The notes below the pieces were generated by a model. That model had not been told where the DNA came from. It did not search any database and saw nothing but the letters and a program-made list of their open reading frames with translations. DNA of 64,000 nucleotides from Malacoraja senta. Its lineage: Eukaryota. Positions 1 through 64,000 of this stretch are shown in pieces. The stretch's first letter is position 1. Each line of letters begins with the position of its first letter. Both the position numbers and the translations under genes were made by a program. The DNA is taken from assembly GCA_038087875.1 (NCBI GenBank), contig CM075988.1, positions 1,736,001 through 1,800,000 of the forward strand. The letters run 5' to 3'.

Positions 1-19
1 CTCTGCAGGGTCCCCGCTG

Positions 20-520
20 CCTGTCATATTAATGACTAGGATGAGAATGTAATGGGGATGCAATTAAGCTAAGGATGGTGTAGATGGAAGAAGTTACAAA
101 GAAATGTTGCCAGGACTGGAGAGTTTGAGTTAGGAGATACGAGTTTGAGCTGGGGCTGAGCAAAGGAAGTTGAGTGGTGACTTTTGGAGAGGCTCAAAAT
201 TATGAGGAGCTTGGCTAAAATAGATGGTACAATTTCTTTCCTGGGGTAGGGTAGTCAAAAACAAGAGAGTGCAGGCTTAAGGTAAAAGGGAATCCGAGGG
301 GCAAGCTTTTCACACAGCTTGGGGAGATGGAATGGACTGCCAGAGGAAGTGGTAATGTTGGATACATATATAACATTTCACAAAAACATTTGGACAGGTA
401 CATGGATAGGAAAGGTTCAGAGCTATAGACCAAATGCAGGTAAATTGGATTAGTGTAGATGGGCTTCTTGGTCAGCCTCGATGCAGAGGGCATTTCTCCG
501 TGCCGTGCCGCTCTGATTCT
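20..520 (+). mobile_element. Old CR1 LINE 3' fragment
   Basis: Degenerate similarity to the CR1 ORF2 C-terminus/3'UTR seen elsewhere in the window. Confidence 0.6.
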
Positions 521-674
521 GTAAACCTACTCAGATCTTGTCAGTCAAGACAAGATGTGTCTAACCTACACACTCTGCAGCACATCTCTGTGCTTCTGCC
601 ACTTCTGAGATGTTCTTCATTAGACTTGGCTAATGTTTGCTGTTGTGAGAGATGTGTACATTGCTGTCCCACAG

Positions 675-781
675 TGCGAGATGCTGCCGCCCGTCTGCCA
701 AACGGGGAAGGGACTCGCGCAGAGATTTGTGAGCTGCTGAAGGACTCCCAGTTCCTGGCTCCTGAGGTCACCAATGCCCAG
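675..781 (+). CDS. NFRKB: NFRKB (INO80 complex subunit) internal coding exon, 107 nt
   Basis: Encodes (V)RDAAARLPNGEGTRAEICELLKDSQFLAPEVTNAQ, nearly identical to the vertebrate NFRKB segment as I recall it. Acceptor ccacag ends at 674, donor gtaagg starts at 782. Neighbour is TMEM45B, as in human. Confidence 0.93.
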
Positions 782-1122
782 GTAAGGAGAAGCTGAAAGG
801 CAGACTGTGCATGCTGTTTGAGTTCAGAATTGAGAGTATCACAGCGGCCAGGAGGAGAATTGTGGTGATGTGGAGTTTAAACACGGTGAACGGAGGAGCT
901 GTGAATCTGCAGGGGGAGCAGGGAGGATGTTATCTTGTTGCACGTCCTCGAACCGCTTTGGATATAACACTGAGGTTGAAGATCACCCACGATCTTGATG
1001 AATGCTCTGACAGGTTCAGGGGGCCTGATGACTTACTCTTGTTTCCATTTCCTATGTAAGGTCCTCCGAGTTTTATAAGCATTCAGATGTTTGCAATAAA
1101 AGCAGAAGGAGGGCTATTGGAG

Positions 1123-1830
1123 AGGAGCCACAGTCTTAGAATAAAGGGGAGGCCATTTAAGACTGTGAGAAAAAACGTTTTCACCCAGAGAGTTGTGAAT
1201 TTGTGGAATTCCCTGCCACAGAGAGCAGTGGAGGCCAAATCACTGGGTGGATTTAAGAGAGTTAGATAGAGCTCTAGGGGCTAGTGGAATCAAGGGATAT
1301 GGGGAGAATAAAAGGGGAGATATGGGGAGAAGGCAGGCACGGGTTATTGATTGGGGACGATCAGCCATGATCACGATGAATGGTGGTGCTGGCTCGAAGG
1401 GCTGAATGGCCTCCTCCTGCACCTATTTTCTATGTTTCTATGAGTCTTCGGGATAGGATTTTCTCCCATTTAGTAGAGAATGGGTTAATTAGGGACAGAC
1501 AGCATGGCTTTGTACGTGGGAGGTCGTGTCTTACTAATTTGATCACATTTTTGGAGGAGTTGACGAAGGTGATCAATGAGGGGAGGGCAGTGCATGTTGT
1601 CTATGTGGATTTTAGTGAGGCTTTTGATGGTAAGCTGATCCTGAAGATTAAGATGCATGGAATTCTGTATGGATTCAGAATTGGCTTACTGATAGAAGAC
1701 AAGGGGTTGTGGTGGACGGACAATATTCAGACTGGAGGTTGTGACCAGTGGAGTTGTGCAGGGATCCGTGCTGGGACCTCTGCTTGTTATATATATGAAT
1801 GACGGATGTAAATGTAGACAGGTTGGTTAA
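1123..1830 (+). mobile_element. CR1 3' end (1123-1442) followed by an older CR1 RT fragment
   Basis: RIKGRPF...FTQRVVNLWNSLPQ and (TTTCTATG)n tail; then RDRQHGFVRGRSCLTNLI...VYVDFSEAFD. Confidence 0.85.
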
Positions 1831-1993
1831 TTATTTAGTTTTTTTAATTTAGAGATACAGCACGGGACATCCATCAGGGCCTCCCGCAGATTAGACTCAT
1901 TTTCCTTGCATTGCTACATGGTGACTCACCACAGTAATTTTTTTGAGATGTACTGTTATTACTGATATATTGATGTTAATGACTGTGAAGTGC

Positions 1994-2083
1994 CTCTCTC
2001 TCTCTCTCTCTCTCTCCCTCTCCCTCTCCCTCTCCCTCTTCCTCTCCCTCTCCCTCCCTCTCTCCCTCTCTCTCTCCCTCTCT
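1994..2083. repeat. (CT)n/(CCCTCT)n polypyrimidine microsatellite
   Basis: About 90 nt of pure C/T. Confidence 0.95.
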
Positions 2084-3697
2084 TGGGGCTACATTTGCTT
2101 CCTTGCAATCCAGAAGGAATAACTTCAGAATGTTCTTGACTAATCCATGAGCAACGTTTGTTCCCATTGCCCAGTTGCCCTTGAGGGTGGGTGGGTGGGT
2201 GGGTGGTGGTGAACTGCTGGTACTCTGGTGACAGTGCTCCCACACTGCTGTTGGCTGGGGATCTCCATCATGTAAACCCAGTGATGAGGAGGAAGTGGTG
2301 ACGTATTTCTAAGTCAGGATGGCACAGGACTCGTGGGGAGGCCGAGGGTGGTGGTGTTTCCTTGTGCCTGCTTCCGTTGCCCATAATGGTGAAAGTGGTG
2401 GTTAGGGAGATGCTGTCGCGGGAGCTGAAGCGAGAAAGTGTGGTGTACAAGGTTGTTGAATCACGCTGCACACTCCCTAACCACAGCCCCACCCAGCAAC
2501 TGGCTACTGTGGACTTTGTTTAAGGTGCACTACACACTATTCTGCTCCGGTCACTGAGTATTACAGATAAATGATTGTATTATTGATTGTTTATTTAAAT
2601 GTCGTGTTGCGTTAATGTGCCAGGAAAGCTGCAACAAGTAGGAGTGTCATTGTTCCGTTCCTGGTGCATTTGACATTCGCTCCTGCCTCTCTTGAGGAGG
2701 CATCGCTCACAGCTGCTGTACGCCAGTGTTGGAGGTAATGAATGTCAAGGCAGTTAAACAACCTACTTTATCCTGATGCTCTCAAGCTCTGAGTATGGTT
2801 GGCACAGCTTTTGTCCAGGCAAATGGATGGGTATTCCACCAATGAGCCATAGAAAGCTGGAGTAGGATCAGACCATGTAGCCCCCACAGCCTGCTCCACC
2901 ATTCGTCACAGAGGTACAGCAGACAATCAATCCTCCACCACTCTGCACGCCAACACCTCGACCCCTACACCTCCCCCCCCCCGATCCGGCCCAACCCCCT
3001 GATCACACCCATCCCCCGACCCCACCTCGGCTGATCACACCCATCCCCCGACCCCACTGCTGACCACCAAACACTCAGTTTTACTCGAATCCATTTTATT
3101 CTCACTACATTCCCATCAATTCCCCCCTTGATTGTACCACTCAGCTACACAGTGGGGCAATTTATGGCGGTCTAACTCACTTGGTCAGTGGCCGTGATCA
3201 GTGACACAGTGCAGGAGGTCGTGATTGAACCTGGGTCTCTGGAGCTGTGAGGCAGCGACTGCAGCAGTTGGTGCACCGTGTGGTTCTGTAAATTTTTAAT
3301 ATTCACTCTGATCGTGGCTGATCATCCACATTTAGTACCCTGTCCCAGCTTTCTCCCTTTACCTCGATGCCTCTGGCCTTCATATTAATATCCAATTCCT
3401 TCTGGATTATCCATTTATTTAGATGCAGCTACTTTCTGTTGTAGAGAATTCAGTTGAAGCTGATCATAGAACATTACAGCACAAGAACAGGCCCTTCGGC
3501 CCACAATGTCTGTGCCAAATATGATGCCAAGATAAATTACCTGCCTGCACATAATGCATTCCCCTCCATTCCCTGCATATCTATGTATCTATCCAAAAGC
3601 CCCTTAAAAATCTCTATCATAATTACCTCCATCGTCACCCCTGGCAATGCTTTCTAGGACCCACCAACCTCTGTGTAAAAAAAACTTGTGTTGCACA

Positions 3698-3949
3698 TCT
3701 ATCTATCTATATACTATTAAAACTCTGTGTGTGTGTTTGTGGGTGTCACATTTGCCCTTTGATTCCTTGGTCCGCCAAAACCACACGCGAAAACTCCCAC
3801 ACACTCATTTTAAAATCTAAACGGGACTTACGAGCTGCTGACGTCACAATCCCACATGCCGACCAATCGAAGCCGCTTCTCTCTCTCTTCATTTGGCAGC
3901 CCGGCTCTTCCGCCCCCCCCTCCAACTACGCTCGCGCCGCGCCTCCCAC
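3698..3949 (+). mobile_element. Possible non-autonomous Helitron 5' end, cut by the gap
   Basis: Starts A|TCTATATACTATTAAAACTCT, resembling Helitron TC 5' termini; CpG-rich interior. Confidence 0.4.
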
Positions 3950-4149
3950 NNNNNNNNNNNNNNNNNNNNNNNNNNNNNNNNNNNNNNNNNNNNNNNNNNN
4001 NNNNNNNNNNNNNNNNNNNNNNNNNNNNNNNNNNNNNNNNNNNNNNNNNNNNNNNNNNNNNNNNNNNNNNNNNNNNNNNNNNNNNNNNNNNNNNNNNNNN
4101 NNNNNNNNNNNNNNNNNNNNNNNNNNNNNNNNNNNNNNNNNNNNNNNNN
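3950..4149. other. Assembly gap (200 N, probably a placeholder length)
   Basis: Run of exactly 200 N; different truncated elements on either side. Confidence 0.99.
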
Positions 4150-5512
4150 GCTCCATTACAAGCTGCTCTAAGAATCCATCTCGGAGGCATTCTACAAACT
4201 CTCTTTCTTGGGGTCCTGAACCAACCTGATTTTCCCAGTCTACCTGCATATTGAAATCCCCCATCACCACAGTGGCATTACCTTTGTTACATGCCAGTTT
4301 TAACTCCTGCTGCAACTTACACCCTACATCCCGGGCTACTATTTGGGCGTCTGTAAATAACACCAATTAGTGTCTTCTTGCCTTTGCAATTCCTCAACTC
4401 AATCCACAGTGACTCTACCTCGTCAGTCCCTATGTCTTCCCTCGCAAGGGACTAAATACCATCCCTCACCAGCAGAGCTACCCCCCCCCCCCTCCTCTGC
4501 CCACCTGCCTGTCCTTTCTATAGGGTGTATAACCCTGAATATTAAGTTCCCATGTCCGATCTTCCTGCAGCCACGTCTCAGTAATCCCCACAATGTTATA
4601 TCTACCAACCTCTAACTAAGCCTCAAGCTCATCTACTTTACTTCTTATACTTCACGCATTCATATACAATACTTTTAATTCCTTACGCATCTCACCTTTC
4701 ACATCGATCCCTATTACCCTTGGCCATACTCTCCTATCCCTTTGTGAGCTTCCTTTCCCGTTAATTCTGGGGGTCATTAACCATCCCTTTACTCTTTTTC
4801 CCTTTAACCCCATCCTCGACTATCCCATTTGACACCCCACCCCCCTTATCTAGTTTAAAACCACCCGTGTAGCAGTGGCAAACCTGCCTGCCAGAATTCT
4901 GGTCCCCCACCTGTTAAGATGCAATCCGTCCCTTTTGTACAGTTCCCCCTTACTCCAAAACAGATCCCAGTGGTCTAAGAATCTAAATCCCTGCCCCCTG
5001 CACCAGTTCCTCAGCCACACATTCAGGTCCCATATCTCCCTGTTCCTGCTCTCGCCAGCACGAGGAACTGGAAGCAAACCGGAGATAACAACCCTGGAGG
5101 TCCTGCTTTTCAGCATTTTTCCGAGCTCTCTAAAGTCATGCTTCAGAATATTCATTCCCTTCTTTCCGACATCGTTTGTGCCGACATGCACTACCACTTC
5201 CGGCTGTTCACCTTCGCCCTTGAGGATTTTCTGCACTCTGTCCATGACATCCTGGCACCCGGGAGGCAGCACACCATCCTCGAATCCCGTCTGTTGCCGC
5301 AGAAACCCCTGTCCATACCTCTCACAATGGAGTCTCCAACTACAATTGCCTGACGTTGGCCTCTTTGGTTTTGGCTCAACAGCCCTTTTTGCTTCGCAAG
5401 CCAGTCCGCCGCTCAGTGTGATAACGTCTTCTGTCCCGACAGCTTCTAAGTGGGTGAACCTGTTCACAAGAGGTACAACACCCGGCGACGTTTGCATTCC
5501 ATCTCTCCCTTT
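4150..5512 (-). mobile_element. CR1 LINE: ORF1 SGNH esterase region and start of ORF2 endonuclease, truncated by the gap
   Basis: AIVVGDSIVRG, VVVHVGTND, DGLHL motifs; downstream VDITLW...MGDFNMQVDW; frameshifted. Confidence 0.92.
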
Positions 5513-5940
5513 CTCACAAAATATTGGAGCAACTCAGCAGGACGGGCAGCATCTTTGGAGAAGAATGCCGCATGTCCCGCTGAGTTACTCTAGCTTTTTG
5601 CGTTTCACGTGATGACAGCTGGATCTACAACTCCACCATTTGAAAAGGCCACTCGTGAGAAGCTGTTTTAGTGCAGCCAGGTCAGCTGCTGAGGATTTTA
5701 GTCATGTTTAAGAACACACACCATTCCCTCTTCCACCCCTCACCGTCCCCTCTGCCACCCTGCCTCCTCACTGTCTTATCTCCGCCCTCTCCCTCTCCCA
5801 CCCGTCTCCAACCCCTCACTGTCACCATCACCCCTCATTGTTCCACCCACTGCTGATTGATTCCGTCACTGGTCCTGCTGCTGCTGCCCATCACTGTCCT
5901 GCTTGCCCTCTCTCCTCCCTGCCAATGAGTTTAAAAATTC

Positions 5941-6225
5941 AGCACGGTGGCGCAGCAGCAGAGTTTGCACTAGAGACTCTACAGACAGCACCCATAGTCA
6001 GTATTGAACCAGAGTTTGTACATTGTAGTGACCCCATGGGTTTTCCCCAGGTGCTCCAGTTTCCTCCCACACCCCAAAGACGCACAGATTTGTAGGTTAA
6101 ATGGCATCTGTAAAAATTGTAAATTGTCCCAAGTGTGTGGTAGTGTGTGGGGATTGCTGGTCAGTGCGGACTCAGTGGGTTGGAGAGCCTGTTTCCGCGC
6201 TGAATCTCTAAACTAAACTAAACTA
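5941..6225 (+). mobile_element. HE1-like V-SINE (internally deleted)
   Basis: tRNA-like head gcacggtggcgcag, core gtttcctcccaca...aaagac, (TAAAC)n tail. Confidence 0.85.
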
Positions 6226-6590
6226 CACGTGGGTTCTTAGTCGATGGAATAAGAGTGATGGGCAAAAATGCCTGTGTCTGTTGTGACAAGGAAAAGATTA
6301 TCGTATCTTCAGCCCTTCTACCCAGAGCTCAGTTGTAGTTTCCGTATCAGCCTTTAGCCCACAAGAGGTCATAGCTTCACAATTAAAGGAGGAGGAGTTT
6401 TTTTAGTCACAATGTGATGAATCTCAAATTAATTGCAACAGTAGGCAGAGGAGGCCAAGTCTATGGATATTTTTAGGGCAGAGATGGATAGATTTTTGAT
6501 TAGTACAGGTGTCAGGGGTTCTGGGGAGAAAGCAGGAGAATGGAGTTAGGAGGGAAAGATCAATTAGCCATGATTGAATGGCAAAGTGGG

Positions 6591-6908
6591 TTTAGTTTAG
6601 AGATACAGCGCTGAAACAGGCCCTTCGGCCCACCGGGTCCGCGCCGACCAGCGATCCCCGCACATTAACACTATCCTACACTCACTAGGGAATTAAAAAA
6701 AAACATTTACCAAGCCTATAAACCTTCAAACCTTGTACGTATTTGAAGTGTGGAAGGAAACCGAAGATCTCGGAGAAAACCCACACAGGTTACGGGGAGA
6801 ACGTACAAACTCCGTACAGACAGCACCCACACACGTAGTCGGGATCGAACCTGGGTCTCTGGCGCTGCATTCACTGTAAGGCAGCAACTCTACCGCTGCG
6901 CCACCGTG
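6591..6908 (-). mobile_element. HE1-like V-SINE, full length
   Basis: On -: A-box tggcgcagcgg, B-box ggttcgatccc, core domain, CR1-like 3' end with (TAAAC)n. Confidence 0.92.
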
Positions 6909-7029
6909 ACTTGATGGGTTGAATGCCCTAATTCTGCTCCTTTCATTTATGAACCACAACTTTTTCCAATTCTCTGTCACTTTAATTCTCCATACTCCCA
7001 TACTCCCATTATGATCTACCCTAATGTTA

Positions 7030-7392
7030 CATAGAAAATAGGTGCAGGAGGAGGCCATTCGGCCCTTTGAGCCAGCACCGCCATTCATTGTGATCATCCC
7101 CTATCAATAACCCGTGCCTGCCTTCTCCCCAATATCCCCTGACTCCACTAGCCCCTGGAGCTCTATCTAACTCTCTCTTAAATCCATCCAGTGATTTGAC
7201 CTCCACTGCCCTCTGTGGCAAGGAATTCCACAAATTCACAATTCTCTGGGTGAAAAAGTTTTTTCTCACCTCTGTCCCAAATGGCCTCCCCTTTATTCTA
7301 AGACTGTGGCCCCTGGTTCTGGACTCGCCCAACATTGGGAACATTTTTCCTGCATCTAGCTGGTCGAGTCCTTTTATAATTTTATATGTTTC
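7030..7392 (-). mobile_element. CR1 3' end
   Basis: ETYKIIKGLDQLDAGKMFP...NLWNSLPQ and 3'UTR ending ttttctatgt. Confidence 0.9.
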
Positions 7393-7580
7393 AATACTGC
7401 CCAACAGAAGCTGAAGGAGCAGCACCTCATTTTCAATCTGGACACGTTGCATCTCTTGCAGTTTAATGTTGACTCTAGCAGTTCCGTCCGGTTGGTGCAG
7501 GACCTGCCCAGTTATATTCCGGCACTGCCACCTGCTGGTCAAATCAGCAATGCAGACGGCTGGAGCTAGAGGAGCACTAA

Positions 7581-8374
7581 TGGGCCTGTCCCACTTACGC
7601 GACTGCAGGAGACTCCGTGGTCGCCACATGTTCACTGGTGGTTGCCGGGGAGTCGCCTTCATGGTCGTGAGGAGTTCCCGCATTCTGGGAACTAGTCGCG
7701 GCCTCATTATGGTCACCGCAAATTTTTCAACATGATGAAAAAATAGCGTCGACCAGAATGAAGCCGCCATGAAGAGTAGCGAGAATTCTCGTGCCGTAGG
7801 TGGGTCGCCAGGAGGTCCTAGTGGGTCACCAGCAGGTCGAAGGTTCTCGTAGGTTGTAGCCAGTGCTGACTGGTGAATTTCATTGGCTCATTAGGGAAAA
7901 AAAACGTGAGCAGTAGTAAGCAGGATAACCGACTGGTAATGTTAATGTCCGCCGAGCTTCACAGCCGTGTATCTCTGGCTTCTTAAAAGTTGTCTTCACT
8001 CCTCCCCCCTTCTCCCACTTTTCACCCCCCTCTTTTAAAGGACTTGCGTGACCCTTCCCGTACACTGTGCTTTCACCGTCTTAATTACAGCGCCAACCTT
8101 CCTGTTCATCGCAGTGTGTGTCTGTATCACATTGGCTTTGCACCATATGAATTTCACTCAGACAGCGCTCCCCCCGCTTGCCCTGTCCCCCGCCTGCATA
8201 ACGGGCTGGTGAAGGAAGTTGTGTGTGTGTGTGTGCATGTGCGTGTGCGTGTGCGTGCGCGCGTGCGTGCGTGCGTGTGTTCCACTCCGATAGTCACCGT
8301 TTTTTCATGTGACTGCCGGCGACTTGAAAGTCGACGGCAGTCGCCTGAAGAATTGCCTAAGTGGGACAGGCCCA
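7581..8374. mobile_element. PIF/Harbinger-type MITE (794 bp)
   Basis: TIR TGGGCCTGTCCCACTTA / TAAGTGGGACAGGCCCA, TAA TSD on both sides; internal (TG)/(CG) tract 8220-8280. Confidence 0.92.
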
Positions 8375-8460
8375 TAATATTCCATACAGTGTTTGGCTGA
8401 GAGGGGATTGTTGAGTGTAGAAACAATTTTTAAAACAAGTGACATTTTTAAACCTGAAGC

Positions 8461-8640
8461 TGTAGCGGACGCGGAGTTGTCTCTTAAAGAACGGGGCAAA
8501 CACGAAGTTTGTCCAAAATTGTTATCCTTTATCGCTACACGAATTCTCCTCACTCACCAACCCCGTGCATGCGCGATTAACCCCTTAAATACTCCACAGG
8601 GGCACCCGTGACCACACCGTGACCACTACCTCTCGTCACA
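8461..8640 (-). mobile_element. Possible short solo LTR
   Basis: On -: TGTGACG...CGCTACA termini with TATTTAAG and GATAAA inside; CpG-rich. No TSD found. Confidence 0.3.
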
Positions 8641-9021
8641 GACACACTTGACCCCCCAAGAGCGTGGCCCATCACCTGGTGCTGCCACAACGCATTCTTC
8701 AAAGGGAAATCAATGTGACCACAAGCTCCAAGTACAAGTGTGAACAACCTGTGGGTCTTTGTGTTCACTCACCTGACAGGGCCTGTTCTTTATTCCCCTC
8801 TACTCATTTATGTATTTATAAAACAATTTCCTTGATTTTACCTGCTAATGTTTATCATACCCTTCCGAATACTATTTTGTTCTTGATGTAACCTGGGCAC
8901 TTTCTCCATCTTGCTGAGCTCTGTAAGCTTGTGATTTTGGTATTTATCGTTAATGTTGGGAATGTTCAGCAGGTCGAACAGCCTCTGCAGAGACAGATAC
9001 TCGGCATTCCAGGTGGGAAAA

Positions 9022-9309
9022 TTTAGTTTAGAGATACTGCGCAGAAACAGGCCCTTCGGCCCACCAAGTCTACGCCAACCAGCGATCCCCGCACATTAAC
9101 ACCACACTAGGGACAATTTACATTTATACCAAGCTAATTAACCTACAAACCTGTACTTCTTTGGAGTGTGGGAGGAAACCGAAGATCGCGGAGAAAACCC
9201 ACGCAGGTCATGGGGCGAACGTATAAACCTCGTGCAGACAGCATCCGTAGTCAACATCGAACCCTGGTCTCTGGCGCTGTAAAGGCGGCAACTCTCGTGC
9301 TGCGCCACC
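9022..9309 (-). mobile_element. HE1-like V-SINE
   Basis: Aligns by eye with 6591-6908. Confidence 0.9.
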
Positions 9310-9417
9310 CAGAAAACTGAAAACTAAAACATGGAGCTGTTGTGTTTGTATCTCAGATTTGCACAGAAAGAGGGATGTCTATGACAGTGCTGAGACCAGA
9401 CGATAATGGGTCTCAAG

Positions 9418-12400
9418 AGCAGAGAGGCAGGGGGGTGTAAAATGAAGGTAGAAGCAATAGGTAGCAAGGTGAAAAGTAAAAGTGGCAGGCAGACAAATCC
9501 AGGGCAAAAATCAAAAGGCCACTTTTCAACATAATTGTATAAGGGGTAAGAGTGTTGTAAAGACAAGCCTGAAGGCTTTGTATCTTAATGCAAGGAGCAT
9601 TCGTAATAAGGTGGATGAGTTGAATGTGCAGATAGTTATTAATGAATATGATATAGTTGGGATCACGGAGACATGGCTCCAGGGTGACCAAGGCTGGGAG
9701 CTGAACATTCAGGGATATTCAATATTCAGGAGGGATAGACAGAAAGGAAAAGGAGGCGGGGTAGCGTTGCTGGTTAGAGAGGAGATTAACACAACAGAAA
9801 GGAAGGACATTAGCTTGGAGGATGTGGAATCGATATGGGTAGAGCTGCGAAACACTAAGGGGCAGAAAACGCTAGTGGGAGTGGTGTACCGGCCACCTAA
9901 CAGTAGTAGTGGAGTTGGGGATGGCATCAAACAGGAAATTAGAAATGCGTGCAACAAAGGTAAAACCATTATAATGGGTGACTTCAATCTACATATAGAT
10001 TGGGTGAATCAAATTGGCAGGGGTGCTGAGGAAGAGGATTACTTGGAATGTATGCGGGATAGTTTTCTAAACCAACATGTAGAAGAACCAACGAGAGAGC
10101 AGGCTATTCTAGACTGGGTATTGAGTAATGAGGAAGGGTTAGTTAGCAGTCTTGTTGTGCGTGGCCCCTTGGGCAAGAGTGACCATAATATGGTTGAGTT
10201 CTTCATTAGGATGGAGAGTGACATTGTTAATTCAGAAACAAAGGTCCTGAACGTAAAGAAAGGTAACTTTGAGGGTATGAGACGTGAATTGGCCAAGATA
10301 GACTGGCCAATGATTCTTAAAGGGTTGACGGTGGATATGCAATGGAAGGCATTTAAAAACTGCATGGATGAACTACAACAAGTGTTCATCCCAGTTTGGC
10401 AAAAGAATAAATCAGGGAAGGTAGTGCATCTGTGGATAACAAGGGAAATCAGGGATAGTATCAAAACAAAAGAGGAACCCTACAAATTAGCCAGAACAAG
10501 CAGCCTACCAGAGGACTGGGAGAAATTCAGAGTCCAGCAGAGGAGGACAAAAGGCTTAATTAGGAAAGGGAAAATAGATTATGAAAGAAAACTGGCAGGG
10601 AACATAAAAACTGACTGCAAAAGTTTTTCTAGATATGTCAAGAGGAAAAGATTAGTTAAAACAAATGTAGGTCCCTTGCAGTCAGAAACAGGCAAATTGA
10701 TCATGGGGAACAAGGACATGGCAGACCAATTGAATAATTACTTTGGTTCTGTCTTCACTAAGGAAGACATAAATAATCTGCCGGAAATAGCAAGGGACCG
10801 GGGGTTAAATGAGATGGAGGAACTGAGTGAAATCCAGGTTAGTCGGGAAGTGGTGTTAGGTAAATTGAATGGATTAAAGGCCGATAAATCGCCAGGGCCG
10901 GGTAAGTTGCATCCCACAGTAGTTAAGGAAGTAGCCGCAGAAATAGTGGATGCATTAGTGATAATTTTTCAAAACTCTTTAGATTCTGGAGTAGTTCCTG
11001 AGGACTGGAGGGTAGCTAATGTAACCCCACTTTTTAAAAGGGAGGGAGAGAGAAAACAGGGAATTACAGACCAGTTAGTCTAACATCGGTGGTGGGGAAA
11101 ATTCTGGAGTCAGTTATTAAAGATGGGATAGCAGCACATTTGGAAAGTGGCGAGTTCATTGGACAAAGTCAGCATGGATTTATGAAAGGTAAATCATGTC
11201 TGACGAATCTTATAGAATTTTTCGAGGATGTAACTAGTAGAGTGGATAAGGGAGAACCAGTGGATGTGTTATATCTGGACTTTCAGAAGGCTTTCGACAA
11301 GGTCCCACATAAGAGATTAGCATACAAACTTAAAGCACATGGTATTGGGGGTTCAGTATTGATGTGGATAGAGAACTGGCTGGCAGACAGGAAGCAAAGA
11401 GTAGGAGTAAACGGGTCCTTTTCAGAATGGCAGGCAGTGACTAGTGGGGTACCGCAAGGCTCAGTGCTGGGACCCCAGCTATTTACAATATATATTAATG
11501 ATCTGGATGAGGGAATTGAATGCAACATCTCCAAGTTTGCGGATGACACGAAGCTGGGGGGCAGTGTTAGCTCTGAGGAGGATGCTAGGAGGCTGCAAGG
11601 TGACTTGGATAGGTTGGGTGAGTGGGCAAAGGCATGGCAGATGCAGTATAATGTGGATAAATGTGAGGTTATCCACTTTGGTGGCAAAAACAGGAAAGTA
11701 GACTATTATCTGAATGGTGGCCGATTAGGAAAAGGGGAGATGCAACGAGACCTGGGTGTCATGGTACACCAGTCATTGAAAGTAGGAATGCAGGTGCAGC
11801 AGGCAGTGAAGAAAGCAAATGGTATGTTAGCATTCATAGCAAAAGGATTTGAGTATAAGAGCAGGGAGGTTCTACTGCAGTTGTACAGGGTCTTGGTGAG
11901 ACCACACCTGGAGTATTGCGTACAGTTTTGGTCTCCTAATCTGAGGAAAGACATTCTTGCCATAGAGGGAGTACAGAAAAGGTTCACCAGACTGATTCCT
12001 GGGATGGCAGGACTTTCATATGAGGAAAGACTGGATACTCGGCTTGTACACGTTGGAATTCAGAAGACTGAGGGGGGATCTTATAGAAACTTACAAAATT
12101 CTTAAGGGGTTGGACAGGCTAGATGCAGGAAGATTATTCCCGATGTTGGGGAAGTCCAGAACTAGGGGTCACCGTTTAAGGATAAGAGGGAAGACTTTTA
12201 GGACCGAGATGAGGAAATCATTGTTTACACAGAGAGTGGTGAATCTGTGGAATTCTCTGCCACAGAAGGTAGTTGAGGCCAGTTCATTGGCTATATTTAA
12301 GAGGGAGTTAGATGTGGCCCTTGTGGCTAAAGGGATCAGGGGGTATGGAGAGAAGGCAGGTACAGGATACTGAGTTGGATGATCAGCCATGATCGTATTG

Positions 12401-12459
12401 AATGGCGGTGCAGGCTCGAAGGGCCGAATGGCCTACTCCTGCACCTATTTTCTATGTTT
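9418..12459 (+). mobile_element. Young CR1 (HER1-like) LINE, 5'-truncated, near-complete ORF2 (APE endonuclease + RT)
   Basis: YLNARSIRNK, GITETW, GDFN, SDH; RT QHGF, LDFQKAFD, GVPQGSVLGP, FADD. Frameshifts near 11040 and 12035; stop at 12373; TTTCTATG tail. Confidence 0.97.
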
Positions 12460-12532
12460 CAAAATAAAAAAATAAATGTGCTTCTGGTGTTGGATGATAA
12501 AGAAATGCAGAATGGTTCATTGTTTGTTAAGG

Positions 12533-12872
12533 GGAAGGTGACAACGAGGCATACAAACTCATATTTAATCAGGAGGGCAGTGAAACTAGTCGGAGAACTA
12601 GGGGATGGATGGAGAGGGAGGGAAAGCAAGGGTTATTTGAAGTCAGAAAAATCAATATCACTGGAGTGTAAGCTGCCCAATTGAAATATGACGTGCTGTT
12701 CCTCCAATTTATGTTGAATTACTCTGACAATGGGGAGGCCCAGGACAGAAAGGTCAGTTACAGTTAAAGTCCTGAGCAACCAGGAGATCCGGTCAGCCTA
12801 GGCAAACTGAGCAGAGGTATTCAGTGAAAGGATCGCTGAGCCTGCGCTTGGTCTCGCCCATATAGACGAGTC
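12533..12872 (-). mobile_element. Penelope-like element, GIY-YIG end and 3'UTR fragment
   Basis: On -: VYMGETKRRLSDPFTEYL...LEEQHVIFQLGSL; matches the copies at 20456-20985 and 50277-51330. Confidence 0.85.
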
Positions 12873-14251
12873 CTACAATAAGAGTCAGGCAGCATTTGTG
12901 AAGATAGTAGATTGGACATTTCAAACTGAGGTGCTTCTATCAACATTAACTTCATTTCTCTCACCACAGATGCCGGTATTGTCTTAATCATGTATTGTCT
13001 TTCTGCTCAACAAATGCTTTTCACTGTACTTCGGTACACGTGACAATAAACTCAACTAAACTCAACTGCTGATACTTGCAGCAAATGTGGTTTGGTTCAG
13101 ATAACTGGCAGTGGACATGTGCTCAAAACATTAGTTTTGCTTGCTGTGGTGTTTCAGACTTTGTTTCCTCCCCAGGCATCCGTGCCCCCCCTTCACACCC
13201 ACCCCCTCCCCCCCTTCAACCACTCCTGCCATCCACCCCTTCCTCATTCTCTCAGCTCCTTTATAATTTTATTTCTCAATTTTCCTTGTACTAATGGAAC
13301 GTCATTGATGTGAAACTTTATTAAGCATATTAACATGAAGAGATATCCTCTTTGTGTCCGGACTGGCAGCCTGGCCTCGAGGAGTTGCTGCACCCCCCCC
13401 CCCCCCGCCCCCCCACACACACACCGACCTCCTTGATGGTCTCTCTGCTCCCCGTCCTGTCATTTCATACAGTTTGATGTGTCTGGCAGTTCGCAGACAT
13501 GGGAGGTAGAACTGTTGCCTTGGATTGTTGTTGAGTAAACCTGGCAATCATTCACTGTTTAATCAGCATGGACAAACCTGAACCGGTTCTACTGCTCCAA
13601 CCAGTCACAATCACCTCAGGCTCGCATTGTTTCACAGCGAAGGAATGCCAGTCTAAAGTCAGGACTTCTCCTCCCTTACACAGAGCACTCACAATGGACA
13701 GGCAAGTGATCTTGAGTCATGGTGACACAAGGCCACCCTCTCCAACTGAGCAATGCTCATGTTTCTACTCTGTATAACACTCCTCCCTCATAACTGATCT
13801 CTCCCACACTACCCCACCCCAGAAGGGACATGGGTAGGGTACAGTGGAGCAGCTCACAGTTGCTGCCTCGCAGCTCCAAGGAGCCAGGTTCAATCCTGAC
13901 CCCAGGCGCTGTATGTGTGTGTGGAGTTTGCACGTCCTCCCTGTGATTGTGCAGGTTTCCCTGACAACCCAATGACGTGCGGGTTGGTAGGTTAATCACC
14001 CTGTCTATGTTGTCACCTTCAGGGAACAATGTACCTGTAACCCTAGATCTTTCAGTTAAATAACCATCCTCAGTCCTGCCTTTCACAGTGTATGTCCTGC
14101 CCACTATATTAATCCCACATGCCTGCATTCATTCCATATAGTGCCACAGAGACATACAGCACAGAAACAAGCCCGTCCATATAACCAAGATGTCTACCTG
14201 CGCTGGTCCCATCTACCTGAATTTGGCCCACATCACAGTAAACCTTGATAT

Positions 14252-14352
14252 ACCAGTCTGAAGAAGGGTCTCGACCCAAAACGTCACCCATTCCTTCTCT
14301 CCAGAGATGGTTCCTGTCCTGCTGAGTTACTCCGGCATTTTGTGTCTACCTT
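14252..14352 (+). mobile_element. Short PLE terminal-repeat (pLTR) insertion with mutated hammerhead motif
   Basis: CTGAAGAAGGGTCTCGACCCAAAACGTC (GAAA changed to AAAA), followed by the pLTR 3' sequence. Confidence 0.8.
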
Positions 14353-14365
14353 CACTTGAAACCTT

Positions 14366-14648
14366 GTAGTTTTAGTTTAGAGATGCAGCATGGAATCTGA
14401 GTCCACGCCAACTATCGATCACCCATACACTGGTTCTATGTTATCCCACTTTCGCATCCACTCCTACACACTGAAGGCAATTTACAATTAACCTGCAAAG
14501 ATCCATGTCTTTGGGATTATGGGAGGAAACTGAAGCACCCAAAGGAAACCCACGCAATTACAGGGAGAACATGCAAACTCCACACAGACAGCACCTGGGT
14601 CTGTGGTGCTACATGCAGCATCTCTATCAGCTGTTACACTGTGCTACC
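14366..14648 (-). mobile_element. Older HE1-like SINE
   Basis: Tail ttttagtttagagat, core ggaggaaac...aaactccacacagacagcacc. Confidence 0.8.
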
Positions 14649-14889
14649 TTTTCTATCCATGTACCTGTCTGAATTCCTTTTACATGTTAAAATTTTACTA
14701 CCCAGTCACTATTTTTAGCTCAAACCCTCCAATGCCAGTAACATCCTCATGAACTGGGTGATCAGAACAGATGTAACATGATGTCCCAACCCCTGTACTC
14801 ATTGATCTGATCAATAAAGGCAGTCTTCAGTACCCTATCTGTATTATTGCTTTCAGAGACCTCGCTATTGAGGATAACCAGAATGTCGC

Positions 14890-15092
14890 CGAATACTCTC
14901 CTGAATGGTAGAGAGCACATTGACTGCTTGCATCACGGCCTGGTTTGGCAACTCGAACTCCCAGGAATGAAGACTGCAAAAAGTGGTGAACACTACCCAG
15001 TCCATCACGTTCTGACCTCCCCACCATTGAAGGGATTTACAGGAGTCGCTGCCTCTAAAAGGCAGCCAGCATCATCAGAGGCCCACACCACA
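14890..15092 (+). mobile_element. Rex1/Babar LINE 3' fragment
   Basis: Similar to the Rex1 copies at 54900-55730 and 61430-62398. Confidence 0.75.
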
Positions 15093-15294
15093 CTCCTACT
15101 TAGATTTCTTGATGCACATGAAATGATTCTCACACCATCTTTGTCCTGAGCAGAGATGTGGGCTCAGGGATTCACTGAATGAAAGAAAGATCACAGTTGA
15201 GTATTCTTTGTTTTTAAAACCTTTCAAAACTAGGTTTAAATGTCTGTGGACCTAAAGCAGTGCTGTGTGTGACTAGACTATGTAGCACTAAATG

Positions 15295-15742
15295 ATAGAA
15301 ACATAGAAAATAGGTGCAGGAGGAGGCTATTCGGCCCTTCGAGCCAGCACCGCCATTCATTGTGATCATGGCTGATCGTCCCCAATCAATAACCCGTGCC
15401 TGCCTTCTCCCCATATGCCTTGATTCCACTAGCCTCTAGAGCTCTATCTAACTCGCTCTTAAATCCATCCAGTGATTTGGCCTCCATTGCCCTCCGTGGC
15501 AGGGAATTCCACAAATTCACAACTGGGTGAAAACGTTTTTTCTCACCTCAATCTTAAATGGCCTCCCCTTTATTCTAAGACTGTGGCCCCTGGTTCTGGA
15601 CTCGCCCAACATTGGGAACATATTTCCTGCATCTAGCTTGTCCAGTCCTTTTTTTAATTTTATATGTTTCTATAAGATCCGCCCTCATCCTTCTAAACAA
15701 GCCTAGTCTTTTCAATTGCTCCTCATATGACATTCCCGCCAT
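15295..15742 (-). mobile_element. CR1 3' end, split by a nested younger CR1 (continues at 20032-20305)
   Basis: Reading frame ...LIPGM|AGMSYEE joins across the insert; GCCAT duplicated at 15738-15742 and 20032-20036. Confidence 0.9.
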
Positions 15743-18700
15743 AGAAACATAGAAACAGAAAATAAATGCAGGAGTAGGCCATTCGGCCCTTCGAGCCTGC
15801 ACCGCCATTCAATATGATCATGGCTGATCATCCAACTCAGTATCCTGTACCTGCCTTCTCTCCATACCCCCTTATACCTTTAGCCACAAGGGCCACATCT
15901 AACTCCCTCTTAAATATAGCCAATGAACTGGCCTCAACTACCTTCTGTGACAGAGAATTCCACAGATTCACCACTCTCTGTGTGAAAAATGTTTTTCTCA
16001 TCTCGGTCCTAAAAGACTTCCCCCTTATCCTTAAACCGTGACCCCTTGTTCTGGACTTCCCCAACATCGGGAACAATCTTCCTGCATCTAGCCTGTCCAA
16101 TCCCTTAAGAATTTTGTAAGTTTTTATAAGAACCCCCCTCAATCTTCTAAATTCTAGCGAGTACAAGCCGAGTCTATCCAGTCTTTCTTCATATGAAAGT
16201 CCTGCCATCCCAGGAATCAGTCTGGTGAACCTTCTCTGTACTCCCTCTATGGCAAGAATGTCTTTCCTCAGATTAGGAGACCAAAACTGTACGCAATTAT
16301 CCAGGTGTGGTCTCACCAAGGCCCTGTACAACTGCAGCAGAACCGCCCTGCTCCTATACTCAACTCATTTGGCTATGAATGCTAACATACCATTTGCTTT
16401 CTTCACTGCCTGCTGCACCTGCATGCCTACTTTCAATGACTGGTGTACCATGACACCCAGGTCTCGTTGCATCTCCCCTTTTCCTAATCGGCCACCATTC
16501 AGATAATAGTCTACTTTCCTGTTCTTGCCACCAAAATGGATGACCTCATATTTATCCACATTATACTGCATCTGCCATGCATTTTCCCACTCACCCAGCC
16601 TATCCAAGTCACCTTGTAGCCTCCTAGCATCCTCCTCACAACTAACACTGCCTCCCAGCTTCGTGTCATCCGCAAACTTGGAGATGTCGCATTCCATTCC
16701 CTCATCCAAATCATTAATATATATTGTAAATAGCTGGGGTCCCAGCACTGAGCCTTGCGGTGCCCCACTAGTCACTGCATGCCATTCTGAAAAGGACCCG
16801 TTTACTCCTACTCTTTACTTCCTGTCTGCCAGCCAGTTCTCTATCCACATCAATACTGAACCCCCAATACCATGTTCTTTAAGTTTGCATACTAATCTCT
16901 TATGTGGGACGTTGTTGAAAGCCTTCTGAAAGTCCAGATATAACACATCCACTGGTTCTCCCTTATCCATTCTACTAGTTACATCCTCGAAAAATTCTAT
17001 AAGATTCGTCAGACATGATTTAACTTTCGTAAATCCATGCTCACTTTGGCCAATGATTTCACCACTTTCCAAATTTGCTGCTATCCCATCTTTAATAACT
17101 GACTCTAGCATTTTCCCCACTACCGATGTTAGACTAACTGGTCTGTAATTCCACGTTTTCTCTCTCCCTCCCTTTTTAAAAAGTGGGGTTACATTAGCTA
17201 CCCTCCAATCCTCAGGAACTACTCCAGAATCTAAAGAGTTTTGAAAAATTATCACTAATGCATCCACTATTTCTGGGGCTACTTCCTTAAGCTCTCTCGG
17301 ATGCAGCCTATCTGGCCCTGGGGATTTATCGGCCTTTTATCCATTCAATTTACCTAACACCACTTCCCAACTAACCTGAATTTCACTCAGCTCTTCCATC
17401 TCATTTGACCCCCGGTCCCCTGCTATTTCCAGCAAATTATTTATGTCTTCCTTAGTGAAGACAGAACCAAAGTAGTTATTCAATTGGTCTGCCATATCCT
17501 TGTTCCCCATGATCAATTCACCTTTTTCTGACTGCAAGGGACCCACATTTGTTTTAACTAATATTTTTCTCTTCACATATCTATAAAAGCTTTTGCAGTC
17601 AGTTTTTATGTTCCCTGCCAGTTTACTTCCATAATTATTTTCCCTTTCCTAATTAAGCCCTTTGTCCTCCTCTGCTGGACTCTGAATTTCTCCCAGTCCT
17701 CTGGTAGGCTGCTTTTTCTGGCTAATTTGTATGCTTCATCTTTTGTTTTGATACTATCCCTGATTTCCCTTGTTATCCACGGATGCACTACCTTCCCTGA
17801 CTTATTCTTTTGCCAAATTGGGATGAACAACTGTTGTAGTTCTTCCATGCGGTCTTTAAATGCCTTCCATTGCATATCCCCCGTCAACCCTTTAAGAATC
17901 AATTGCCAGTCTATCTTGGCCAATTCACGTCTCATACCCTCAATGTTACCTTTCTTTAAGTTCAGAACCCTTGTTTCTGAATTAACTATGTCACTCTCCA
18001 TCCTAATGAAGAACTCAACCATATTATGGTCACTCTGGCCCAAGGGGCCACGCACAACAAGACTGCTAACTAACCCTTCCTCATTACTCAATACCCAGTC
18101 TAGAATAGCCTGCTCTCTCGTTGGTTCCTCTATATGTTGGTTTAGAAAACTATCCCGCATACATTCCAAGAAATCCCCTTCCTCAGCACCCCTGCCAATT
18201 TGATTCACCCAATCTATATGTAGATTGAAGTCACCCATTATAACTGTTTTACCTTTGTTGCACGCGTTTCTAATTTCCTGTTTGATGCCATCCCCAACTC
18301 CACTACTATTGTTAGGTGGCCCCCCACTAGCGTTTTCTGCCCCTTAGTGTTCCGCAGCTCTACCCATATCGATTCCACATCCTCCAAGCTAATGTCCTTC
18401 CTTTCTATTGCGTTAATCTCCTCTCTAACCAGCAATGCTACCCCACCTCCTTTTCCTTTCTGTCTATTCCTCCTGAATATTGAATATCCCTGGATGTTCA
18501 GCTCCCAGCCTTGGTCACCCTGGAGCCATGTCTCCGTGATCCCAACTATATCATATTCATTAATAACTATCTGCACATTCAACTCATCCACCTTATTACG
18601 AATGCTCCTTGCATTGAGACACAAAGCCTTCAGGTTTGTTTTTACAACCCTTATACAATTATGTTGAAAAGTGGCCCTTTTTGATTTTTGCCCTGGATTT

Positions 18701-18800
18701 GTCTGCCTGCCACTTTTACTTTTCACCTTGCTACCTATTGCTTCTACCCTCATTTTACACCCCTCTGTCTCTCTGCTCATGCTCCCATCCCCTTGCCACA

Positions 18801-19748
18801 TTAGTTTAAATCCTCCCCGACAGCACTAGCAAACACTTCCCCAAGGACATTGGTTCCATTCCAGCCCAGGTGCAGACCGTCCTGTTTGTACTGGTCCCAC
18901 CTCCCCCAGAACTGGTTCCAATGCCCTAGAAATTTGAATCCCTCCCCCTTGCACCATTTTTCAAGCCACGTATTCATCTGAAATATCTTCCTATTTCTAC
19001 TCTGACTAGCACGTGGCACTGGTAGTAATCCAGAAATTATTACCTTTGAGGTCCTGCTTTTAAGTTTATCTCCTAGCTCCCTAAATTCACCTTGTAGGAC
19101 CTCATCCCGTTTTTTACCTATATCGTTGGTGCCAATGTGCACCACGACAACTGGCTGTTCACCCTCCCCCTCCAGAATGTTCTGCAGCCGTTCAGTGACA
19201 TCCCTGACCCTTGCACCAGGGAGGCAACATACCATCCTGGAGTCTTGTTTGCGGCCGCAGAACCGCCTATCTATTCCCCTTACAATGGAATCCCCTATTA
19301 CTATAGCCCTACCACTCTTTTTCCTCCCCTCCTGTGCCACAGAGCCACCCATGGTGCCATGAACTTGGCTGCTGCTGCCTTCCCCTGATGAGCCATCTCC
19401 CCCAACAGTATCCAAAATGGTATATCTGTTTAGGAGGGAGATGACCGCAAGGGACTCCTGCACTACCTGCCTACTGCTACGCTGGCTAATGGCCACCCGT
19501 TCCCTTTCTGTCCGCTTACCTTTTACCTGCGGTGTGACCAACTCACTGTACGTGCTATTCACGACTTTCTCAGCATCGTGGATGCTCCAGTATGAATCCA
19601 ACCGCAGCTCCAATCGTTCAAAGCGGTCTGCCAGGAGCTGCAGCTGGACACACTTCCTGCAAACGTAGTCACCAGGGACACCGACCATATCCCTGATCTC
19701 CCACATGTTGCAGGATGAGCAAACCATGGGGCCGATCGCAACTGACAT
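18801..19748 (-). CDS. CR1 ORF1 protein (zinc finger/leucine zipper + SGNH esterase), 315 aa, uninterrupted
   Basis: CSSC...CRKC followed by leucine heptads; IVIGDSIVRG, VVVHIGTND, DGLHL. Confidence 0.9.
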   Translation of the reverse strand: MSVAIGPMVCSSCNMWEIRDMVGVPGDYVCRKCVQLQLLADRFERLELRLDSYWSIHDAEKVVNSTYSELVTPQVKGKRTERERVAISQRSSRQVVQESLAVISLLNRYTILDTVGGDGSSGEGSSSQVHGTMGGSVAQEGRKKSGRAIVIGDSIVRGIDRRFCGRKQDSRMVCCLPGARVRDVTERLQNILEGEGEQPVVVVHIGTNDIGKKRDEVLQGEFRELGDKLKSRTSKVIISGLLPVPRASQSRNRKIFQMNTWLEKWCKGEGFKFLGHWNQFWGRWDQYKQDGLHLGWNGTNVLGEVFASAVGEDLN

Positions 19749-19831
19749 AGCTTGCCCCCAAATTAAATCAACTCCCTCACACTATAAAAATCTTAATCCT
19801 TTAAACTGTACCTTTACTAAAAAGCACTGTC

Positions 19832-20000
19832 CCCTTAACTCACTGTACCCTTAACTCACTGAACCCTTAACTCACTGAACCCTTAACTCACTGAACCCTT
19901 AACTCACTGAACCCTTAACTCACTGAACCCTTAACTCACTGAACCCTTAACTCACTGAACCCTTAACTCACTGTACCCTTAACTCACTGAACCCTTAACT
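19832..20000. repeat. 16-bp tandem repeat (CCCTTAACTCACTGAA) x ~10.5 in the CR1 5'UTR
   Basis: Unit starts at 19832, 19848 ... 19992; two units carry a single A/T variant. Confidence 0.97.
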
Positions 20001-20031
20001 AAAAAGTACGAACAGAAAGCAGAAATACAAA

Positions 20032-20305
20032 GCCATCCCAGGGATCAATCTCGTGAACCTACTCTGCACTGCCTCAATCACAAGGATGTCCTCCCTCAAA
20101 TTAGACCAAAACTGTACACAATACTCCAGATGTGGTTTTACCAGAGCCCTATACAACTGCAGAAGAACCTCTTTACTCCTATACTGAAATCCTCTTGTTA
20201 TGAAGGCCAATATTCCATTAGCTTTCTTCACTGCCTGCTGTACCTGCACGCCAACCCCATTGAGATAATAATCTGCCCCCCTTGTTTTTGCCGCCAAAGT
20301 GGTGT
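20032..20305 (-). mobile_element. CR1 fragment (upstream half of the element at 15295-15742)
   Basis: QVQQAVKKANGILAFI...LVKPHLEYCVQFWS...FTRLIPGM. Confidence 0.9.
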
Positions 20306-20455
20306 ACATCTTATTACGTACGTTAAACCTCATGCTCTGCACGCCTGTAACTGGGAGAGATCAAAGTACGTCGAGGACATCAATTACATGTGGCAAATCT
20401 GCAAAACTATTTTTCACATTTTTATCTTGCTTCACCAGAGAAGATAGTTTGAGAG

Positions 20456-20985
20456 AAGATAGACATAAAAATCTGGAGTAACCCAGCGGGTCAGACAGCA
20501 TCTCTGGAGAAAAGGAATAGGTGACATTTAGGATTGAGACCCTTCTTCAGACAGAGTCAGGGGAAAGGGAAACAAGAGATATAGACGGTGATGGTAGCGA
20601 GATAGAGAACAAATTAATGAAAGATGTACAAAAAAGTAACAATGATCAAGGAAACAGTCCATTGTTGGCTGTGGGCTAGAGAACACGTTATACAATGAAA
20701 CTCAACAGGATGACAGTGAGGGAGGGACGGTGAGAGAGAGAGAAGATGCAAAGGTTACCTGAAGTTAGAGAAATCAATATTCATATTGCTGGGTTGGAAG
20801 CTTGAAAAGCAAAATATGAGATGCTGTTCCTCCTATTTGCATTTGGCCTCACTCTGACAGTGGAGGAGGCCTAGGACAGAAAGGTCAGTGTGGGAATGGG
20901 GAAGGGAGTTAAAGTGTTTAGCAACCGGGAGATCACATAGGCCCAGGTGGACTGAGCGAGGGTGTTCAGTGAAACGATCGCCCAC
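20456..20985 (-). mobile_element. Penelope-like element 3' end (GIY-YIG, 3'UTR, pLTR with degenerate hammerhead)
   Basis: RRVGDRFTEHPRSV...LPVAKHFNS..HSHTDLSVLGLLHC, then CTGAAGAAGGGTCTCAATCCTAAATGTC at ~20550-20523. Confidence 0.9.
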
Positions 20986-21206
20986 TCTTCGCGAGGTGTC
21001 TTGAGAAAAGCCCATTTGAAAGTGAATAGTACTCAACCATAAAGTACACCATGTCACGGGCCAGCTGGGAGCAACCTGAAGTCAGCAACACATCTCGTGA
21101 CACAAGTCAAAGGGCAGGAGTTGACATCAACACAATCACCACAGTCGGTGGGGAATGGTGTAGAGACGTTCACAGCTGCAACCCCACTCTACAATGAGTA
21201 CACCAG

Positions 21207-21393
21207 GAGCTGCAGATGCTAGAATCTTGAACAAAACATAAAGTGCTGGAGGAACTCAGCAGGTCAGTCAGCATCTCTGGAGTGAATGGATATGTGATGT
21301 TTCGGGTTAGGGACTTTCTTCAGACTGGGAGAGTCTATTCCCTCCACAGATGCTACCTGACCAACTGAGTTCCTCCAGCACTGTGTTTTGCTC
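21207..21393. mobile_element. Fold-back element made of two inverted PLE pLTR halves
   Basis: gtgctggaggaactcag...gcatct / agatgct...ctgagttcctccagcac; degenerate hammerhead on - in the left arm. Confidence 0.75.
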
Positions 21394-21435
21394 ATAGCTG
21401 TAGTACGAGACTGTGAAAGGCTTTCTATAAATGTA

Positions 21436-22162
21436 ATATTCACTGGAGTTTAGAAGGATGAGGGGGGAATCTTATAGAAACATATAAAATTATAAAAGGA
21501 CTGGACAGGCTAGATGCAGGAAATTCCACAAATTCACAACTCTCTGGGTGAAAATGTTTTTTTTCACCTCAGTCCTAAATGGCCTCCCCTTTATTCTAAA
21601 GCCCCTGTCCCACAATGCGAGTTCATCCAAGAGCTCTCCCGAGTTTTAAAAAAAATCGAACTCGTGGTAAGTACGTAGAATGTACGTAGCGGGTGCGTCG
21701 GAGCTCATGGATGTCTTGTAGCGGCTCGTAATGCTAATGGCAGGTACTCTGGAAACGCGGAAAATCGTGAAGTTTTTTCAACGGTGTGAAAAATTTCCAA
21801 GAGTAAAAAAATACTCGTGATGAAGTAGCACGAGTTTGATTTTTTTTAAACTCGCATCATGTGACAGGGGCTTTAGAATAAAGGGGAGGCCATTTAGGAC
21901 TGAGGTGAGAAAAAATATTTTCACCCAGAGAGTTGTGAATTTGTGGAATTCCCTGCCACAGAGGGCAGTGGAGGCCAAATCACTGGATGGATTTAAGAGA
22001 GAGTTAGATAGAGCTTTAGGGGCTAGTGGAATCAAGGGATATGGGGAGAAGGCAGGCACGGGTTATTGATTGGGGATGATCAGCTATGATCACAATGAAT
22101 GGCAGTGCTGGCTCGAAGGGCCGAAAGGCCTCCTCCTGCACCTATTTTCTTTGTTTCTATGT
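21436..22162 (+). mobile_element. CR1 3' end carrying a MITE and a local inverted duplication
   Basis: YSLEFRRM...LDAG, then inverted segment 21522-21599, MITE, then RIKGRPF...GTGY* and 3'UTR. Confidence 0.9.
21600..21872. mobile_element. PIF/Harbinger-type MITE (273 bp)
   Basis: Imperfect TIR AGCCCCTGTCCCACAATGCGAGTT / AACTCGCATCATGTGACAGGGGCT, flanked by TAA/TTA; same family as 57251-57564. Confidence 0.88.
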
Positions 22163-22240
22163 AATATTCACCTTCAAAATGATGCAACAAAATGAATGAG
22201 ATGAGAGAGTGTGATCCACAACAAAGATACATTCTTTTAG

Positions 22241-22530
22241 TTCTTGTTTTAGAGATACAGGTCCTTCGGCCCACCGTGTACAAGCCGACCAGCGATCCCC
22301 ACACATTAGCATTAACACTAGAAACAATTTACAATATTCACCAAAGAAAATTAACCTACAAACCTGTACATCATTGGAGTGTGGGAGGAAACCGGAGCAC
22401 CCTAACTACTGGGTAAACGCACGTAGTCTAGTCACAGGGAGAACATACAAACTCCGTACAGACAGCACCTGTAGTCAGGATTGGACCCGGGTCTGGGCGC
22501 TGTGATGCAGCTACTCTACCGCTGCACCAC
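22241..22530 (-). mobile_element. HE1-like V-SINE
   Basis: Same head/core/tail as the other copies. Confidence 0.85.
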
Positions 22531-22701
22531 CCTCATATTCACCTGAATCTTATCACTTGCTCTTTTGGCTTTGACCTGTTTCCCTATCATTCCCTGAACA
22601 CAACTTTGTATATTGGCACCGATCCTCTCCCATATTGGCACCGATCCTAACTCATGATGTACTCTCAAGAGTTGTAAAGTTTAAGTTAAAAATACAAATT
22701 G

Positions 22702-22707
22702 TTTATT
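22702..22707 (-). promoter_or_regulatory. Candidate polyadenylation signal (AATAAA) for TMEM45B
   Basis: First AATAAA I found on - downstream of the stop, ~725 nt away. No transcript evidence. Confidence 0.5.
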
Positions 22708-22833
22708 GCAGAATAAGGGGATATTTCATTGAAGTTGAGAGATGGAGAATGGGTATTTCAATTTAGTCCCAAACTGCAGATAAACTTTAATTCAAATTCC
22801 TCTCCTGGGTGGTATTCTAAGCAGTTACAAGCT

Positions 22834-22993
22834 GCTACAGTTTGCACAAATGAGCATTCACAGTCAGAAGAAAGATCTCGACCCGAAACGTCACCCATTC
22901 CTTCTCTCCAGAGATGCTGCCTGTCCTGCTGAGTTACTCCAGCATTTTGTGTCTATCTTTGATTTAAACCAGCATCTGCAGTTCTTTCGTACA
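22834..22993 (+). mobile_element. Short PLE pLTR insertion in the putative TMEM45B 3'UTR (antisense)
   Basis: Degenerate hammerhead CAGAAGAAAGATCTCGACCCGAAACGTC plus pLTR and tail; 12-bp TSD CAGTTACAAGCT (22822-22833 / 22994-23005). Confidence 0.82.
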
Positions 22994-23431
22994 CAGTTAC
23001 AAGCTTTATATTTCATCCAGAAAGTTACTGAGGCAAGTAGATTGTCAGATGCAAGAAAAAGATTTCTGCGCTCTACATTCTGATACCAGTTTCAGTGGTG
23101 AGATTATTCCTTAGTTTGCATCATGAAGAAAAGAGCCGCTCTTATTCAGAACCTGCCAGTTTGCTGCTCTAGTCTGGTCGAGACTTGCTGCCTGCCGTGA
23201 AGTCTGTGGGGGACAATCCCATGATGGATCCCCATCACCAGAGCTATTTCACAACAGGCACGCACCCCAGCCCCCCATTCCCACTCCACAGTACAACCAG
23301 TGAATCAATGTCATTCAAGGAACAAGCTACATTTTAAAAGTTCACAATTCAGAAAATTGAAACAAAAATCATCGACTTCTGAACGTGACGGGTGGATGTG
23401 CAGGAGCCGCTGGTCAATCAAGGTCTGCACG

Positions 23432-23531
23432 TCACTCGATGTCAGAACTGCTCAGCAGGGAGTTCTTCTCCGAGCCCCTCAGCTGTTCCAGCTCCAGAGT
23501 CACAGTTCTCCTGGACCTGATCTGCACAAAA
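23432..23531 (-). CDS. TMEM45B: TMEM45B last coding exon (100 coding nt incl. TGA)
   Basis: Acceptor tctttccctcgcag; (C)FVQIRSRRTVTLELEQLRGSEKNSLLSSSDIE*. The LL-S-x-SD-acidic C-terminus resembles TMEM45B. Phase-compatible; total CDS 819 nt. Confidence 0.9.
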
Positions 23532-24267
23532 CTGCGAGGGAAAGACCTGTTACAGCGGGTCAAGCAGTGTGGGAGGAACACGGGCCACTCACACCACTAC
23601 TGTACACACCACCATTACACACCACTACTGTACACACCACATCAAGGTTGATGTAGGAAACTGGAGGCCTGCAACAAGTCTTGTGCCACAGGGATCAGTG
23701 CTGGGTTAGTTTTATTAACAATTCGGACACAAATGTAGGTTAGTGTGTGAAACTAAAATTGCTGGTAAATAAGACATTGGTCAAGTGAGCCAATGGCTAA
23801 AGTATCGCATATAATTCATATAAAAGTGAGTTGTTGCATTCTATTGAGACCAACCAAGCAGGACCTACACAGTAAATGGTAAGGTTCTGAGCAGTGATGT
23901 AGAACAAATACATAGTTCCATGAGAGTGGTTACATGGGTAGATGGGGTGGTGAAGCCAATTGGCATGTTTACCTACATTGGTCAGTGTATTGAGTAAAGG
24001 AGTTGGGTCGTCATGTGACACGTGTAAGGCCATGATATGTACACGTCTAATTATTATTTTACTGGAAGGATGTCATTAAACTAGAAAGAATACAAAAAAG
24101 ATGAATGAAGATTCACGGGTATGGAAGATTTGAGTTCTCAGGGTAAGGTGGATAGGTTGAGTATTTTTATACTAGTGTAGGAGGCTGAGGTGTGACCTTA
24201 TAGAGGCATAGATAAGGTGAATAGCTGGCCACAGTCCTTTCACCAGGGCACAGCAGTTTAAACAGAG

Positions 24268-25512
24268 AAACATAGAAAAATAGTGTAGGAATAGGCCATT
24301 CGGCCTTTTGGGCCAGCATCACCATTCAATCACAAATAAGTACCCCGTTCCTGCTTTTTCCCCATATCCTTTGATTTCCTTAGCCCTAAGAGCTGTATCT
24401 AACTCTCTCTTGAAAACATCAAGTGAATGGGCCTCCACTGCCTTCTGTAGCAGAGAATTCCACAGATTCACAACTCTCTGGGTGAAAAAGTTTTTCCTCA
24501 TCTCTGTCCTGGTTCTGGGCTCCCCCAACATCAGGAACATTTTTCCTGCATCTTTTCCTGTCCAATCCTTCAAGAATTTATATGTTTCTATAAGATCCCC
24601 TCTCATCCATCTAAATTCCAGTGAATACAAGCCCAGTCGATCCATTCTTTCATCATATGTCAGTCCTGCCATCCCAGGAATTAACCTGGTGAACCTACGC
24701 TGCACTCCCTCAATAGCAAGAATGTCCTTCCTCAAATTACGAGACCAAAATTGCATACAATTCTCCAGGTGCGGTCTCACCAGGGCCCTGTGCAACTGCA
24801 GTAGGACCTCCTTACTCCTAAAATTAAATCCTCTCGCAATGAAGGCCAAATGCCATTAGCTTTCTTCACTGTCTGCTGTACCTGCATTCTTGCATGCTTA
24901 CAAGTTTACTGATGTACAAGCACACCCAGGAGGTCTCATTGCACAACAAGGTCTCGTTGCCCCTCCCCTTTTCCTAATCTGACCCCATTCCAATAATAAT
25001 CTGCCTTCCTGTTCTTGCTACCAAAGTGGATAACCTCACATTTATCCACATTATATTGCATCTGCCATGCATCTGCCCACTCACCCAACCTATCCAAGTC
25101 ACCCTGCAGCCTCATAGCATCCTCCTCGCAGCTCACACTGCCACCCAGCTTTGTGTCATCCGCAAACTTGGAGATGTTACATTTAATTCCCTTGTTTAAA
25201 TCGTTAATATATATCGTAAACAACTGGGGTTCCAGCACAGAGCCTTGCGGCACCCCACTAGTCACTGTCTGCCATTCTGAAAAGGACCCGTTAATTCCTA
25301 CTCTTTGCTTCTTGTCTGCCAACCAGTTCTTTATCTATGTCAATACCCTACCCCCAATACCATGTGCTCTAATTTTGCACACTAATCTCTTGTGTGGGAC
25401 CTTGTCAAAGGCACAAAGGCTTTTTGAAAGTCCAGATAGACCACATCCACTGGCTCTCCCTTATCCATTCTACTTGTTACATCCTCAAAAAAGTCCAGAA
25501 AATTAGTCAAGC
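24268..25512 (-). mobile_element. CR1 RT/3' fragment nested in an older + strand CR1 (~23650-25830)
   Basis: GVPQGSVLEP, SKFADDTKLGG, LVRPHLE, NLWNSL motifs. Confidence 0.92.
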
Positions 25513-26103
25513 AGTAATCTAGAGGGCATAAACCTAGTCAAACTTAGTAAAATTATTAGTAAAACTAGAGGGCATAGATTTAAGGTTAGGGGGGAAATAT
25601 TTAATTGGAAGTTAAGTGGCAACCTTCGCTAACAGAGGGTGGTGGGTGCATGGAACGAGCTGGTAGAGGATGCAGTAGAGGTGGCAACAATTAAATTACA
25701 TCTACACGGGGATATAGATGGGAAAGGTTGGGGGGATGTGGGCCATATGCAGCCAAATGTGAGTACACAGCTTGGTTGGCGCGGACAGGTTGGGCCGAAG
25801 GGCCTGTTTGGGTGCTGTATGACTGTGACTCCTGCACCACTCTGTGCATGAAATCTATGGCCATAGCTGGCCCTCTCCTGGTGCCTTGAAGCAGCAAGCA
25901 ATGGCCATCTCTTTAACCTGCACGCTGGTGTGAGTAAGAAATCTCAACACAATGATGAGGGACAGCTCCTGAGGGGAGAACACTGTCAAGGAATTCAGTT
26001 TTCAACTGTGTGACGTATTGAACAGGTACTGTGATGCAAGTCAGTGACAATAGTCACAAGCAAAGGGCCTTCTTGTTGTTACACACAGTGCTATATATAC
26101 TCA

Positions 26104-27108
<1,005 letters not shown>

Positions 27109-27343
27109 CGGCTCCATCAAACCGTGAAACTGAAGAATAACCTCTGTACCAATCAGAGACACTTCCTAAACTCCATTCACATCCACTGGCTGTCCATTGA
27201 ATTCCACAGGTACCGCCTGCTAAACTAAACACACTCACTGTGACCGTGTAGACTTAGTGACCGTGTAGACTTACAGTGAGCCTGTAGACTAAACCTATTC
27301 ACTGACCACTGCTACCCCTACACCAGAAGCTGGACATTGATGG

Positions 27344-27448
27344 ACACAAGGTGCTGGAGTAACTCAGCAGGTCAGGCAGCATCTGTGGAGAACATGGAAA
27401 CTGTCACCAATCAATGTTCTCCAGAGATGCTGCCTGACCTTCTGAGTT
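27344..27448. mobile_element. Fold-back pLTR palindrome
   Basis: aactcagcaggtcaggcagcatctgtggagaacat / atgttctccagagatgctgcctgaccttctgagtt; centre holds gaaactgtcacc, a remnant of the cleavage site. Confidence 0.8.
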
Positions 27449-27526
27449 GCACCTGCATTGTGTATCGCTTTGTGCATTAGCCAGCACCTGCAGTGCCTTG
27501 TGTCTGGGGCTCACCACTGATGGTCA

Positions 27527-27787
<261 letters not shown>

Positions 27788-27789
27788 TC

Positions 27790-28288
27790 ACTCACATTTA
27801 AACCTTTATATTTCACACCTCTTCTCTCCTTATCTGACCTCCCTTTTGCAATTGCTCCACCCATCTGTCAATCATCACCCTCTGTTGTCTCCATCTATCC
27901 CTTGCCAGGATAGACACAAAAAGCTGGAGTAACTCAGCGGGACAGACAGCATCTCTGGAGAGCAGGAATGGGTGACATTTCCGGACGAGACCCTTCTTCA
28001 GACTGAAGAAGATGCAGCCTGTCCCGCTGAGTTACTCCAGCTTTTGGTGTCCATCTTCGGTTTAAACCAGCATCTGCAGTTCCTTCCTACACGTATCACT
28101 TGCCAGGCTTTGTTCCACCCTAAATTCCCTTTTCCAGCTTCCTCCCCCTCCTCCATCAGTCTGAAGACGGGTCCCGACCCCAAAATATTGTCTGTCAACT
28201 CATCCACAGATGCTGCCTGAGCTGCTGAGTTACTCCAGCACTTTGTATTTTCCTCGCAATTCCAGCATCTACAGTTCCCTGCGTCTCC
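27790..28288. mobile_element. Old PLE 3'UTR/pLTR with a nested fold-back pLTR pair (27909-28092)
   Basis: Degenerate hammerheads at ~28002-27974 (-) and ~28161-28190 (+); tcacttgccagg/tcccttgccagg flank the nested piece. Confidence 0.75.
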
Positions 28289-28414
28289 AGGGGTTTCAGG
28301 AGAATCCACTCTATCCAGAAACTGGTGTGAATGTGGAACAACGAGCAAAGATACATTTAAGAAATTAAATTAGCTTATGGTGAGAGTTGACAAAGTTGAA
28401 AGAGGAAGGTTGGA

Positions 28415-29021
28415 TCATTATCCTGGCGGGGAGATTTGCAAAGGCTACTGGGGAGACTTTAAACTAGAACGGTTGGGGGGAAGGGACTCAAATAGAGAAA
28501 GATAGTAGACAGTGTGTGAGGCAGGAGGCAGAGAAGGGAAGCACTCAGACCCAACATGTAGGGGAGAAAGAAGAAAAAGATAATAAACAGAGAATAAGAG
28601 GTGGTGGGTTTCTTAAATGTGTATATTTTAATGCTAGGAGCATTGTAAGAAAGGTGGATGAGCTTAGAGCCTGGATTGACACCTGGAAGTATGATGCTGT
28701 GGTGATTAGTGAAACATGGTTGCAGGATGGCTGTGATTGGAAACTAAATATTCCAGAATTTCGTTGCTTCAGGTGATAGAATTGGAGGGGCACGAGGTGG
28801 AGGTTTTGCATTGCTTGTCAGGGAAGATATTACAGCAGTGCTTTGGCAGGATAGATTAGAGGGCTCGTCTAGTGAGGCTAATTGGGTGGAACTGAGAAAT
28901 GGGAAAGGTGTAGCAACACTTATAGGGGTGTATTATAGACCGCCTAATGGGGAGCGAGAATTGGAAGAGCAAATATGTAAGGAGATAGCAGATATTAGTA
29001 GTAAGCACAAGGTAGTGATTG
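28415..29021 (+). mobile_element. CR1 ORF1 end / ORF2 endonuclease fragment
   Basis: ILAGRFAKATGETLN*; YFNARSIVRKVDEL...ISETWL...GVYYRPP. Confidence 0.88.
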
Positions 29022-29079
29022 TACAAGATGCAGCTGAATCAGTATTGGCTTGTTACACAGTGGGTGAAAACCAGAGTCA

Positions 29080-29664
<585 letters not shown>

Positions 29665-30484
29665 TCACCTCCAAATAACCAACCGCGGGAGTGGAACGAA
29701 TCTTCAGAACTAGCAGGAAATTGTTCCACAGACAGTAACTACAGAAGCCTCAGCAGTGGCGCTGCAGTGTGCAGGTGATGCTTGTGTTTAGCAAGCTCGA
29801 TGGCCAGGTTAGGCCAGCACAGTGGTAGAGCAGTAGCCCAACAACACCAGAGACACAGGTTCAATCCTGACCTCGGGTGCCGTCTGTCTTCAAAACCCAC
29901 CACACAGAAGCTGCCAAAGAAGGTAATTTATTGGTGCTGGTTATCAGACAGACAGAGGAGTGACTGTGGTGACTGAGTGTGTCTCCACTCCTGATATCTT
30001 CAGCAGCCTGGAGTCATGTGAATAAACACTGGAAACACAGGTTCAATCCTGACCTCGGGCGGGTGGTGTCTGTGTGAATGTTGCATGTTCTCCCTGTGTT
30101 CTCAGCAGGGTTTTATCCAGTTGCTGATTGAGTTTGAGGGTTCATTGGTCTTTCGAAATTGCCATGATTGTGTAGGAAGTGGGATAACTAGTGTGAATGG
30201 GTGATCGATGGTCAGCATGGATTCGATGGGCCGAAGGGCTGTGTCTTTCAATTTAATTCAATTCAATGGGATTCTAACTACATGCAGATCTTTGGACCAG
30301 CTTTCTCACACAGTCAGATGACGGGCATTACCTGTAGGTGGGAGTTTCAACATATAACAGGAACTCCAAATACCAGTGTTACAGACCATGGACATCTCTG
30401 GGGCTTACATGACACAAATGCACCTCCGCTAGTGAAAGGCCAGAGGAGCAGAGAAAATAAAATGCCTCTAATTGATAATATATA

Positions 30485-30950
30485 TATAATATAACAATTA
30501 CAGCATGGAAACAGGCCATCTCGGCCCTTCTAATCCGTGCCGAACACTTACTCTCACCTAGTCCCATCTACCTGCGCTCAGACCATAACCCTCCATTCCT
30601 TTCCCGTCCATATACCTATCCAATTTATTTTTAAATGATAAAATCGAACCTGCCTCCACCACTTCCACTGGAAGCTCATTCCACACAGCTACCACTCTCT
30701 GAGTAAAGAAGTTCCCCCTTATGTTACCCCTAAACTTCTGTCCCTTAATTCTCAAATCATGTCCTCTTGTTTGAATCTTCCCTACTCTCAATGGGAAAAG
30801 CTTATCCACGTCAACTCTGTCTATCCCGCTCATCATTTTAAAGACCTCTATCAAGCCCCCCCTTAACCTTCTGCGTTCCAAAGAATAAAGACCTAACTTG
30901 TTCAACCTTTCTCTGTAACTTAGGTGCTGAAACCCAGGCAACATTCCAGT
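30485..30950 (-). mobile_element. CR1 3' end (second subfamily)
   Basis: MLPGFQHLSYRERL...FFTQRVVAVWNELP...GRWD*; near-identical to 57947-58592. Confidence 0.92.
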
Positions 30951-31172
30951 AATTGCTAATAATTAGTAATGATGTAATTAGTGGGCAACTATGTCAGAAT
31001 GAGCACACTACACTGGTGAAAGGATACCCTCTGATGATGACTGGACTAACACAGTGGACTCACAAACTGCAACATTCACCTCTTCTTTGGCAGATTCTTG
31101 GTGTTTGCTTCCACTCCAGTTTTGCGGGTCTGACGTAACGAATGATGCCAATGAGGTAACCACCAGCAGTGG

Positions 31173-31460
31173 TTTAGTTTAGTTCAGAGATACAGCGCGG
31201 AAACAGGCCCTTCGGCCCACCGAGTCCGCACCGACCAGCGATCCCCGCACATTAACACTATCCTACACACACTAGGGACAATTTACACATACACCACACC
31301 AATTAACCTACAAACCTGTATACAGTGTGGAAACAGGCTCTTCAGCCCAACTTGCCCACACTGGCCAACATGTCCCAGCTACACTGGTCCCACCTGCCAG
31401 AAGTTGGTCCATATCCCTCCAATCCTGTCCTATCCATGTACCTGACTAACTGTTTCTTAC
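31173..31460 (-). mobile_element. HE1 SINE 3' half plus CR1 3'UTR fragment
   Basis: (TAAAC)n tail and core; then cagcccaacttgcccaca...ctatccatgtacctg. Confidence 0.8.
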
Positions 31461-31489
31461 TGCCCATTCCCTCACTTTCTCATCAATTA

Positions 31490-32083
<594 letters not shown>

Positions 32084-32164
32084 TTCTTGCACTCAGGCAC
32101 CGACTCATTCCCATCGCTGATCAATCTTTTAATCTCATCCATCTACAGCTGTGAAGCCTCCTCT

Positions 32165-33002
32165 GCAAATGGCAGATGGAGTTTAACCCCACCAAGTGTA
32201 AGGTGTTTGAGGTGTTGAACTTTGGGAAGTGAGATTTAAAGGGAAACTATACAGTTAAAGGCAAGGTTGTTAACAGCACTGATGTACAAAGGGATCTTGG
32301 GGTGCAAGTCCAGGGAAAGTAGCAAGAGTTCAGACGGTGTATGGTACGCTTGCCTTCCTCAGTCAGAGCAATGAGCATAAGAATCCGGAAGTCATATTGC
32401 AGCTTTATAGGACTTTGGTCAGGCCTCATTCGGAGTATTATATGCAATGTGAGGGTGCAGAAGAGGTTTAGCGTGGTGTTATCTACATTAGAGGATTGTT
32501 TTGTCTGGAGCATCATCCCCTGCATGACAAACTGACAGCTAATTTTGTCCAAAGAGCCAGAAAAATTGCAGAATCTCTTGTGTTTCTGATGGAGGATCAA
32601 CACGAGGAATTTGAGCTCTTGAGACGTAATCGAAGTATGGACATAATAGAACTGCAAGAAATTATGAGAGCCATAGACAGAGTAGATGGTCAGAACTTTT
32701 TTCCCCAGGGTGAAAATGTCAAACACCTGTAACATAGCTTTAAGGACAATGCAGGAAGGTTCATAGGAGTTGTGAACGACACGTTTATCTACACAGAGAT
32801 TGGTGGGTGCCTGGAACTCTAGTGGTGGTGGAAAGAGATACGATAGTGGGCTTTTACAGGCTTTTAGTTAGGCACATGGATATGCAGGGAATGGAGTGAT
32901 ATGGATCACGTGCAGAGAGAGGAGATTAGTTTAACTTGGCATCATGTTCGGCATAGACATTGTGGGTAGATGGATCTGTTCCTGTGCTGTAATGTTCTAT
33001 GC
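32165..33002 (+). mobile_element. Old CR1 3' fragment
   Basis: Degenerate WQMEFNP.KC.V, DLGVQV and 3'UTR similarity. Confidence 0.75.
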
Positions 33003-33499
33003 CATGTGACTTTACCCACATACTCCCAATAACATTTGTTATAATGGAACTAATTTGGTCTTAACTACAATAAGAACAGAAAATACTTGACCGAGTACAA
33101 ATACAGATGAAATACCATTTGCGGAGAAAGAAAAACATGGTTAATGTTTTAAGTCAATGATTCTGCTGCTCAACCTGCTGAGTATGTTCAAACAAAGGCA
33201 TAGAGTACTGGAGAATCTCCAACATTTTCTGCTTTCATTGCAGTTTTTTGCTTCTTACCCTGGTCCTGACTATTTCTGGTCCTGACTATTTCTGCCACTG
33301 ACTGGAAGATCTGCAATATCTTTTGATCCGGTCCCTCGCTGGTCACTACACTCACTTTTTCAGGTATGTCGTTGCCTTCTCAAGCCTGAACGAGAAACTT
33401 CCTTGTGAGGACCAGAGGAAATCTATCCTTGTTCGATCTGCAGAGGGGGAGCGAGAGCAGAACTGCACATCAGAGGAGACACAGGTGAGGGACCCATCT

Positions 33500-35392
33500 A
33501 CAGTAGTGAGGGGCGTAAACCTAGTTTACTGAAGAAAGGACATCTCGGATGTCCCGGAGTGGAAAGCTACATCTTGGGAGCAGATTTAGATTTTACTTTA
33601 GTGATATACCACGGAAACAGGCCCACCAAGTCCATGGCAACCAGCAAGCATCCTACACACTAACAATATCCTTCAATTTTACCAAAGCCAATTAACCTAT
33701 AAACCTGTACATCTTTGGAGTGTGGGAGGAAATCGGAACTCCCGGAGAAAACCCACACGGACACAGGGAGAACATACAATCTGCGTACAGACAGCACCCG
33801 TAATTAGGATGAATCCCGAGTCTCTGGTGCTATAAGGCAGCAACTCTACCGCTGCGCCACCGTGCTGCCCATAACTATGCCTTGCAATGTAATAATTTTC
33901 CCAATCATTGTCTCTCCTAACATGACCTTCACGTGACCTTCACTATGTTGGGCTCTATTCCCATCATGCTTGAATGCGATGAGACAGAGAAACTGAAAGT
34001 GATGGCATCCTTGGAAGGGGCAGGATGGGGGGAGGTGTAGTCAAGATAAATGTGGGAGTTGCTGGGTTTGTAGTAGACTTCAGTACATGTTATGTTCCCT
34101 GTGATGGAGAGACAGAAATCGAGGAAGGGGAGAAAGGTGACAGATAGTCTAAGTGAATTTGAGGCAGGGTCGAAGTTGGTAATAAAGTTGTTGAAATCAA
34201 CAAGTTCTGCACGGGTGTAGGAGACAGTCATCGATGTAGTGGAGAAAGAGTTGGAGAATCTTGCCAGGTATGTGTATGGACCAAGGAACGATTAACGTAA
34301 CCAAAAGGGGCGCAGCGGTAGAGACCCAGGTTCAATCCTGACTATGGGTGCTATCTGTTCGGAGTTTGTATGTTTTCCTTGTGACTTGCGTGGGTTTTCT
34401 CCAGGATCTCCAGTTTCCTCCCACACTCCAAAGACATACAGGTTTGTAGGTTAATTCGCTTGGTATTATTGTAAATTGTCCCTTGTGTGTGTGTAGGATA
34501 GTGTTAATGTGCGGGGATTGCTGGTCGGTGTGGACTCAGTGGCCGAAGGGCCTGTTTCCGCGCTGTATCACTAAAATAAACTAAACAAAATGGCATAGCT
34601 GCAGTTCATTTACGTGGCTAGATGTTTGATTTGGCGATAGTGAGAGGAATCATGAGTGATTGAGGGCGAGGACAGGTTGTGCCAGGCAGAGGAGAGTGTT
34701 ATAGAGGGGAGCTGATTGGGTCTCAGTTCAAGGAAGAACCGGAGGGTGTTGAGATCTCCCTGGTGGGAATGGAGGTGGAACGCACGTCCACGGCAAATAT
34801 GAAGTGATGGGGGCCTAGGAATTGAAAGTTATTGAACTGTTGAAGACCATGTGAGGTGAATTGGACATAGATTGGAATGGACTGGACAAAATGGAACAAG
34901 ATAGAATTGAGGTATTTGGAGATTTCAATGGGGCAAAAACAGGCAGAAATAATGGGTCTGCCAGGGCAGTCCTGTTTGTAGATAATAGACAATAGACAAC
35001 AGGTGCAGGAGTAGGCCATTCCGCCCTTCGAGCCAGCACCGCCATTCAATGTGATCATGGCTGATCATCCCCAATCAGTACCCCGTTCCTGCCTTCTCCC
35101 CATATCCCCTGACTCTGCTATTTTTAAGAGCCCTATCTAGCTCTCTCTTGAAAGCATCCAGAGAACCTGCCTCCATCGCCCTCTGAGGCAGAGATCTTGG
35201 GAAGGAGATACAAACAGGCAGAGTGGGGATGGGAAACTGTAGGTTTGGAGGCCGGGGAGGGGGGATGGCCAGAGATGGTGTGATCGGAGGGGGTTTGGGA
35301 GATGATGGTGTGTGGGGTCATGGACAAGGGATTTGTAGGTATGAGGAGGTGTCTGAGAGTTGATGCCTGGTCTCAGCTGGCTTCAACTCAGC
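33500..35392 (-). mobile_element. Degenerate Penelope-like RT fragments interrupted by HE1 SINEs (33586-33870 -, 34310-34585 +) and a CR1 3' end (34985-35192 -)
   Basis: LYLLPKI, KQDCPGRPIISAC, LPFLDF...VYYKPSNSHIYLDYTSPHP PLE RT motifs. Confidence 0.85.
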
Positions 35393-37768
35393 ATGGTCTC
35401 CAGCAAAAAAAAAAGATTCCTTCCTTCACTTTGCAGTATTTTGAAGGGACTATATCTCCAGTGATAACCTGCTTCATTCCTCATCCCAACAAACACAAGT
35501 TATTCACACAATACCTACCCCAACAAGCAGAGAAGATACAACAACTATTGCTTTACCTTCTCACCTAGCACCATGCAAGGCGGAACAGCAATTACTATAC
35601 ACTGTACATTGGAATGGATCATAACGCACAGCATAGGCCCCTCAGCTCACAGTACAGATGTACAATAATCTCCCAATGCAACTGGTGCAACAATCAGTGC
35701 CACCCATTCTACAGTGGGAGGCCCAATGGTCATCAGGGGACTGATTTTGGAAACAACGTCCCTTCATCTCACATATGAACCTTACCTCCTCTTACCTGTC
35801 ACGTGAATTCTCCATTCCTACTCAGTCCTCTCTGTGCTCAGCTTCTGGTCATTGCAGGCATTATATTTATCACATCTAATACCACTTGATACAGATATTA
35901 GATTACAGGACACAAGAAGCAGAAGTCGGAATGGGGCAATTGCCATTCAAGTCTATCCCTGACCTCGGTTTCTCTTTCCTGTATAAATTCTTCTTTTCCC
36001 CTAAGATTTCTAACTGTGTTGCTCTGGATATTTGTCTTGACTATGCTCTGCATCTGTGCCCCCAGAGCTCGTGGCTTGGGAATTACAAAAGTTCATAACA
36101 CGTAAGATGCTAACGTTTCTTCTCATCTGTGTCCTGGCTATCCAACTTCTTATTTCAAGACTGTGACCCCTAGCATTATGAACACAAAGTCAATGTCAAA
36201 TAATGAAACTACATCTCCTATTTCTGTCTTAAAGCTGCCCGTTATTCTGCACCAACTCCTTTACCTTAGGTTTTCATCCTGCGCTCTCAATATTGTCGTG
36301 TGATCTTTCCTTTCCTCCACACTCTCACAGACTCTCCCTCTTATTCCTGTCTGCCTGCATGAATGTAAGAGCACAGGAAGATGTGGTGGCCAGTTACCCC
36401 CCCTTCCACCATCACAGATCTTTTACCCGAGCACCATTTTCCCCACTAACACCGTCGCCTGATTCCCTCAATATAAATAACCTTTCAATGCCTTGAATAT
36501 GTTCAGCAACTTGAGTTTCACATGGCTGAAAATTCCAAAGATTTGTCATCCTCTAGTGTATCTGGTGGAAAATATTTGTCTTTAATTGTCCTGAATGGCC
36601 AACCCCTTATTTTGAGTGTGATCCATGGAACAATGCAGCCCATATAGGGGAGATATCATAAAGTGATACATAGAGTCATACAGCGTGGAAACAGATCCTT
36701 CGGCCCAACTAGCACAATCTTTGCATCCATCGTGTCAAGCCCCTTAAGAACTTTGTTTCCCTTATGTTTCTAACCAGATAGGAGGCCATTCAGCCCATCA
36801 AATCTATTCTGCTTCTCAGAACAATCCTACCACTCCCATTTCCTCCTTGATTTCACTTTAACCTATTCTCTCACATACCATTAACTCCTTCATCTCCAAT
36901 TCTCCTGTATACACTGAGGCATTTCACCTACCGCCCAACCTGTCTTGTTGGGATGTGATGAGAAACTGAAGCACCCGAGGAAAGCACATGCAGTGTTGTG
37001 CAGAATGTGCAAACTCCACATAGACAGCTGCAGATTAAGCCGGGGTTGCGGAAGATGTGAAGCAGCAGCACCACTACCTGCTGCGCCACTGTGTATGCTT
37101 CGATGAGTCTACTGAGAGCCATAGAGTTATACAACATGGAAAAAGGCTCTTTGGTTCAACTGGTTCATGCCACCAAGGTGCTTACCCGAGTTAGACCCAT
37201 TGCCCATAACCCTCTCAACCCCTTCTACCCATGTACCTGTCCAAATGTCCTTTAAATGTTGTTATTGTGCCTGCCTCTGCCTCTTTCTGTGGCATCTCGC
37301 TGCAGATGCTGACCACCCTGTGTGTGAAAACATCGCTCGGCAGGTCCCCTTTAAATCTTTCCCATCTCTCCTTAAAACCTTGCCCCCTACCCTGGGAAAA
37401 AGCCAGTGACTTTGTCTTTGCTCCTCTAAGCAGCCCTCTCTTAAATACATGTCAACCGTACACACTCCAAAGGAAAAAAGCCTTTGCCTATCCAGTTATA
37501 ACAACTTGCCCCCAGTCCCAGTTTCACCTTGTGAATCTTTTCTGCACCTATTCGAGGCTTCTTATAGCTAAATGACCAGAACAGCACACAATATTTCAAG
37601 TGTGGTATCACAAACAATCTGGTCAATTTTAACATTAGTCCCCATTTCTTGTTCTCAGTACATTAACTGATAAAGGCAAGCATGCTAAACACCTTCTTCA
37701 CCATTGTCTAAATATGTCACCACTTTCAGGGATCTATGTATTTGTACTGTGTATGTATCTATGTATTT

Positions 37769-37852
37769 GTCTGAAGAAGGGTCTCGACCCGAAACGTTGC
37801 CTATTTCCTTCGCTCCATAGATGTTGCCTCACCCGCTGAGTTTCTCTCGCAT
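37769..37852 (+). ncRNA. Hammerhead ribozyme motif (intact core, weak stem I) in a short pLTR insertion
   Basis: CUGAAGA-A-GGGU(CUCG)ACCC-GAAA-CG-UU at 37771-37798; stem I only ~2 bp because the insertion starts at the core. Confidence 0.6.
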
Positions 37853-38399
37853 GTATTTGTACCGCTCAGACTCACTGTTCCACTCTCCATTGCCTTGCCT
37901 TTTACTGTGGTCCTTGGGTTACTTTTCCAGATGATCTAGATCCTGTTGTAATCTTATAAATCCTTGTTCACTGTCCACTATACTGCCAGTTTTGGTGGCA
38001 TCCGCAAACATATCAATCATGCCAACTACATTTTCATGCAAATCGTTAATATAGTTGACGAACAACGGTGGACCCATCACTGATCTGTGCAGTAGACCAT
38101 TGGTCCAGGCCTCTAATCTGAAAAACAACTCACCAATTCTTACCACCAAGCCAATTTTGTATCCCGTTCGTGAGCTCATACTGCATGACCTGTGATCTAA
38201 CCTTCCAGACAATCCCAATCACGTGGGACCTGTCAAAGACCTTGCTCGTCCACCTGGACAATGCCCACCATCTTGCCTTCATCAATCTTCTTGCTCGTCT
38301 TTTCAAAAAATTCAATCAAATTTGTGAGACAGACTGACTATTCCTAATGTCCTTCCCTTTCCAAATGATCCTGTTTCTCAGAATCATCTTACCCACCAC

Positions 38400-38801
38400 T
38401 ACAAAGCCCTCAATGGGCTTGCCCCCACCTACATTAAAAGTCTTCTCACCCACCACTCCACCTCCAGGTCCCTCAGATCGGCCGACTTGGGGTTGCTGAA
38501 TATCCCGCGGTCTAGGCATACGCTCAGGGGCGACCGCGTCTTTGCGGTTGCAGCTCCTAGACTGTGGAACAGCATCCCCTTTCCCATCAGAACTGCCCCC
38601 TCCATCGACTCCTTTAAGTCAAGACTAAAGACTTATCTATACTCCCAAGCCTTTCTTGACGTCCTCTGAGCGAGGGCTATATGTATATATGTATGTAGTT
38701 TGTTTGTTTATACTATTCTTATAACAAATGTAAAGCACTTTGGCCAACGAGAGTTGTTTTTTAAATGTGCTATATAAATAAATGTGACTTGACTTGACTT
38801 G
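38400..38801 (+). mobile_element. L2 LINE 3' end
   Basis: RGDRVFAVAAPRLWNSIP...FKSRLKTYLY; (GACTT)n tail. Confidence 0.92.
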
Positions 38802-40325
38802 TTGTCAGGCTCACTGGCCTGTAGTTCCCAGGCTCATCCTTGCACTCCTTCTTAAATAAAGAAACAAAAGTCACCCGTAAGTTTTTCGGTACCTCGCCAG
38901 TAGTATTAAAGATGATACAAATAACTCTGCTGGGGCCCCTGTAATTTCTTCCCAGGCTTCCCATTATGTCCTGGACTACACTTGGTCAGGATGCCAAGAC
39001 TTATCCACCTTTCTGCACTTTTAAGACCACCGGCTCCTCCTCTTTTGGAATGTGGACGTCTTTCAAGATATCACTGTTCTATTTCCTGAAATCCTTAGCT
39101 TCCATGATCCTTTCCACATAAGATACAGAAGAGAACTAGTCATTTCAGACTGCCAGCATGGCCTGGCTCCACTCACTGATAACCACATTCATCCTTAATG
39201 GGCCTTATTCTCCGTTGTTGCCCTTTTGCTCATTAATAGAATCTCCATGATCTGCCACAAGTTATCTCATGGTCTCTTTTTGCCATTGTGATTCCCCTCT
39301 TCAGTTTACTCCGACATCCCTTTTACTCTTCAGTGTTTTTTTTTAACTTCAGCTGCATCAACCCCTCAACCCCTTTTAAACTCTCACTATTTAAGAAAAG
39401 CTCTGCCCTTGTTTGTTTTTCCTGCATCATATTCTATCAGCCATAGTCTTGCCCTCATTTCATTTGTTGCTACTTAAAACTTGTTTTGTCTCCAGATTTT
39501 CCCAGTTGTAACCTGATGAACTTGAAGTATTAACTGTTTCTTTCCCCACATGCTGCGTGACCCGTCATGTTTTATCAGCGTTTTTGATGGTGGCCTCCCT
39601 AAAGAGTCGACATTGCTCTTTGATTCAGTGTGCTCTCTCATCCAATCTGTTGCCAACGATTTTGTTGTAACTATTCCAGAAAATACATCAACGTACAAGA
39701 CATAAATAAATCTTTAATATCTATGAATTATACAAGTAACCCCCCTCCCGTTATAGAGTTTGCGTATCTGGAAAATGGCCTATATTGTGATTTTCAGTAA
39801 CATGAATGCACCATCTACGCATACAAGAAAACAAGTTATTTACCTTCTTTTCACACAAACCCTGTGAGAGTGAATTTACATAATCCAAATGGGCATGACC
39901 CAATGGTTGCCTGCAAAAGTGGATGATGTAGTCATTCTTCAGCAGTCTAACTGTCCCTAGTATCAAGGTTAATTTGCTTTTTCCAATCCATTAGCAAACA
40001 TAGCCTCTCATTACTTTCCTTTAGCTAGTTAATTGTTGCAATGACTTTACAAAAAGGCCAGTACAATCAGCAGATCTGTAAACATTCTACAATGCATTCT
40101 CTGTTCTGCCAAACTCTGACTTCATTTGCTTTTGCTTCCAGCACCTCCACACCATGATATCTCCTCACACCACCTGTGATATCACTCTGAATATCCCTTC
40201 AATTCCCAGTCTATCTTCAGGTCTGTTAACTGGGAATATTTACTTCTAAATGAAGCCAGTTTGTACCTTGGTCTCCACAATGGCCACTGCACTGTACACT
40301 GGAGCCCAACCTGTGTTTCTAATTT

Positions 40326-40812
40326 TGTTTGGTTTAGTTTAGAGATACAGCAGGGAAACAAACTCTTCAGTCCACACCGCCCATCAATCACTCGTCCACA
40401 TTAGTTCTGAGTTATCCCACATTCTTATCCACTTCCGACATACTAGAGGCAATTTACAGAGGCCAATTAACCAACAAACCCGCACGTCTTTGGGATGTGG
40501 GAGGAAACTGGGGAACCTGGTAGAATCCCACGCAGTCACAAGGAGAAGTTACAAACTCCACACAGACAGCACCCGAGGTCAGAATCGAACCTGGGTCTCT
40601 GTCACCATGAGGCAACAACTCTACCTGCTGGTAGACACAAAATGCTGACGTAACTCAGCAGGTCAGGCAGCATCTCTGGAGAGAAGGTAAGATTCCTTCT
40701 CTCCAGAGATGCTGCCTAACCCACTGAGTTACTCCAGCATTTTGTGTTTACCTTTGATTTAAACCAGCATCTGCAGTTCTTTCCTACACAACTCCACCTC
40801 CTGTGCCACTGT
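40326..40812 (-). mobile_element. HE1 SINE interrupted by a fold-back pLTR element (40631-40788)
   Basis: SINE tail/core; insert flanked by imperfect 15-bp TSD caactctacctgctg / caactccacctcctg. Confidence 0.85.
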
Positions 40813-40877
40813 TAATCAATTCATTTCCTATCATATATTTTGTGTGCTTATGAAAAGATCAATGTGGGATAATATAG

Positions 40878-41037
40878 TTGGGGGCTATGCGTGAGTGGAT
40901 AGGGCGGGGGATGGGGTAAAAGGAGCGAATGAATAATATAAATATAATATCAAGGGGGGGGGGGGGTTAGTGTGTGTGGGGGGTGGTTAGTGTGTGTGTG
41001 ATGCCGAAGGCCGTATGTCCCCCCCCCCCCGGTCTAG
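40878..41037 (+). mobile_element. Possible Helitron 3' end
   Basis: G/C-rich segment ending GGTCTAG|T. Subterminal hairpin not clear. Confidence 0.35.
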
Positions 41038-42215
41038 TGTAAACATAATTTTCTTACATTAACATTTGAGTTTTACTTTTAGAAGCTGTGATATTATTAA
41101 TTAGCATAAAATAATGTGCATGTCACGCCTGCATAATTTCAATAAATAAACACTTTGTTCACCACTTTCTGAATACAAATAATCCTTAAAGTTTTGAGTT
41201 GTGCACTTTTCTATCTACCTAAATTTTGTTTTCAACCTGGAATATTTATATTTTTGTATCTTTAGGTGCGTCTCTTTAGTTAGTTTATATTGCATAGTTC
41301 CCTCACAGCCTCTCCCTGACTTTATTGATTTATTGACATATTTCTCAATGTTGGATGAACTTTGTCCCCAGCCTGGGTCTGCCCATCCTGGTTTATCATT
41401 GTTCTGTTTTAAATGAACAGGTGAGGGTACAGCGTTCCAATATCATGGAAGGCATAATTTACGATTGCTAATGATGGTGGTGCAGCCATTAGTGCTGCTG
41501 TCTCACAGGGATAGAGGCTTGGTTTATTCAGCATGCAAACATGCTGTTCGGCCCATCGAGTCCATTCCGGCCATGATGCTTATCTACACTCATTCCATTA
41601 GTCTACGTTAGAGCTGTAACCTTCTGTTTCTTTCCTATTCAAGTAACTGCCCCAACTCCTTTCAAATGCTGTAATTATATCTGCCTTTACCACTTCCCCA
41701 GGCAGCTTGTTTCATATCGTCCCATTCAATATTGTTCCATCTCAGGATTGATCTGAGCACGAGAATTGTCTGTGTGAATTTGTATATTCTCTCTACATAT
41801 TCTCTCTGTCGCTGCACAGGCTTCTTCCAGGTACTCCAGTATTCCCCCACATCCCATACACATACTGGTAAATTAAATAGTTATCTTAAATTAGCTCAGT
41901 GTACATTAATGGCAAATAAGTATGAAAGGGACGTTGATGGGAATGTTGGAGAGAATAAATTGCTTGGATACAGGGGGGTTGGGATTAATGTGATTTCTCC
42001 CCTGAGGGCCAGTATGGACCCAATAGACACAATGGCCTCATTCTGCATCGTTATACGAGTTTTTCATTATCTATAGTGGTGACATTACCTTGAAAGGTCT
42101 CTGCACCCTCATTCAATGTTATCTATTCTCTGCTACAAATAACAATCAATGCTAAACGATCACACATAATCCAGTCTGTTAAAACAACAGGAGTAAACCT
42201 GTTCCTACTACTATA

Positions 42216-42315
42216 GCGGGTCTGAAGAAGGGTTTCGGCCCGAAACGTTGCCTGTTTCATTCGCTCCATAGATGCTGCTGCACCCGCTGAGTTTCTCCAG
42301 CATTTTTGTGTACCT
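42216..42315 (+). mobile_element. ~100-bp PLE-derived mini-element
   Basis: pLTR sequence only; imperfect 12-bp TSD CCTACTA(C/T)TATA at 42204-42215 and 42316-42327. Confidence 0.85.
42217..42254 (+). ncRNA. Minimal type I hammerhead ribozyme motif, best-preserved copy
   Basis: Stem I CGGGU/GCCUG (two G-U pairs); core CUGAAGA (42222-42228) plus extra A; stem II GGGU-UUCG-GCCC; GAAA (42242-42245); palindromic ACGU stem III; predicted cleavage after GUU (42249). Confidence 0.75.
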
Positions 42316-43084
42316 CCTACTATTATATGCTGCCTGGATTAGAGAACATTAGCTCCAAGGAGAGTTTTGACAAACTTGGATTGTTTCTTCCTGAAGGTAG
42401 AGGTGCAACCTGATAAAGGTATATACAATTATGAGAGGTAGACAGAATCTTTTCCCCTGGGTGGAAATGTCAAAGATTAGAGGAAATAGCTTTAAAGTGA
42501 GAGGGGCGAGGGTTAAAGGAGTTGGGTGGCGCAATTGTTTTCCACACAGGAATGCGCTGCTCGGGGTGGTGTTAGAGGCCATAGTCGTGGTGTTTTAGAG
42601 GTATTTTGATAAGCACCTGGATATGAAGGGAATGGAGGGGTTTGGATCACGTGTAGGCAGAGAAGATGACTTTATCTTGGCATTTTACGTTCAGCACGGA
42701 CAATGTTAGTGAACGAGCCTGTTCCGTGATGTATCCAGTCCACCTGTATCCAGGCGGAGATCACCTTTGGGGCTTTGAACCCTGCCCCACCTCACAAACA
42801 TTCCTCAATATCAACAACCTGAATCCTTAGAAAAGCTTCTCAAGTTAGAAAAGAGATTGTTTTTTTTTTACAAAATAATTATTTGCCCTGGTATATTTTA
42901 TTTACCCTCAAACAAAAATCATTCTAAACACACAAGTCGTTGTTATGTTTACACTCAGGCACTCTTCCTCGTTCTTGTCTCAGCTCTATTACTGGACTGC
43001 AGCTTATGGTGAATTGTTTTCTTTAATATCATTTTCATGAGTTCTTGTTTTCAGATACAAACCCCAATAAGATGTAGTTATGAA

Positions 43085-43200
43085 ACTTACTGTGGAGTTT
43101 GGAAGCGTTCCTTGTTGTGTGGGTCACATTCCTGGGTCAGAAGCCGCGTAGTTAATGCAGACTCACACCGGGTCAACTGCAAAGTCAGGAGTTTACTGAA
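43085..43200 (-). other. Possible non-coding 5' exon / regulatory region of TMEM45B
   Basis: ACA|GTAAGT donor on - at 43091/43090 in a non-repetitive island. The ATG exon has an acceptor, so an upstream exon is needed. Speculative. Confidence 0.3.
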
Positions 43201-43407
43201 CTTCCGTGGAATGCCTGCTCCTTCTGATTTGCTAATTGCCTCAAAAGCCTTGAGATCTCCCCGAGTTTCACAACAGGTGCAAATATTCCAGCGTACTCTT
43301 GTCTCCCTGAGGAAAGGCAACCTGCCACTCCCTGGTCTTGGCTACTAGAACACTGCCACCCATGGGCCTGGACTGGTATAGCAGCACCCAGACATTTAAA
43401 TCATTAC

Positions 43408-43498
43408 GGAGGTACACAAAAATGCTGGAGAAACTCAGCGGGTGCAGCAGCATCTATGGAGGGAAGGAAATAGGTAACGTTTCGGGCCGAAACCCTTC
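43408..43498 (-). mobile_element. 91-bp PLE-derived mini-element, 5'-truncated inside the hammerhead core
   Basis: Perfect 13-bp TSD TTTAAATCATTAC (43395-43407 / 43499-43511); on -: GAAGGGTTTCGGCCCGAAACGTTACC. Confidence 0.88.
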
Positions 43499-44169
43499 TT
43501 TAAATCATTACACTCATTTCCTCAACTTCTCATCATATTTGTTTGCCACGCTGTGTGATGAAATTCTTCCTGGTGTTTTTTAAAATGTTACATTCATAAT
43601 ATGGTCTAAGTTTATTGCCATAAGCACAGGTACACTCGGCCACAGCCACAATGCAAATCTCATCAAATCTAGAAAAATAGGTAGCTATTTAGCACACAAA
43701 ACAGCAATAAAGAGTCTGCTGGAGGAACTCAGCGAGTCAATCAGCACCTGTGGGGAGAAAGGAAAGGTCAACATTTTGGAGTTGTTGGCTTGCAGCCCTC
43801 TGTTCGCCTTGCTGTTCAATAAGATCGTGAATGACCCCATCCTCTGCGTCAACTCTATTTTCCGGCCTGAAACCAGAATTCTCAATTCTCAATAGATCTA
43901 AAATAACCTGTCTATCTCGGTCCTTGAATGTGTTTAGTATTTCAGCCGCTGCAACTTGCTGGGGTTCCAAAGGTTTACATTCTTGCGAACAAAACCATGC
44001 TGATCTCCAATTTAAATGGCTGATGATTCATCACTAATTGTAAAACTTTATTCCTTCGTACACGTATATAGTCTCCTTTCATTACAAGCAGAAGGGGACC
44101 ATTAGGCTCACTGAACACTGCCGGCTCTCTTAACTGTTCATCAATCCCATTCACCCCGATTTTTGCTGC

Positions 44170-46520
44170 AGTCACATAGTCATAGTGTGGAAACAGGCCC
44201 TTAGCCCAACTTGCCCACACCAGCCAACATGTCCCAGCTACACTCTTCCCACCTGCCTGCATTTGGTCCATATCCCTCCAAACCTGTCCTATCCATGTAC
44301 CTGTCAAACTGTTTCTTAAATGTTGGGAAAATCCCAGCATCAACCACCTCCTCTGGCAGCTTGTTCCATACACCCACCAAAAAGTTACCACTCAGATTCC
44401 TATTAAATCTTTCCCTCTTTACCTTACACCTATGTCCTCTGGTCCTCAATTCACCTACTCTGGGCAAAATACTCTGTGCATCTACTTGATATATTCCTCT
44501 CATGATTTAATACATCTCTATAAGACCACCCATAATCCTCCTGTGCTCCAGGGAATAGAGACACAGCCTACTCAACCTCTCCCTATAGCTTAGACCATCT
44601 AGTCCTGGCAATATTCTCTGTACCCTTTCCAGTTTAACAACACGTTTCCTATAACACGGTGCCCAGAACTGAAGACAATACTCTGAATGCGGCCTCACCA
44701 ACGTCTTATACAACTGCAACACGACCTCCCAACTTCTATACTCAATACTTTGATTGATGAAGGCCAAAGTGCCAAAAGCCTTTTTGACCACCTTATCTAC
44801 CTGCGACTCTACCTTCAAGGAACCATACACCTGCACTCCTAGATCCTTCTGCTCTACAACACTACCCTGAACCCAACCATTCACTGTGCAGGTCCTGCCC
44901 TTGTTAGACTTCCAAAAATGCAACACATCACACTTTTCTGTATTAAATTCAATGAACCATTTCTCAGCCCACCTGGCCAATCGATCCAGATCCTACTGTA
45001 ATTTTTCACAACCCTCTTCACTATCTGCAAAACGACCCACTTTTGTATCATCAGGAAACTTGCTAATCATGCTGTACCCTGAGGTACACCACTAGTCACA
45101 GGCCTCCAGTCCGAGAAGCAACCTTCTACCATCACCCTCTGCTTCCTTTCATGGTCAATTTTCTGTCCATTCAGCTTTCTCTCCTTGGATCCCATGCGAT
45201 CTAACCTTCCAGAGCAGCGTACCATGCGGAACCTTGTCGAATGCTTTGCTGAAGTCCTTGTACACAACATCTACAACTCTGCCCTCATCGATCTTATTGG
45301 TCACGTCTTCAAAAAACTCAATCAGATTTGTGAGACACGACCACCCACGTACAAAACTATGCTGACTATCCCTAATCAGCCCTTGCCCATCCAAATGCCT
45401 GTATAACCTTTCCCTCAGAATACTCTCCAGTAACTTTCCAACTACAGATGTTAAGCTCACTGGCCTATAGTTCCCAACATTTTCCCTGCAGCCCTTCTTG
45501 AAAAGAGGCACAACATTTGCCACCCTCCAGTCTTCCGGCACCTCTCCTGTATTTAAAGACGATTTGTAAATTTTAACCAGGGCTCGTGCAATTTCCTCTC
45601 TAGTGTCTCACAATGTCCTCAGATATATCTGATCAGGCCCTGGAGATTTGTCTACCTTCAAACACTGTCAGCACCTGGTGCAGCATGGTGGTGCAGTGGT
45701 AGAGTTGCTGCCTTACAGCGCTGGAGACCCGGGTTTGATCCCAACTATAGTAGTTTGTACGTTCTCCTTGTGACCGCGTGGATTTTCTCTGAGCTCTTTG
45801 GTTAGCCCCCACCAAAGATGTACAAGTTTGTAGGTTAATTGGCTTGGATTTGTATACTTGGAATAAGTTTAAATTGTCCCTAGTGTGTGTAGGCTTGTGT
45901 TTATCCATGGGGATCACTGGTCAGTGCGGACTCGGTGGACCGAAGGGCCTGTTTCCACACTGGATCTCTAAACTAAACTAAACACCTCTTCGACTGCTCT
46001 CAAGACACTTCCATTGACTGCCCCAAGTTCGTCCGTCCTGTCTTTCTCCTAGGTAAATACAGAAGAGAAATAGTCTATTGAGGACCTTGTCCATCTCCTG
46101 TGGCTCGACACAGAGGTGACCGCTTTGATTTCTGAGGGGTCTCACTCTCTCACTAAATATCCTTTTCCCCCTTATATATTTATAAAATCACTTGGGATTG
46201 GTCTTAATGCTTTCCGCCAGAGCTATCTCCTGGCCCCTTTTTGCTCTTCTGATTTCCTTTTTCAGTTTACTCCTTAGTTCCCAAAACTCCTCCTGGGATG
46301 CACTTGATCCAAGCTGCCTGCACCTGTCCCATGCGTCCTTCTTATTCTTGTCCAATATCTCAATTTTCCTCATCAGCCAAACTTCCTTACGTTTGCCTGC
46401 CTTGGTCTTCATTCTAACAAGGACATGCATATCCTGAACTTTTGTCAGCACACTTTTAAAAACATCCCACTTGGCTGGTGTTAGTTTCCCCTCAAATAAG
46501 TTACTCTAATCAACTTTTGA
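44170..46520 (-). mobile_element. CR1 ORF2 (RT and 3' end), with HE1 SINE inserted at 45681-45982 (+)
   Basis: PEDWRVANVVPLFKKG..NYRPVSLTS, DFSKAFDKVPH, GVPQG, LVRPHSEYC. Confidence 0.92.
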
Positions 46521-46597
46521 GATAGAGTGGTAGGTGCCTGGAAAGCGCTGGAGGCAGATACGATAGTGGCAATTAAAAGTCTTCGATCGGCACATGG

Positions 46598-47005
46598 ATA
46601 TAATAATAATAATAATAATAATAGATTTTATTTATATAGCGCTTTTCAGGACTCAAAGTCGCTTTACAATTGAAAGTCAGGAATAAACAAAACAAAATAG
46701 AGCAGTAAGACAGAGGGGAGGGGAACATGGGACTAAGGGTATGCAGAGGTGAAGAGATGGGTCTTGAGGCGGGACTGGAAGATGGTGAGGGACTCAGAAT
46801 TTCGGACCGGTTGGGGAGGGAATTCCAGAGCCTGGGAGCTGCCCTGGAGAAGGCTCTGCCTCCAAAGGTGCAGAGGTTTGATTTCGGAGTGGAGAGGAGA
46901 CCAGCTGATGTGGATCTGAGGGACCGTGAGGGTTGGTAGGGGGAGAGGAGGTCAATGAGATAAGGGGGGGCCAGGTTGTTGAGGGCTTTGTAGGTGAGAT
47001 ATGCA
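46598..47005 (-). mobile_element. L2 LINE 3' end with (TAT)n tail
   Basis: LTYKALNNLAPPYL...GGRAFSRAAPRLWNSLP. Confidence 0.9.
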
Positions 47006-47124
47006 TGGATATACGGGCAAGGAGGGATATGGATCACATGTAGGCAGAGGAGATTAGTTTCACTCGGCATCATGTTTGGCACAGACATTGTGGGCTGAAG
47101 GGCCTGTTCATCTGTGGTACTATT

Positions 47125-47900
47125 CTATGATGGGGGTTCTGTTATATTCATTGTTGTCATATTAGGGCTCAATGTTATAAACAGTCACATACATTTGCAT
47201 TTTTTATATGGGTGTTCAATAATATTCAGGTTCAGTTTTACTAATGATTATTATATTGGGGTTCAGTTATGTTAGAGCTCAGTTATATTTGCATTTTTAT
47301 TATATATTGGAGTTCAAATGTCAGATTGTGACATTAAGTTGATGTGCTGTTTCTGGATTTCAGTTTATGTTGGGCTCAGTCATCTTCGCAGTCTTTGTTA
47401 GTTTTAATTATGTTGGATGTTAATTATATTGGTGGTCTTCATGCTCGACCTGCGTTGATGGGCGCCTCAATTATATTAACTTAAAAAAAAAAATCGTGTT
47501 TCACTTCTGTTGAGCGTGAACATGATAAGTTTTCAAATTGAGGTTGAATAATGTTGTGGTTCATGTATATATATATATATATACACTGTGTGTGTGTATT
47601 TTAGGGTTTAGTCATAGCAAAGCTTAATTGTATTTATATTGGGGTTCAGATATGTCAGGGCTCAGTGACATAAGCTGTTTTATGGTGTGTTCAGTTACAA
47701 TGCAGGCTTCCATTACATTGGGGAGTTTAGGGAGTTCAGTGATATAAGGGCTCAGATCTATTTGCATTCATATAATTGGTTTGATTTCCAAAGGGGCTGA
47801 ATTATATTACTTGATTTATATTGGGGGTGGTGTCAGTTATTTAGACTTCAAATGGGGTTCATAATCTTTCTACAGTCATGGTGGGAATCAGTTATTGTCG
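47125..47900. repeat. Degenerate T/G-rich tandem repeat (motif ~TATATTGGGGTTCAGT)
   Basis: Many diverged recurrences of ggggttcag/gggctcag preceded by tatatt. Confidence 0.6.
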
Positions 47901-48375
47901 TGGTTTGTGAGCCAGCTGCTCTACTAGTTGTACTAATGTGCCACACTTAAAATTTGAACCATTAATTTATCAAATAGTAGAAAACATTGAGAGGACTTAA
48001 TTATAGGTACTTGTTAGTTTGGAAATGGGATAAATTAGAAAATTAGAGGTAGATGTGACAGGCTAATACAATAATCATGAGATACTTTGGTACACAGTAG
48101 GCTTGATGAGTCACATAGACCGCAACAAAATGGAAGATGGCTTTGATGGAATGGTTACAAGAAGCTTTTCTAGATCAATATATCGAAGAATCATCAGGGG
48201 AAAGGTTCTTTTGGATTTCATTCAGTGCAATGAGATGCTTTGATGCTGTGGGGTCTGTTTGGGGAAAAGTGACCATAATGTGAAAGAGTTTGACCGTGAT
48301 TCTAAAAGTGATGTCGTTTAACATGAAACTAGGAACTTAAAACTAAACACTGTAAACTACAAAGGTATTTGAGAC

Positions 48376-48803
48376 GTTCAAGAGTTCAAGTTCAAGAGAG
48401 TTTATTGTCATGTGTCCCAGATAGGACAATGAAATTCTTGCTTTGCTTCAGCACAACAGAATATTGTAGGCATAAATAAATAAATACAGAACAGATCAGT
48501 GTGACCATATACCATGAATATATATATACACACATAAATAAACAGATAAAGTGCTTAGGTTATTAAAGTTCAGATTTTTGTTAGAGTTGAGTTTAATAGT
48601 CTGATGGCTGTGGGGAAGTAGCTGTTCCTGAACCTGGATGTTGCAGATTTCAGGCTCCTGTACCTTCTACCTGAAGGCAGCGGAGAGATGAGTGTGTGGC
48701 CAGGATGGTGTGGGTCCTTGATGATGCTGGCAGCCTTTTTGAGGTAGCGACTGTGGAAGATCTGCTCGATGGTAGGGAGGTCAGAGCCGATGATGCACTG
48801 GGC
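48376..48803 (-). mobile_element. Rex1/Babar LINE 3' end
   Basis: KKAASIIKDPHHPGHT...LPSGRRYRSLK...FRNSYFPTAIRLLN on -; (CTTGAA)-like tail. Confidence 0.85.
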
Positions 48804-48989
48804 TTATATCTCCTTATAGCTAATACTATTTTATCCAGGCAGCATTCAGGTAAACCTATTCTGCACCCTCTCCAAAGCCTCCACTTCCTTCCTGTAATGG
48901 GGTGATCAGAACATCACACATTATTCCAAATGTGATCATTCAAAGTTCAATATAGCTGCAACATGACCTCCTGAATCTTGATCTCCTAA

Positions 48990-49296
48990 ACATGACCCTC
49001 TCTCTGTCCCTCCCCCACCCTAGTTCTCCAACTAATTTCACTGTCCTCCTGATTAATTTTACTGTGTGTATGCCTCATTGTCACCTTCCTCTCAGCCACC
49101 AATGAACCATTCTACATTTCCTTGATTATTGTCTGCTTTGATCTGAGGTTTTCACACCTTGCCCTTCCATATCTCTCACTTCCCTCACCCCTGACTCTCG
49201 GTCTGAAGAAGGGTCTCCACCTGAAACTTCAGCCATTCCTTCTCTGCAAAGATGCTGCCTGTCCCGCTGAGTTACTCCAGCATTTTGCAACTATCT
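48990..49296 (+). mobile_element. PLE 3'UTR/pLTR with degenerate hammerhead
   Basis: Reverse-complement match to 50277-50580; CTGAAGAAGGGTCTCCACCTGAAACTTC at 49203-49230. Confidence 0.8.
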
Positions 49297-49399
49297 CCTG
49301 ACTCTTAAGTTGGGCAACAACAGGTTTGTCCCCTGATGTACACAATGCATTCTATGTTCACTTTGAACAGAAGGTCGATGCTTTGAAAAGACCACTAGC

Positions 49400-50265
49400 A
49401 TCCTGCTGCCAAAGAAAAGTAATGTAGTGTTCCTTAATAACTACTGTCCAGTGGCTCTGACATCCACCATCATGAAGTGCTTCAAGAGACTGGTGATGGT
49501 GCACATTAACTCTAACCTCCCACATAGCCTTGATCCACTGCAGTTTGCTTATCGACGCAGCAGGTCCACAACAGATACTATCTCCCTGGCCCGAAACTCA
49601 TTTCTAGAATGCCTGGGCAACAAGGATACCTACTTCAAACTCCTATTTATCAACCATAGCTCTGCCTTCAACACCACAATCCCAACCGAACCCATCTCCA
49701 AACTCCTCACCTCCTCTGTCCTTGGATACTTTCTGATCCATAGTGAGGAGTGGTGACAACACACCCTCTATAAATCATTCTCAACACTGGTGCCCACAAG
49801 GATGCGTTCTCAGTCCTCCACTGTACTCCCTATAATTCACGACTGTGCGGCCAAGTTCAGCTCGAACTCTACAGATGGTGGGCGGATCATGACGCATAAT
49901 GAGACGGAATGCAGGAAGAAAATGGAAAACTTAGTAACATGGACTCAGGACTATAACCTCTCCCTCAATGTTAGCAAGATGAGGGACCTAGTTATCGACT
50001 TCAGGAAGCGTGGTGGAGTACATGCCCCAATCAGCATCGATCAAAGTGGAAATGGTTGAGAGCTTCAAATTCCCTGGCATAAATATTACCTGTGATCTGT
50101 AGAGGACCAACCACGTTGAAGCAATTGCCAAGAAGGCACATCAATGCCTCAACTTCCTCAGGAGTTGGCTCCAACTCTTACCAATCTCTACAAATACATC
50201 ATAAAGTACATACTGTCGGGTTGCATCACAGCTTTGGTTTTGGAACAGCTCTGACCAAGAGAGCT
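49400..50265 (+). mobile_element. Old Rex1/Babar RT fragment
   Basis: NNYCPVALTSTIMKCFKRLV...LDPLQFAYRRSRST...LFINHSSAFNT. Confidence 0.88.
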
Positions 50266-50276
50266 AGAAATTTTAA

Positions 50277-51330
50277 AGATAGACACAAATTGCCGGTGTA
50301 ACTCAGTGGGACAGGCAGCATCTCTGGAGAGAAGGAATGGGTGATGTTTCGGGTCGAGACCCTTCTTTAGACTGATGTCAGGGGAGAGGGAGATACATAG
50401 ATAGAAGTGTAAGGTGTGAAAACAGGACAAAGGGAATGGAGATCAAGGAAAATGTAGAATAGGTCATTGTTAGCTGGGAGAAGGTAACAAAGTAAACAGA
50501 GGTAAAATGTAGGCGAGACAATAAGACTGGTCGGAGAACAGGGAAGGGGGATGGATGGAGAGCGAGGGAAAGCAAGGGTTACTTGAAGTTAGAGGTCAAC
50601 GTTCATACCACTGGGGTGTAAGCTGCCCAAGCGAAATATGAGGTGCTGTTCCTCCAATTTACACTGGGCCTCACTCTGACAATGGAGGAGGCGCAGGACA
50701 GAAAGGTCAGTGTGGAAATGGGAGGGGGAGTTAAAGAGTTTAGCAACCGGGAGATCAGGTAGGTTTATGTGGACTGAGCGGGGGTGTTCAGCAACATGAT
50801 CGCCGACCTTGCGCTTGATCTCGGCGAATTATAAGAGTCACAACTGGAACAGCGGATACAGTAGATGAGATTGGAGGAGGTTCAAGTGAACCTCTGCCTC
50901 ATCTGAAAAGACTGTTGAGGTCCTTGGACGGAGTCGAGGGGGGGGGGGTGTAAGGACAGGTGATGCATCTCCTGCAATTGCAGGGGAAAGTACCTGGGGA
51001 GGGGGTGGTTTGGGTGGGAAGGGACGAGTTGACCAGGGATTTGCGGAGGAAACCATTTCTGCAGAAAGGGGTGGAGATGGGAAAATGTGGCTACGGGTGA
51101 GATCCCATTGGAGGTGGCGACAATGTCGGAGGATTATGTGTTGCATGTGACGGCTGATGGGGTGGAAGGTGAGGACTAGGGGGACTGGGGGGAGGGGGAG
51201 TGAATTTGAGTGCAGGATGAAAATTAATAGTAAAGTTAATGAAGTCAGTGAGTTCTGCATAGGTACAGGAGGCAGCACTGATGCATTTGTCAATGTAGCA
51301 GAGGTACAGTTCGGGGACAGGGCCAGTGTA
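50277..51330 (-). mobile_element. Penelope-like element 3' part (RT end, GIY-YIG, pLTR)
   Basis: YTGPVPELYLCYIDKCI...FHPALKFT; PLVLTFHP; GIY-YIG region ending LEEQHLIFRLGSL; mutated hammerhead at ~50370-50343. Confidence 0.92.
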
Positions 51331-53521
51331 TGCTTGGACCTGCTACCTGCCCCCTCGACGTTGTCCCCTCTGCCCTTCTGAAGGATGTCATTACAATAGC
51401 TGGTCCCAGCATCCTCGCCATCATCAACAGTTCTCTGGCCACTGGCACTGTTCCTACCTGCTTCAAGCATGCGGTGGTCCAGCCCCTCTTGAAAAAACCT
51501 AACCTCGACCCCACCTTGCCTAGCAACTACAGACATATTTTCCAAACTGCCTTTCCTTTCAAAAGTCCTTGAAAAGGAAATTTTAAGTCAACTTATACCT
51601 TACCTTCACCAAAACACCATCCTGGAAACTTTCCAATCAGATTTCAGGGTTCACCACAGCACAGAGTCTGCCTTGTTGAAGGTACACAATGACCTACTGC
51701 TCACCGTTGACTCCGGCGACTGTGCAATTCTGCTCCTTCTTGACCTCAGCGCAGCGTTTGATACAGTCGACCACACCATCCTAATTGACCGTCTCCGGTA
51801 TGGGGTTGGTATTGATGGCACTGCCCTGAGCTGGTTCGTCTCCTACCTCAAAGATAGGAGTTTCTCTACAAAGATAGGCAACTCTTTCTCCTCCCCAGCT
51901 AGCCTCTGCTGTGGGGTTCCACAAGGTTCCATCCTTGGCCCCATTCTCTTCTCCCTGTATATGCTCCCCTTAGGCCAAGTCATTCAAAGGCACGGCATTT
52001 CCTTCCACTGCTATGCAGACGATACACAACTCTATCTCCCCCTGAAGCCCAACAACTGATCTAATCTATTCAGCCTTATCCACTGCGTCGAGGATATAAA
52101 GTGTTGGATGGCCCAGAACCTCCTCCAACTAAACGAGAGTAAGTCTGAGGTCATCCTACTCAGACTCAATCAAAACAATAGCAGGCAGCCTTGGAAGCCT
52201 AAAGGGCCTGTCCCACCAGCATGCGACTGCATGTGACTAGCACGACCTAATGTGGTCGCTTGAGCCGTACGGCCTCGCGGGTCGGTCCCACTTCGATCAC
52301 CGGAGCCGTATGGAGTTGCGCGGTGCTGGTCCCGACATCGCGCGGGGCTCCAAAAAACTGAAACTGTCCAAAAATTCCGCGCAGCAACGGCCTGTCGGCC
52401 CACAGCTGCATTGAGGCCATACGCAGTGTCTTGACACCGTACGCAGCGACTTGACGGAATACGCCTAGCGCGTGGCATTGCACGATGACATCACCGCCCG
52501 GCGTGCCGTTGCGTGATGACGTAACCGCCCGACGCGGTGCGACGTCCAAATTCAGTCGGCCTGCCTCCTGACCAGCTGATTGGTGAGTATGATGTCGGGA
52601 CCAGCCCCGCACAACTCCAGACGGCTCCGCGGTTGGAAGTGGGACCGGCCCTGCGAGGCCGTACGCCTCAAGCCACCACGTTTGGTCGCACTAGACGCAT
52701 GCAATCGCATGCTGGTGGGACAGGCCCTTTAGCCCATTACTCAAACCTCCCGTCAAAAACCTTGGCGTGATATTTGACTCCGCGTTGAAATTTGACAAAC
52801 AAGTCAATGCCGTGGTAAAAGCTAACTTCTTCCAGCTTCGGACGACAGCTAAAATAAAACAATTCCTCCAATCTGACGACGTCGAAAAGATCACCCACTC
52901 ATTTATCTTCTCCCGCCTAGATTACTGCAACTCCCTTTACACTGACATCAGCCAATCATCCCTGTCTCGCCTGCAACTGGTCCAAAACGCCGCAGCGAGA
53001 CTCCTGACGGGCACCCGAAAAAGGGACCACATCACCCCGATTCTGGTCTCTCTCCACTGGCTCCCTGTGCGGTTCCGAATCAATTTCAAGCTCCTTCTTT
53101 ATGTATACAAACCCTTAATGGGCTTGCCCCCACCTACATCAAAAATCTGCTTACCCACCACACCACTTCCAGGTCCCTCAGATCGTGCGACTTGGGGTTA
53201 CTGACCATCCAGCGGTCTAGGCATAAGCTCAGAGGCGACCGTGCTTTTGCGGTTGCAGCTCCTAGACTATGGAACAGCATTCCTCTTCCCATCAGAACTG
53301 CCCCCTCCATCGACTCTTTTAAGTCTAGACTTAAAACTTATTTCTACTCTCAAGCCTTTCTTGAGGTCATCTGAGGGAGTGCTGTATGTATGTATTTATG
53401 TATGTATTGTTGATCTATGTACCACTGTTTGTAGCACGTTAGTACCTGCACCAATGTAAAGCACTTTGGTCAACAATGAGTTGTTTTTAAATGTGCTATA
53501 GAAATAAAATGTACTTGACTT
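51331..53521 (+). mobile_element. L2 LINE (5'-truncated RT and 3' end) inserted in the PLE
   Basis: [60 protein letters not shown]; tail tacttgactt. Confidence 0.95.
52203..52728. mobile_element. PIF/Harbinger-type MITE (526 bp) inside the L2
   Basis: TIR AGGGCCTGTCCCACCAGCATGCGA / TCGCATGCTGGTGGGACAGGCCCT; TAA/TTA flanks; CpG-rich. Confidence 0.92.
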
Positions 53522-53752
53522 GGAACAGTGATTGTTCGACGTACTCTGCAAAGAGGCAGGCATAACTGTGGCCCATGCGAGTGCTTGGATTTGGAGGAAG
53601 TGGGAGGAGTTAAAGGAGAAGTTGTTGAGGGTAAGGACCAGCTCTGCTAGGCAGAGGAAAGTGTTAGTAGGGGGATATTGGCTGGATCTGTGGTCGAGGA
53701 AGAAACGGAGGGCTTTAAGACCCTCCTGGTGCGGGATGGAGGTGTATAATAA
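53522..53752 (-). mobile_element. Penelope-like RT, middle part
   Basis: LLYTSIPHQEGLKALRFFL...LAELVLTLNNFSFNSSHFLQ; continues across the L2 into 51330. Confidence 0.9.
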
Positions 53753-54246
53753 ACTAGAGAGAAAATAAAAGTTCAGTGTGTGTATATATATACACTTACT
53801 CACAAATACACACATATGTATATATGTATATATAACTATATATAAGTCTCATCTTGACCACTTCCTGTCTGTGCTATATATTGATTTTAGAAAAAACGCT
53901 ACAATATATCGCTATGATTTTTGGCCATCTTACTCACAGTCCTCCTCCGCTCGATTTTCCCATCGATGATAAATTAAAAAATTATGAGCGTTTATAAAAT
54001 CTTGAGATCAGCTGATTGGTCCTCTCGCCTGTCAATCACCACGATGAAGGTAACGCCCCTTCTGGGGGGGGGCCAGGACTATAAAACCCCGGATGCCTGG
54101 ACGTGAGTCAGTCACTCTGGATGATCGCGAGGGAGAGTCCACAACTGTGATTCTAAGCTGTGAATCAACTGAACTGTGAGTCTGTAATTTACTTGCAATA
54201 AATGATTTGTTAGCCCTTAATGACAATGCAATGAGTTGTTTGGCAA

Positions 54247-54540
54247 TTTGGTGGCCTGCACTCTGCCTGAAATGCTATGAAATTGAATTTGGTGGCCTGC
54301 ACTCTGCCTGAAATGCTACGAAATTGAGTTTGGCAGCCTGCACTCTGCCTGAAATGCTACGAAATTGAGTTTGGCGGCCTGCACTCTGCCTGAAATGCTA
54401 CCAAATTGCGTTTGGCGGCCTGCACTCTGCCTGAAATGCTACGAAATTGAGTTTGGCGGCCTGCATTCTGCCTGAAATGCTACAAAATTGAATTTGGTGG
54501 CCTGCACTCTGCCTGAAATGCTACGAAATTGAGTTTGGTG
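54247..54540. repeat. 41-bp tandem repeat x 7
   Basis: Unit ~TTTGGCGGCCTGCACTCTGCCTGAAATGCTACGAAATTGAG; period 41. Confidence 0.96.
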
Positions 54541-54551
54541 TTTCAAGGAAT

Positions 54552-54785
54552 AGCCGTGAGTGAACTGCTAGCCCACCAGCCCTGAGTTACTGATCTGCCA
54601 GCCCACCAGCGCTGAGTGTCTGAGCTGCCAGCCCACCAACCCTGAGTGACTGAGCTGCCAGCCCACCAGCCCTGAGTGACTGAGCTGCCAGCCCACTGGC
54701 CCTGAGTGACTGAGCTGCCAGCCCACCAGGCCTGAGTGACTGACCGGTCAGCCTACCAGGCCTGAGTGACTGAGCTGCCAGCCCA
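54552..54785. repeat. 30-bp tandem repeat x ~7.5
   Basis: Unit GCCCACCAGCCCTGAGTGACTGAGCTGCCA; period 30. Confidence 0.96.
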
Positions 54786-54899
54786 AGAATCCATTCGGCC
54801 CACAACATCCATACTAGCCCTCTGGGAACCAGTCCCTTTGGCCCACAACACCCATACTAGCGCTCCATAAAGCCCCCCACCCCCCACCCCCCACCCCGT

Positions 54900-56226
54900 A
54901 CACATAAATATAAACAATACTGTAATAATAACAATAATAGTCTATGTAGTTCAGAACTTATTTGAGGTTGTAGTGTTTAACAGCTGAATGGCGGTAGGGA
55001 AGAAGCTGTTCCTGAACCTGGATGTTACAGGTTTCAGGCTCCTGAACCTTCTTCCCGATGGCAGAGGTGAAGTGAGTGCATGGCCAGGGTGGTGTGGGTC
55101 TCTGAAGATGCTGGCTGCCTTTTTGAGGCAGCAACTCCGGTAAATCACTTCGATGGTGGGGAGGTCAGAGCCAGTGATGGACTGGGCAGTGGTCACAACT
55201 TTTTGCAGTCTTCTCTGCTCCTGGGCATTCAAGTTGTTAAACTAACCTGTGATGCAACCAGTCAATATGCTCTCTACTGTACACCTGTAGAAGTTCAAGA
55301 GAATCCTCTCTGACATACCAAATCTCCGTAATCTTCTCAAGAAGTAGAGGCATTGAAGTGCTTTCTTTATAATTGTATCAGTGTGCTGGTTCCAGGAAAG
55401 ATCATTGGAAATATGCACGCCCAGGAATTTGAAGTTTTTGACTCCCCCAGTTGTATCCAGTTGATATAAACAGGGTTGTGGGTCGTCATCTTTCCTCTCA
55501 CAAAGTCCACTATCAGTTCATTGGTCTTACTGATATTGAGAGCCAGGTTGTTGTGCTGGCACCATTTGGTCAATCAATCGATCTCACTTCTACACTCTGA
55601 CTCATCACCATCTGTAATCAGTCGAACTTGAAGATGGAGGTCGCACTGTGTCCGGCTACACAGTCATGAGTATAGAGTGAGTAGAGCAGGGGGCTGAGCA
55701 TGCAGCCTTGAGGTGCTCCCGTACTGATTGATAGATATGCCTTTATTGTCATTCAGACCGAAGTCTGGACGAAATTGCAGCAGTCATACATATAATACAA
55801 TAAAAACAACAATAAACACATATTAACATCCACCACAGTGAGTCCACCCAGCATCTCCTCACTGTGATGGAGGCAAAAGTCTTAGGTCTGCAGTCTCTTC
55901 CCTCCTCTTCTCCCTCTGCGCTGAGGCGATACCCCCCGGGCGATGTTTCCCGCGGCTCAAACACCGCGGCCCGGGGTGGTCGAAGCTGCCGCCCACCAGT
56001 CCTGCAGACGCAGCTGCTGGCCCGCGGCCGAACCCCGGACTCAGGCCACCACCGCCAGAACACTGTCCCAGCCCCGTCCCAGTGAGTACCGTGCCGTCTT
56101 CAGCCTCGGGCTGGGCCGCCCCGACATAGGCGCCGAACCTCCCCCGGGCCGGGCCGCTCCGACATGGGCGTCGCTTGATGAGGAAGTCGAGGATCCAATT
56201 CCAGAGAGATGTGCAGAGACCCAGTT
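54900..56226 (-). mobile_element. Rex1/Babar LINE interrupted by a GC-rich non-autonomous retroposon (55735-56172)
   Basis: ELGLCTSLWNWILDFL; KWCQHNNLALNISKT; KKAASIFRDPHHPGH. Confidence 0.88.
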
Positions 56227-56227
56227 C

Positions 56228-56700
56228 TGTTGCCAGGGCAGTTCTGTTTGTGGATTTTAGGGAGAAGATAAAACCGGGCTGTGCAGTGCTGGGGAACGAT
56301 AAGGTTGGAGGCTTTTGAGAGCAGAGAGCCGGAAGTAATAAAATCAGAAATGGTGTGTGAAAGATCTGGTGCTCATCCGTGGGATCATGGTCCAACGATA
56401 GGTAGGAGGAGATGTCTGAGAGTTGTCACCTGGCCTCAGCCCAGTAGAGGTCAGCTCACCAGACTACCATGGAACCTCCCTTGTCGGCGGGTGTGATTAT
56501 AATGTTGGGGTTGCTGCAGAGTGAGCGGAGGGCTGTACGTTCAGAGGGGGAGAGGTTTGAGTAGGTAAGGGGAGTGAAAAGTTGAGACGGTTGATGTTAC
56601 GCCAGGAGTTAGAAATAAAAAGGTCTAAAGAGGGTAGAGCGTCGTCTGGGGGGAGGAGGAGGAGGAGGACTGGTGTGGGAGGGGGAGAGTTGTGGATATA
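56228..56700 (-). mobile_element. Penelope-like RT, 5' part
   Basis: On -: IVPQHCTARFYLLPKIHKQNCPG. Confidence 0.82.
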
Positions 56701-57250
56701 GCCCAATCTATCACACAGATCAGGCTCCCCACCATTAACTCCATCTCCACTTCACACTGCCTCAGGAAAACAGCAAACAGCAAGACTTTTCCCAACCTGG
56801 TCATTCCTTCTTCTCCCTGCTCCCTTTGTGAAATAGATACAGAAGCTTGAAAGAATGCACCACCAGACTCTTGCCCTCTCTTATCGGGCGTCTGAACATT
56901 CCTTCCATAACCAATTTTCCTCTGCCATATTGCAGACATTGGGATTTGTCCCTGGAACTATGACGAATGCTGAGAACTATATTCTGCACCCTGCATCTTT
57001 TCCTTCGCTCTACCTATTATACTTGAGTTTAGCTTGATTATATTTATGTGTTACATTTTCTGATGATTGGACAGCATGCAAAACATAATTTTTTGATGTT
57101 CCTCTGTGCGCATGACTGTAATAAACCTAAATCTGCTCAATTTCCCAACCAATGAAGGCATGTATACAATATGCTTCTTTACCACTGTCAACTTTAGTTG
57201 CCACTTTCATAGACTTAGATCCCTCTGTACATCCATGTTCTTGCTATGAA

Positions 57251-57564
57251 TGGCCCTGTCCCACGGTACGAGTTCATTCCAAGAGCTCTCGCAATTTTGC
57301 CCTGATTCGAATGGCTGCTCATCGGTACTCGGGGCTCTCGTGGACATTTTTCAACATGTTGAAAAATCTTCACGAGTCTTCCCGAGCTTACCTGCCGTTA
57401 GCGAGTCTTCCCGAGTACCTGCCGTTAGCGTTATGAGCCGCTAAGAGACATTCCCGAAATCCGACGTACCCGCTACGTTCATTCTCCGTGCTTACCATGA
57501 TTTTGATTTTTTTTTTAAACTCGGGAGAGCTCTTGGAATGAACTCGTACCATGGGACAGGGCCA
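57251..57564. mobile_element. PIF/Harbinger-type MITE (314 bp)
   Basis: 40-bp TIR TGGCCCTGTCCCA(C/T)GGTACGAGTTCATTCCAAGAGCTCTC; GAA/TAA flanks. Confidence 0.92.
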
Positions 57565-57946
57565 TAACATGTCTTACATTCGACCCTCCAAAGTGCAACA
57601 CTTGTTCAGTTTAAACTCCTTCTGCCATTTCTGTAGCTCATCCTTATCCCGCTGAGTACTTTGACATCCTTCCTTGCTGTCTGCAAATTCCACCAATTTT
57701 GGTGTCCTCTGCAAACTTACTAACCAATCCATCTACATTTACAACTTAGTCATCGGTATATATCGCAAACGGCAGAGGTCCCAGCATAGACCCCTGCGGA
57801 ACTCTGCTGATCAGAGACCTCCAACCAGTGTAACATTCTTCCACCACAAGGCTCTCTCTTCGATCGGTAAACCCGTTCTAATTCCAAATGACAACGTCAC
57901 CGTGGACCCCATACATTTTAATCTTCTGGATCAGCCTATCATAAAG

Positions 57947-58592
57947 GATTGGCCTTTATAAATCAGAGCATTGAGTATAGAAGTTGGGATGTAATGTTAA
58001 AATTGTACAAGGCACTGGTGAGGCCAATTCTGGAATATAGTGTACAATTCTGGTCACCAAATTATAGGAAAGATGTCCACAAAATAGAGAGAGTACAGAG
58101 GAGATTTACTAAAATGTTGCCTGGGTTTCAGCACCTAAGTTACAGAGAAAGGTTGAACAAGTTAGGTCTTTATTCTTTGGAGCGCAGAAGGTTAAGGGGG
58201 GACTTGATAGAGGTCTTTTAAATTATGAGAGGGATAGACAGAGTTGACGTTGACAGAGATAAGCTTTTTCCATTGAGAGTAGGGAAGATTCAAACAAGAG
58301 GACATGATTTGAGAATGAAGGGACAAAAGTTTAGGGGCAACATGAGGGGGAACTTCTTTACTCAGAGAGTGGTAGCTGTGTGGAATGAGCTTCCAGTGGA
58401 AGTGGTGAAGGCAGGTTCGTTTTTATCATTTAAAAATAAATTGGATAGGTATATGGATGGGAAAGGAATGGAGGGTTATGGTCTGAGTGCAGGTAGATGG
58501 GACTAGGTGAGAGTAAGTGTTCGGCACAGACTAGAAGGGCTGAGATGGCCTGTTTCCATGCTGTAATTGTTATATGGTTATATGGTTATATG
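57947..58592 (+). mobile_element. CR1 3' end with (TATGGTTA)n tail, nested in an older - strand CR1 (~57140-58750)
   Basis: AFINQSIEYRSWDV...LVRPILEYSVQFWSP...GRWD*. Confidence 0.92.
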
Positions 58593-58789
58593 GACTTTAT
58601 CAAATGACTTACTAAATCCATGTAAATAACACTGACTGCCGTTAAGATCAGTGATCACCATCACCTACTCTTAAAAAACAATCACGTTTGTGAGACATGA
58701 CCTGCTGAGTACAAAGCCATGCTGATATAATCTCTAATTACCCATTTTCTACCAAATGAGAGTAATCCTATCCAATTTACAACCCCTTT

Positions 58790-59475
58790 GGTTGCAAGGT
58801 TCACTTACCTTGTCATCCTTATCGTTCCCCACACACTGGAACATGCAGTCCTTATCACTGATCAGCTAGCCTTCATACAACTTAACATGATAGCTTACAT
58901 TCTGCTTGGGAAGTTTACAACTCGATTTGTGTAAACATAGAATTCTCCAATTTCAGGTAATGTTCCCCCTTCCTGCTCTCTTTTCTCTGTGCGACCCCTC
59001 CCCCCCCGCCCCCACCACTTCCCCACCTCCATGTGCACCTCTTTCTCCAACCTCCTAGTCACCATGCTCCTTACCCTGCCTTCCTACACTTATGGATGCC
59101 AGAGTCCGCCATTTCCCTATTATATGCCTTTTTTCCCCTTCCACCAATAGAACTCCAGCTTTCACTCCTCCTCCTCTCTCCTTATCCAACACCCTTTGTC
59201 TACTTTTCATCTCTAGCCTTTGTCACTTACTCCACCCATCTTGCCAGTCAATACCTCCCCTCACCTGTATTCACCTTTCAATTGCCAAGCTTTGCCTCAC
59301 CTCCACCATTCTTTTCTAGCTTTCTATCCCTCATTACAATTAGTCTGAAGAAGGGTCCTGGCATAAGACTTTGTCTGTCCATGTCCTCCACAGATGCTGC
59401 CTGACCCACCGAGTTCCACCAGCACATTGTGTTTTGCTTAAGACCTGAGCAAGTTCAAACACCTGCAGTTCCGTG
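58790..59475 (+). mobile_element. Old PLE 3' end with degenerate hammerhead
   Basis: Pyrimidine-rich 3'UTR; CTGAAGAAGGGTCC at 59345; pLTR ccacagatgctgcctgacc. Confidence 0.7.
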
Positions 59476-59564
59476 TCTTCCTCATGTCAGATGTGAACTT
59501 CAACAATATAAAGTATATCATATCAAACAATTATCCCTCATTAATCAATCACGTTATATCTAAT

Positions 59565-60187
59565 TTGCATTATGATATACCACCCTTAGGAGAGATAGAG
59601 CATGTTAGATGTTTGCCACCAAAGTGGAAGGAAGTGGAAGCTGTAATAAGGCGTGCAAAGGCTTCTTTGGCTCCAGGGCCGAATGGAGTTTATTATATAT
59701 AAAAGTACACCTGATGTGCTTAGATTCTTGTGGAGGCTCTTGCGTATAGTTTGGGAGAAGCAGGTCATACCAAGGGTTTGGCGTAGAGCAGGGAGAATTT
59801 TCATTCCCAAGGAAAAAGAGTTTTCAAAGTTAAGTCAGTTTAGGCCTACATGTCTCCAAATGTAAAAGGGAAGATTTTCTATAGCATAGTAGCACAGAGG
59901 CTGACATGTTATTTAGAAAGGAACAGGTTAATACATACCACAATGCAGAAAGTAGGAATCCCAGGTTTCACAGGTTGCGTAGAACGCATTAGTGTAATAT
60001 GGCACCAGATTCAGGCAGCCAAGCTCAAGAAGAGATTTGCATGTGGTGTTTTTGGACCTGGCAAATGCATTTGGATCTGTGCGACATTGTCTTATTTGGA
60101 GAGTTTTTAATTTCTTTAGAGTTCTAGGATCGATAGTAAATTTAGTGAAAGCATATTTCCAAGAGGTCCAAATATGTTTTAGTACAG
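59565..60187 (+). mobile_element. R2-group (Hero-like) non-LTR retrotransposon RT fragment
   Basis: PPKWKEVEAVIRRAKASLAPGPNGV, WRRAGRIFIPKEK, QFRP, QKVGIPGFTGC, LHVVFLDLANAFGSV; frameshifted. Confidence 0.8.
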
Positions 60188-61027
60188 TTCAAATTCAAGT
60201 TCAAGTTCACATTTATTGCCAAATGCACTAATTGAGGTACAGTGGAATTTGATTTACCATGCAGCCACACAATCAAAGTAGCACAAAACACAATAGAATA
60301 TAACATGAACATCCACCACAGTGGAATCAACATTCTTCACTGTGATGGAAGGCAATAATGTTCAGTCAGTCCTCCTCCTTTGTTCACCCGTGGTCGGGGC
60401 CTTGAACCCTCCATAGTCACCACTACGGGCGGCCCGATATACAGACCCTCTTGTCGGGATGCTCGAAACTCCGACATCGGGACGGACGGACACTCCATGG
60501 CTTGGAGGTCCTGAATCGGCCGCTTCCTACCGGAGACTGCGGCGTCACGATGTTATAGGCCGCAGGCCGGTGGTCGGAGCTCTTCTCCGGTGATCCCCAG
60601 TGAGCGATCCCAGATGGTAAGTCCACGCCACGCCTGTGGCTAGAAGCTCCGCAGACCACAGCCCCATGATACCAAAGTCACCAGGCCAGCGATCGGAGCA
60701 CTCCTCTCTGGCGACCCTCAGCAAGGGTTCGCCCTGCTCCGCGATGAAAAAGTCCACGCTGCGCCTGCTGCTGAAGCTTCGGGCCCGACTCCGGGAAAGG
60801 CTGCTTCAATCCAAGCTGCTAGGCCGTGAGAGGGGAGGCGGAGAAGCGACATGGAAAAAGTCGCCTCTCTGTTGAGGAAGCGACTAAAGAACGGTTTCCC
60901 CCTTTCCCCCCCCCACATAAGACACACCGAGAGACACTAAAACAAACATTTGGACTACTAAAAAAAAAAAAAAAGTCTAATAACCAACACGCTGCTGGCA
61001 AGGCAGCCGACTTGCAACGCCCCCAAC
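60187..61027 (-). mobile_element. GC-rich non-autonomous retroposon with (CTTGAA)n tail
   Basis: On -: AATAAA followed by (CTTGAA)n; shares a hairpin block with 55735-56172; no TE protein motifs. Confidence 0.6.
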
Positions 61028-61429
61028 CGACCAAGACTTTACGACAGAAAATGGACAATAGGTGCAGGAGTAGGCCATTCGGCCCTTCCAGCCAGCACCG
61101 CCATTCACTGTGATCATGGCTGATCATCCACAATCAGTACCCCGTTCCTGCCTTCTCCCCATAGCATGGCAGAGACAAGAGATGTGGGGGGGAGAAGGTG
61201 GGGTTGTTGTTATTCTGGTATGCCAGAACCAACTGTAGAGCCTTCCCGAGGTGTCGTGGACCAAACTCATCGAAGGGAGGTGCCCACTTTGCATATGGAG
61301 TAATTTATTGTAAGTTGGTATATTTATTTAGATAGTTACATAATACTTTGTCTTTGGACTTGGTTTTCTTGATTGAGCGCTTATCCCGGAGTTATACAAG
61401 TACTTTGTGTTTTAATTGTAAAAACAATA

Positions 61430-63950
61430 ATTATATATACACACATACTCACACAAAAAACAAACAATAATAGTGCAATAATAGTTTGTGTAGTTCAGAG
61501 CTTTTTTGAAGTTGTTGTGGTTAATAACCGAATGGCTGCAGGGAAGAAGCTGTTCCTGTACCTGGATATTACATTTTTCAGGCTCCTGTATCTTCTTCCC
61601 GATGGCAGGGGTAAAATGACTGTGTGGCCAGGATGGTGTGGGCCTCTGATGACGCTGGCTGTCTTTTTGAGGCAGCAACTCCTGTAAATCCCTTCGATGG
61701 TGGGGAGGTCAAAGCTGGTGATGGACTGGGCAGTGTTCACAACTTTTTGCAGTCTTCCCCGCTCCCGGGCATTCAAGTTGCCGAACCAGACCACGATGCA
61801 ACCAGTCAGTATGCTCTCTACTGTGCACCTGTAGACGTTCAAGAGAATCCTCTCTGACATATCAAAGCTCCGTAATCTGCTCAGGAAGTAGAGGCACTGA
61901 TATGCTTTCTTTATAATTGCACCAGGAAATTGCACCAGGAAAGATCTTTGGAAATATGCACGCCCAGGAATTTGAAGTTTTTGACGCTCTCCACCATCGT
62001 TCTATTGATATAAACAGGATTGTGGGTCCACATCCTTCCTCTTCCAAAGATCACCACAGTCAGTTCATTGGTCTTACTGACATTGAGAGCCAGATTGTTG
62101 TGCTGGCACCATATGGTCAATTGATCAATCTCAATTCTATACTCATCACCCTCTGTAATTCGTCCAACAACAATGGTGTCGTCGGCGAATTTGAAGATCG
62201 GGTTCGCACTGTGTCCGGCTGTATAATTGTGAGTATAGAGTGAGTAGAACAGGGGCTGAGCACACAGCCTTGAGGTGCTCCCGTACTGATTGTTACTGAG
62301 GAAGAAGTGTTTCTGCCAATTTGAACAGACTATGGTCTGTTGCTAAGGATCCAGTTGCAGAGAGATGCGCAGAGACACGGTTTTGTGAGTTTGGTAACTA
62401 CCGTATTTCCCGACAATGAAGACGCACTTGCGTCGAAGACGCGCCCCCATTTTGAGTTGCTAAATTTTGAAAAAAGGCTGGCGGGACATAGAATTTCTCA
62501 CGCTCAAAAAATAAAATAAAGAAAGAAAGTAACAATTCAATTTGCCCAAGGCTTCCAGATCTCCTCCATTCTGAATGACTGAATGGGTGGGTGGGGGGGG
62601 GGGGGGGGGGGGAGGGTGACGGCAGGTGGAGAGTTGGTGGGAAAAACGGGAGCACACCAGGACAAGGTTAATCAGTTGTGATTGAATGACAATACTAGTT
62701 CAAGGGACCAATTTACCTCTGGCAGTGCTCTCCATCTGAACACCTCTCTCATGTCAGCTGCTTGCCGCAAATCCTTAAATTCCGACTGTCAGGACATGGC
62801 CTCACTTGCTGCGCTGGGTGACACTGCATGGCATTCACTGCCCAGTCCGTGTCTTTCAATGTAGACCGGGCAGTGAATGCTCAAGAGAAAAGATCATAGA
62901 GCGGGTCAGCGGGTGATGGATAACAGGACAGCGGGCGGTGGAACTTACTCCTGTGTCAGTGCGAGTAACTTCAATTGGTCCCTTGATTGCGCTGACACAG
63001 GAGTAAGCTCCACCGCCCGCTGTCCTGTTATCCATCGCCCGCTGACCCGCTCCGCTCTATGATCTTTGCCCTTGTGCTGGTCCCCCCACTGTCCGGTCCC
63101 GGCGGCCGCTCGCAGCCACCCGAGCTACTTCGCTCCCCGGCCACAATGCCATGGCTCCGCGCCCGGAGCGCCGCGGCAGCGGTGAGTGAGTGAGTTGTTG
63201 GCATGAACCCCGACCCCCTCCTTCTCAACGCTCCTACCGGTGCTGGCCGGGGCCAGACTCCCCACATGCTGTGAAAGGAACTCTGCCCCCCAACCCCCCC
63301 CAGCAGCACTTTCCTTTTACAGCCGCTTCCCATCAGCTGCCAGCAATGAGGGATAGACTTGGCTATCCCTCAGTACAGCAACATCGTTCTTGATGTTACT
63401 GTACTGAGGGATAGCCAAGTCTATCTTTCTTGACTAACAATCTAACCTTCGGCCTCCAAGACGCAGGTAAATATTCGTGCCTTATTTTGGGTAAAAAATA
63501 GTGTCTTCATTGCCGGGAAATACGGTAGTTTGGTGGGGATGATGGTATTAAACGCCGAGCTGTAGTCTATAAACAACAGCCTGACGTAAGTGTTTTTATT
63601 GTCCAAGTGGTCCAATGCGGAGTGGAAAGCCAGTGAGATCGCCACCTCCGTTGACCTGTTGTGGCGGTAGGCGGTAGTGGGTTGAGATTTTTGTTGAGGT
63701 AGGAGTTGATATGCGCCATAACCAACCTCTCAAAGCACTTCATCACCATGGGCATTAGTGCCCCCGATCGCTAGTCGTTGAGACATGTCAACTTACTCTT
63801 CTTAAAGCAGGTGGGAACCTCAGACCTCAGTAATGATAGGTTGAAAATGTCCGCAAAAACTCCAGGCAGTTGGTCTGCACAGGTTTTGAGTAGACGACAC
63901 CCCCTGAAGGATCTTCTAATGTCGGCCTTTGTAACTGTGAAGTTACTGGG
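61430..63950 (-). mobile_element. Rex1/Babar LINE split by a DNA transposon
   Basis: [63 protein letters not shown]. Confidence 0.92.
62401..63525. mobile_element. Non-autonomous Tc1/mariner-superfamily (Tc2-like) DNA transposon, 1125 bp
   Basis: TIR CCGTATTTCCCG(A/G)CAATGAAGAC at both ends; TA TSD (62399-62400, 63526-63527); host reading frame restored on removal. Confidence 0.9.
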
Positions 63951-64000
63951 AAGCTATAGAAGAAGTTACAAAACAATTATGACTTTTAAAAGGCATTTCG

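Follow-up and report, generated by a model that had tools for sequence, protein, structure and literature searches.

Complex insertions of endonuclease-positive (EN+) Penelope-like elements (PLEs) appear, in the excerpts of PMC8557442 and PMC3846280 considered here, as inverted 5'-truncated copies with a one-sided tail of 30-40 bp; the pLTRs stand head to head with palindromic junctions ascribed to self-priming, and TSDs of 8-10 bp surround the unit. For PAc, a Poseidon-clade element of Anolis studied in vitro, the available portion of PMC11167929 places two 3' boundaries, spaced by about 35-40 nt, downstream of the pLTR hammerhead, assigns tail boundaries of this kind to two RT start sites, describes both target strands as nicked and extended, and finds insertion to proceed without need for cleavage; that portion does not treat inverted copies. 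Minimal type I hammerheads combine a CUGANGA/GAAA core with a bulged base before a helix II of 4-5 bp and lack a real helix III (PMC4209133), and pairs of such motifs on opposite strands, separated by 100-700 bp, were already on record in the same paper. Non-LTR retrozymes (bioRxiv 10.64898/2026.07.22.740005) likewise derive from pLTRs; they are short and non-coding, carry a type I hammerhead and form head-to-tail tandem arrays. Hairpin PLEs receive no mention in the part of PMC5753468 at hand. The head-to-head inverted pLTR structure is already published, and the first-pass annotation of the DNA described below was correct in recalling that PLEs often carry an inverted pLTR and a one-sided tail.

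The window, a stretch of 64,000 nt of Malacoraja senta DNA, harbours a pLTR-derived family of 16 loci, five of them fold-backs and eleven in single orientation. The family corresponds to the 3' end (pLTR) of a GIY-YIG PLE, coding remnants of which are still joined to it at 50278-51368 and 20456-21018. The former, a broken, 5'-truncated PLE on the minus strand, comprises an RT-end remnant, a C-x4-C-x2-C linker remnant, a GIY-YIG end, the 3' UTR, the hammerhead motif and a tailless 3' end, and serves as coordinate reference for arm starts (CUGA position 50370, predicted cut after 50343). The latter, also on the minus strand, retains a GIY-YIG remnant, UTR and hammerhead next to a 10-bp TSD candidate (p 0.043). 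GIY-YIG thus lies 5' of the terminal sequence, the arrangement characteristic of EN+ PLEs: in the C-terminal part of P0001, 50825-50592 finds a match at 67% and 21018-20761 at 59%, this part itself giving a weak Pfam GIY-YIG match (E 0.008, below cut-off), and an Atlas lead points to GIY-YIG in 21% of one cluster. On their own, the coding pieces of the window matched no Pfam family. The RT evidence in the window consists of broken RT-end fragments recognised by eye, while C-x4-C-x2-C near 50985 conforms to the CX2-5CxxC linker between RT and EN of the Neptune/Nematis clade, as given in the excerpt of PMC8557442. We are almost certain that the hairpins are dead-on-arrival head-to-head pLTR insertions of an EN+ PLE whose linker is of Neptune/Nematis type.

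The hammerhead core (CUGANGA and GAAA boxes, NUH site) is recognisable in ten of the twelve copies examined, no box differing by more than one change, and helix II folds in eight of these ten. The window copies share with minimal type I hammerheads the features listed above; their helix I, in contrast to the 4-5 bp reported for most of these (PMC4209133) and the 4-6 bp expected of the type, comprises no more than two contiguous pairs in nine of the ten copies (2 bp in the main subfamily) and reaches seven pairs only at 42220, in a second subfamily. For D. virilis Penelope the same paper likewise gives a helix I of 2 bp. Rfam returned no hammerhead match in the window, only sub-threshold hairpin matches, and activity of these copies is a prediction. 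RNA run X22 shows no site where many molecules begin or end, a weak test of the predicted self-cleavage since its library is fragmented and comes from single cells of another species. A fall of RNA depth at 50375 was considered as 5' boundary and rejected, as loose ends continue into the UTR past a reference indel.

The five head-to-head palindromes of the first-pass annotation were all recovered. An inverted-repeat listing returned 40630-40752 (58-nt arms, 7 nt between them), 27343-27466, 21235-21389 and 27909-28055, BLAST and a profile search recovered 5515-5605 as well, and four units folded as DNA (21207 left out) attain z values of -17.2, -11.0, -10.5 and -4.2, equalled by none of 200 shuffles. 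The first, decayed unit (5515-5605) has arm starts near +10 and +18 relative to the predicted cut; neither tail nor TSD was found there. In the second (21204-21392, minus strand) a tailed arm (21204-21330, sense on the minus strand, start -34), which holds the whole hammerhead core from 21323, faces a tailless arm (21333-21392, start about +5); a TSD was looked for and not found. The third (27339-27503, plus strand) consists of a tailless arm at 27339-27399 (+6) and a tailed arm from 27397 (-7), with a 9-bp TSD candidate that is not significant. Its centre does contain cleavage-site sequence, as annotated, yet the tailed arm includes GAAAC (27397-27401) and GTC (27403-27405), both absent from a 3' cleavage product. 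The fourth (27909-28092, plus strand) has a tailless arm at 27909-28006 (-32) with the whole hammerhead, a tailed arm from 28010 (+20), an inner 9-bp palindrome centred on 28002 whose central base was assigned by eye to the tailless arm, and a 14-bp TSD (27896-27909/28094-28107). The fifth (40630-40788, plus strand) joins a tailless arm at 40630-40687 (+8) via four unassigned bases to a tailed arm from 40692 (+5). It largely matches its annotation, which gave the same arms and gap, arm starts about 7 nt past the cut, a tail of about 35 nt (here about 35-38 nt, likewise on a single side) and an imperfect 15-bp TSD, found as 16 bp with two mismatches (40615-40630/40788-40803). Sub-threshold Rfam mir matches are seen at 40655.

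Only 5517 and 40630 consist, as annotated, of pLTR sequence from the 3' side of the hammerhead; 21207, 27344 and 27909 keep sequence 5' of the cut, the whole core being present at 21207 (-34) and 27909 (-32). Four of the five carry a one-sided tail and correspond to the inverted 5'-truncated copies of EN+ PLEs; unlike those, both arms are short (45-135 nt), with no ORF between them. TSDs of variable length (8-16 bp) accompany two of the five fold-backs (27909, p 0.013; 40630, p 0.018; against 399 random placements) and four of the eleven single copies at p < 0.03.

Five of the eleven single copies start at -24 to -36, namely 14254-14357 (plus strand; -31; 8-bp TSD), 22861-22993 (plus; tailed; -31; perfect 12-bp TSD, 27 unassigned bases away from the element), 37769-37852 (plus; -29; 10-bp TSD), 42214-42314 (plus; second subfamily with 7-bp helix I; -29 to -36; 13-bp TSD) and 43410-43502 (minus; -24/-26; 13-bp TSD). 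The tailed copies at 28140-28285 and 59312-59475 (both plus) run into the upstream UTR, 48980-49296 (plus) includes about 220 nt of it and has a 12-bp TSD with one mismatch (wide search), and an old copy at 43710-43784 (minus) has its 5' end between +1 and -13, depending on the reference. Among the 21 family matches in the window there is no head-to-tail tandem array; in contrast to retrozymes, the copies are single or head to head. The tailless arms have their outer end at +60 to +66, which is also where tailless single copies end on the 3' side; the tailed arms end near +95 to +103.

We lean towards the view that two separately primed cDNAs, joined head to head, make the fold-backs. GIY-YIG would nick both target strands in a stagger, giving the TSD of 8-16 bp, and each 3'-OH would prime its own cDNA, the distal RT start (about +100) yielding the tailed arm and the proximal one (about +60 to +66) the tailless arm; the two 5'-truncated cDNAs would then be joined head to head, often via a few shared bases, as in twin priming with two templates. 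In L1 twin priming a second cDNA starts from the other target strand, and the resulting inversion, sealed through microhomology, lies within a single TSD. Such inversions are not known to duplicate sequence, whereas the window fold-backs do, so that two templates, or one reused, are required. Most templates would be uncleaved: the commonest 5' stop is found at -29/-30, immediately before the CUGA box, where an initiator-like TCAGT possibly marks the transcript 5' end. Hammerhead cleavage would be unnecessary for fold-back formation.

Breakpoints in genome contigs, about 150,000-190,000 of which carry the family per run, bear on these stops. Free 5' ends accumulate at -24, -29 and -30, overall from -24 to -30, in all three DNA runs (X5 and X6 may share their source with the window), and no peak occurs at the cut among the 24 loose-end rows listed of 1815. 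In all 12 strand-switch joints among the best 15 of 376, one end lies 23-32 nt before the cut and the second between +1 and +14, in two cases at +1/+2 (1, 1 and 6 contigs); the best-supported joint among these 15 is -24/+13 (14, 15 and 11 contigs). Joint positions are approximate, since the peak positions 50367 and 50330 coincide with alignment-clipping points and the "both" column reads 0-2. As a possible cause of the 5' boundary we also considered splicing, with a polypyrimidine tract and CAG forming a 3' splice site at -28; the D. virilis intron ends at helix I (PMC4209133). Against it, the loose-end consensus contains no conserved upstream exon.

For comparison we used 22 fold-backs of other animals' PLE families from metagenome contigs, chosen for having a hammerhead in one of their arms; the set comprises the 28 rows scoring at least 40 among 106 examined, minus a simple repeat (L026), two inverted repeats without pLTR (L040, L070) and three duplicates (L049, L074-1, L087-1). 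In these families 5' ends thin out gradually upstream of CUGA without a peak, and the start-site reading may therefore be family-specific or wrong. Family-specific patterns had no matches in viral or metagenome contigs, nor had the general hammerhead pattern in viral contigs. The arms are non-nested in five units, the window unit at 27909 (-32..+65 versus +20..+102), L020, L006, L101 and L051, the nesting class being assignable for ten of the 22 metagenome units. Non-nested arms point to two cDNAs, as a snap-back copy cannot give them, although a later deletion could yield them too. At 27909, 40630, L006, L020, L074 and L087 the unit as a whole is flanked by a TSD; L020 and L006 each represent one event because they are TSD-bounded.

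The same non-nested units speak against the self-priming favoured in the EN+ PLE literature, according to which one cDNA (or antisense template) snaps back at short natural inverted repeats, independently of the cut, and an endonuclease resolves the hairpin at the tail boundary. We regard this route as possible, albeit with appreciably less likelihood. It has been proposed for inverted PLE junctions (PMC3846280), the excerpt of PMC8557442 ascribes the tail to EN-mediated resolution, and nine units are nested, which snap-back explains equally: three of the four tailed window units and six metagenome units (L013, L063, L074, L087, L099, L117). Furthermore, a 6-nt inverted repeat in the leader (-23..-18/+8..+13) adjoins the best-supported joint. 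The 6-nt overlap to be expected there is, however, absent from the "both" column; interpretation of this joint as a 6-nt microhomology was rejected on account of that column and of both places being clipping points. In addition, the tailless end coincides with an RT start site determined in vitro for a related element in the cited portion of PMC11167929.

What two primed cDNAs from uncleaved templates leave over is a surplus of short arms between +1 and +14; among the ten window arms, four begin at +5 to +8 (p about 0.02, in a post hoc bin). The fold-backs may be footprints of double target-primed reverse transcription, in which an RT dimer holds two RNAs, one primed per start site; in this cartilaginous-fish family one would usually be an uncleaved leader copied to its 5' end at -30 and the other sometimes a hammerhead-cleaved 3' product. 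We consider this variant rather unlikely; if true, the sometimes-cleaved second template would explain short arms starting at +1 to +8.

Two independent insertions, or an inversion with deletion after insertion, are improbable. No significant TSD was found at 5517, 21207 and 27344, the two arms of a unit are no more than 0.69-0.92 identical and just one of the ten window arms has its partner as top match; yet the units are invariably head to head and tailed at a single end, six have a TSD around the whole unit, and in the alignment the arms of one unit have subfamily bases in common. Arm-to-arm identity, tried as discriminator between the models, gave no separation.

Still less probable as main route is the mechanism of the first-pass annotation, in which reverse transcription proceeds to the end of a self-cleaved RNA and the cDNA then snaps back. 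It is contradicted by the tailed arms, the would-be first cDNAs, which start at -34, -7, +20 and +5, so that one of four fits. The unit at 40630 (+5/+8), the window arms at +5 to +8 and the second joint ends at +1 to +14 agree with it, and because of these arms and joint ends a minor share of cleaved RNA is possible. On the other hand, three of the five window units keep sequence 5' of the cut, one arm crosses it in all 12 joints among the best 15 of 376, the listed loose ends lack a cut peak, and in other families none of the 22 partner arms starts within -13 to +15. Helix I of the main subfamily has 2 bp; single minimal hammerheads showed no cleavage in vitro (PMC4209133), and in the portion of PMC11167929 cited, hammerhead mutants leave in vitro insertion unaltered and Anolis RNA-seq is without ends at the cut. 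As the fold points lie mostly away from the ribozyme cut, the fold-backs are not a footprint of self-cleavage. A DNA-transposon MITE from a single founder, suggested by the hairpin shape and by true MITE-like elements in the window, has next to no probability, since the units are retroposed, as the annotation held: all five junctions differ, several subfamilies are represented, TSDs vary from 8 to 16 bp (14 and 16 bp at the two significant fold-backs) instead of being short and fixed, the tail is one-sided and the arms are homologous to the PLE 3' end.

The structure is therefore a known one, and the idea of a ribozyme footprint mostly fails. Such hairpins can be mistaken for MITEs or for microRNA precursors, as the mir matches at 40655 illustrate. 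The parts of PMC8557442 and PMC11167929 consulted describe the origin of inverted pLTRs, the leader start and the role of cleavage as open; given the number of family-bearing contigs per run, one assembly holds enough junctions, and it could decide between two primed cDNAs and snap-back, where the leader RNA starts, and whether hammerhead cleavage has any role in insertions.

All five palindromes that the first-pass annotation had claimed, each built from two head-to-head copies of the terminal repeat (pLTR) of a Penelope-like element (PLE) and named here by its start position (5517, 21207, 27344, 27909 and 40630), were recovered in the window by inverted-repeat, BLAST and profile searches. 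Upon folding as DNA, four of them yield z-scores of -4.2 to -17.2, with 0 of 200 shuffles performing as well. They belong to a single family for which the profile search of the window returns 21 strong matches at 16 loci, comprising the five fold-backs and 11 single-orientation copies, the E-values being circular since the profile was made from those very copies. A tail is present on one arm only in four of the five fold-backs. Target-site duplications (TSDs) exceeding a null of 399 random placements flank two of five fold-backs (14 and 16 bp) and four of 11 single copies (8, 10, 13 and 13 bp), two further candidates being borderline (p 0.043); in a wider search, 12-bp repeats were found to flank the copies at 22861 and 49198. 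At 22834-22860, 27 bases without match elsewhere in the window separate a perfect 12-bp TSD from the element start and represent either filler or captured DNA. For PLEs, the literature treats 5'-truncated, inverted copies that carry a tail on one side as the norm (PMC8557442, PMC8969392), notes hammerhead pairs on opposite strands (PMC4209133) and puts forward self-priming at palindromic junctions (PMC3846280). The fold-backs are a real feature of a known kind. A literature search covering few subscription papers retrieved none mapping PLE fold-back junctions against the hammerhead cut and none proposing for PLEs "twin priming", a label borrowed from L1.

The family constitutes the 3' end of a PLE. 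On the minus strand at 51368-50278, the family sequence comes after broken coding pieces (reverse transcriptase (RT) end, C-x4-C-x2-C linker and GIY-YIG-like) and a 3' UTR, and a second case of family sequence after a coding end is located at 21018-20456 (minus). The C-terminal part of a comparison protein (P0001) matches both of these coding ends, and that part's own match to GIY-YIG in Pfam is weak and under the cut-off; the nearest named relative of a coding remnant is a skate protein (68% identity), which points to a cartilaginous fish as the source. Judged by its sequence, the linker is of the Neptune/Nematis type described in PMC8557442. The family copies preserve the hammerhead boxes and helix II, but in nine of ten of them helix I comprises at most two contiguous pairs; cleavage is predicted from the motif. 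Another GIY-YIG fragment, the third, lies at 12585-12938 (minus) with a weak match resembling the pLTR immediately upstream and may be a partial tandem, and frames at 33929-34291 and 55859-56425 (minus) resemble other PLE RT fragments by eye, without a Pfam match.

The window consists of animal DNA rich in repeats, among them numerous remnants of APE-type LINEs. The stretch 21516-21956 holds a MITE-like element (~21602-21870) whose terminal inverted repeats are short and which is bordered by a ~90-bp inverted duplication of its host LINE sequence; MITE-like elements at 52199-52732 and 57250-57565 also carry related terminal inverted repeats. Hairpins unrelated to the PLE family are present at 62879-63077 (64-nt arms, 26 nt between) and 63352-63425 (34-nt arms, 6-nt loop), and a GC-rich minisatellite (26035-27116) is followed by an apparent host coding exon at ~27550-27730 on the minus strand.

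The first-pass annotation had proposed that RT runs off the end of a self-cleaved RNA and that the cDNA snaps back. Positions relative to the predicted cut are counted from C17 of the NUH triplet as zero, +1 being the first base after it and CUGA beginning at -27. The tailed and tailless arms start, respectively, at -34 and +5 in 21207, at -7 and +6 in 27344, at +20 and -32 in 27909 and at +5 and +8 in 40630, and the arms of the tailless 5517 at +10 and +18. Sequence 5' of the predicted cut is present in three of five fold-backs, which conflicts with a cleaved template because the 3' cleavage product cannot supply it; only 40630 among the five fits the proposed route. In its favour, the starts of four of the ten window arms fall between +5 and +8 (p ~0.02, with the bin chosen post hoc and the arms non-independent). 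Among the 11 single copies, five start at -24 to -36, five reach further into the UTR and one has an uncertain start (+1 to -13).

Contigs of three DNA runs (X5 and X6, possibly from the window's own source, and X11, from a different species) and one RNA run (X22), four of 23 listed, were aligned to window positions 50268-50620, with 153,558 to 188,787 contigs aligning per DNA run. Strand-switching joints account for 12 among 15 of 376 joints listed; in each of these 12, one breakpoint lies at -23 to -32 and its partner at +1 to +14, positions which are approximate, -24 and +13 being clipping points, and perfect hairpins with short arms may be under-recovered. Free 5' ends with unrelated flanks occur at -24, -29 and -30 (824-1525 contigs each, among 24 of 1815 loose-end rows, six per run), the -24 end being clipped by a reference mismatch beyond which the consensus runs on to -30. 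None among these 24 rows lies at the predicted cut, the NUH site where self-cleavage would place a breakpoint peak. The fall in depth at 50375 is mostly an alignment effect, and molecule ends of the RNA run over 50268-50620 form no pile-up, which is a weak result.

At window 50373, the first unaligned position 5' of the copies that begin at -30, the consensus letter in all three DNA runs is G on the sense strand and could stem from copying of the cap. The -30 boundary coincides with TCAGT, which we take to be initiator-like. Since this match is joined by an internal pLTR promoter in D. virilis Penelope (PMC2377424) and Inr-like sites in rotifer pLTRs (PMC3846280), a transcription start site at -30 is plausible, at roughly even chances; alternatively, the boundary may be a splice site or derive from a short master copy.

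At least 118 metagenome loci match the general hammerhead motif and have the appearance of PLE minimal hammerheads, most with a better helix I than the window family; motif and two 3' boundaries suggest their PLE origin. In these unrelated PLE-like families the 3' boundaries fall around +55 to +65 and +90 to +105 relative to the cut, as in the window family. Of 106 listed rows with sufficient flank, 28 have a partner in inverted orientation that scores above the null from shuffling (threshold 40, shuffled maximum 32), and dropping one simple repeat, two inverted repeats outside the pLTR and three duplicates leaves 22 fold-backs. Their partner-arm starts span -167 to +40, lie 5' of the cut in 16 of 22 and fall within -13 to +15 in none of 22 (p ~0.04 for the empty interval under a uniform model of the 18 starts between -55 and +40). 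This set addresses only whether the second arm begins at the cut, and it is blind to 40630-type units because a hammerhead in one of the arms was required for inclusion. Upstream of CUGA, the 5' ends of these families tail off without a sharp peak, 31 of 45 lying within 32 nt.

Snap-back of one cDNA would likewise make fold-backs, and arm nesting tells it apart from the joining of two cDNAs since the snap-back copy must lie within its template. Nine units are nested, as both models allow, and 12 metagenome units among the 22 remain unclassified. Against snap-back stand five units with neither arm inside the other, namely 27909 in the window and the metagenome loci L020 (arms -56..+62 and +16..+91), L006 (-32..+58 and -24..+116), both with a TSD, L101 and L051. 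The outer end of the tailless arm, at +60 to +66, coincides with the point where tailless single copies end on their 3' side. PMC11167929 demonstrates that RT starts at the two tail boundaries and that each target strand is nicked and extended; it also predicts a dimer and finds insertion unchanged in hammerhead mutants. As the main route, the ribozyme-footprint mechanism lacks support. The simplest account of the fold-backs, to which we lean slightly, would be that two cDNAs are each primed on opposite target strands and then joined head to head.

Follow-up and report, generated by a model that had tools for sequence, protein, structure and literature searches.

Motif copies in the window and in the genome

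The window analysed here, a 64,000-nucleotide stretch of Malacoraja senta contig CM075988.1 (positions 1,736,001 to 1,800,000, forward strand), contains a hammerhead ribozyme motif many times over, in part within inserts of about 100 bp, and raises the question of whether such inserts are a retroelement family of their own or by-products of a larger element. All 12 motif sites listed by a sequence-only reading proved to be copies of one repeat, which has 21 matching segments in the window. The cores at 37771 and 42222 are intact, as that reading had stated (11 core bases, a 4-bp stem II, a CG palindrome and a 2-bp helix I), and a position-by-position check found a fully intact motif at only these 2 of the 12 sites. 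The core is kept with a broken stem II or palindrome at 21323, 28001 and 49203, bears substitutions at 14258, 20550, 22865, 28161, 50370 and 59345, and lacks its first bases altogether at 43498. Both the target site duplications (TSDs) around the inserts at 22834, 42216 and 43408 (12, 13 with one mismatch, and 13 bp) and the GIY-YIG context of 20550 and 50370, where broken remnants lie upstream of the motifs, are real. The copies, the short ones called stubs, are as follows.

42203..42327, + strand: young UUCG-loop stub (insert 42216-42314), ending at the first RT start site, no tail
42203-42215/42315-42327: TSD of the 42216-42314 stub, 13 bp with one mismatch
42222..42249, + strand: intact minimal hammerhead motif, predicted cut after 42249
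37761..37860, + strand: stub with intact motif 37771-37798, 10-bp direct repeat at its ends, 3′ end shorter than usual
22822..23005, + strand: CUCG-loop stub with tail, core mutated, about 29 additional bases on the 5′ side, 160-bp insert
22822-22833/22994-23005: TSD of the CUCG-loop stub, 12 bp
43395..43511, − strand: young stub starting inside the core, first core bases missing (motif site 43498)
43395-43407/43499-43511: TSD of the young stub at 43498, 13 bp
27896..28107, no strand: head-to-head pair, tail on one arm only, 14-bp TSD with one mismatch
40615..40799, no strand: head-to-head pair without ribozyme core, tail on one arm, 12-bp TSD with one mismatch
50276..51338, − strand: 5′-truncated Penelope-like copy, motif at 50370; RT thumb, linker, broken GIY-YIG, 3′ UTR
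50592-51170, − strand: broken GIY-YIG remnant upstream of 50370, 45% identity to a genome copy, about 200 nt of 3′ UTR before the motif
20455..21018, − strand: 5′-truncated copy, motif at 20550; broken GIY-YIG end and 3′ UTR
20761-21018, − strand: broken GIY-YIG remnant upstream of 20550, 57% identity to a genome copy, about 200 nt of 3′ UTR before the motif
21191..21396, no strand: older head-to-head pair, motif at 21323 (−)
14251..14354, + strand: stub, motif at 14258 with one core change, no TSD found
49118..49296, + strand: copy with part of the 3′ UTR, motif at 49203
28108..28278, + strand: older-subfamily copy, short 3′ UTR, motif at 28161, core decayed
58894..59484, + strand: older-subfamily copy, motif at 59345, core decayed; endonuclease-end remnant and 3′ UTR
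27324..27499, no strand: older head-to-head pair without core
5515..5603, no strand: short head-to-head pair without core
43717..43779, − strand: decayed fragment of the same repeat

A second hammerhead-like match at 14073 (−) was set aside, as it lies inside an old repeat whose other copies lose the core. A minimal-hammerhead descriptor gave 23 matches in genome stretches taken at even intervals (579 kb in total) and none in any of 10 dinucleotide shuffles, and the exact core pattern matched 56,799 times in a genome scan against 0 for a reversed control; because both counts exceed their controls, the motif is not a product of chance. The exact-core count also bears out the high copy number that had been claimed, but the window itself is not unusually dense (0.33 segments per kb versus 0.36 in the genome sample).

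Structure of the hammerhead motif

The repeat carries the core bases, an extra base after A9, G10.1-C11.1, a palindromic 15.2-16.2 pair and a cleavable UH, which agrees with the assignment to the minimal type I hammerheads of Penelope-like terminal repeats. The minimal motif defined by Cervera and de la Peña in 2014 lacks helix III and has the palindromic 15.2-16.2 pair and the extra base after A9 (PMC4209133), so the 4-nt palindrome, once thought unusual, is part of the published definition. Like that motif, the one here has the full core, the extra base between 9 and 10.1, G10.1-C11.1 and no helix III, and its copies are likewise mostly solo, from truncated elements, and include opposite-strand pairs; most copies in that study were solo too, and probably came from truncated elements. 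Helix II has 4 bp and helix I, beside the core, 2 bp, compared with 7-8 and 4-5 bp in Schistosoma, and helix I of D. virilis is also 2 bp (PMC4209133). The at least 56,799 exact cores compare with about 4,000 in coelacanth and 9,000 in X. tropicalis, counts obtained with different descriptors, and sharks and rays are not named in the abstract, results and discussion of that paper, whose supplements may list such a motif (PMC4209133).

Across 7 subfamily consensuses the 11 core bases are invariant and loop II varies at all 4 of its positions; downstream, 16/52 positions vary versus the invariant core (Fisher p 0.052). Helices I and II of 19 copies show only one-sided U-A to U·G changes, with no two-sided change and no excess over shuffles. 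Folding predictions for the monomer did not yield the hammerhead. The Rfam hammerhead models had no match in the window, where head-to-head pairs gave hairpin look-alikes and nothing more. Cleavage is probably infrequent and dependent on dimerisation or on help from protein; solo stubs are probably inert.

The parent element

The ~100 bp of a stub also form the 3′ terminus of young copies, 93-98% alike, that encode reverse transcriptase (RT) and GIY-YIG domains; placing the motif in a Penelope-like terminal repeat was therefore correct. Full units between two motifs measure 3,945 and 4,046 bp, giving an element of ~4 kb. In copy L073, RT motifs and GIY-YIG share a single frame of 595 aa, with a CCHH motif in the C-terminal GIY-YIG; no intact full-length ORF was found among the copies examined. 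The Pfam GIY-YIG match (E 7e-4, 20.2 bits) falls below the 22.6 cut-off, and homologues carry PF00078 and PF01541. Numbering from the first core base (C3 = 0), with the predicted cut after +27, the ORF begins at about +163, past the tail, and has a long N-terminal region with proline-rich repeats.

A C-x4-C-x2-C precedes the GIY-YIG domain and fits the CX2-5CXXC linker of Neptune elements, though Nematis shares it. The element reads as a Neptune-type, endonuclease-bearing Penelope-like element. Craig et al. 2021 describe for the Neptune clade a C-terminal GIY-YIG with CCHH, the same linker, partial tandems, an inverted 5′ copy and a 30-40-bp tail at one end (PMC8557442). All have likenesses here: partial-tandem pseudo-LTRs occur in L153, L163, L164 and L169, and a tail of the 30-40-bp class and the inverted 5′ copy are seen as two 3′ end sites and 42 head-to-head pairs. 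The long, proline-rich N-terminal region and the unit of about 4 kb differ from the clade description in the available part of that paper (PMC8557442).

Insert ends and head-to-head pairs

Ends were mapped in the first 100 exact young-subfamily matches in the first 9 Mb of contig C1, chosen by a pattern lying 3′ of +52. At the 5′ side, 46 ends lie at −6..+7, 22 at +8..+52, 6 at −7..−127 and 26 at −128 or beyond; at the 3′ side, 64 lie at +92..95 and 31 at +123..133, placing 95 at two sites ~37 nt apart. The CUCG subfamily shows a similar pile-up, with 11/30 5′ ends at −7..+7. Copies have TSDs of 12-17 bp, and among 74 short copies examined, 35 of the 53 with a repeat of at least 10 bp have TSDs of 14-16 bp. 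In 41/42 head-to-head pairs, the ~37-nt tail is present on exactly one arm.

Copies that include the ORF leader, and are therefore derived from full-type RNA, also tend to the same edge (14/51 start at −9..+1), and some short inserts contain pieces of the full-length RNA, which argues against a separate SINE-like family; in L222 and L200, for example, part of the ORF leader or RT region is present in antisense. All 7 subfamily consensuses have the same bases at −4 and −3, though these are unpaired in helix I. Joints could be favoured at the edge by its nearly palindromic sequence, a property that counts against a run-off origin. Splicing at the AG just before the motif was considered and rejected, since starts at −3..−6 contain the AG and share no common upstream exon.

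Where RT has jumped onward without trimming, the junctions show a sharp edge at −4/−3, and five have A-runs after +280..283. Half of the junctions (13/26) lie off the edge, mostly at −35 to −337, which means that some RNAs start elsewhere. By eye, a G stands before 6/10 junctions at −4/−3, and direct insertions have no excess of an untemplated cap G; as a trace of a cap, the G is only suggestive.

Elsewhere in the genome there are a few 138-384-bp arrays joined from the element's leader, whereas window copies are solo, with no tandem units each bearing a hammerhead. L421 and L425 hold 3 intact cores, L423 9 and L426 13; units of L424 and L427 begin at +28, the first base past the predicted cut. 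The arrays carry the minimal motif and ORF leader, match the family consensus and end at RT start sites, and therefore look newly born from the element's own RNA.

Origin of the short inserts

Because 5′ ends pile up at the upstream edge of the ribozyme and 3′ ends fall at two sites, stubs are likely run-off cDNAs and not a separate SINE. We thus consider it probable that the terminal repeat belongs to a ~4-kb Neptune-type element with the known minimal hammerhead, and that the ~100- and ~135-bp inserts are run-off products, dead ends copied from the 5′ end of its uncut RNA. Transcription would start at about −4/−3, inside an initiator-like motif; the endonuclease would nick both target strands, and RT would prime at two internal start sites, one per strand. 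An RT starting near the RNA 5′ end would run off after ~100 or ~135 nt and its product be inserted. Longer copies may arise when RT primes within the 3′ repeat, or when a short cDNA is transferred to it, and the small arrays from rare re-entry of RT into the RNA at +166..+283, or from circular RNA. Stub ends are then likely a record of the RNA start and of the points at which copying begins. In RNA from two related organisms, reads have loose ends at these insert edges too, which favours this origin; read starts do not pile up at the edge, which counts against it.

A bolder version, which we offer only tentatively, places the ribozyme exactly at the transcription start and lets it double as core promoter. 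Retrovirus-like priming near the 5′ end would make a strong-stop cDNA, with several hundred thousand stubs as failed strand transfers. The ribozyme would cut in the animal, and cut RNAs would be ligated into circles and copied repeatedly, the 138-384-bp arrays being newborn retrozymes, with the cut site as the joint in two.

The sequence-only reading had instead proposed a SINE-like non-autonomous family, with its own initiator-type promoter and remobilised by a Penelope-like protein. We regard this as unlikely, since the same 100 bp ends RT-GIY-YIG copies and since variants and tail frequency (17/54 short versus 8/27 long copies) are common to both classes. Each stub does have both RT start sites, most keep the initiator-like edge, and most have a loose match to the downstream promoter element (DPE) consensus. 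Stub sequence is also plentiful in the relatives' RNA reads, but 86-96% of matching reads continue into dissimilar sequence, the pattern that passengers in host transcripts would give. Three variant markers in the 100 copies do not differ significantly between short and long copies (p 0.08, 0.17 and 1.0); the variant C at +34, in 6/52 edge and 0/26 long copies (p 0.17), leans towards a separate family. The mild differences (p 0.08, 0.17) count against a run-off origin. Extra 5′ segments among those listed come nearly all from the element or local flank, not from a parent stub's flank, with one not recovered, and Rfam gave no tRNA, 5S or 7SL match for the window with E values up to 5. The case for non-autonomous hammerhead repeats derived from pLTRs has been argued in a 2026 preprint, which includes one cartilaginous fish (10.64898/2026.07.22.740005). 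Some stubs may be transcribed on their own.

It is improbable that the 5′ pile-up marks an RT stall or microhomology hot spot at the ribozyme edge on a longer RNA. The near-palindromic edge, an alternative hairpin that stem II and GAAAC can form, and 2-3-base microhomology at many joints would suit this; but the stops lie on the far side of the motif, RT having crossed it whole, the stub region folds no better than shuffles (z 0.73, 1.49, −0.06), and end-to-end jumps onto A-tailed ends begin at the same −4/−3.

Ribozyme cleavage and circularisation as the main copy route, as Cervera and de la Peña proposed, with stubs from cut RNA, is very improbable: the +28 units of L424 and L427 and the apparent starts (258 at +28 versus 135 at +24 and 74 at +36) favour it, but in most stubs the complete core before the cut site is still present, counts in ten-base bins are not in excess (1,161 at +24..33 versus 1,018 at +14..23), and a two-letter position, internal deletions and hairpin joints all swell the +28 count. 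A large stub class from cut RNA, hinted at by 7/100 starts at +28..32, is not supported by the ten-base counts; a minor route accounting for about 1% of copies fits. No circular-RNA joints occurred among the joints listed, which come from other organisms and poly(A) or cDNA libraries.

Relation to known systems and meaning

A close parallel is the anole Poseidon element PAc, for which Frangieh et al. 2024 showed in vitro that RT starts at two internal sites, that both strands are nicked and that uncut RNA is used (PMC11167929). Here too, two internal start sites appear to define the tail and both strands appear nicked and extended. In PAc, uncut RNA is the main template and the ribozyme is inactive without protein, features that the present element probably shares. 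Unlike PAc, the present element has the Neptune-type cysteine linker and an ORF starting at about +163, after the tail, and it uses one site per arm in 41/42 pairs, whereas PAc start sites show no strand difference; the available part of that paper describes no run-off stubs, and the study found no reads that end at the cut site (PMC11167929).

Animal non-LTR retrozymes are related to PLE pLTRs and consist of short units in tandem, each with one type I hammerhead (Cervera and de la Peña 2020, PMC7229834; 10.64898/2026.07.22.740005); they are reported in one cartilaginous fish, with a mean unit of 363 bp (Li et al. 2026, 10.64898/2026.07.22.740005). Window copies differ in being solo, and this genome's arrays are few. 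The preprint proposes local amplification after insertion, whereas the arrays here look newly born from element RNA (10.64898/2026.07.22.740005).

The minimal hammerhead of Penelope-like elements and its solo copies are already known, and the value of the locus therefore lies in the footprints, not in the oddities claimed earlier. In the papers searched, we found neither the sharp edge at an initiator-like motif, nor the single tail per head-to-head pair (41/42), nor leader-joined 138-384-bp arrays, two joined exactly at the predicted cut site. These footprints bear on the role of the Penelope hammerhead in the animal, the rebuilding of terminal repeats and the origin of animal retrozymes. Tens of thousands of young insertions offer in their ends a natural read-out of the reaction, and positions for testing: an RNA start near −4, RT starts at +92 and +129, a cut at +27/+28 and re-entry at +166..+283. 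The insert ends thus give testable clues to how Penelope-like elements move.

Copies of the repeat in the window and across the genome

A self-search of the window recovered all 12 motif sites listed in the sequence-only reading, plus more; in all, 21 segments match the repeat. The cores it had called intact at 37771 and 42222 are so, and are the only fully intact ones among those sites; likewise, its three TSDs are real, and broken GIY-YIG remnants lie ~200 nt upstream of 20550 and of 50370. Other Penelope-like RT or endonuclease remnants, without adjoining terminal repeat, occupy the minus strand at 12593-12870, 33405-35378, 53520-53750 and 56232-56668.

Features of the window
3950-4149: assembly gap, 200 N
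4850-5533, minus; 9473-12105, plus; 15837-19781, minus: endonuclease- and RT-bearing LINE remnants
26119-26262 and within 27413-27727, minus: exons of a DUF716 (TMEM45-family) gene
about 26275-27110: G+C-rich minisatellite, unit ~18 bp, in the intron between these exons
27896-28107: head-to-head pair (two inverted copies joined), TSD-flanked
40615-40799: head-to-head pair, TSD-flanked

Both intact motifs (plus strand) are antisense to the DUF716 gene, if it reaches that far. An ORF1 domain of GDSL esterase type is present in two of the LINE pieces. The stretch 13950-14130 recurs at 100% identity, in inverted orientation, at a distance of ~156 kb (G000:C12:1594076-1594256), through either a recent duplication or a duplicate created in assembly. 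A hammerhead-like match at 14073 (minus) sits in an old dispersed repeat and is put down to chance, since six other copies of that repeat fail to keep the core.

In 579 kb, taken as 58 evenly spaced genome stretches of our choosing, a minimal-hammerhead descriptor gave 23 matches and none in 10 shuffles, which extrapolates to ~77,000 genome-wide. Searching the 1.94-Gb genome for the exact core gave 56,799 matches (control 0), and family segments of every kind, counting each arm of pairs, extrapolate to ~700,000. The window is representative of the genome around it, and the special density ascribed to it does not hold.

The parent element

A 40-mer of the young subfamily (UUCG loop II) has 20,483 exact genome matches, and walking upstream from young copies leads to RT and GIY-YIG sequence in copies 93-98% alike. 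Partial tandems are present, in which motif and tail (a ~37-nt extra 3′ part) are followed by an ORF beginning at about +163, counting the first core base, C3, as 0. Two whole units (3,945 and 4,046 bp) are both frameshifted. The protein combines a C-x4-C-x2-C linker with a CCHH-type GIY-YIG, as in Neptune or Nematis elements according to the available text of PMC8557442. Of its named homologues, the nearest (62-73% identity) belong to sharks and rays and those of invertebrates stand at ~50%, which points to a cartilaginous-fish host.

Where copies begin and end

Copy ends were mapped with a pattern located 3′ of +52, using its first 100 young matches on contig C1; the sample is therefore blind to 5′ ends, and the 5′ reference extends only to –134. 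The 5′ ends fell at –6..+7 (46 copies), +8..+52 (22), –7..–127 (6) and –128 or beyond (26), so that the edge at –6..+7, the upstream boundary of the motif, has ~66 times the per-base rate of the 121 bases above it. Genome-wide, 7,747 copies break at –7..–2, about one-sixth of them by eye long copies of sister subfamilies, and 8,056 keep the upstream UTR; in the CUCG subfamily 11/30 copies start at the edge. The 3′ ends cluster at +92..95 (64 copies) and +123..133 (31), with 5 elsewhere, in agreement with the tail and the pair of internal RT starts given for the anole element in the available text of PMC11167929. Among 42 head-to-head pairs, pooled from all loci and including two segmental duplicates of others, 41 carry the tail on one arm and not on the other, from which we infer that each nicked strand uses one RT start site. 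The first core bases are recurrently duplicated over a short length at the 5′ joint (L182, L201, L244, L249 and others among the direct-insertion junctions listed), as if run-off cDNA primed a second time a few nucleotides inside the RNA.

The sequence-only reading saw a SINE-like lifestyle in the short solo inserts (stubs of ~100 or ~135 bp). Short and long copies differ significantly neither at two variant sites nor in tail frequency, and extra bases between TSD and stub are mostly the element's own antisense (of the ORF leader in L222, of the RT region in L200) or local flank. We therefore favour the stubs being a by-product of the element, though some may be transcribed independently.

The edge as a possible RNA end

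Several observations favour the edge being an RNA end. Copies that run on past the tail into the ORF leader number only 383; of 51 such single loci within the first 100 listed places, 14 begin at –9..+1. Partial tandems are frequent here, with a unit that ends at +166..+283 followed by one starting at the edge, and 13/26 unit-to-unit junctions land at –6..+7, mostly at –4/–3. The other 13 land away from it, which counts against the edge as an RNA end. At five junctions (L393, L410, L418, L422, L429) A-runs exceeding the template follow +280..283, suggesting either that a short RNA carried an A-tail or that RT added untemplated bases. Bases –4 and –3 are invariant in the subfamily consensuses though unpaired in helix I, and fall within what we take to be an initiator-like motif. 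The available texts describe an internal initiator-DPE promoter in D. virilis Penelope (PMC2377424) and, in a rotifer pLTR, a motif resembling an initiator (PMC3846280). Also counting against an RNA end at the edge, no pile-up of RNA ends is seen there in reads of two related organisms, and direct insertions show no excess of cap G. In two of three sequencing runs from relatives, reads over the ORF and UTR parts (L259:1050-1700) have a strand bias.

The ribozyme motif and its predicted cleavage

The 4-nt palindrome, earlier taken as an oddity, is the norm, because the family agrees on every point with the minimal motif as defined in the available text of PMC4209133: no helix III, palindromic pair 15.2-16.2, an extra base after A9, and G10.1-C11.1. 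That text also describes minimal hammerheads as mostly solo copies from truncated elements. Across seven subfamily consensuses 11 core bases are constant, loop II varies at 4/4 positions and helix changes are U-A to U.G; tested for excess conservation against 16/52 variable downstream positions, the core gives p 0.052. No two-sided covariation was found in the motif helices, helix I is predicted at 2 bp, folds of monomers lack the hammerhead shape, and Rfam gives zero hammerhead matches in the window. According to the available texts, the anole ribozyme cleaves only with protein present (PMC11167929) and 1/9 Xenopus dimers cut in vitro (2026 preprint, 10.64898/2026.07.22.740005).

The predicted cut lies between +27 and +28. 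In ten-base windows there is no excess of starts around it (1,161 at +24..33 vs 1,018 at +14..23), so most templates appear uncut. Single positions give 258 starts at +28, 135 at +24 and 74 at +36, a modest excess at +28 that is confounded by a two-letter position, deletions and hairpin joints.

Eight tandem arrays were found, each of 3-13 copies.

L421-L427 and L409: tandem arrays of motif region plus ORF leader, units of 138-384 bp

Their units fit the family consensus and are nearly free of private changes (single copies, 0.6%), except in L409, where every unit has drifted on its own. By eye, the majority terminate at one of the RT start sites, and TSDs surround L421, L422, L423 and L426. 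This is consistent with each array having entered in one insertion, from a circle or by repeated jumps; arrays may also have expanded after insertion. L422 is not a circle, since its two junctions differ. Units of L424 and L427 begin at +28 and lack the core, and no TSD was seen on either; such junctions make up 2/13 non-edge junctions (p 0.002), or 2/15 with two later-found cases. A third leader-to-+28 junction, L443, has a TSD and came from a search selected for +28. These very few cases are suggestive of rare cleavage and ligation at the predicted cut.

Relation to published elements

The available texts already report the motif, its solo copies, tails, inverted pairs and hammerhead repeats derived from pLTRs, these repeats also in one cartilaginous fish (10.64898/2026.07.22.740005). 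Three features were not found in the parts of the literature searched on such elements: the sharp edge at the 5′ side, the restriction of the tail to one arm of a pair, and the arrays joined through the ORF leader. With these three features, open questions of Penelope replication become directly testable.
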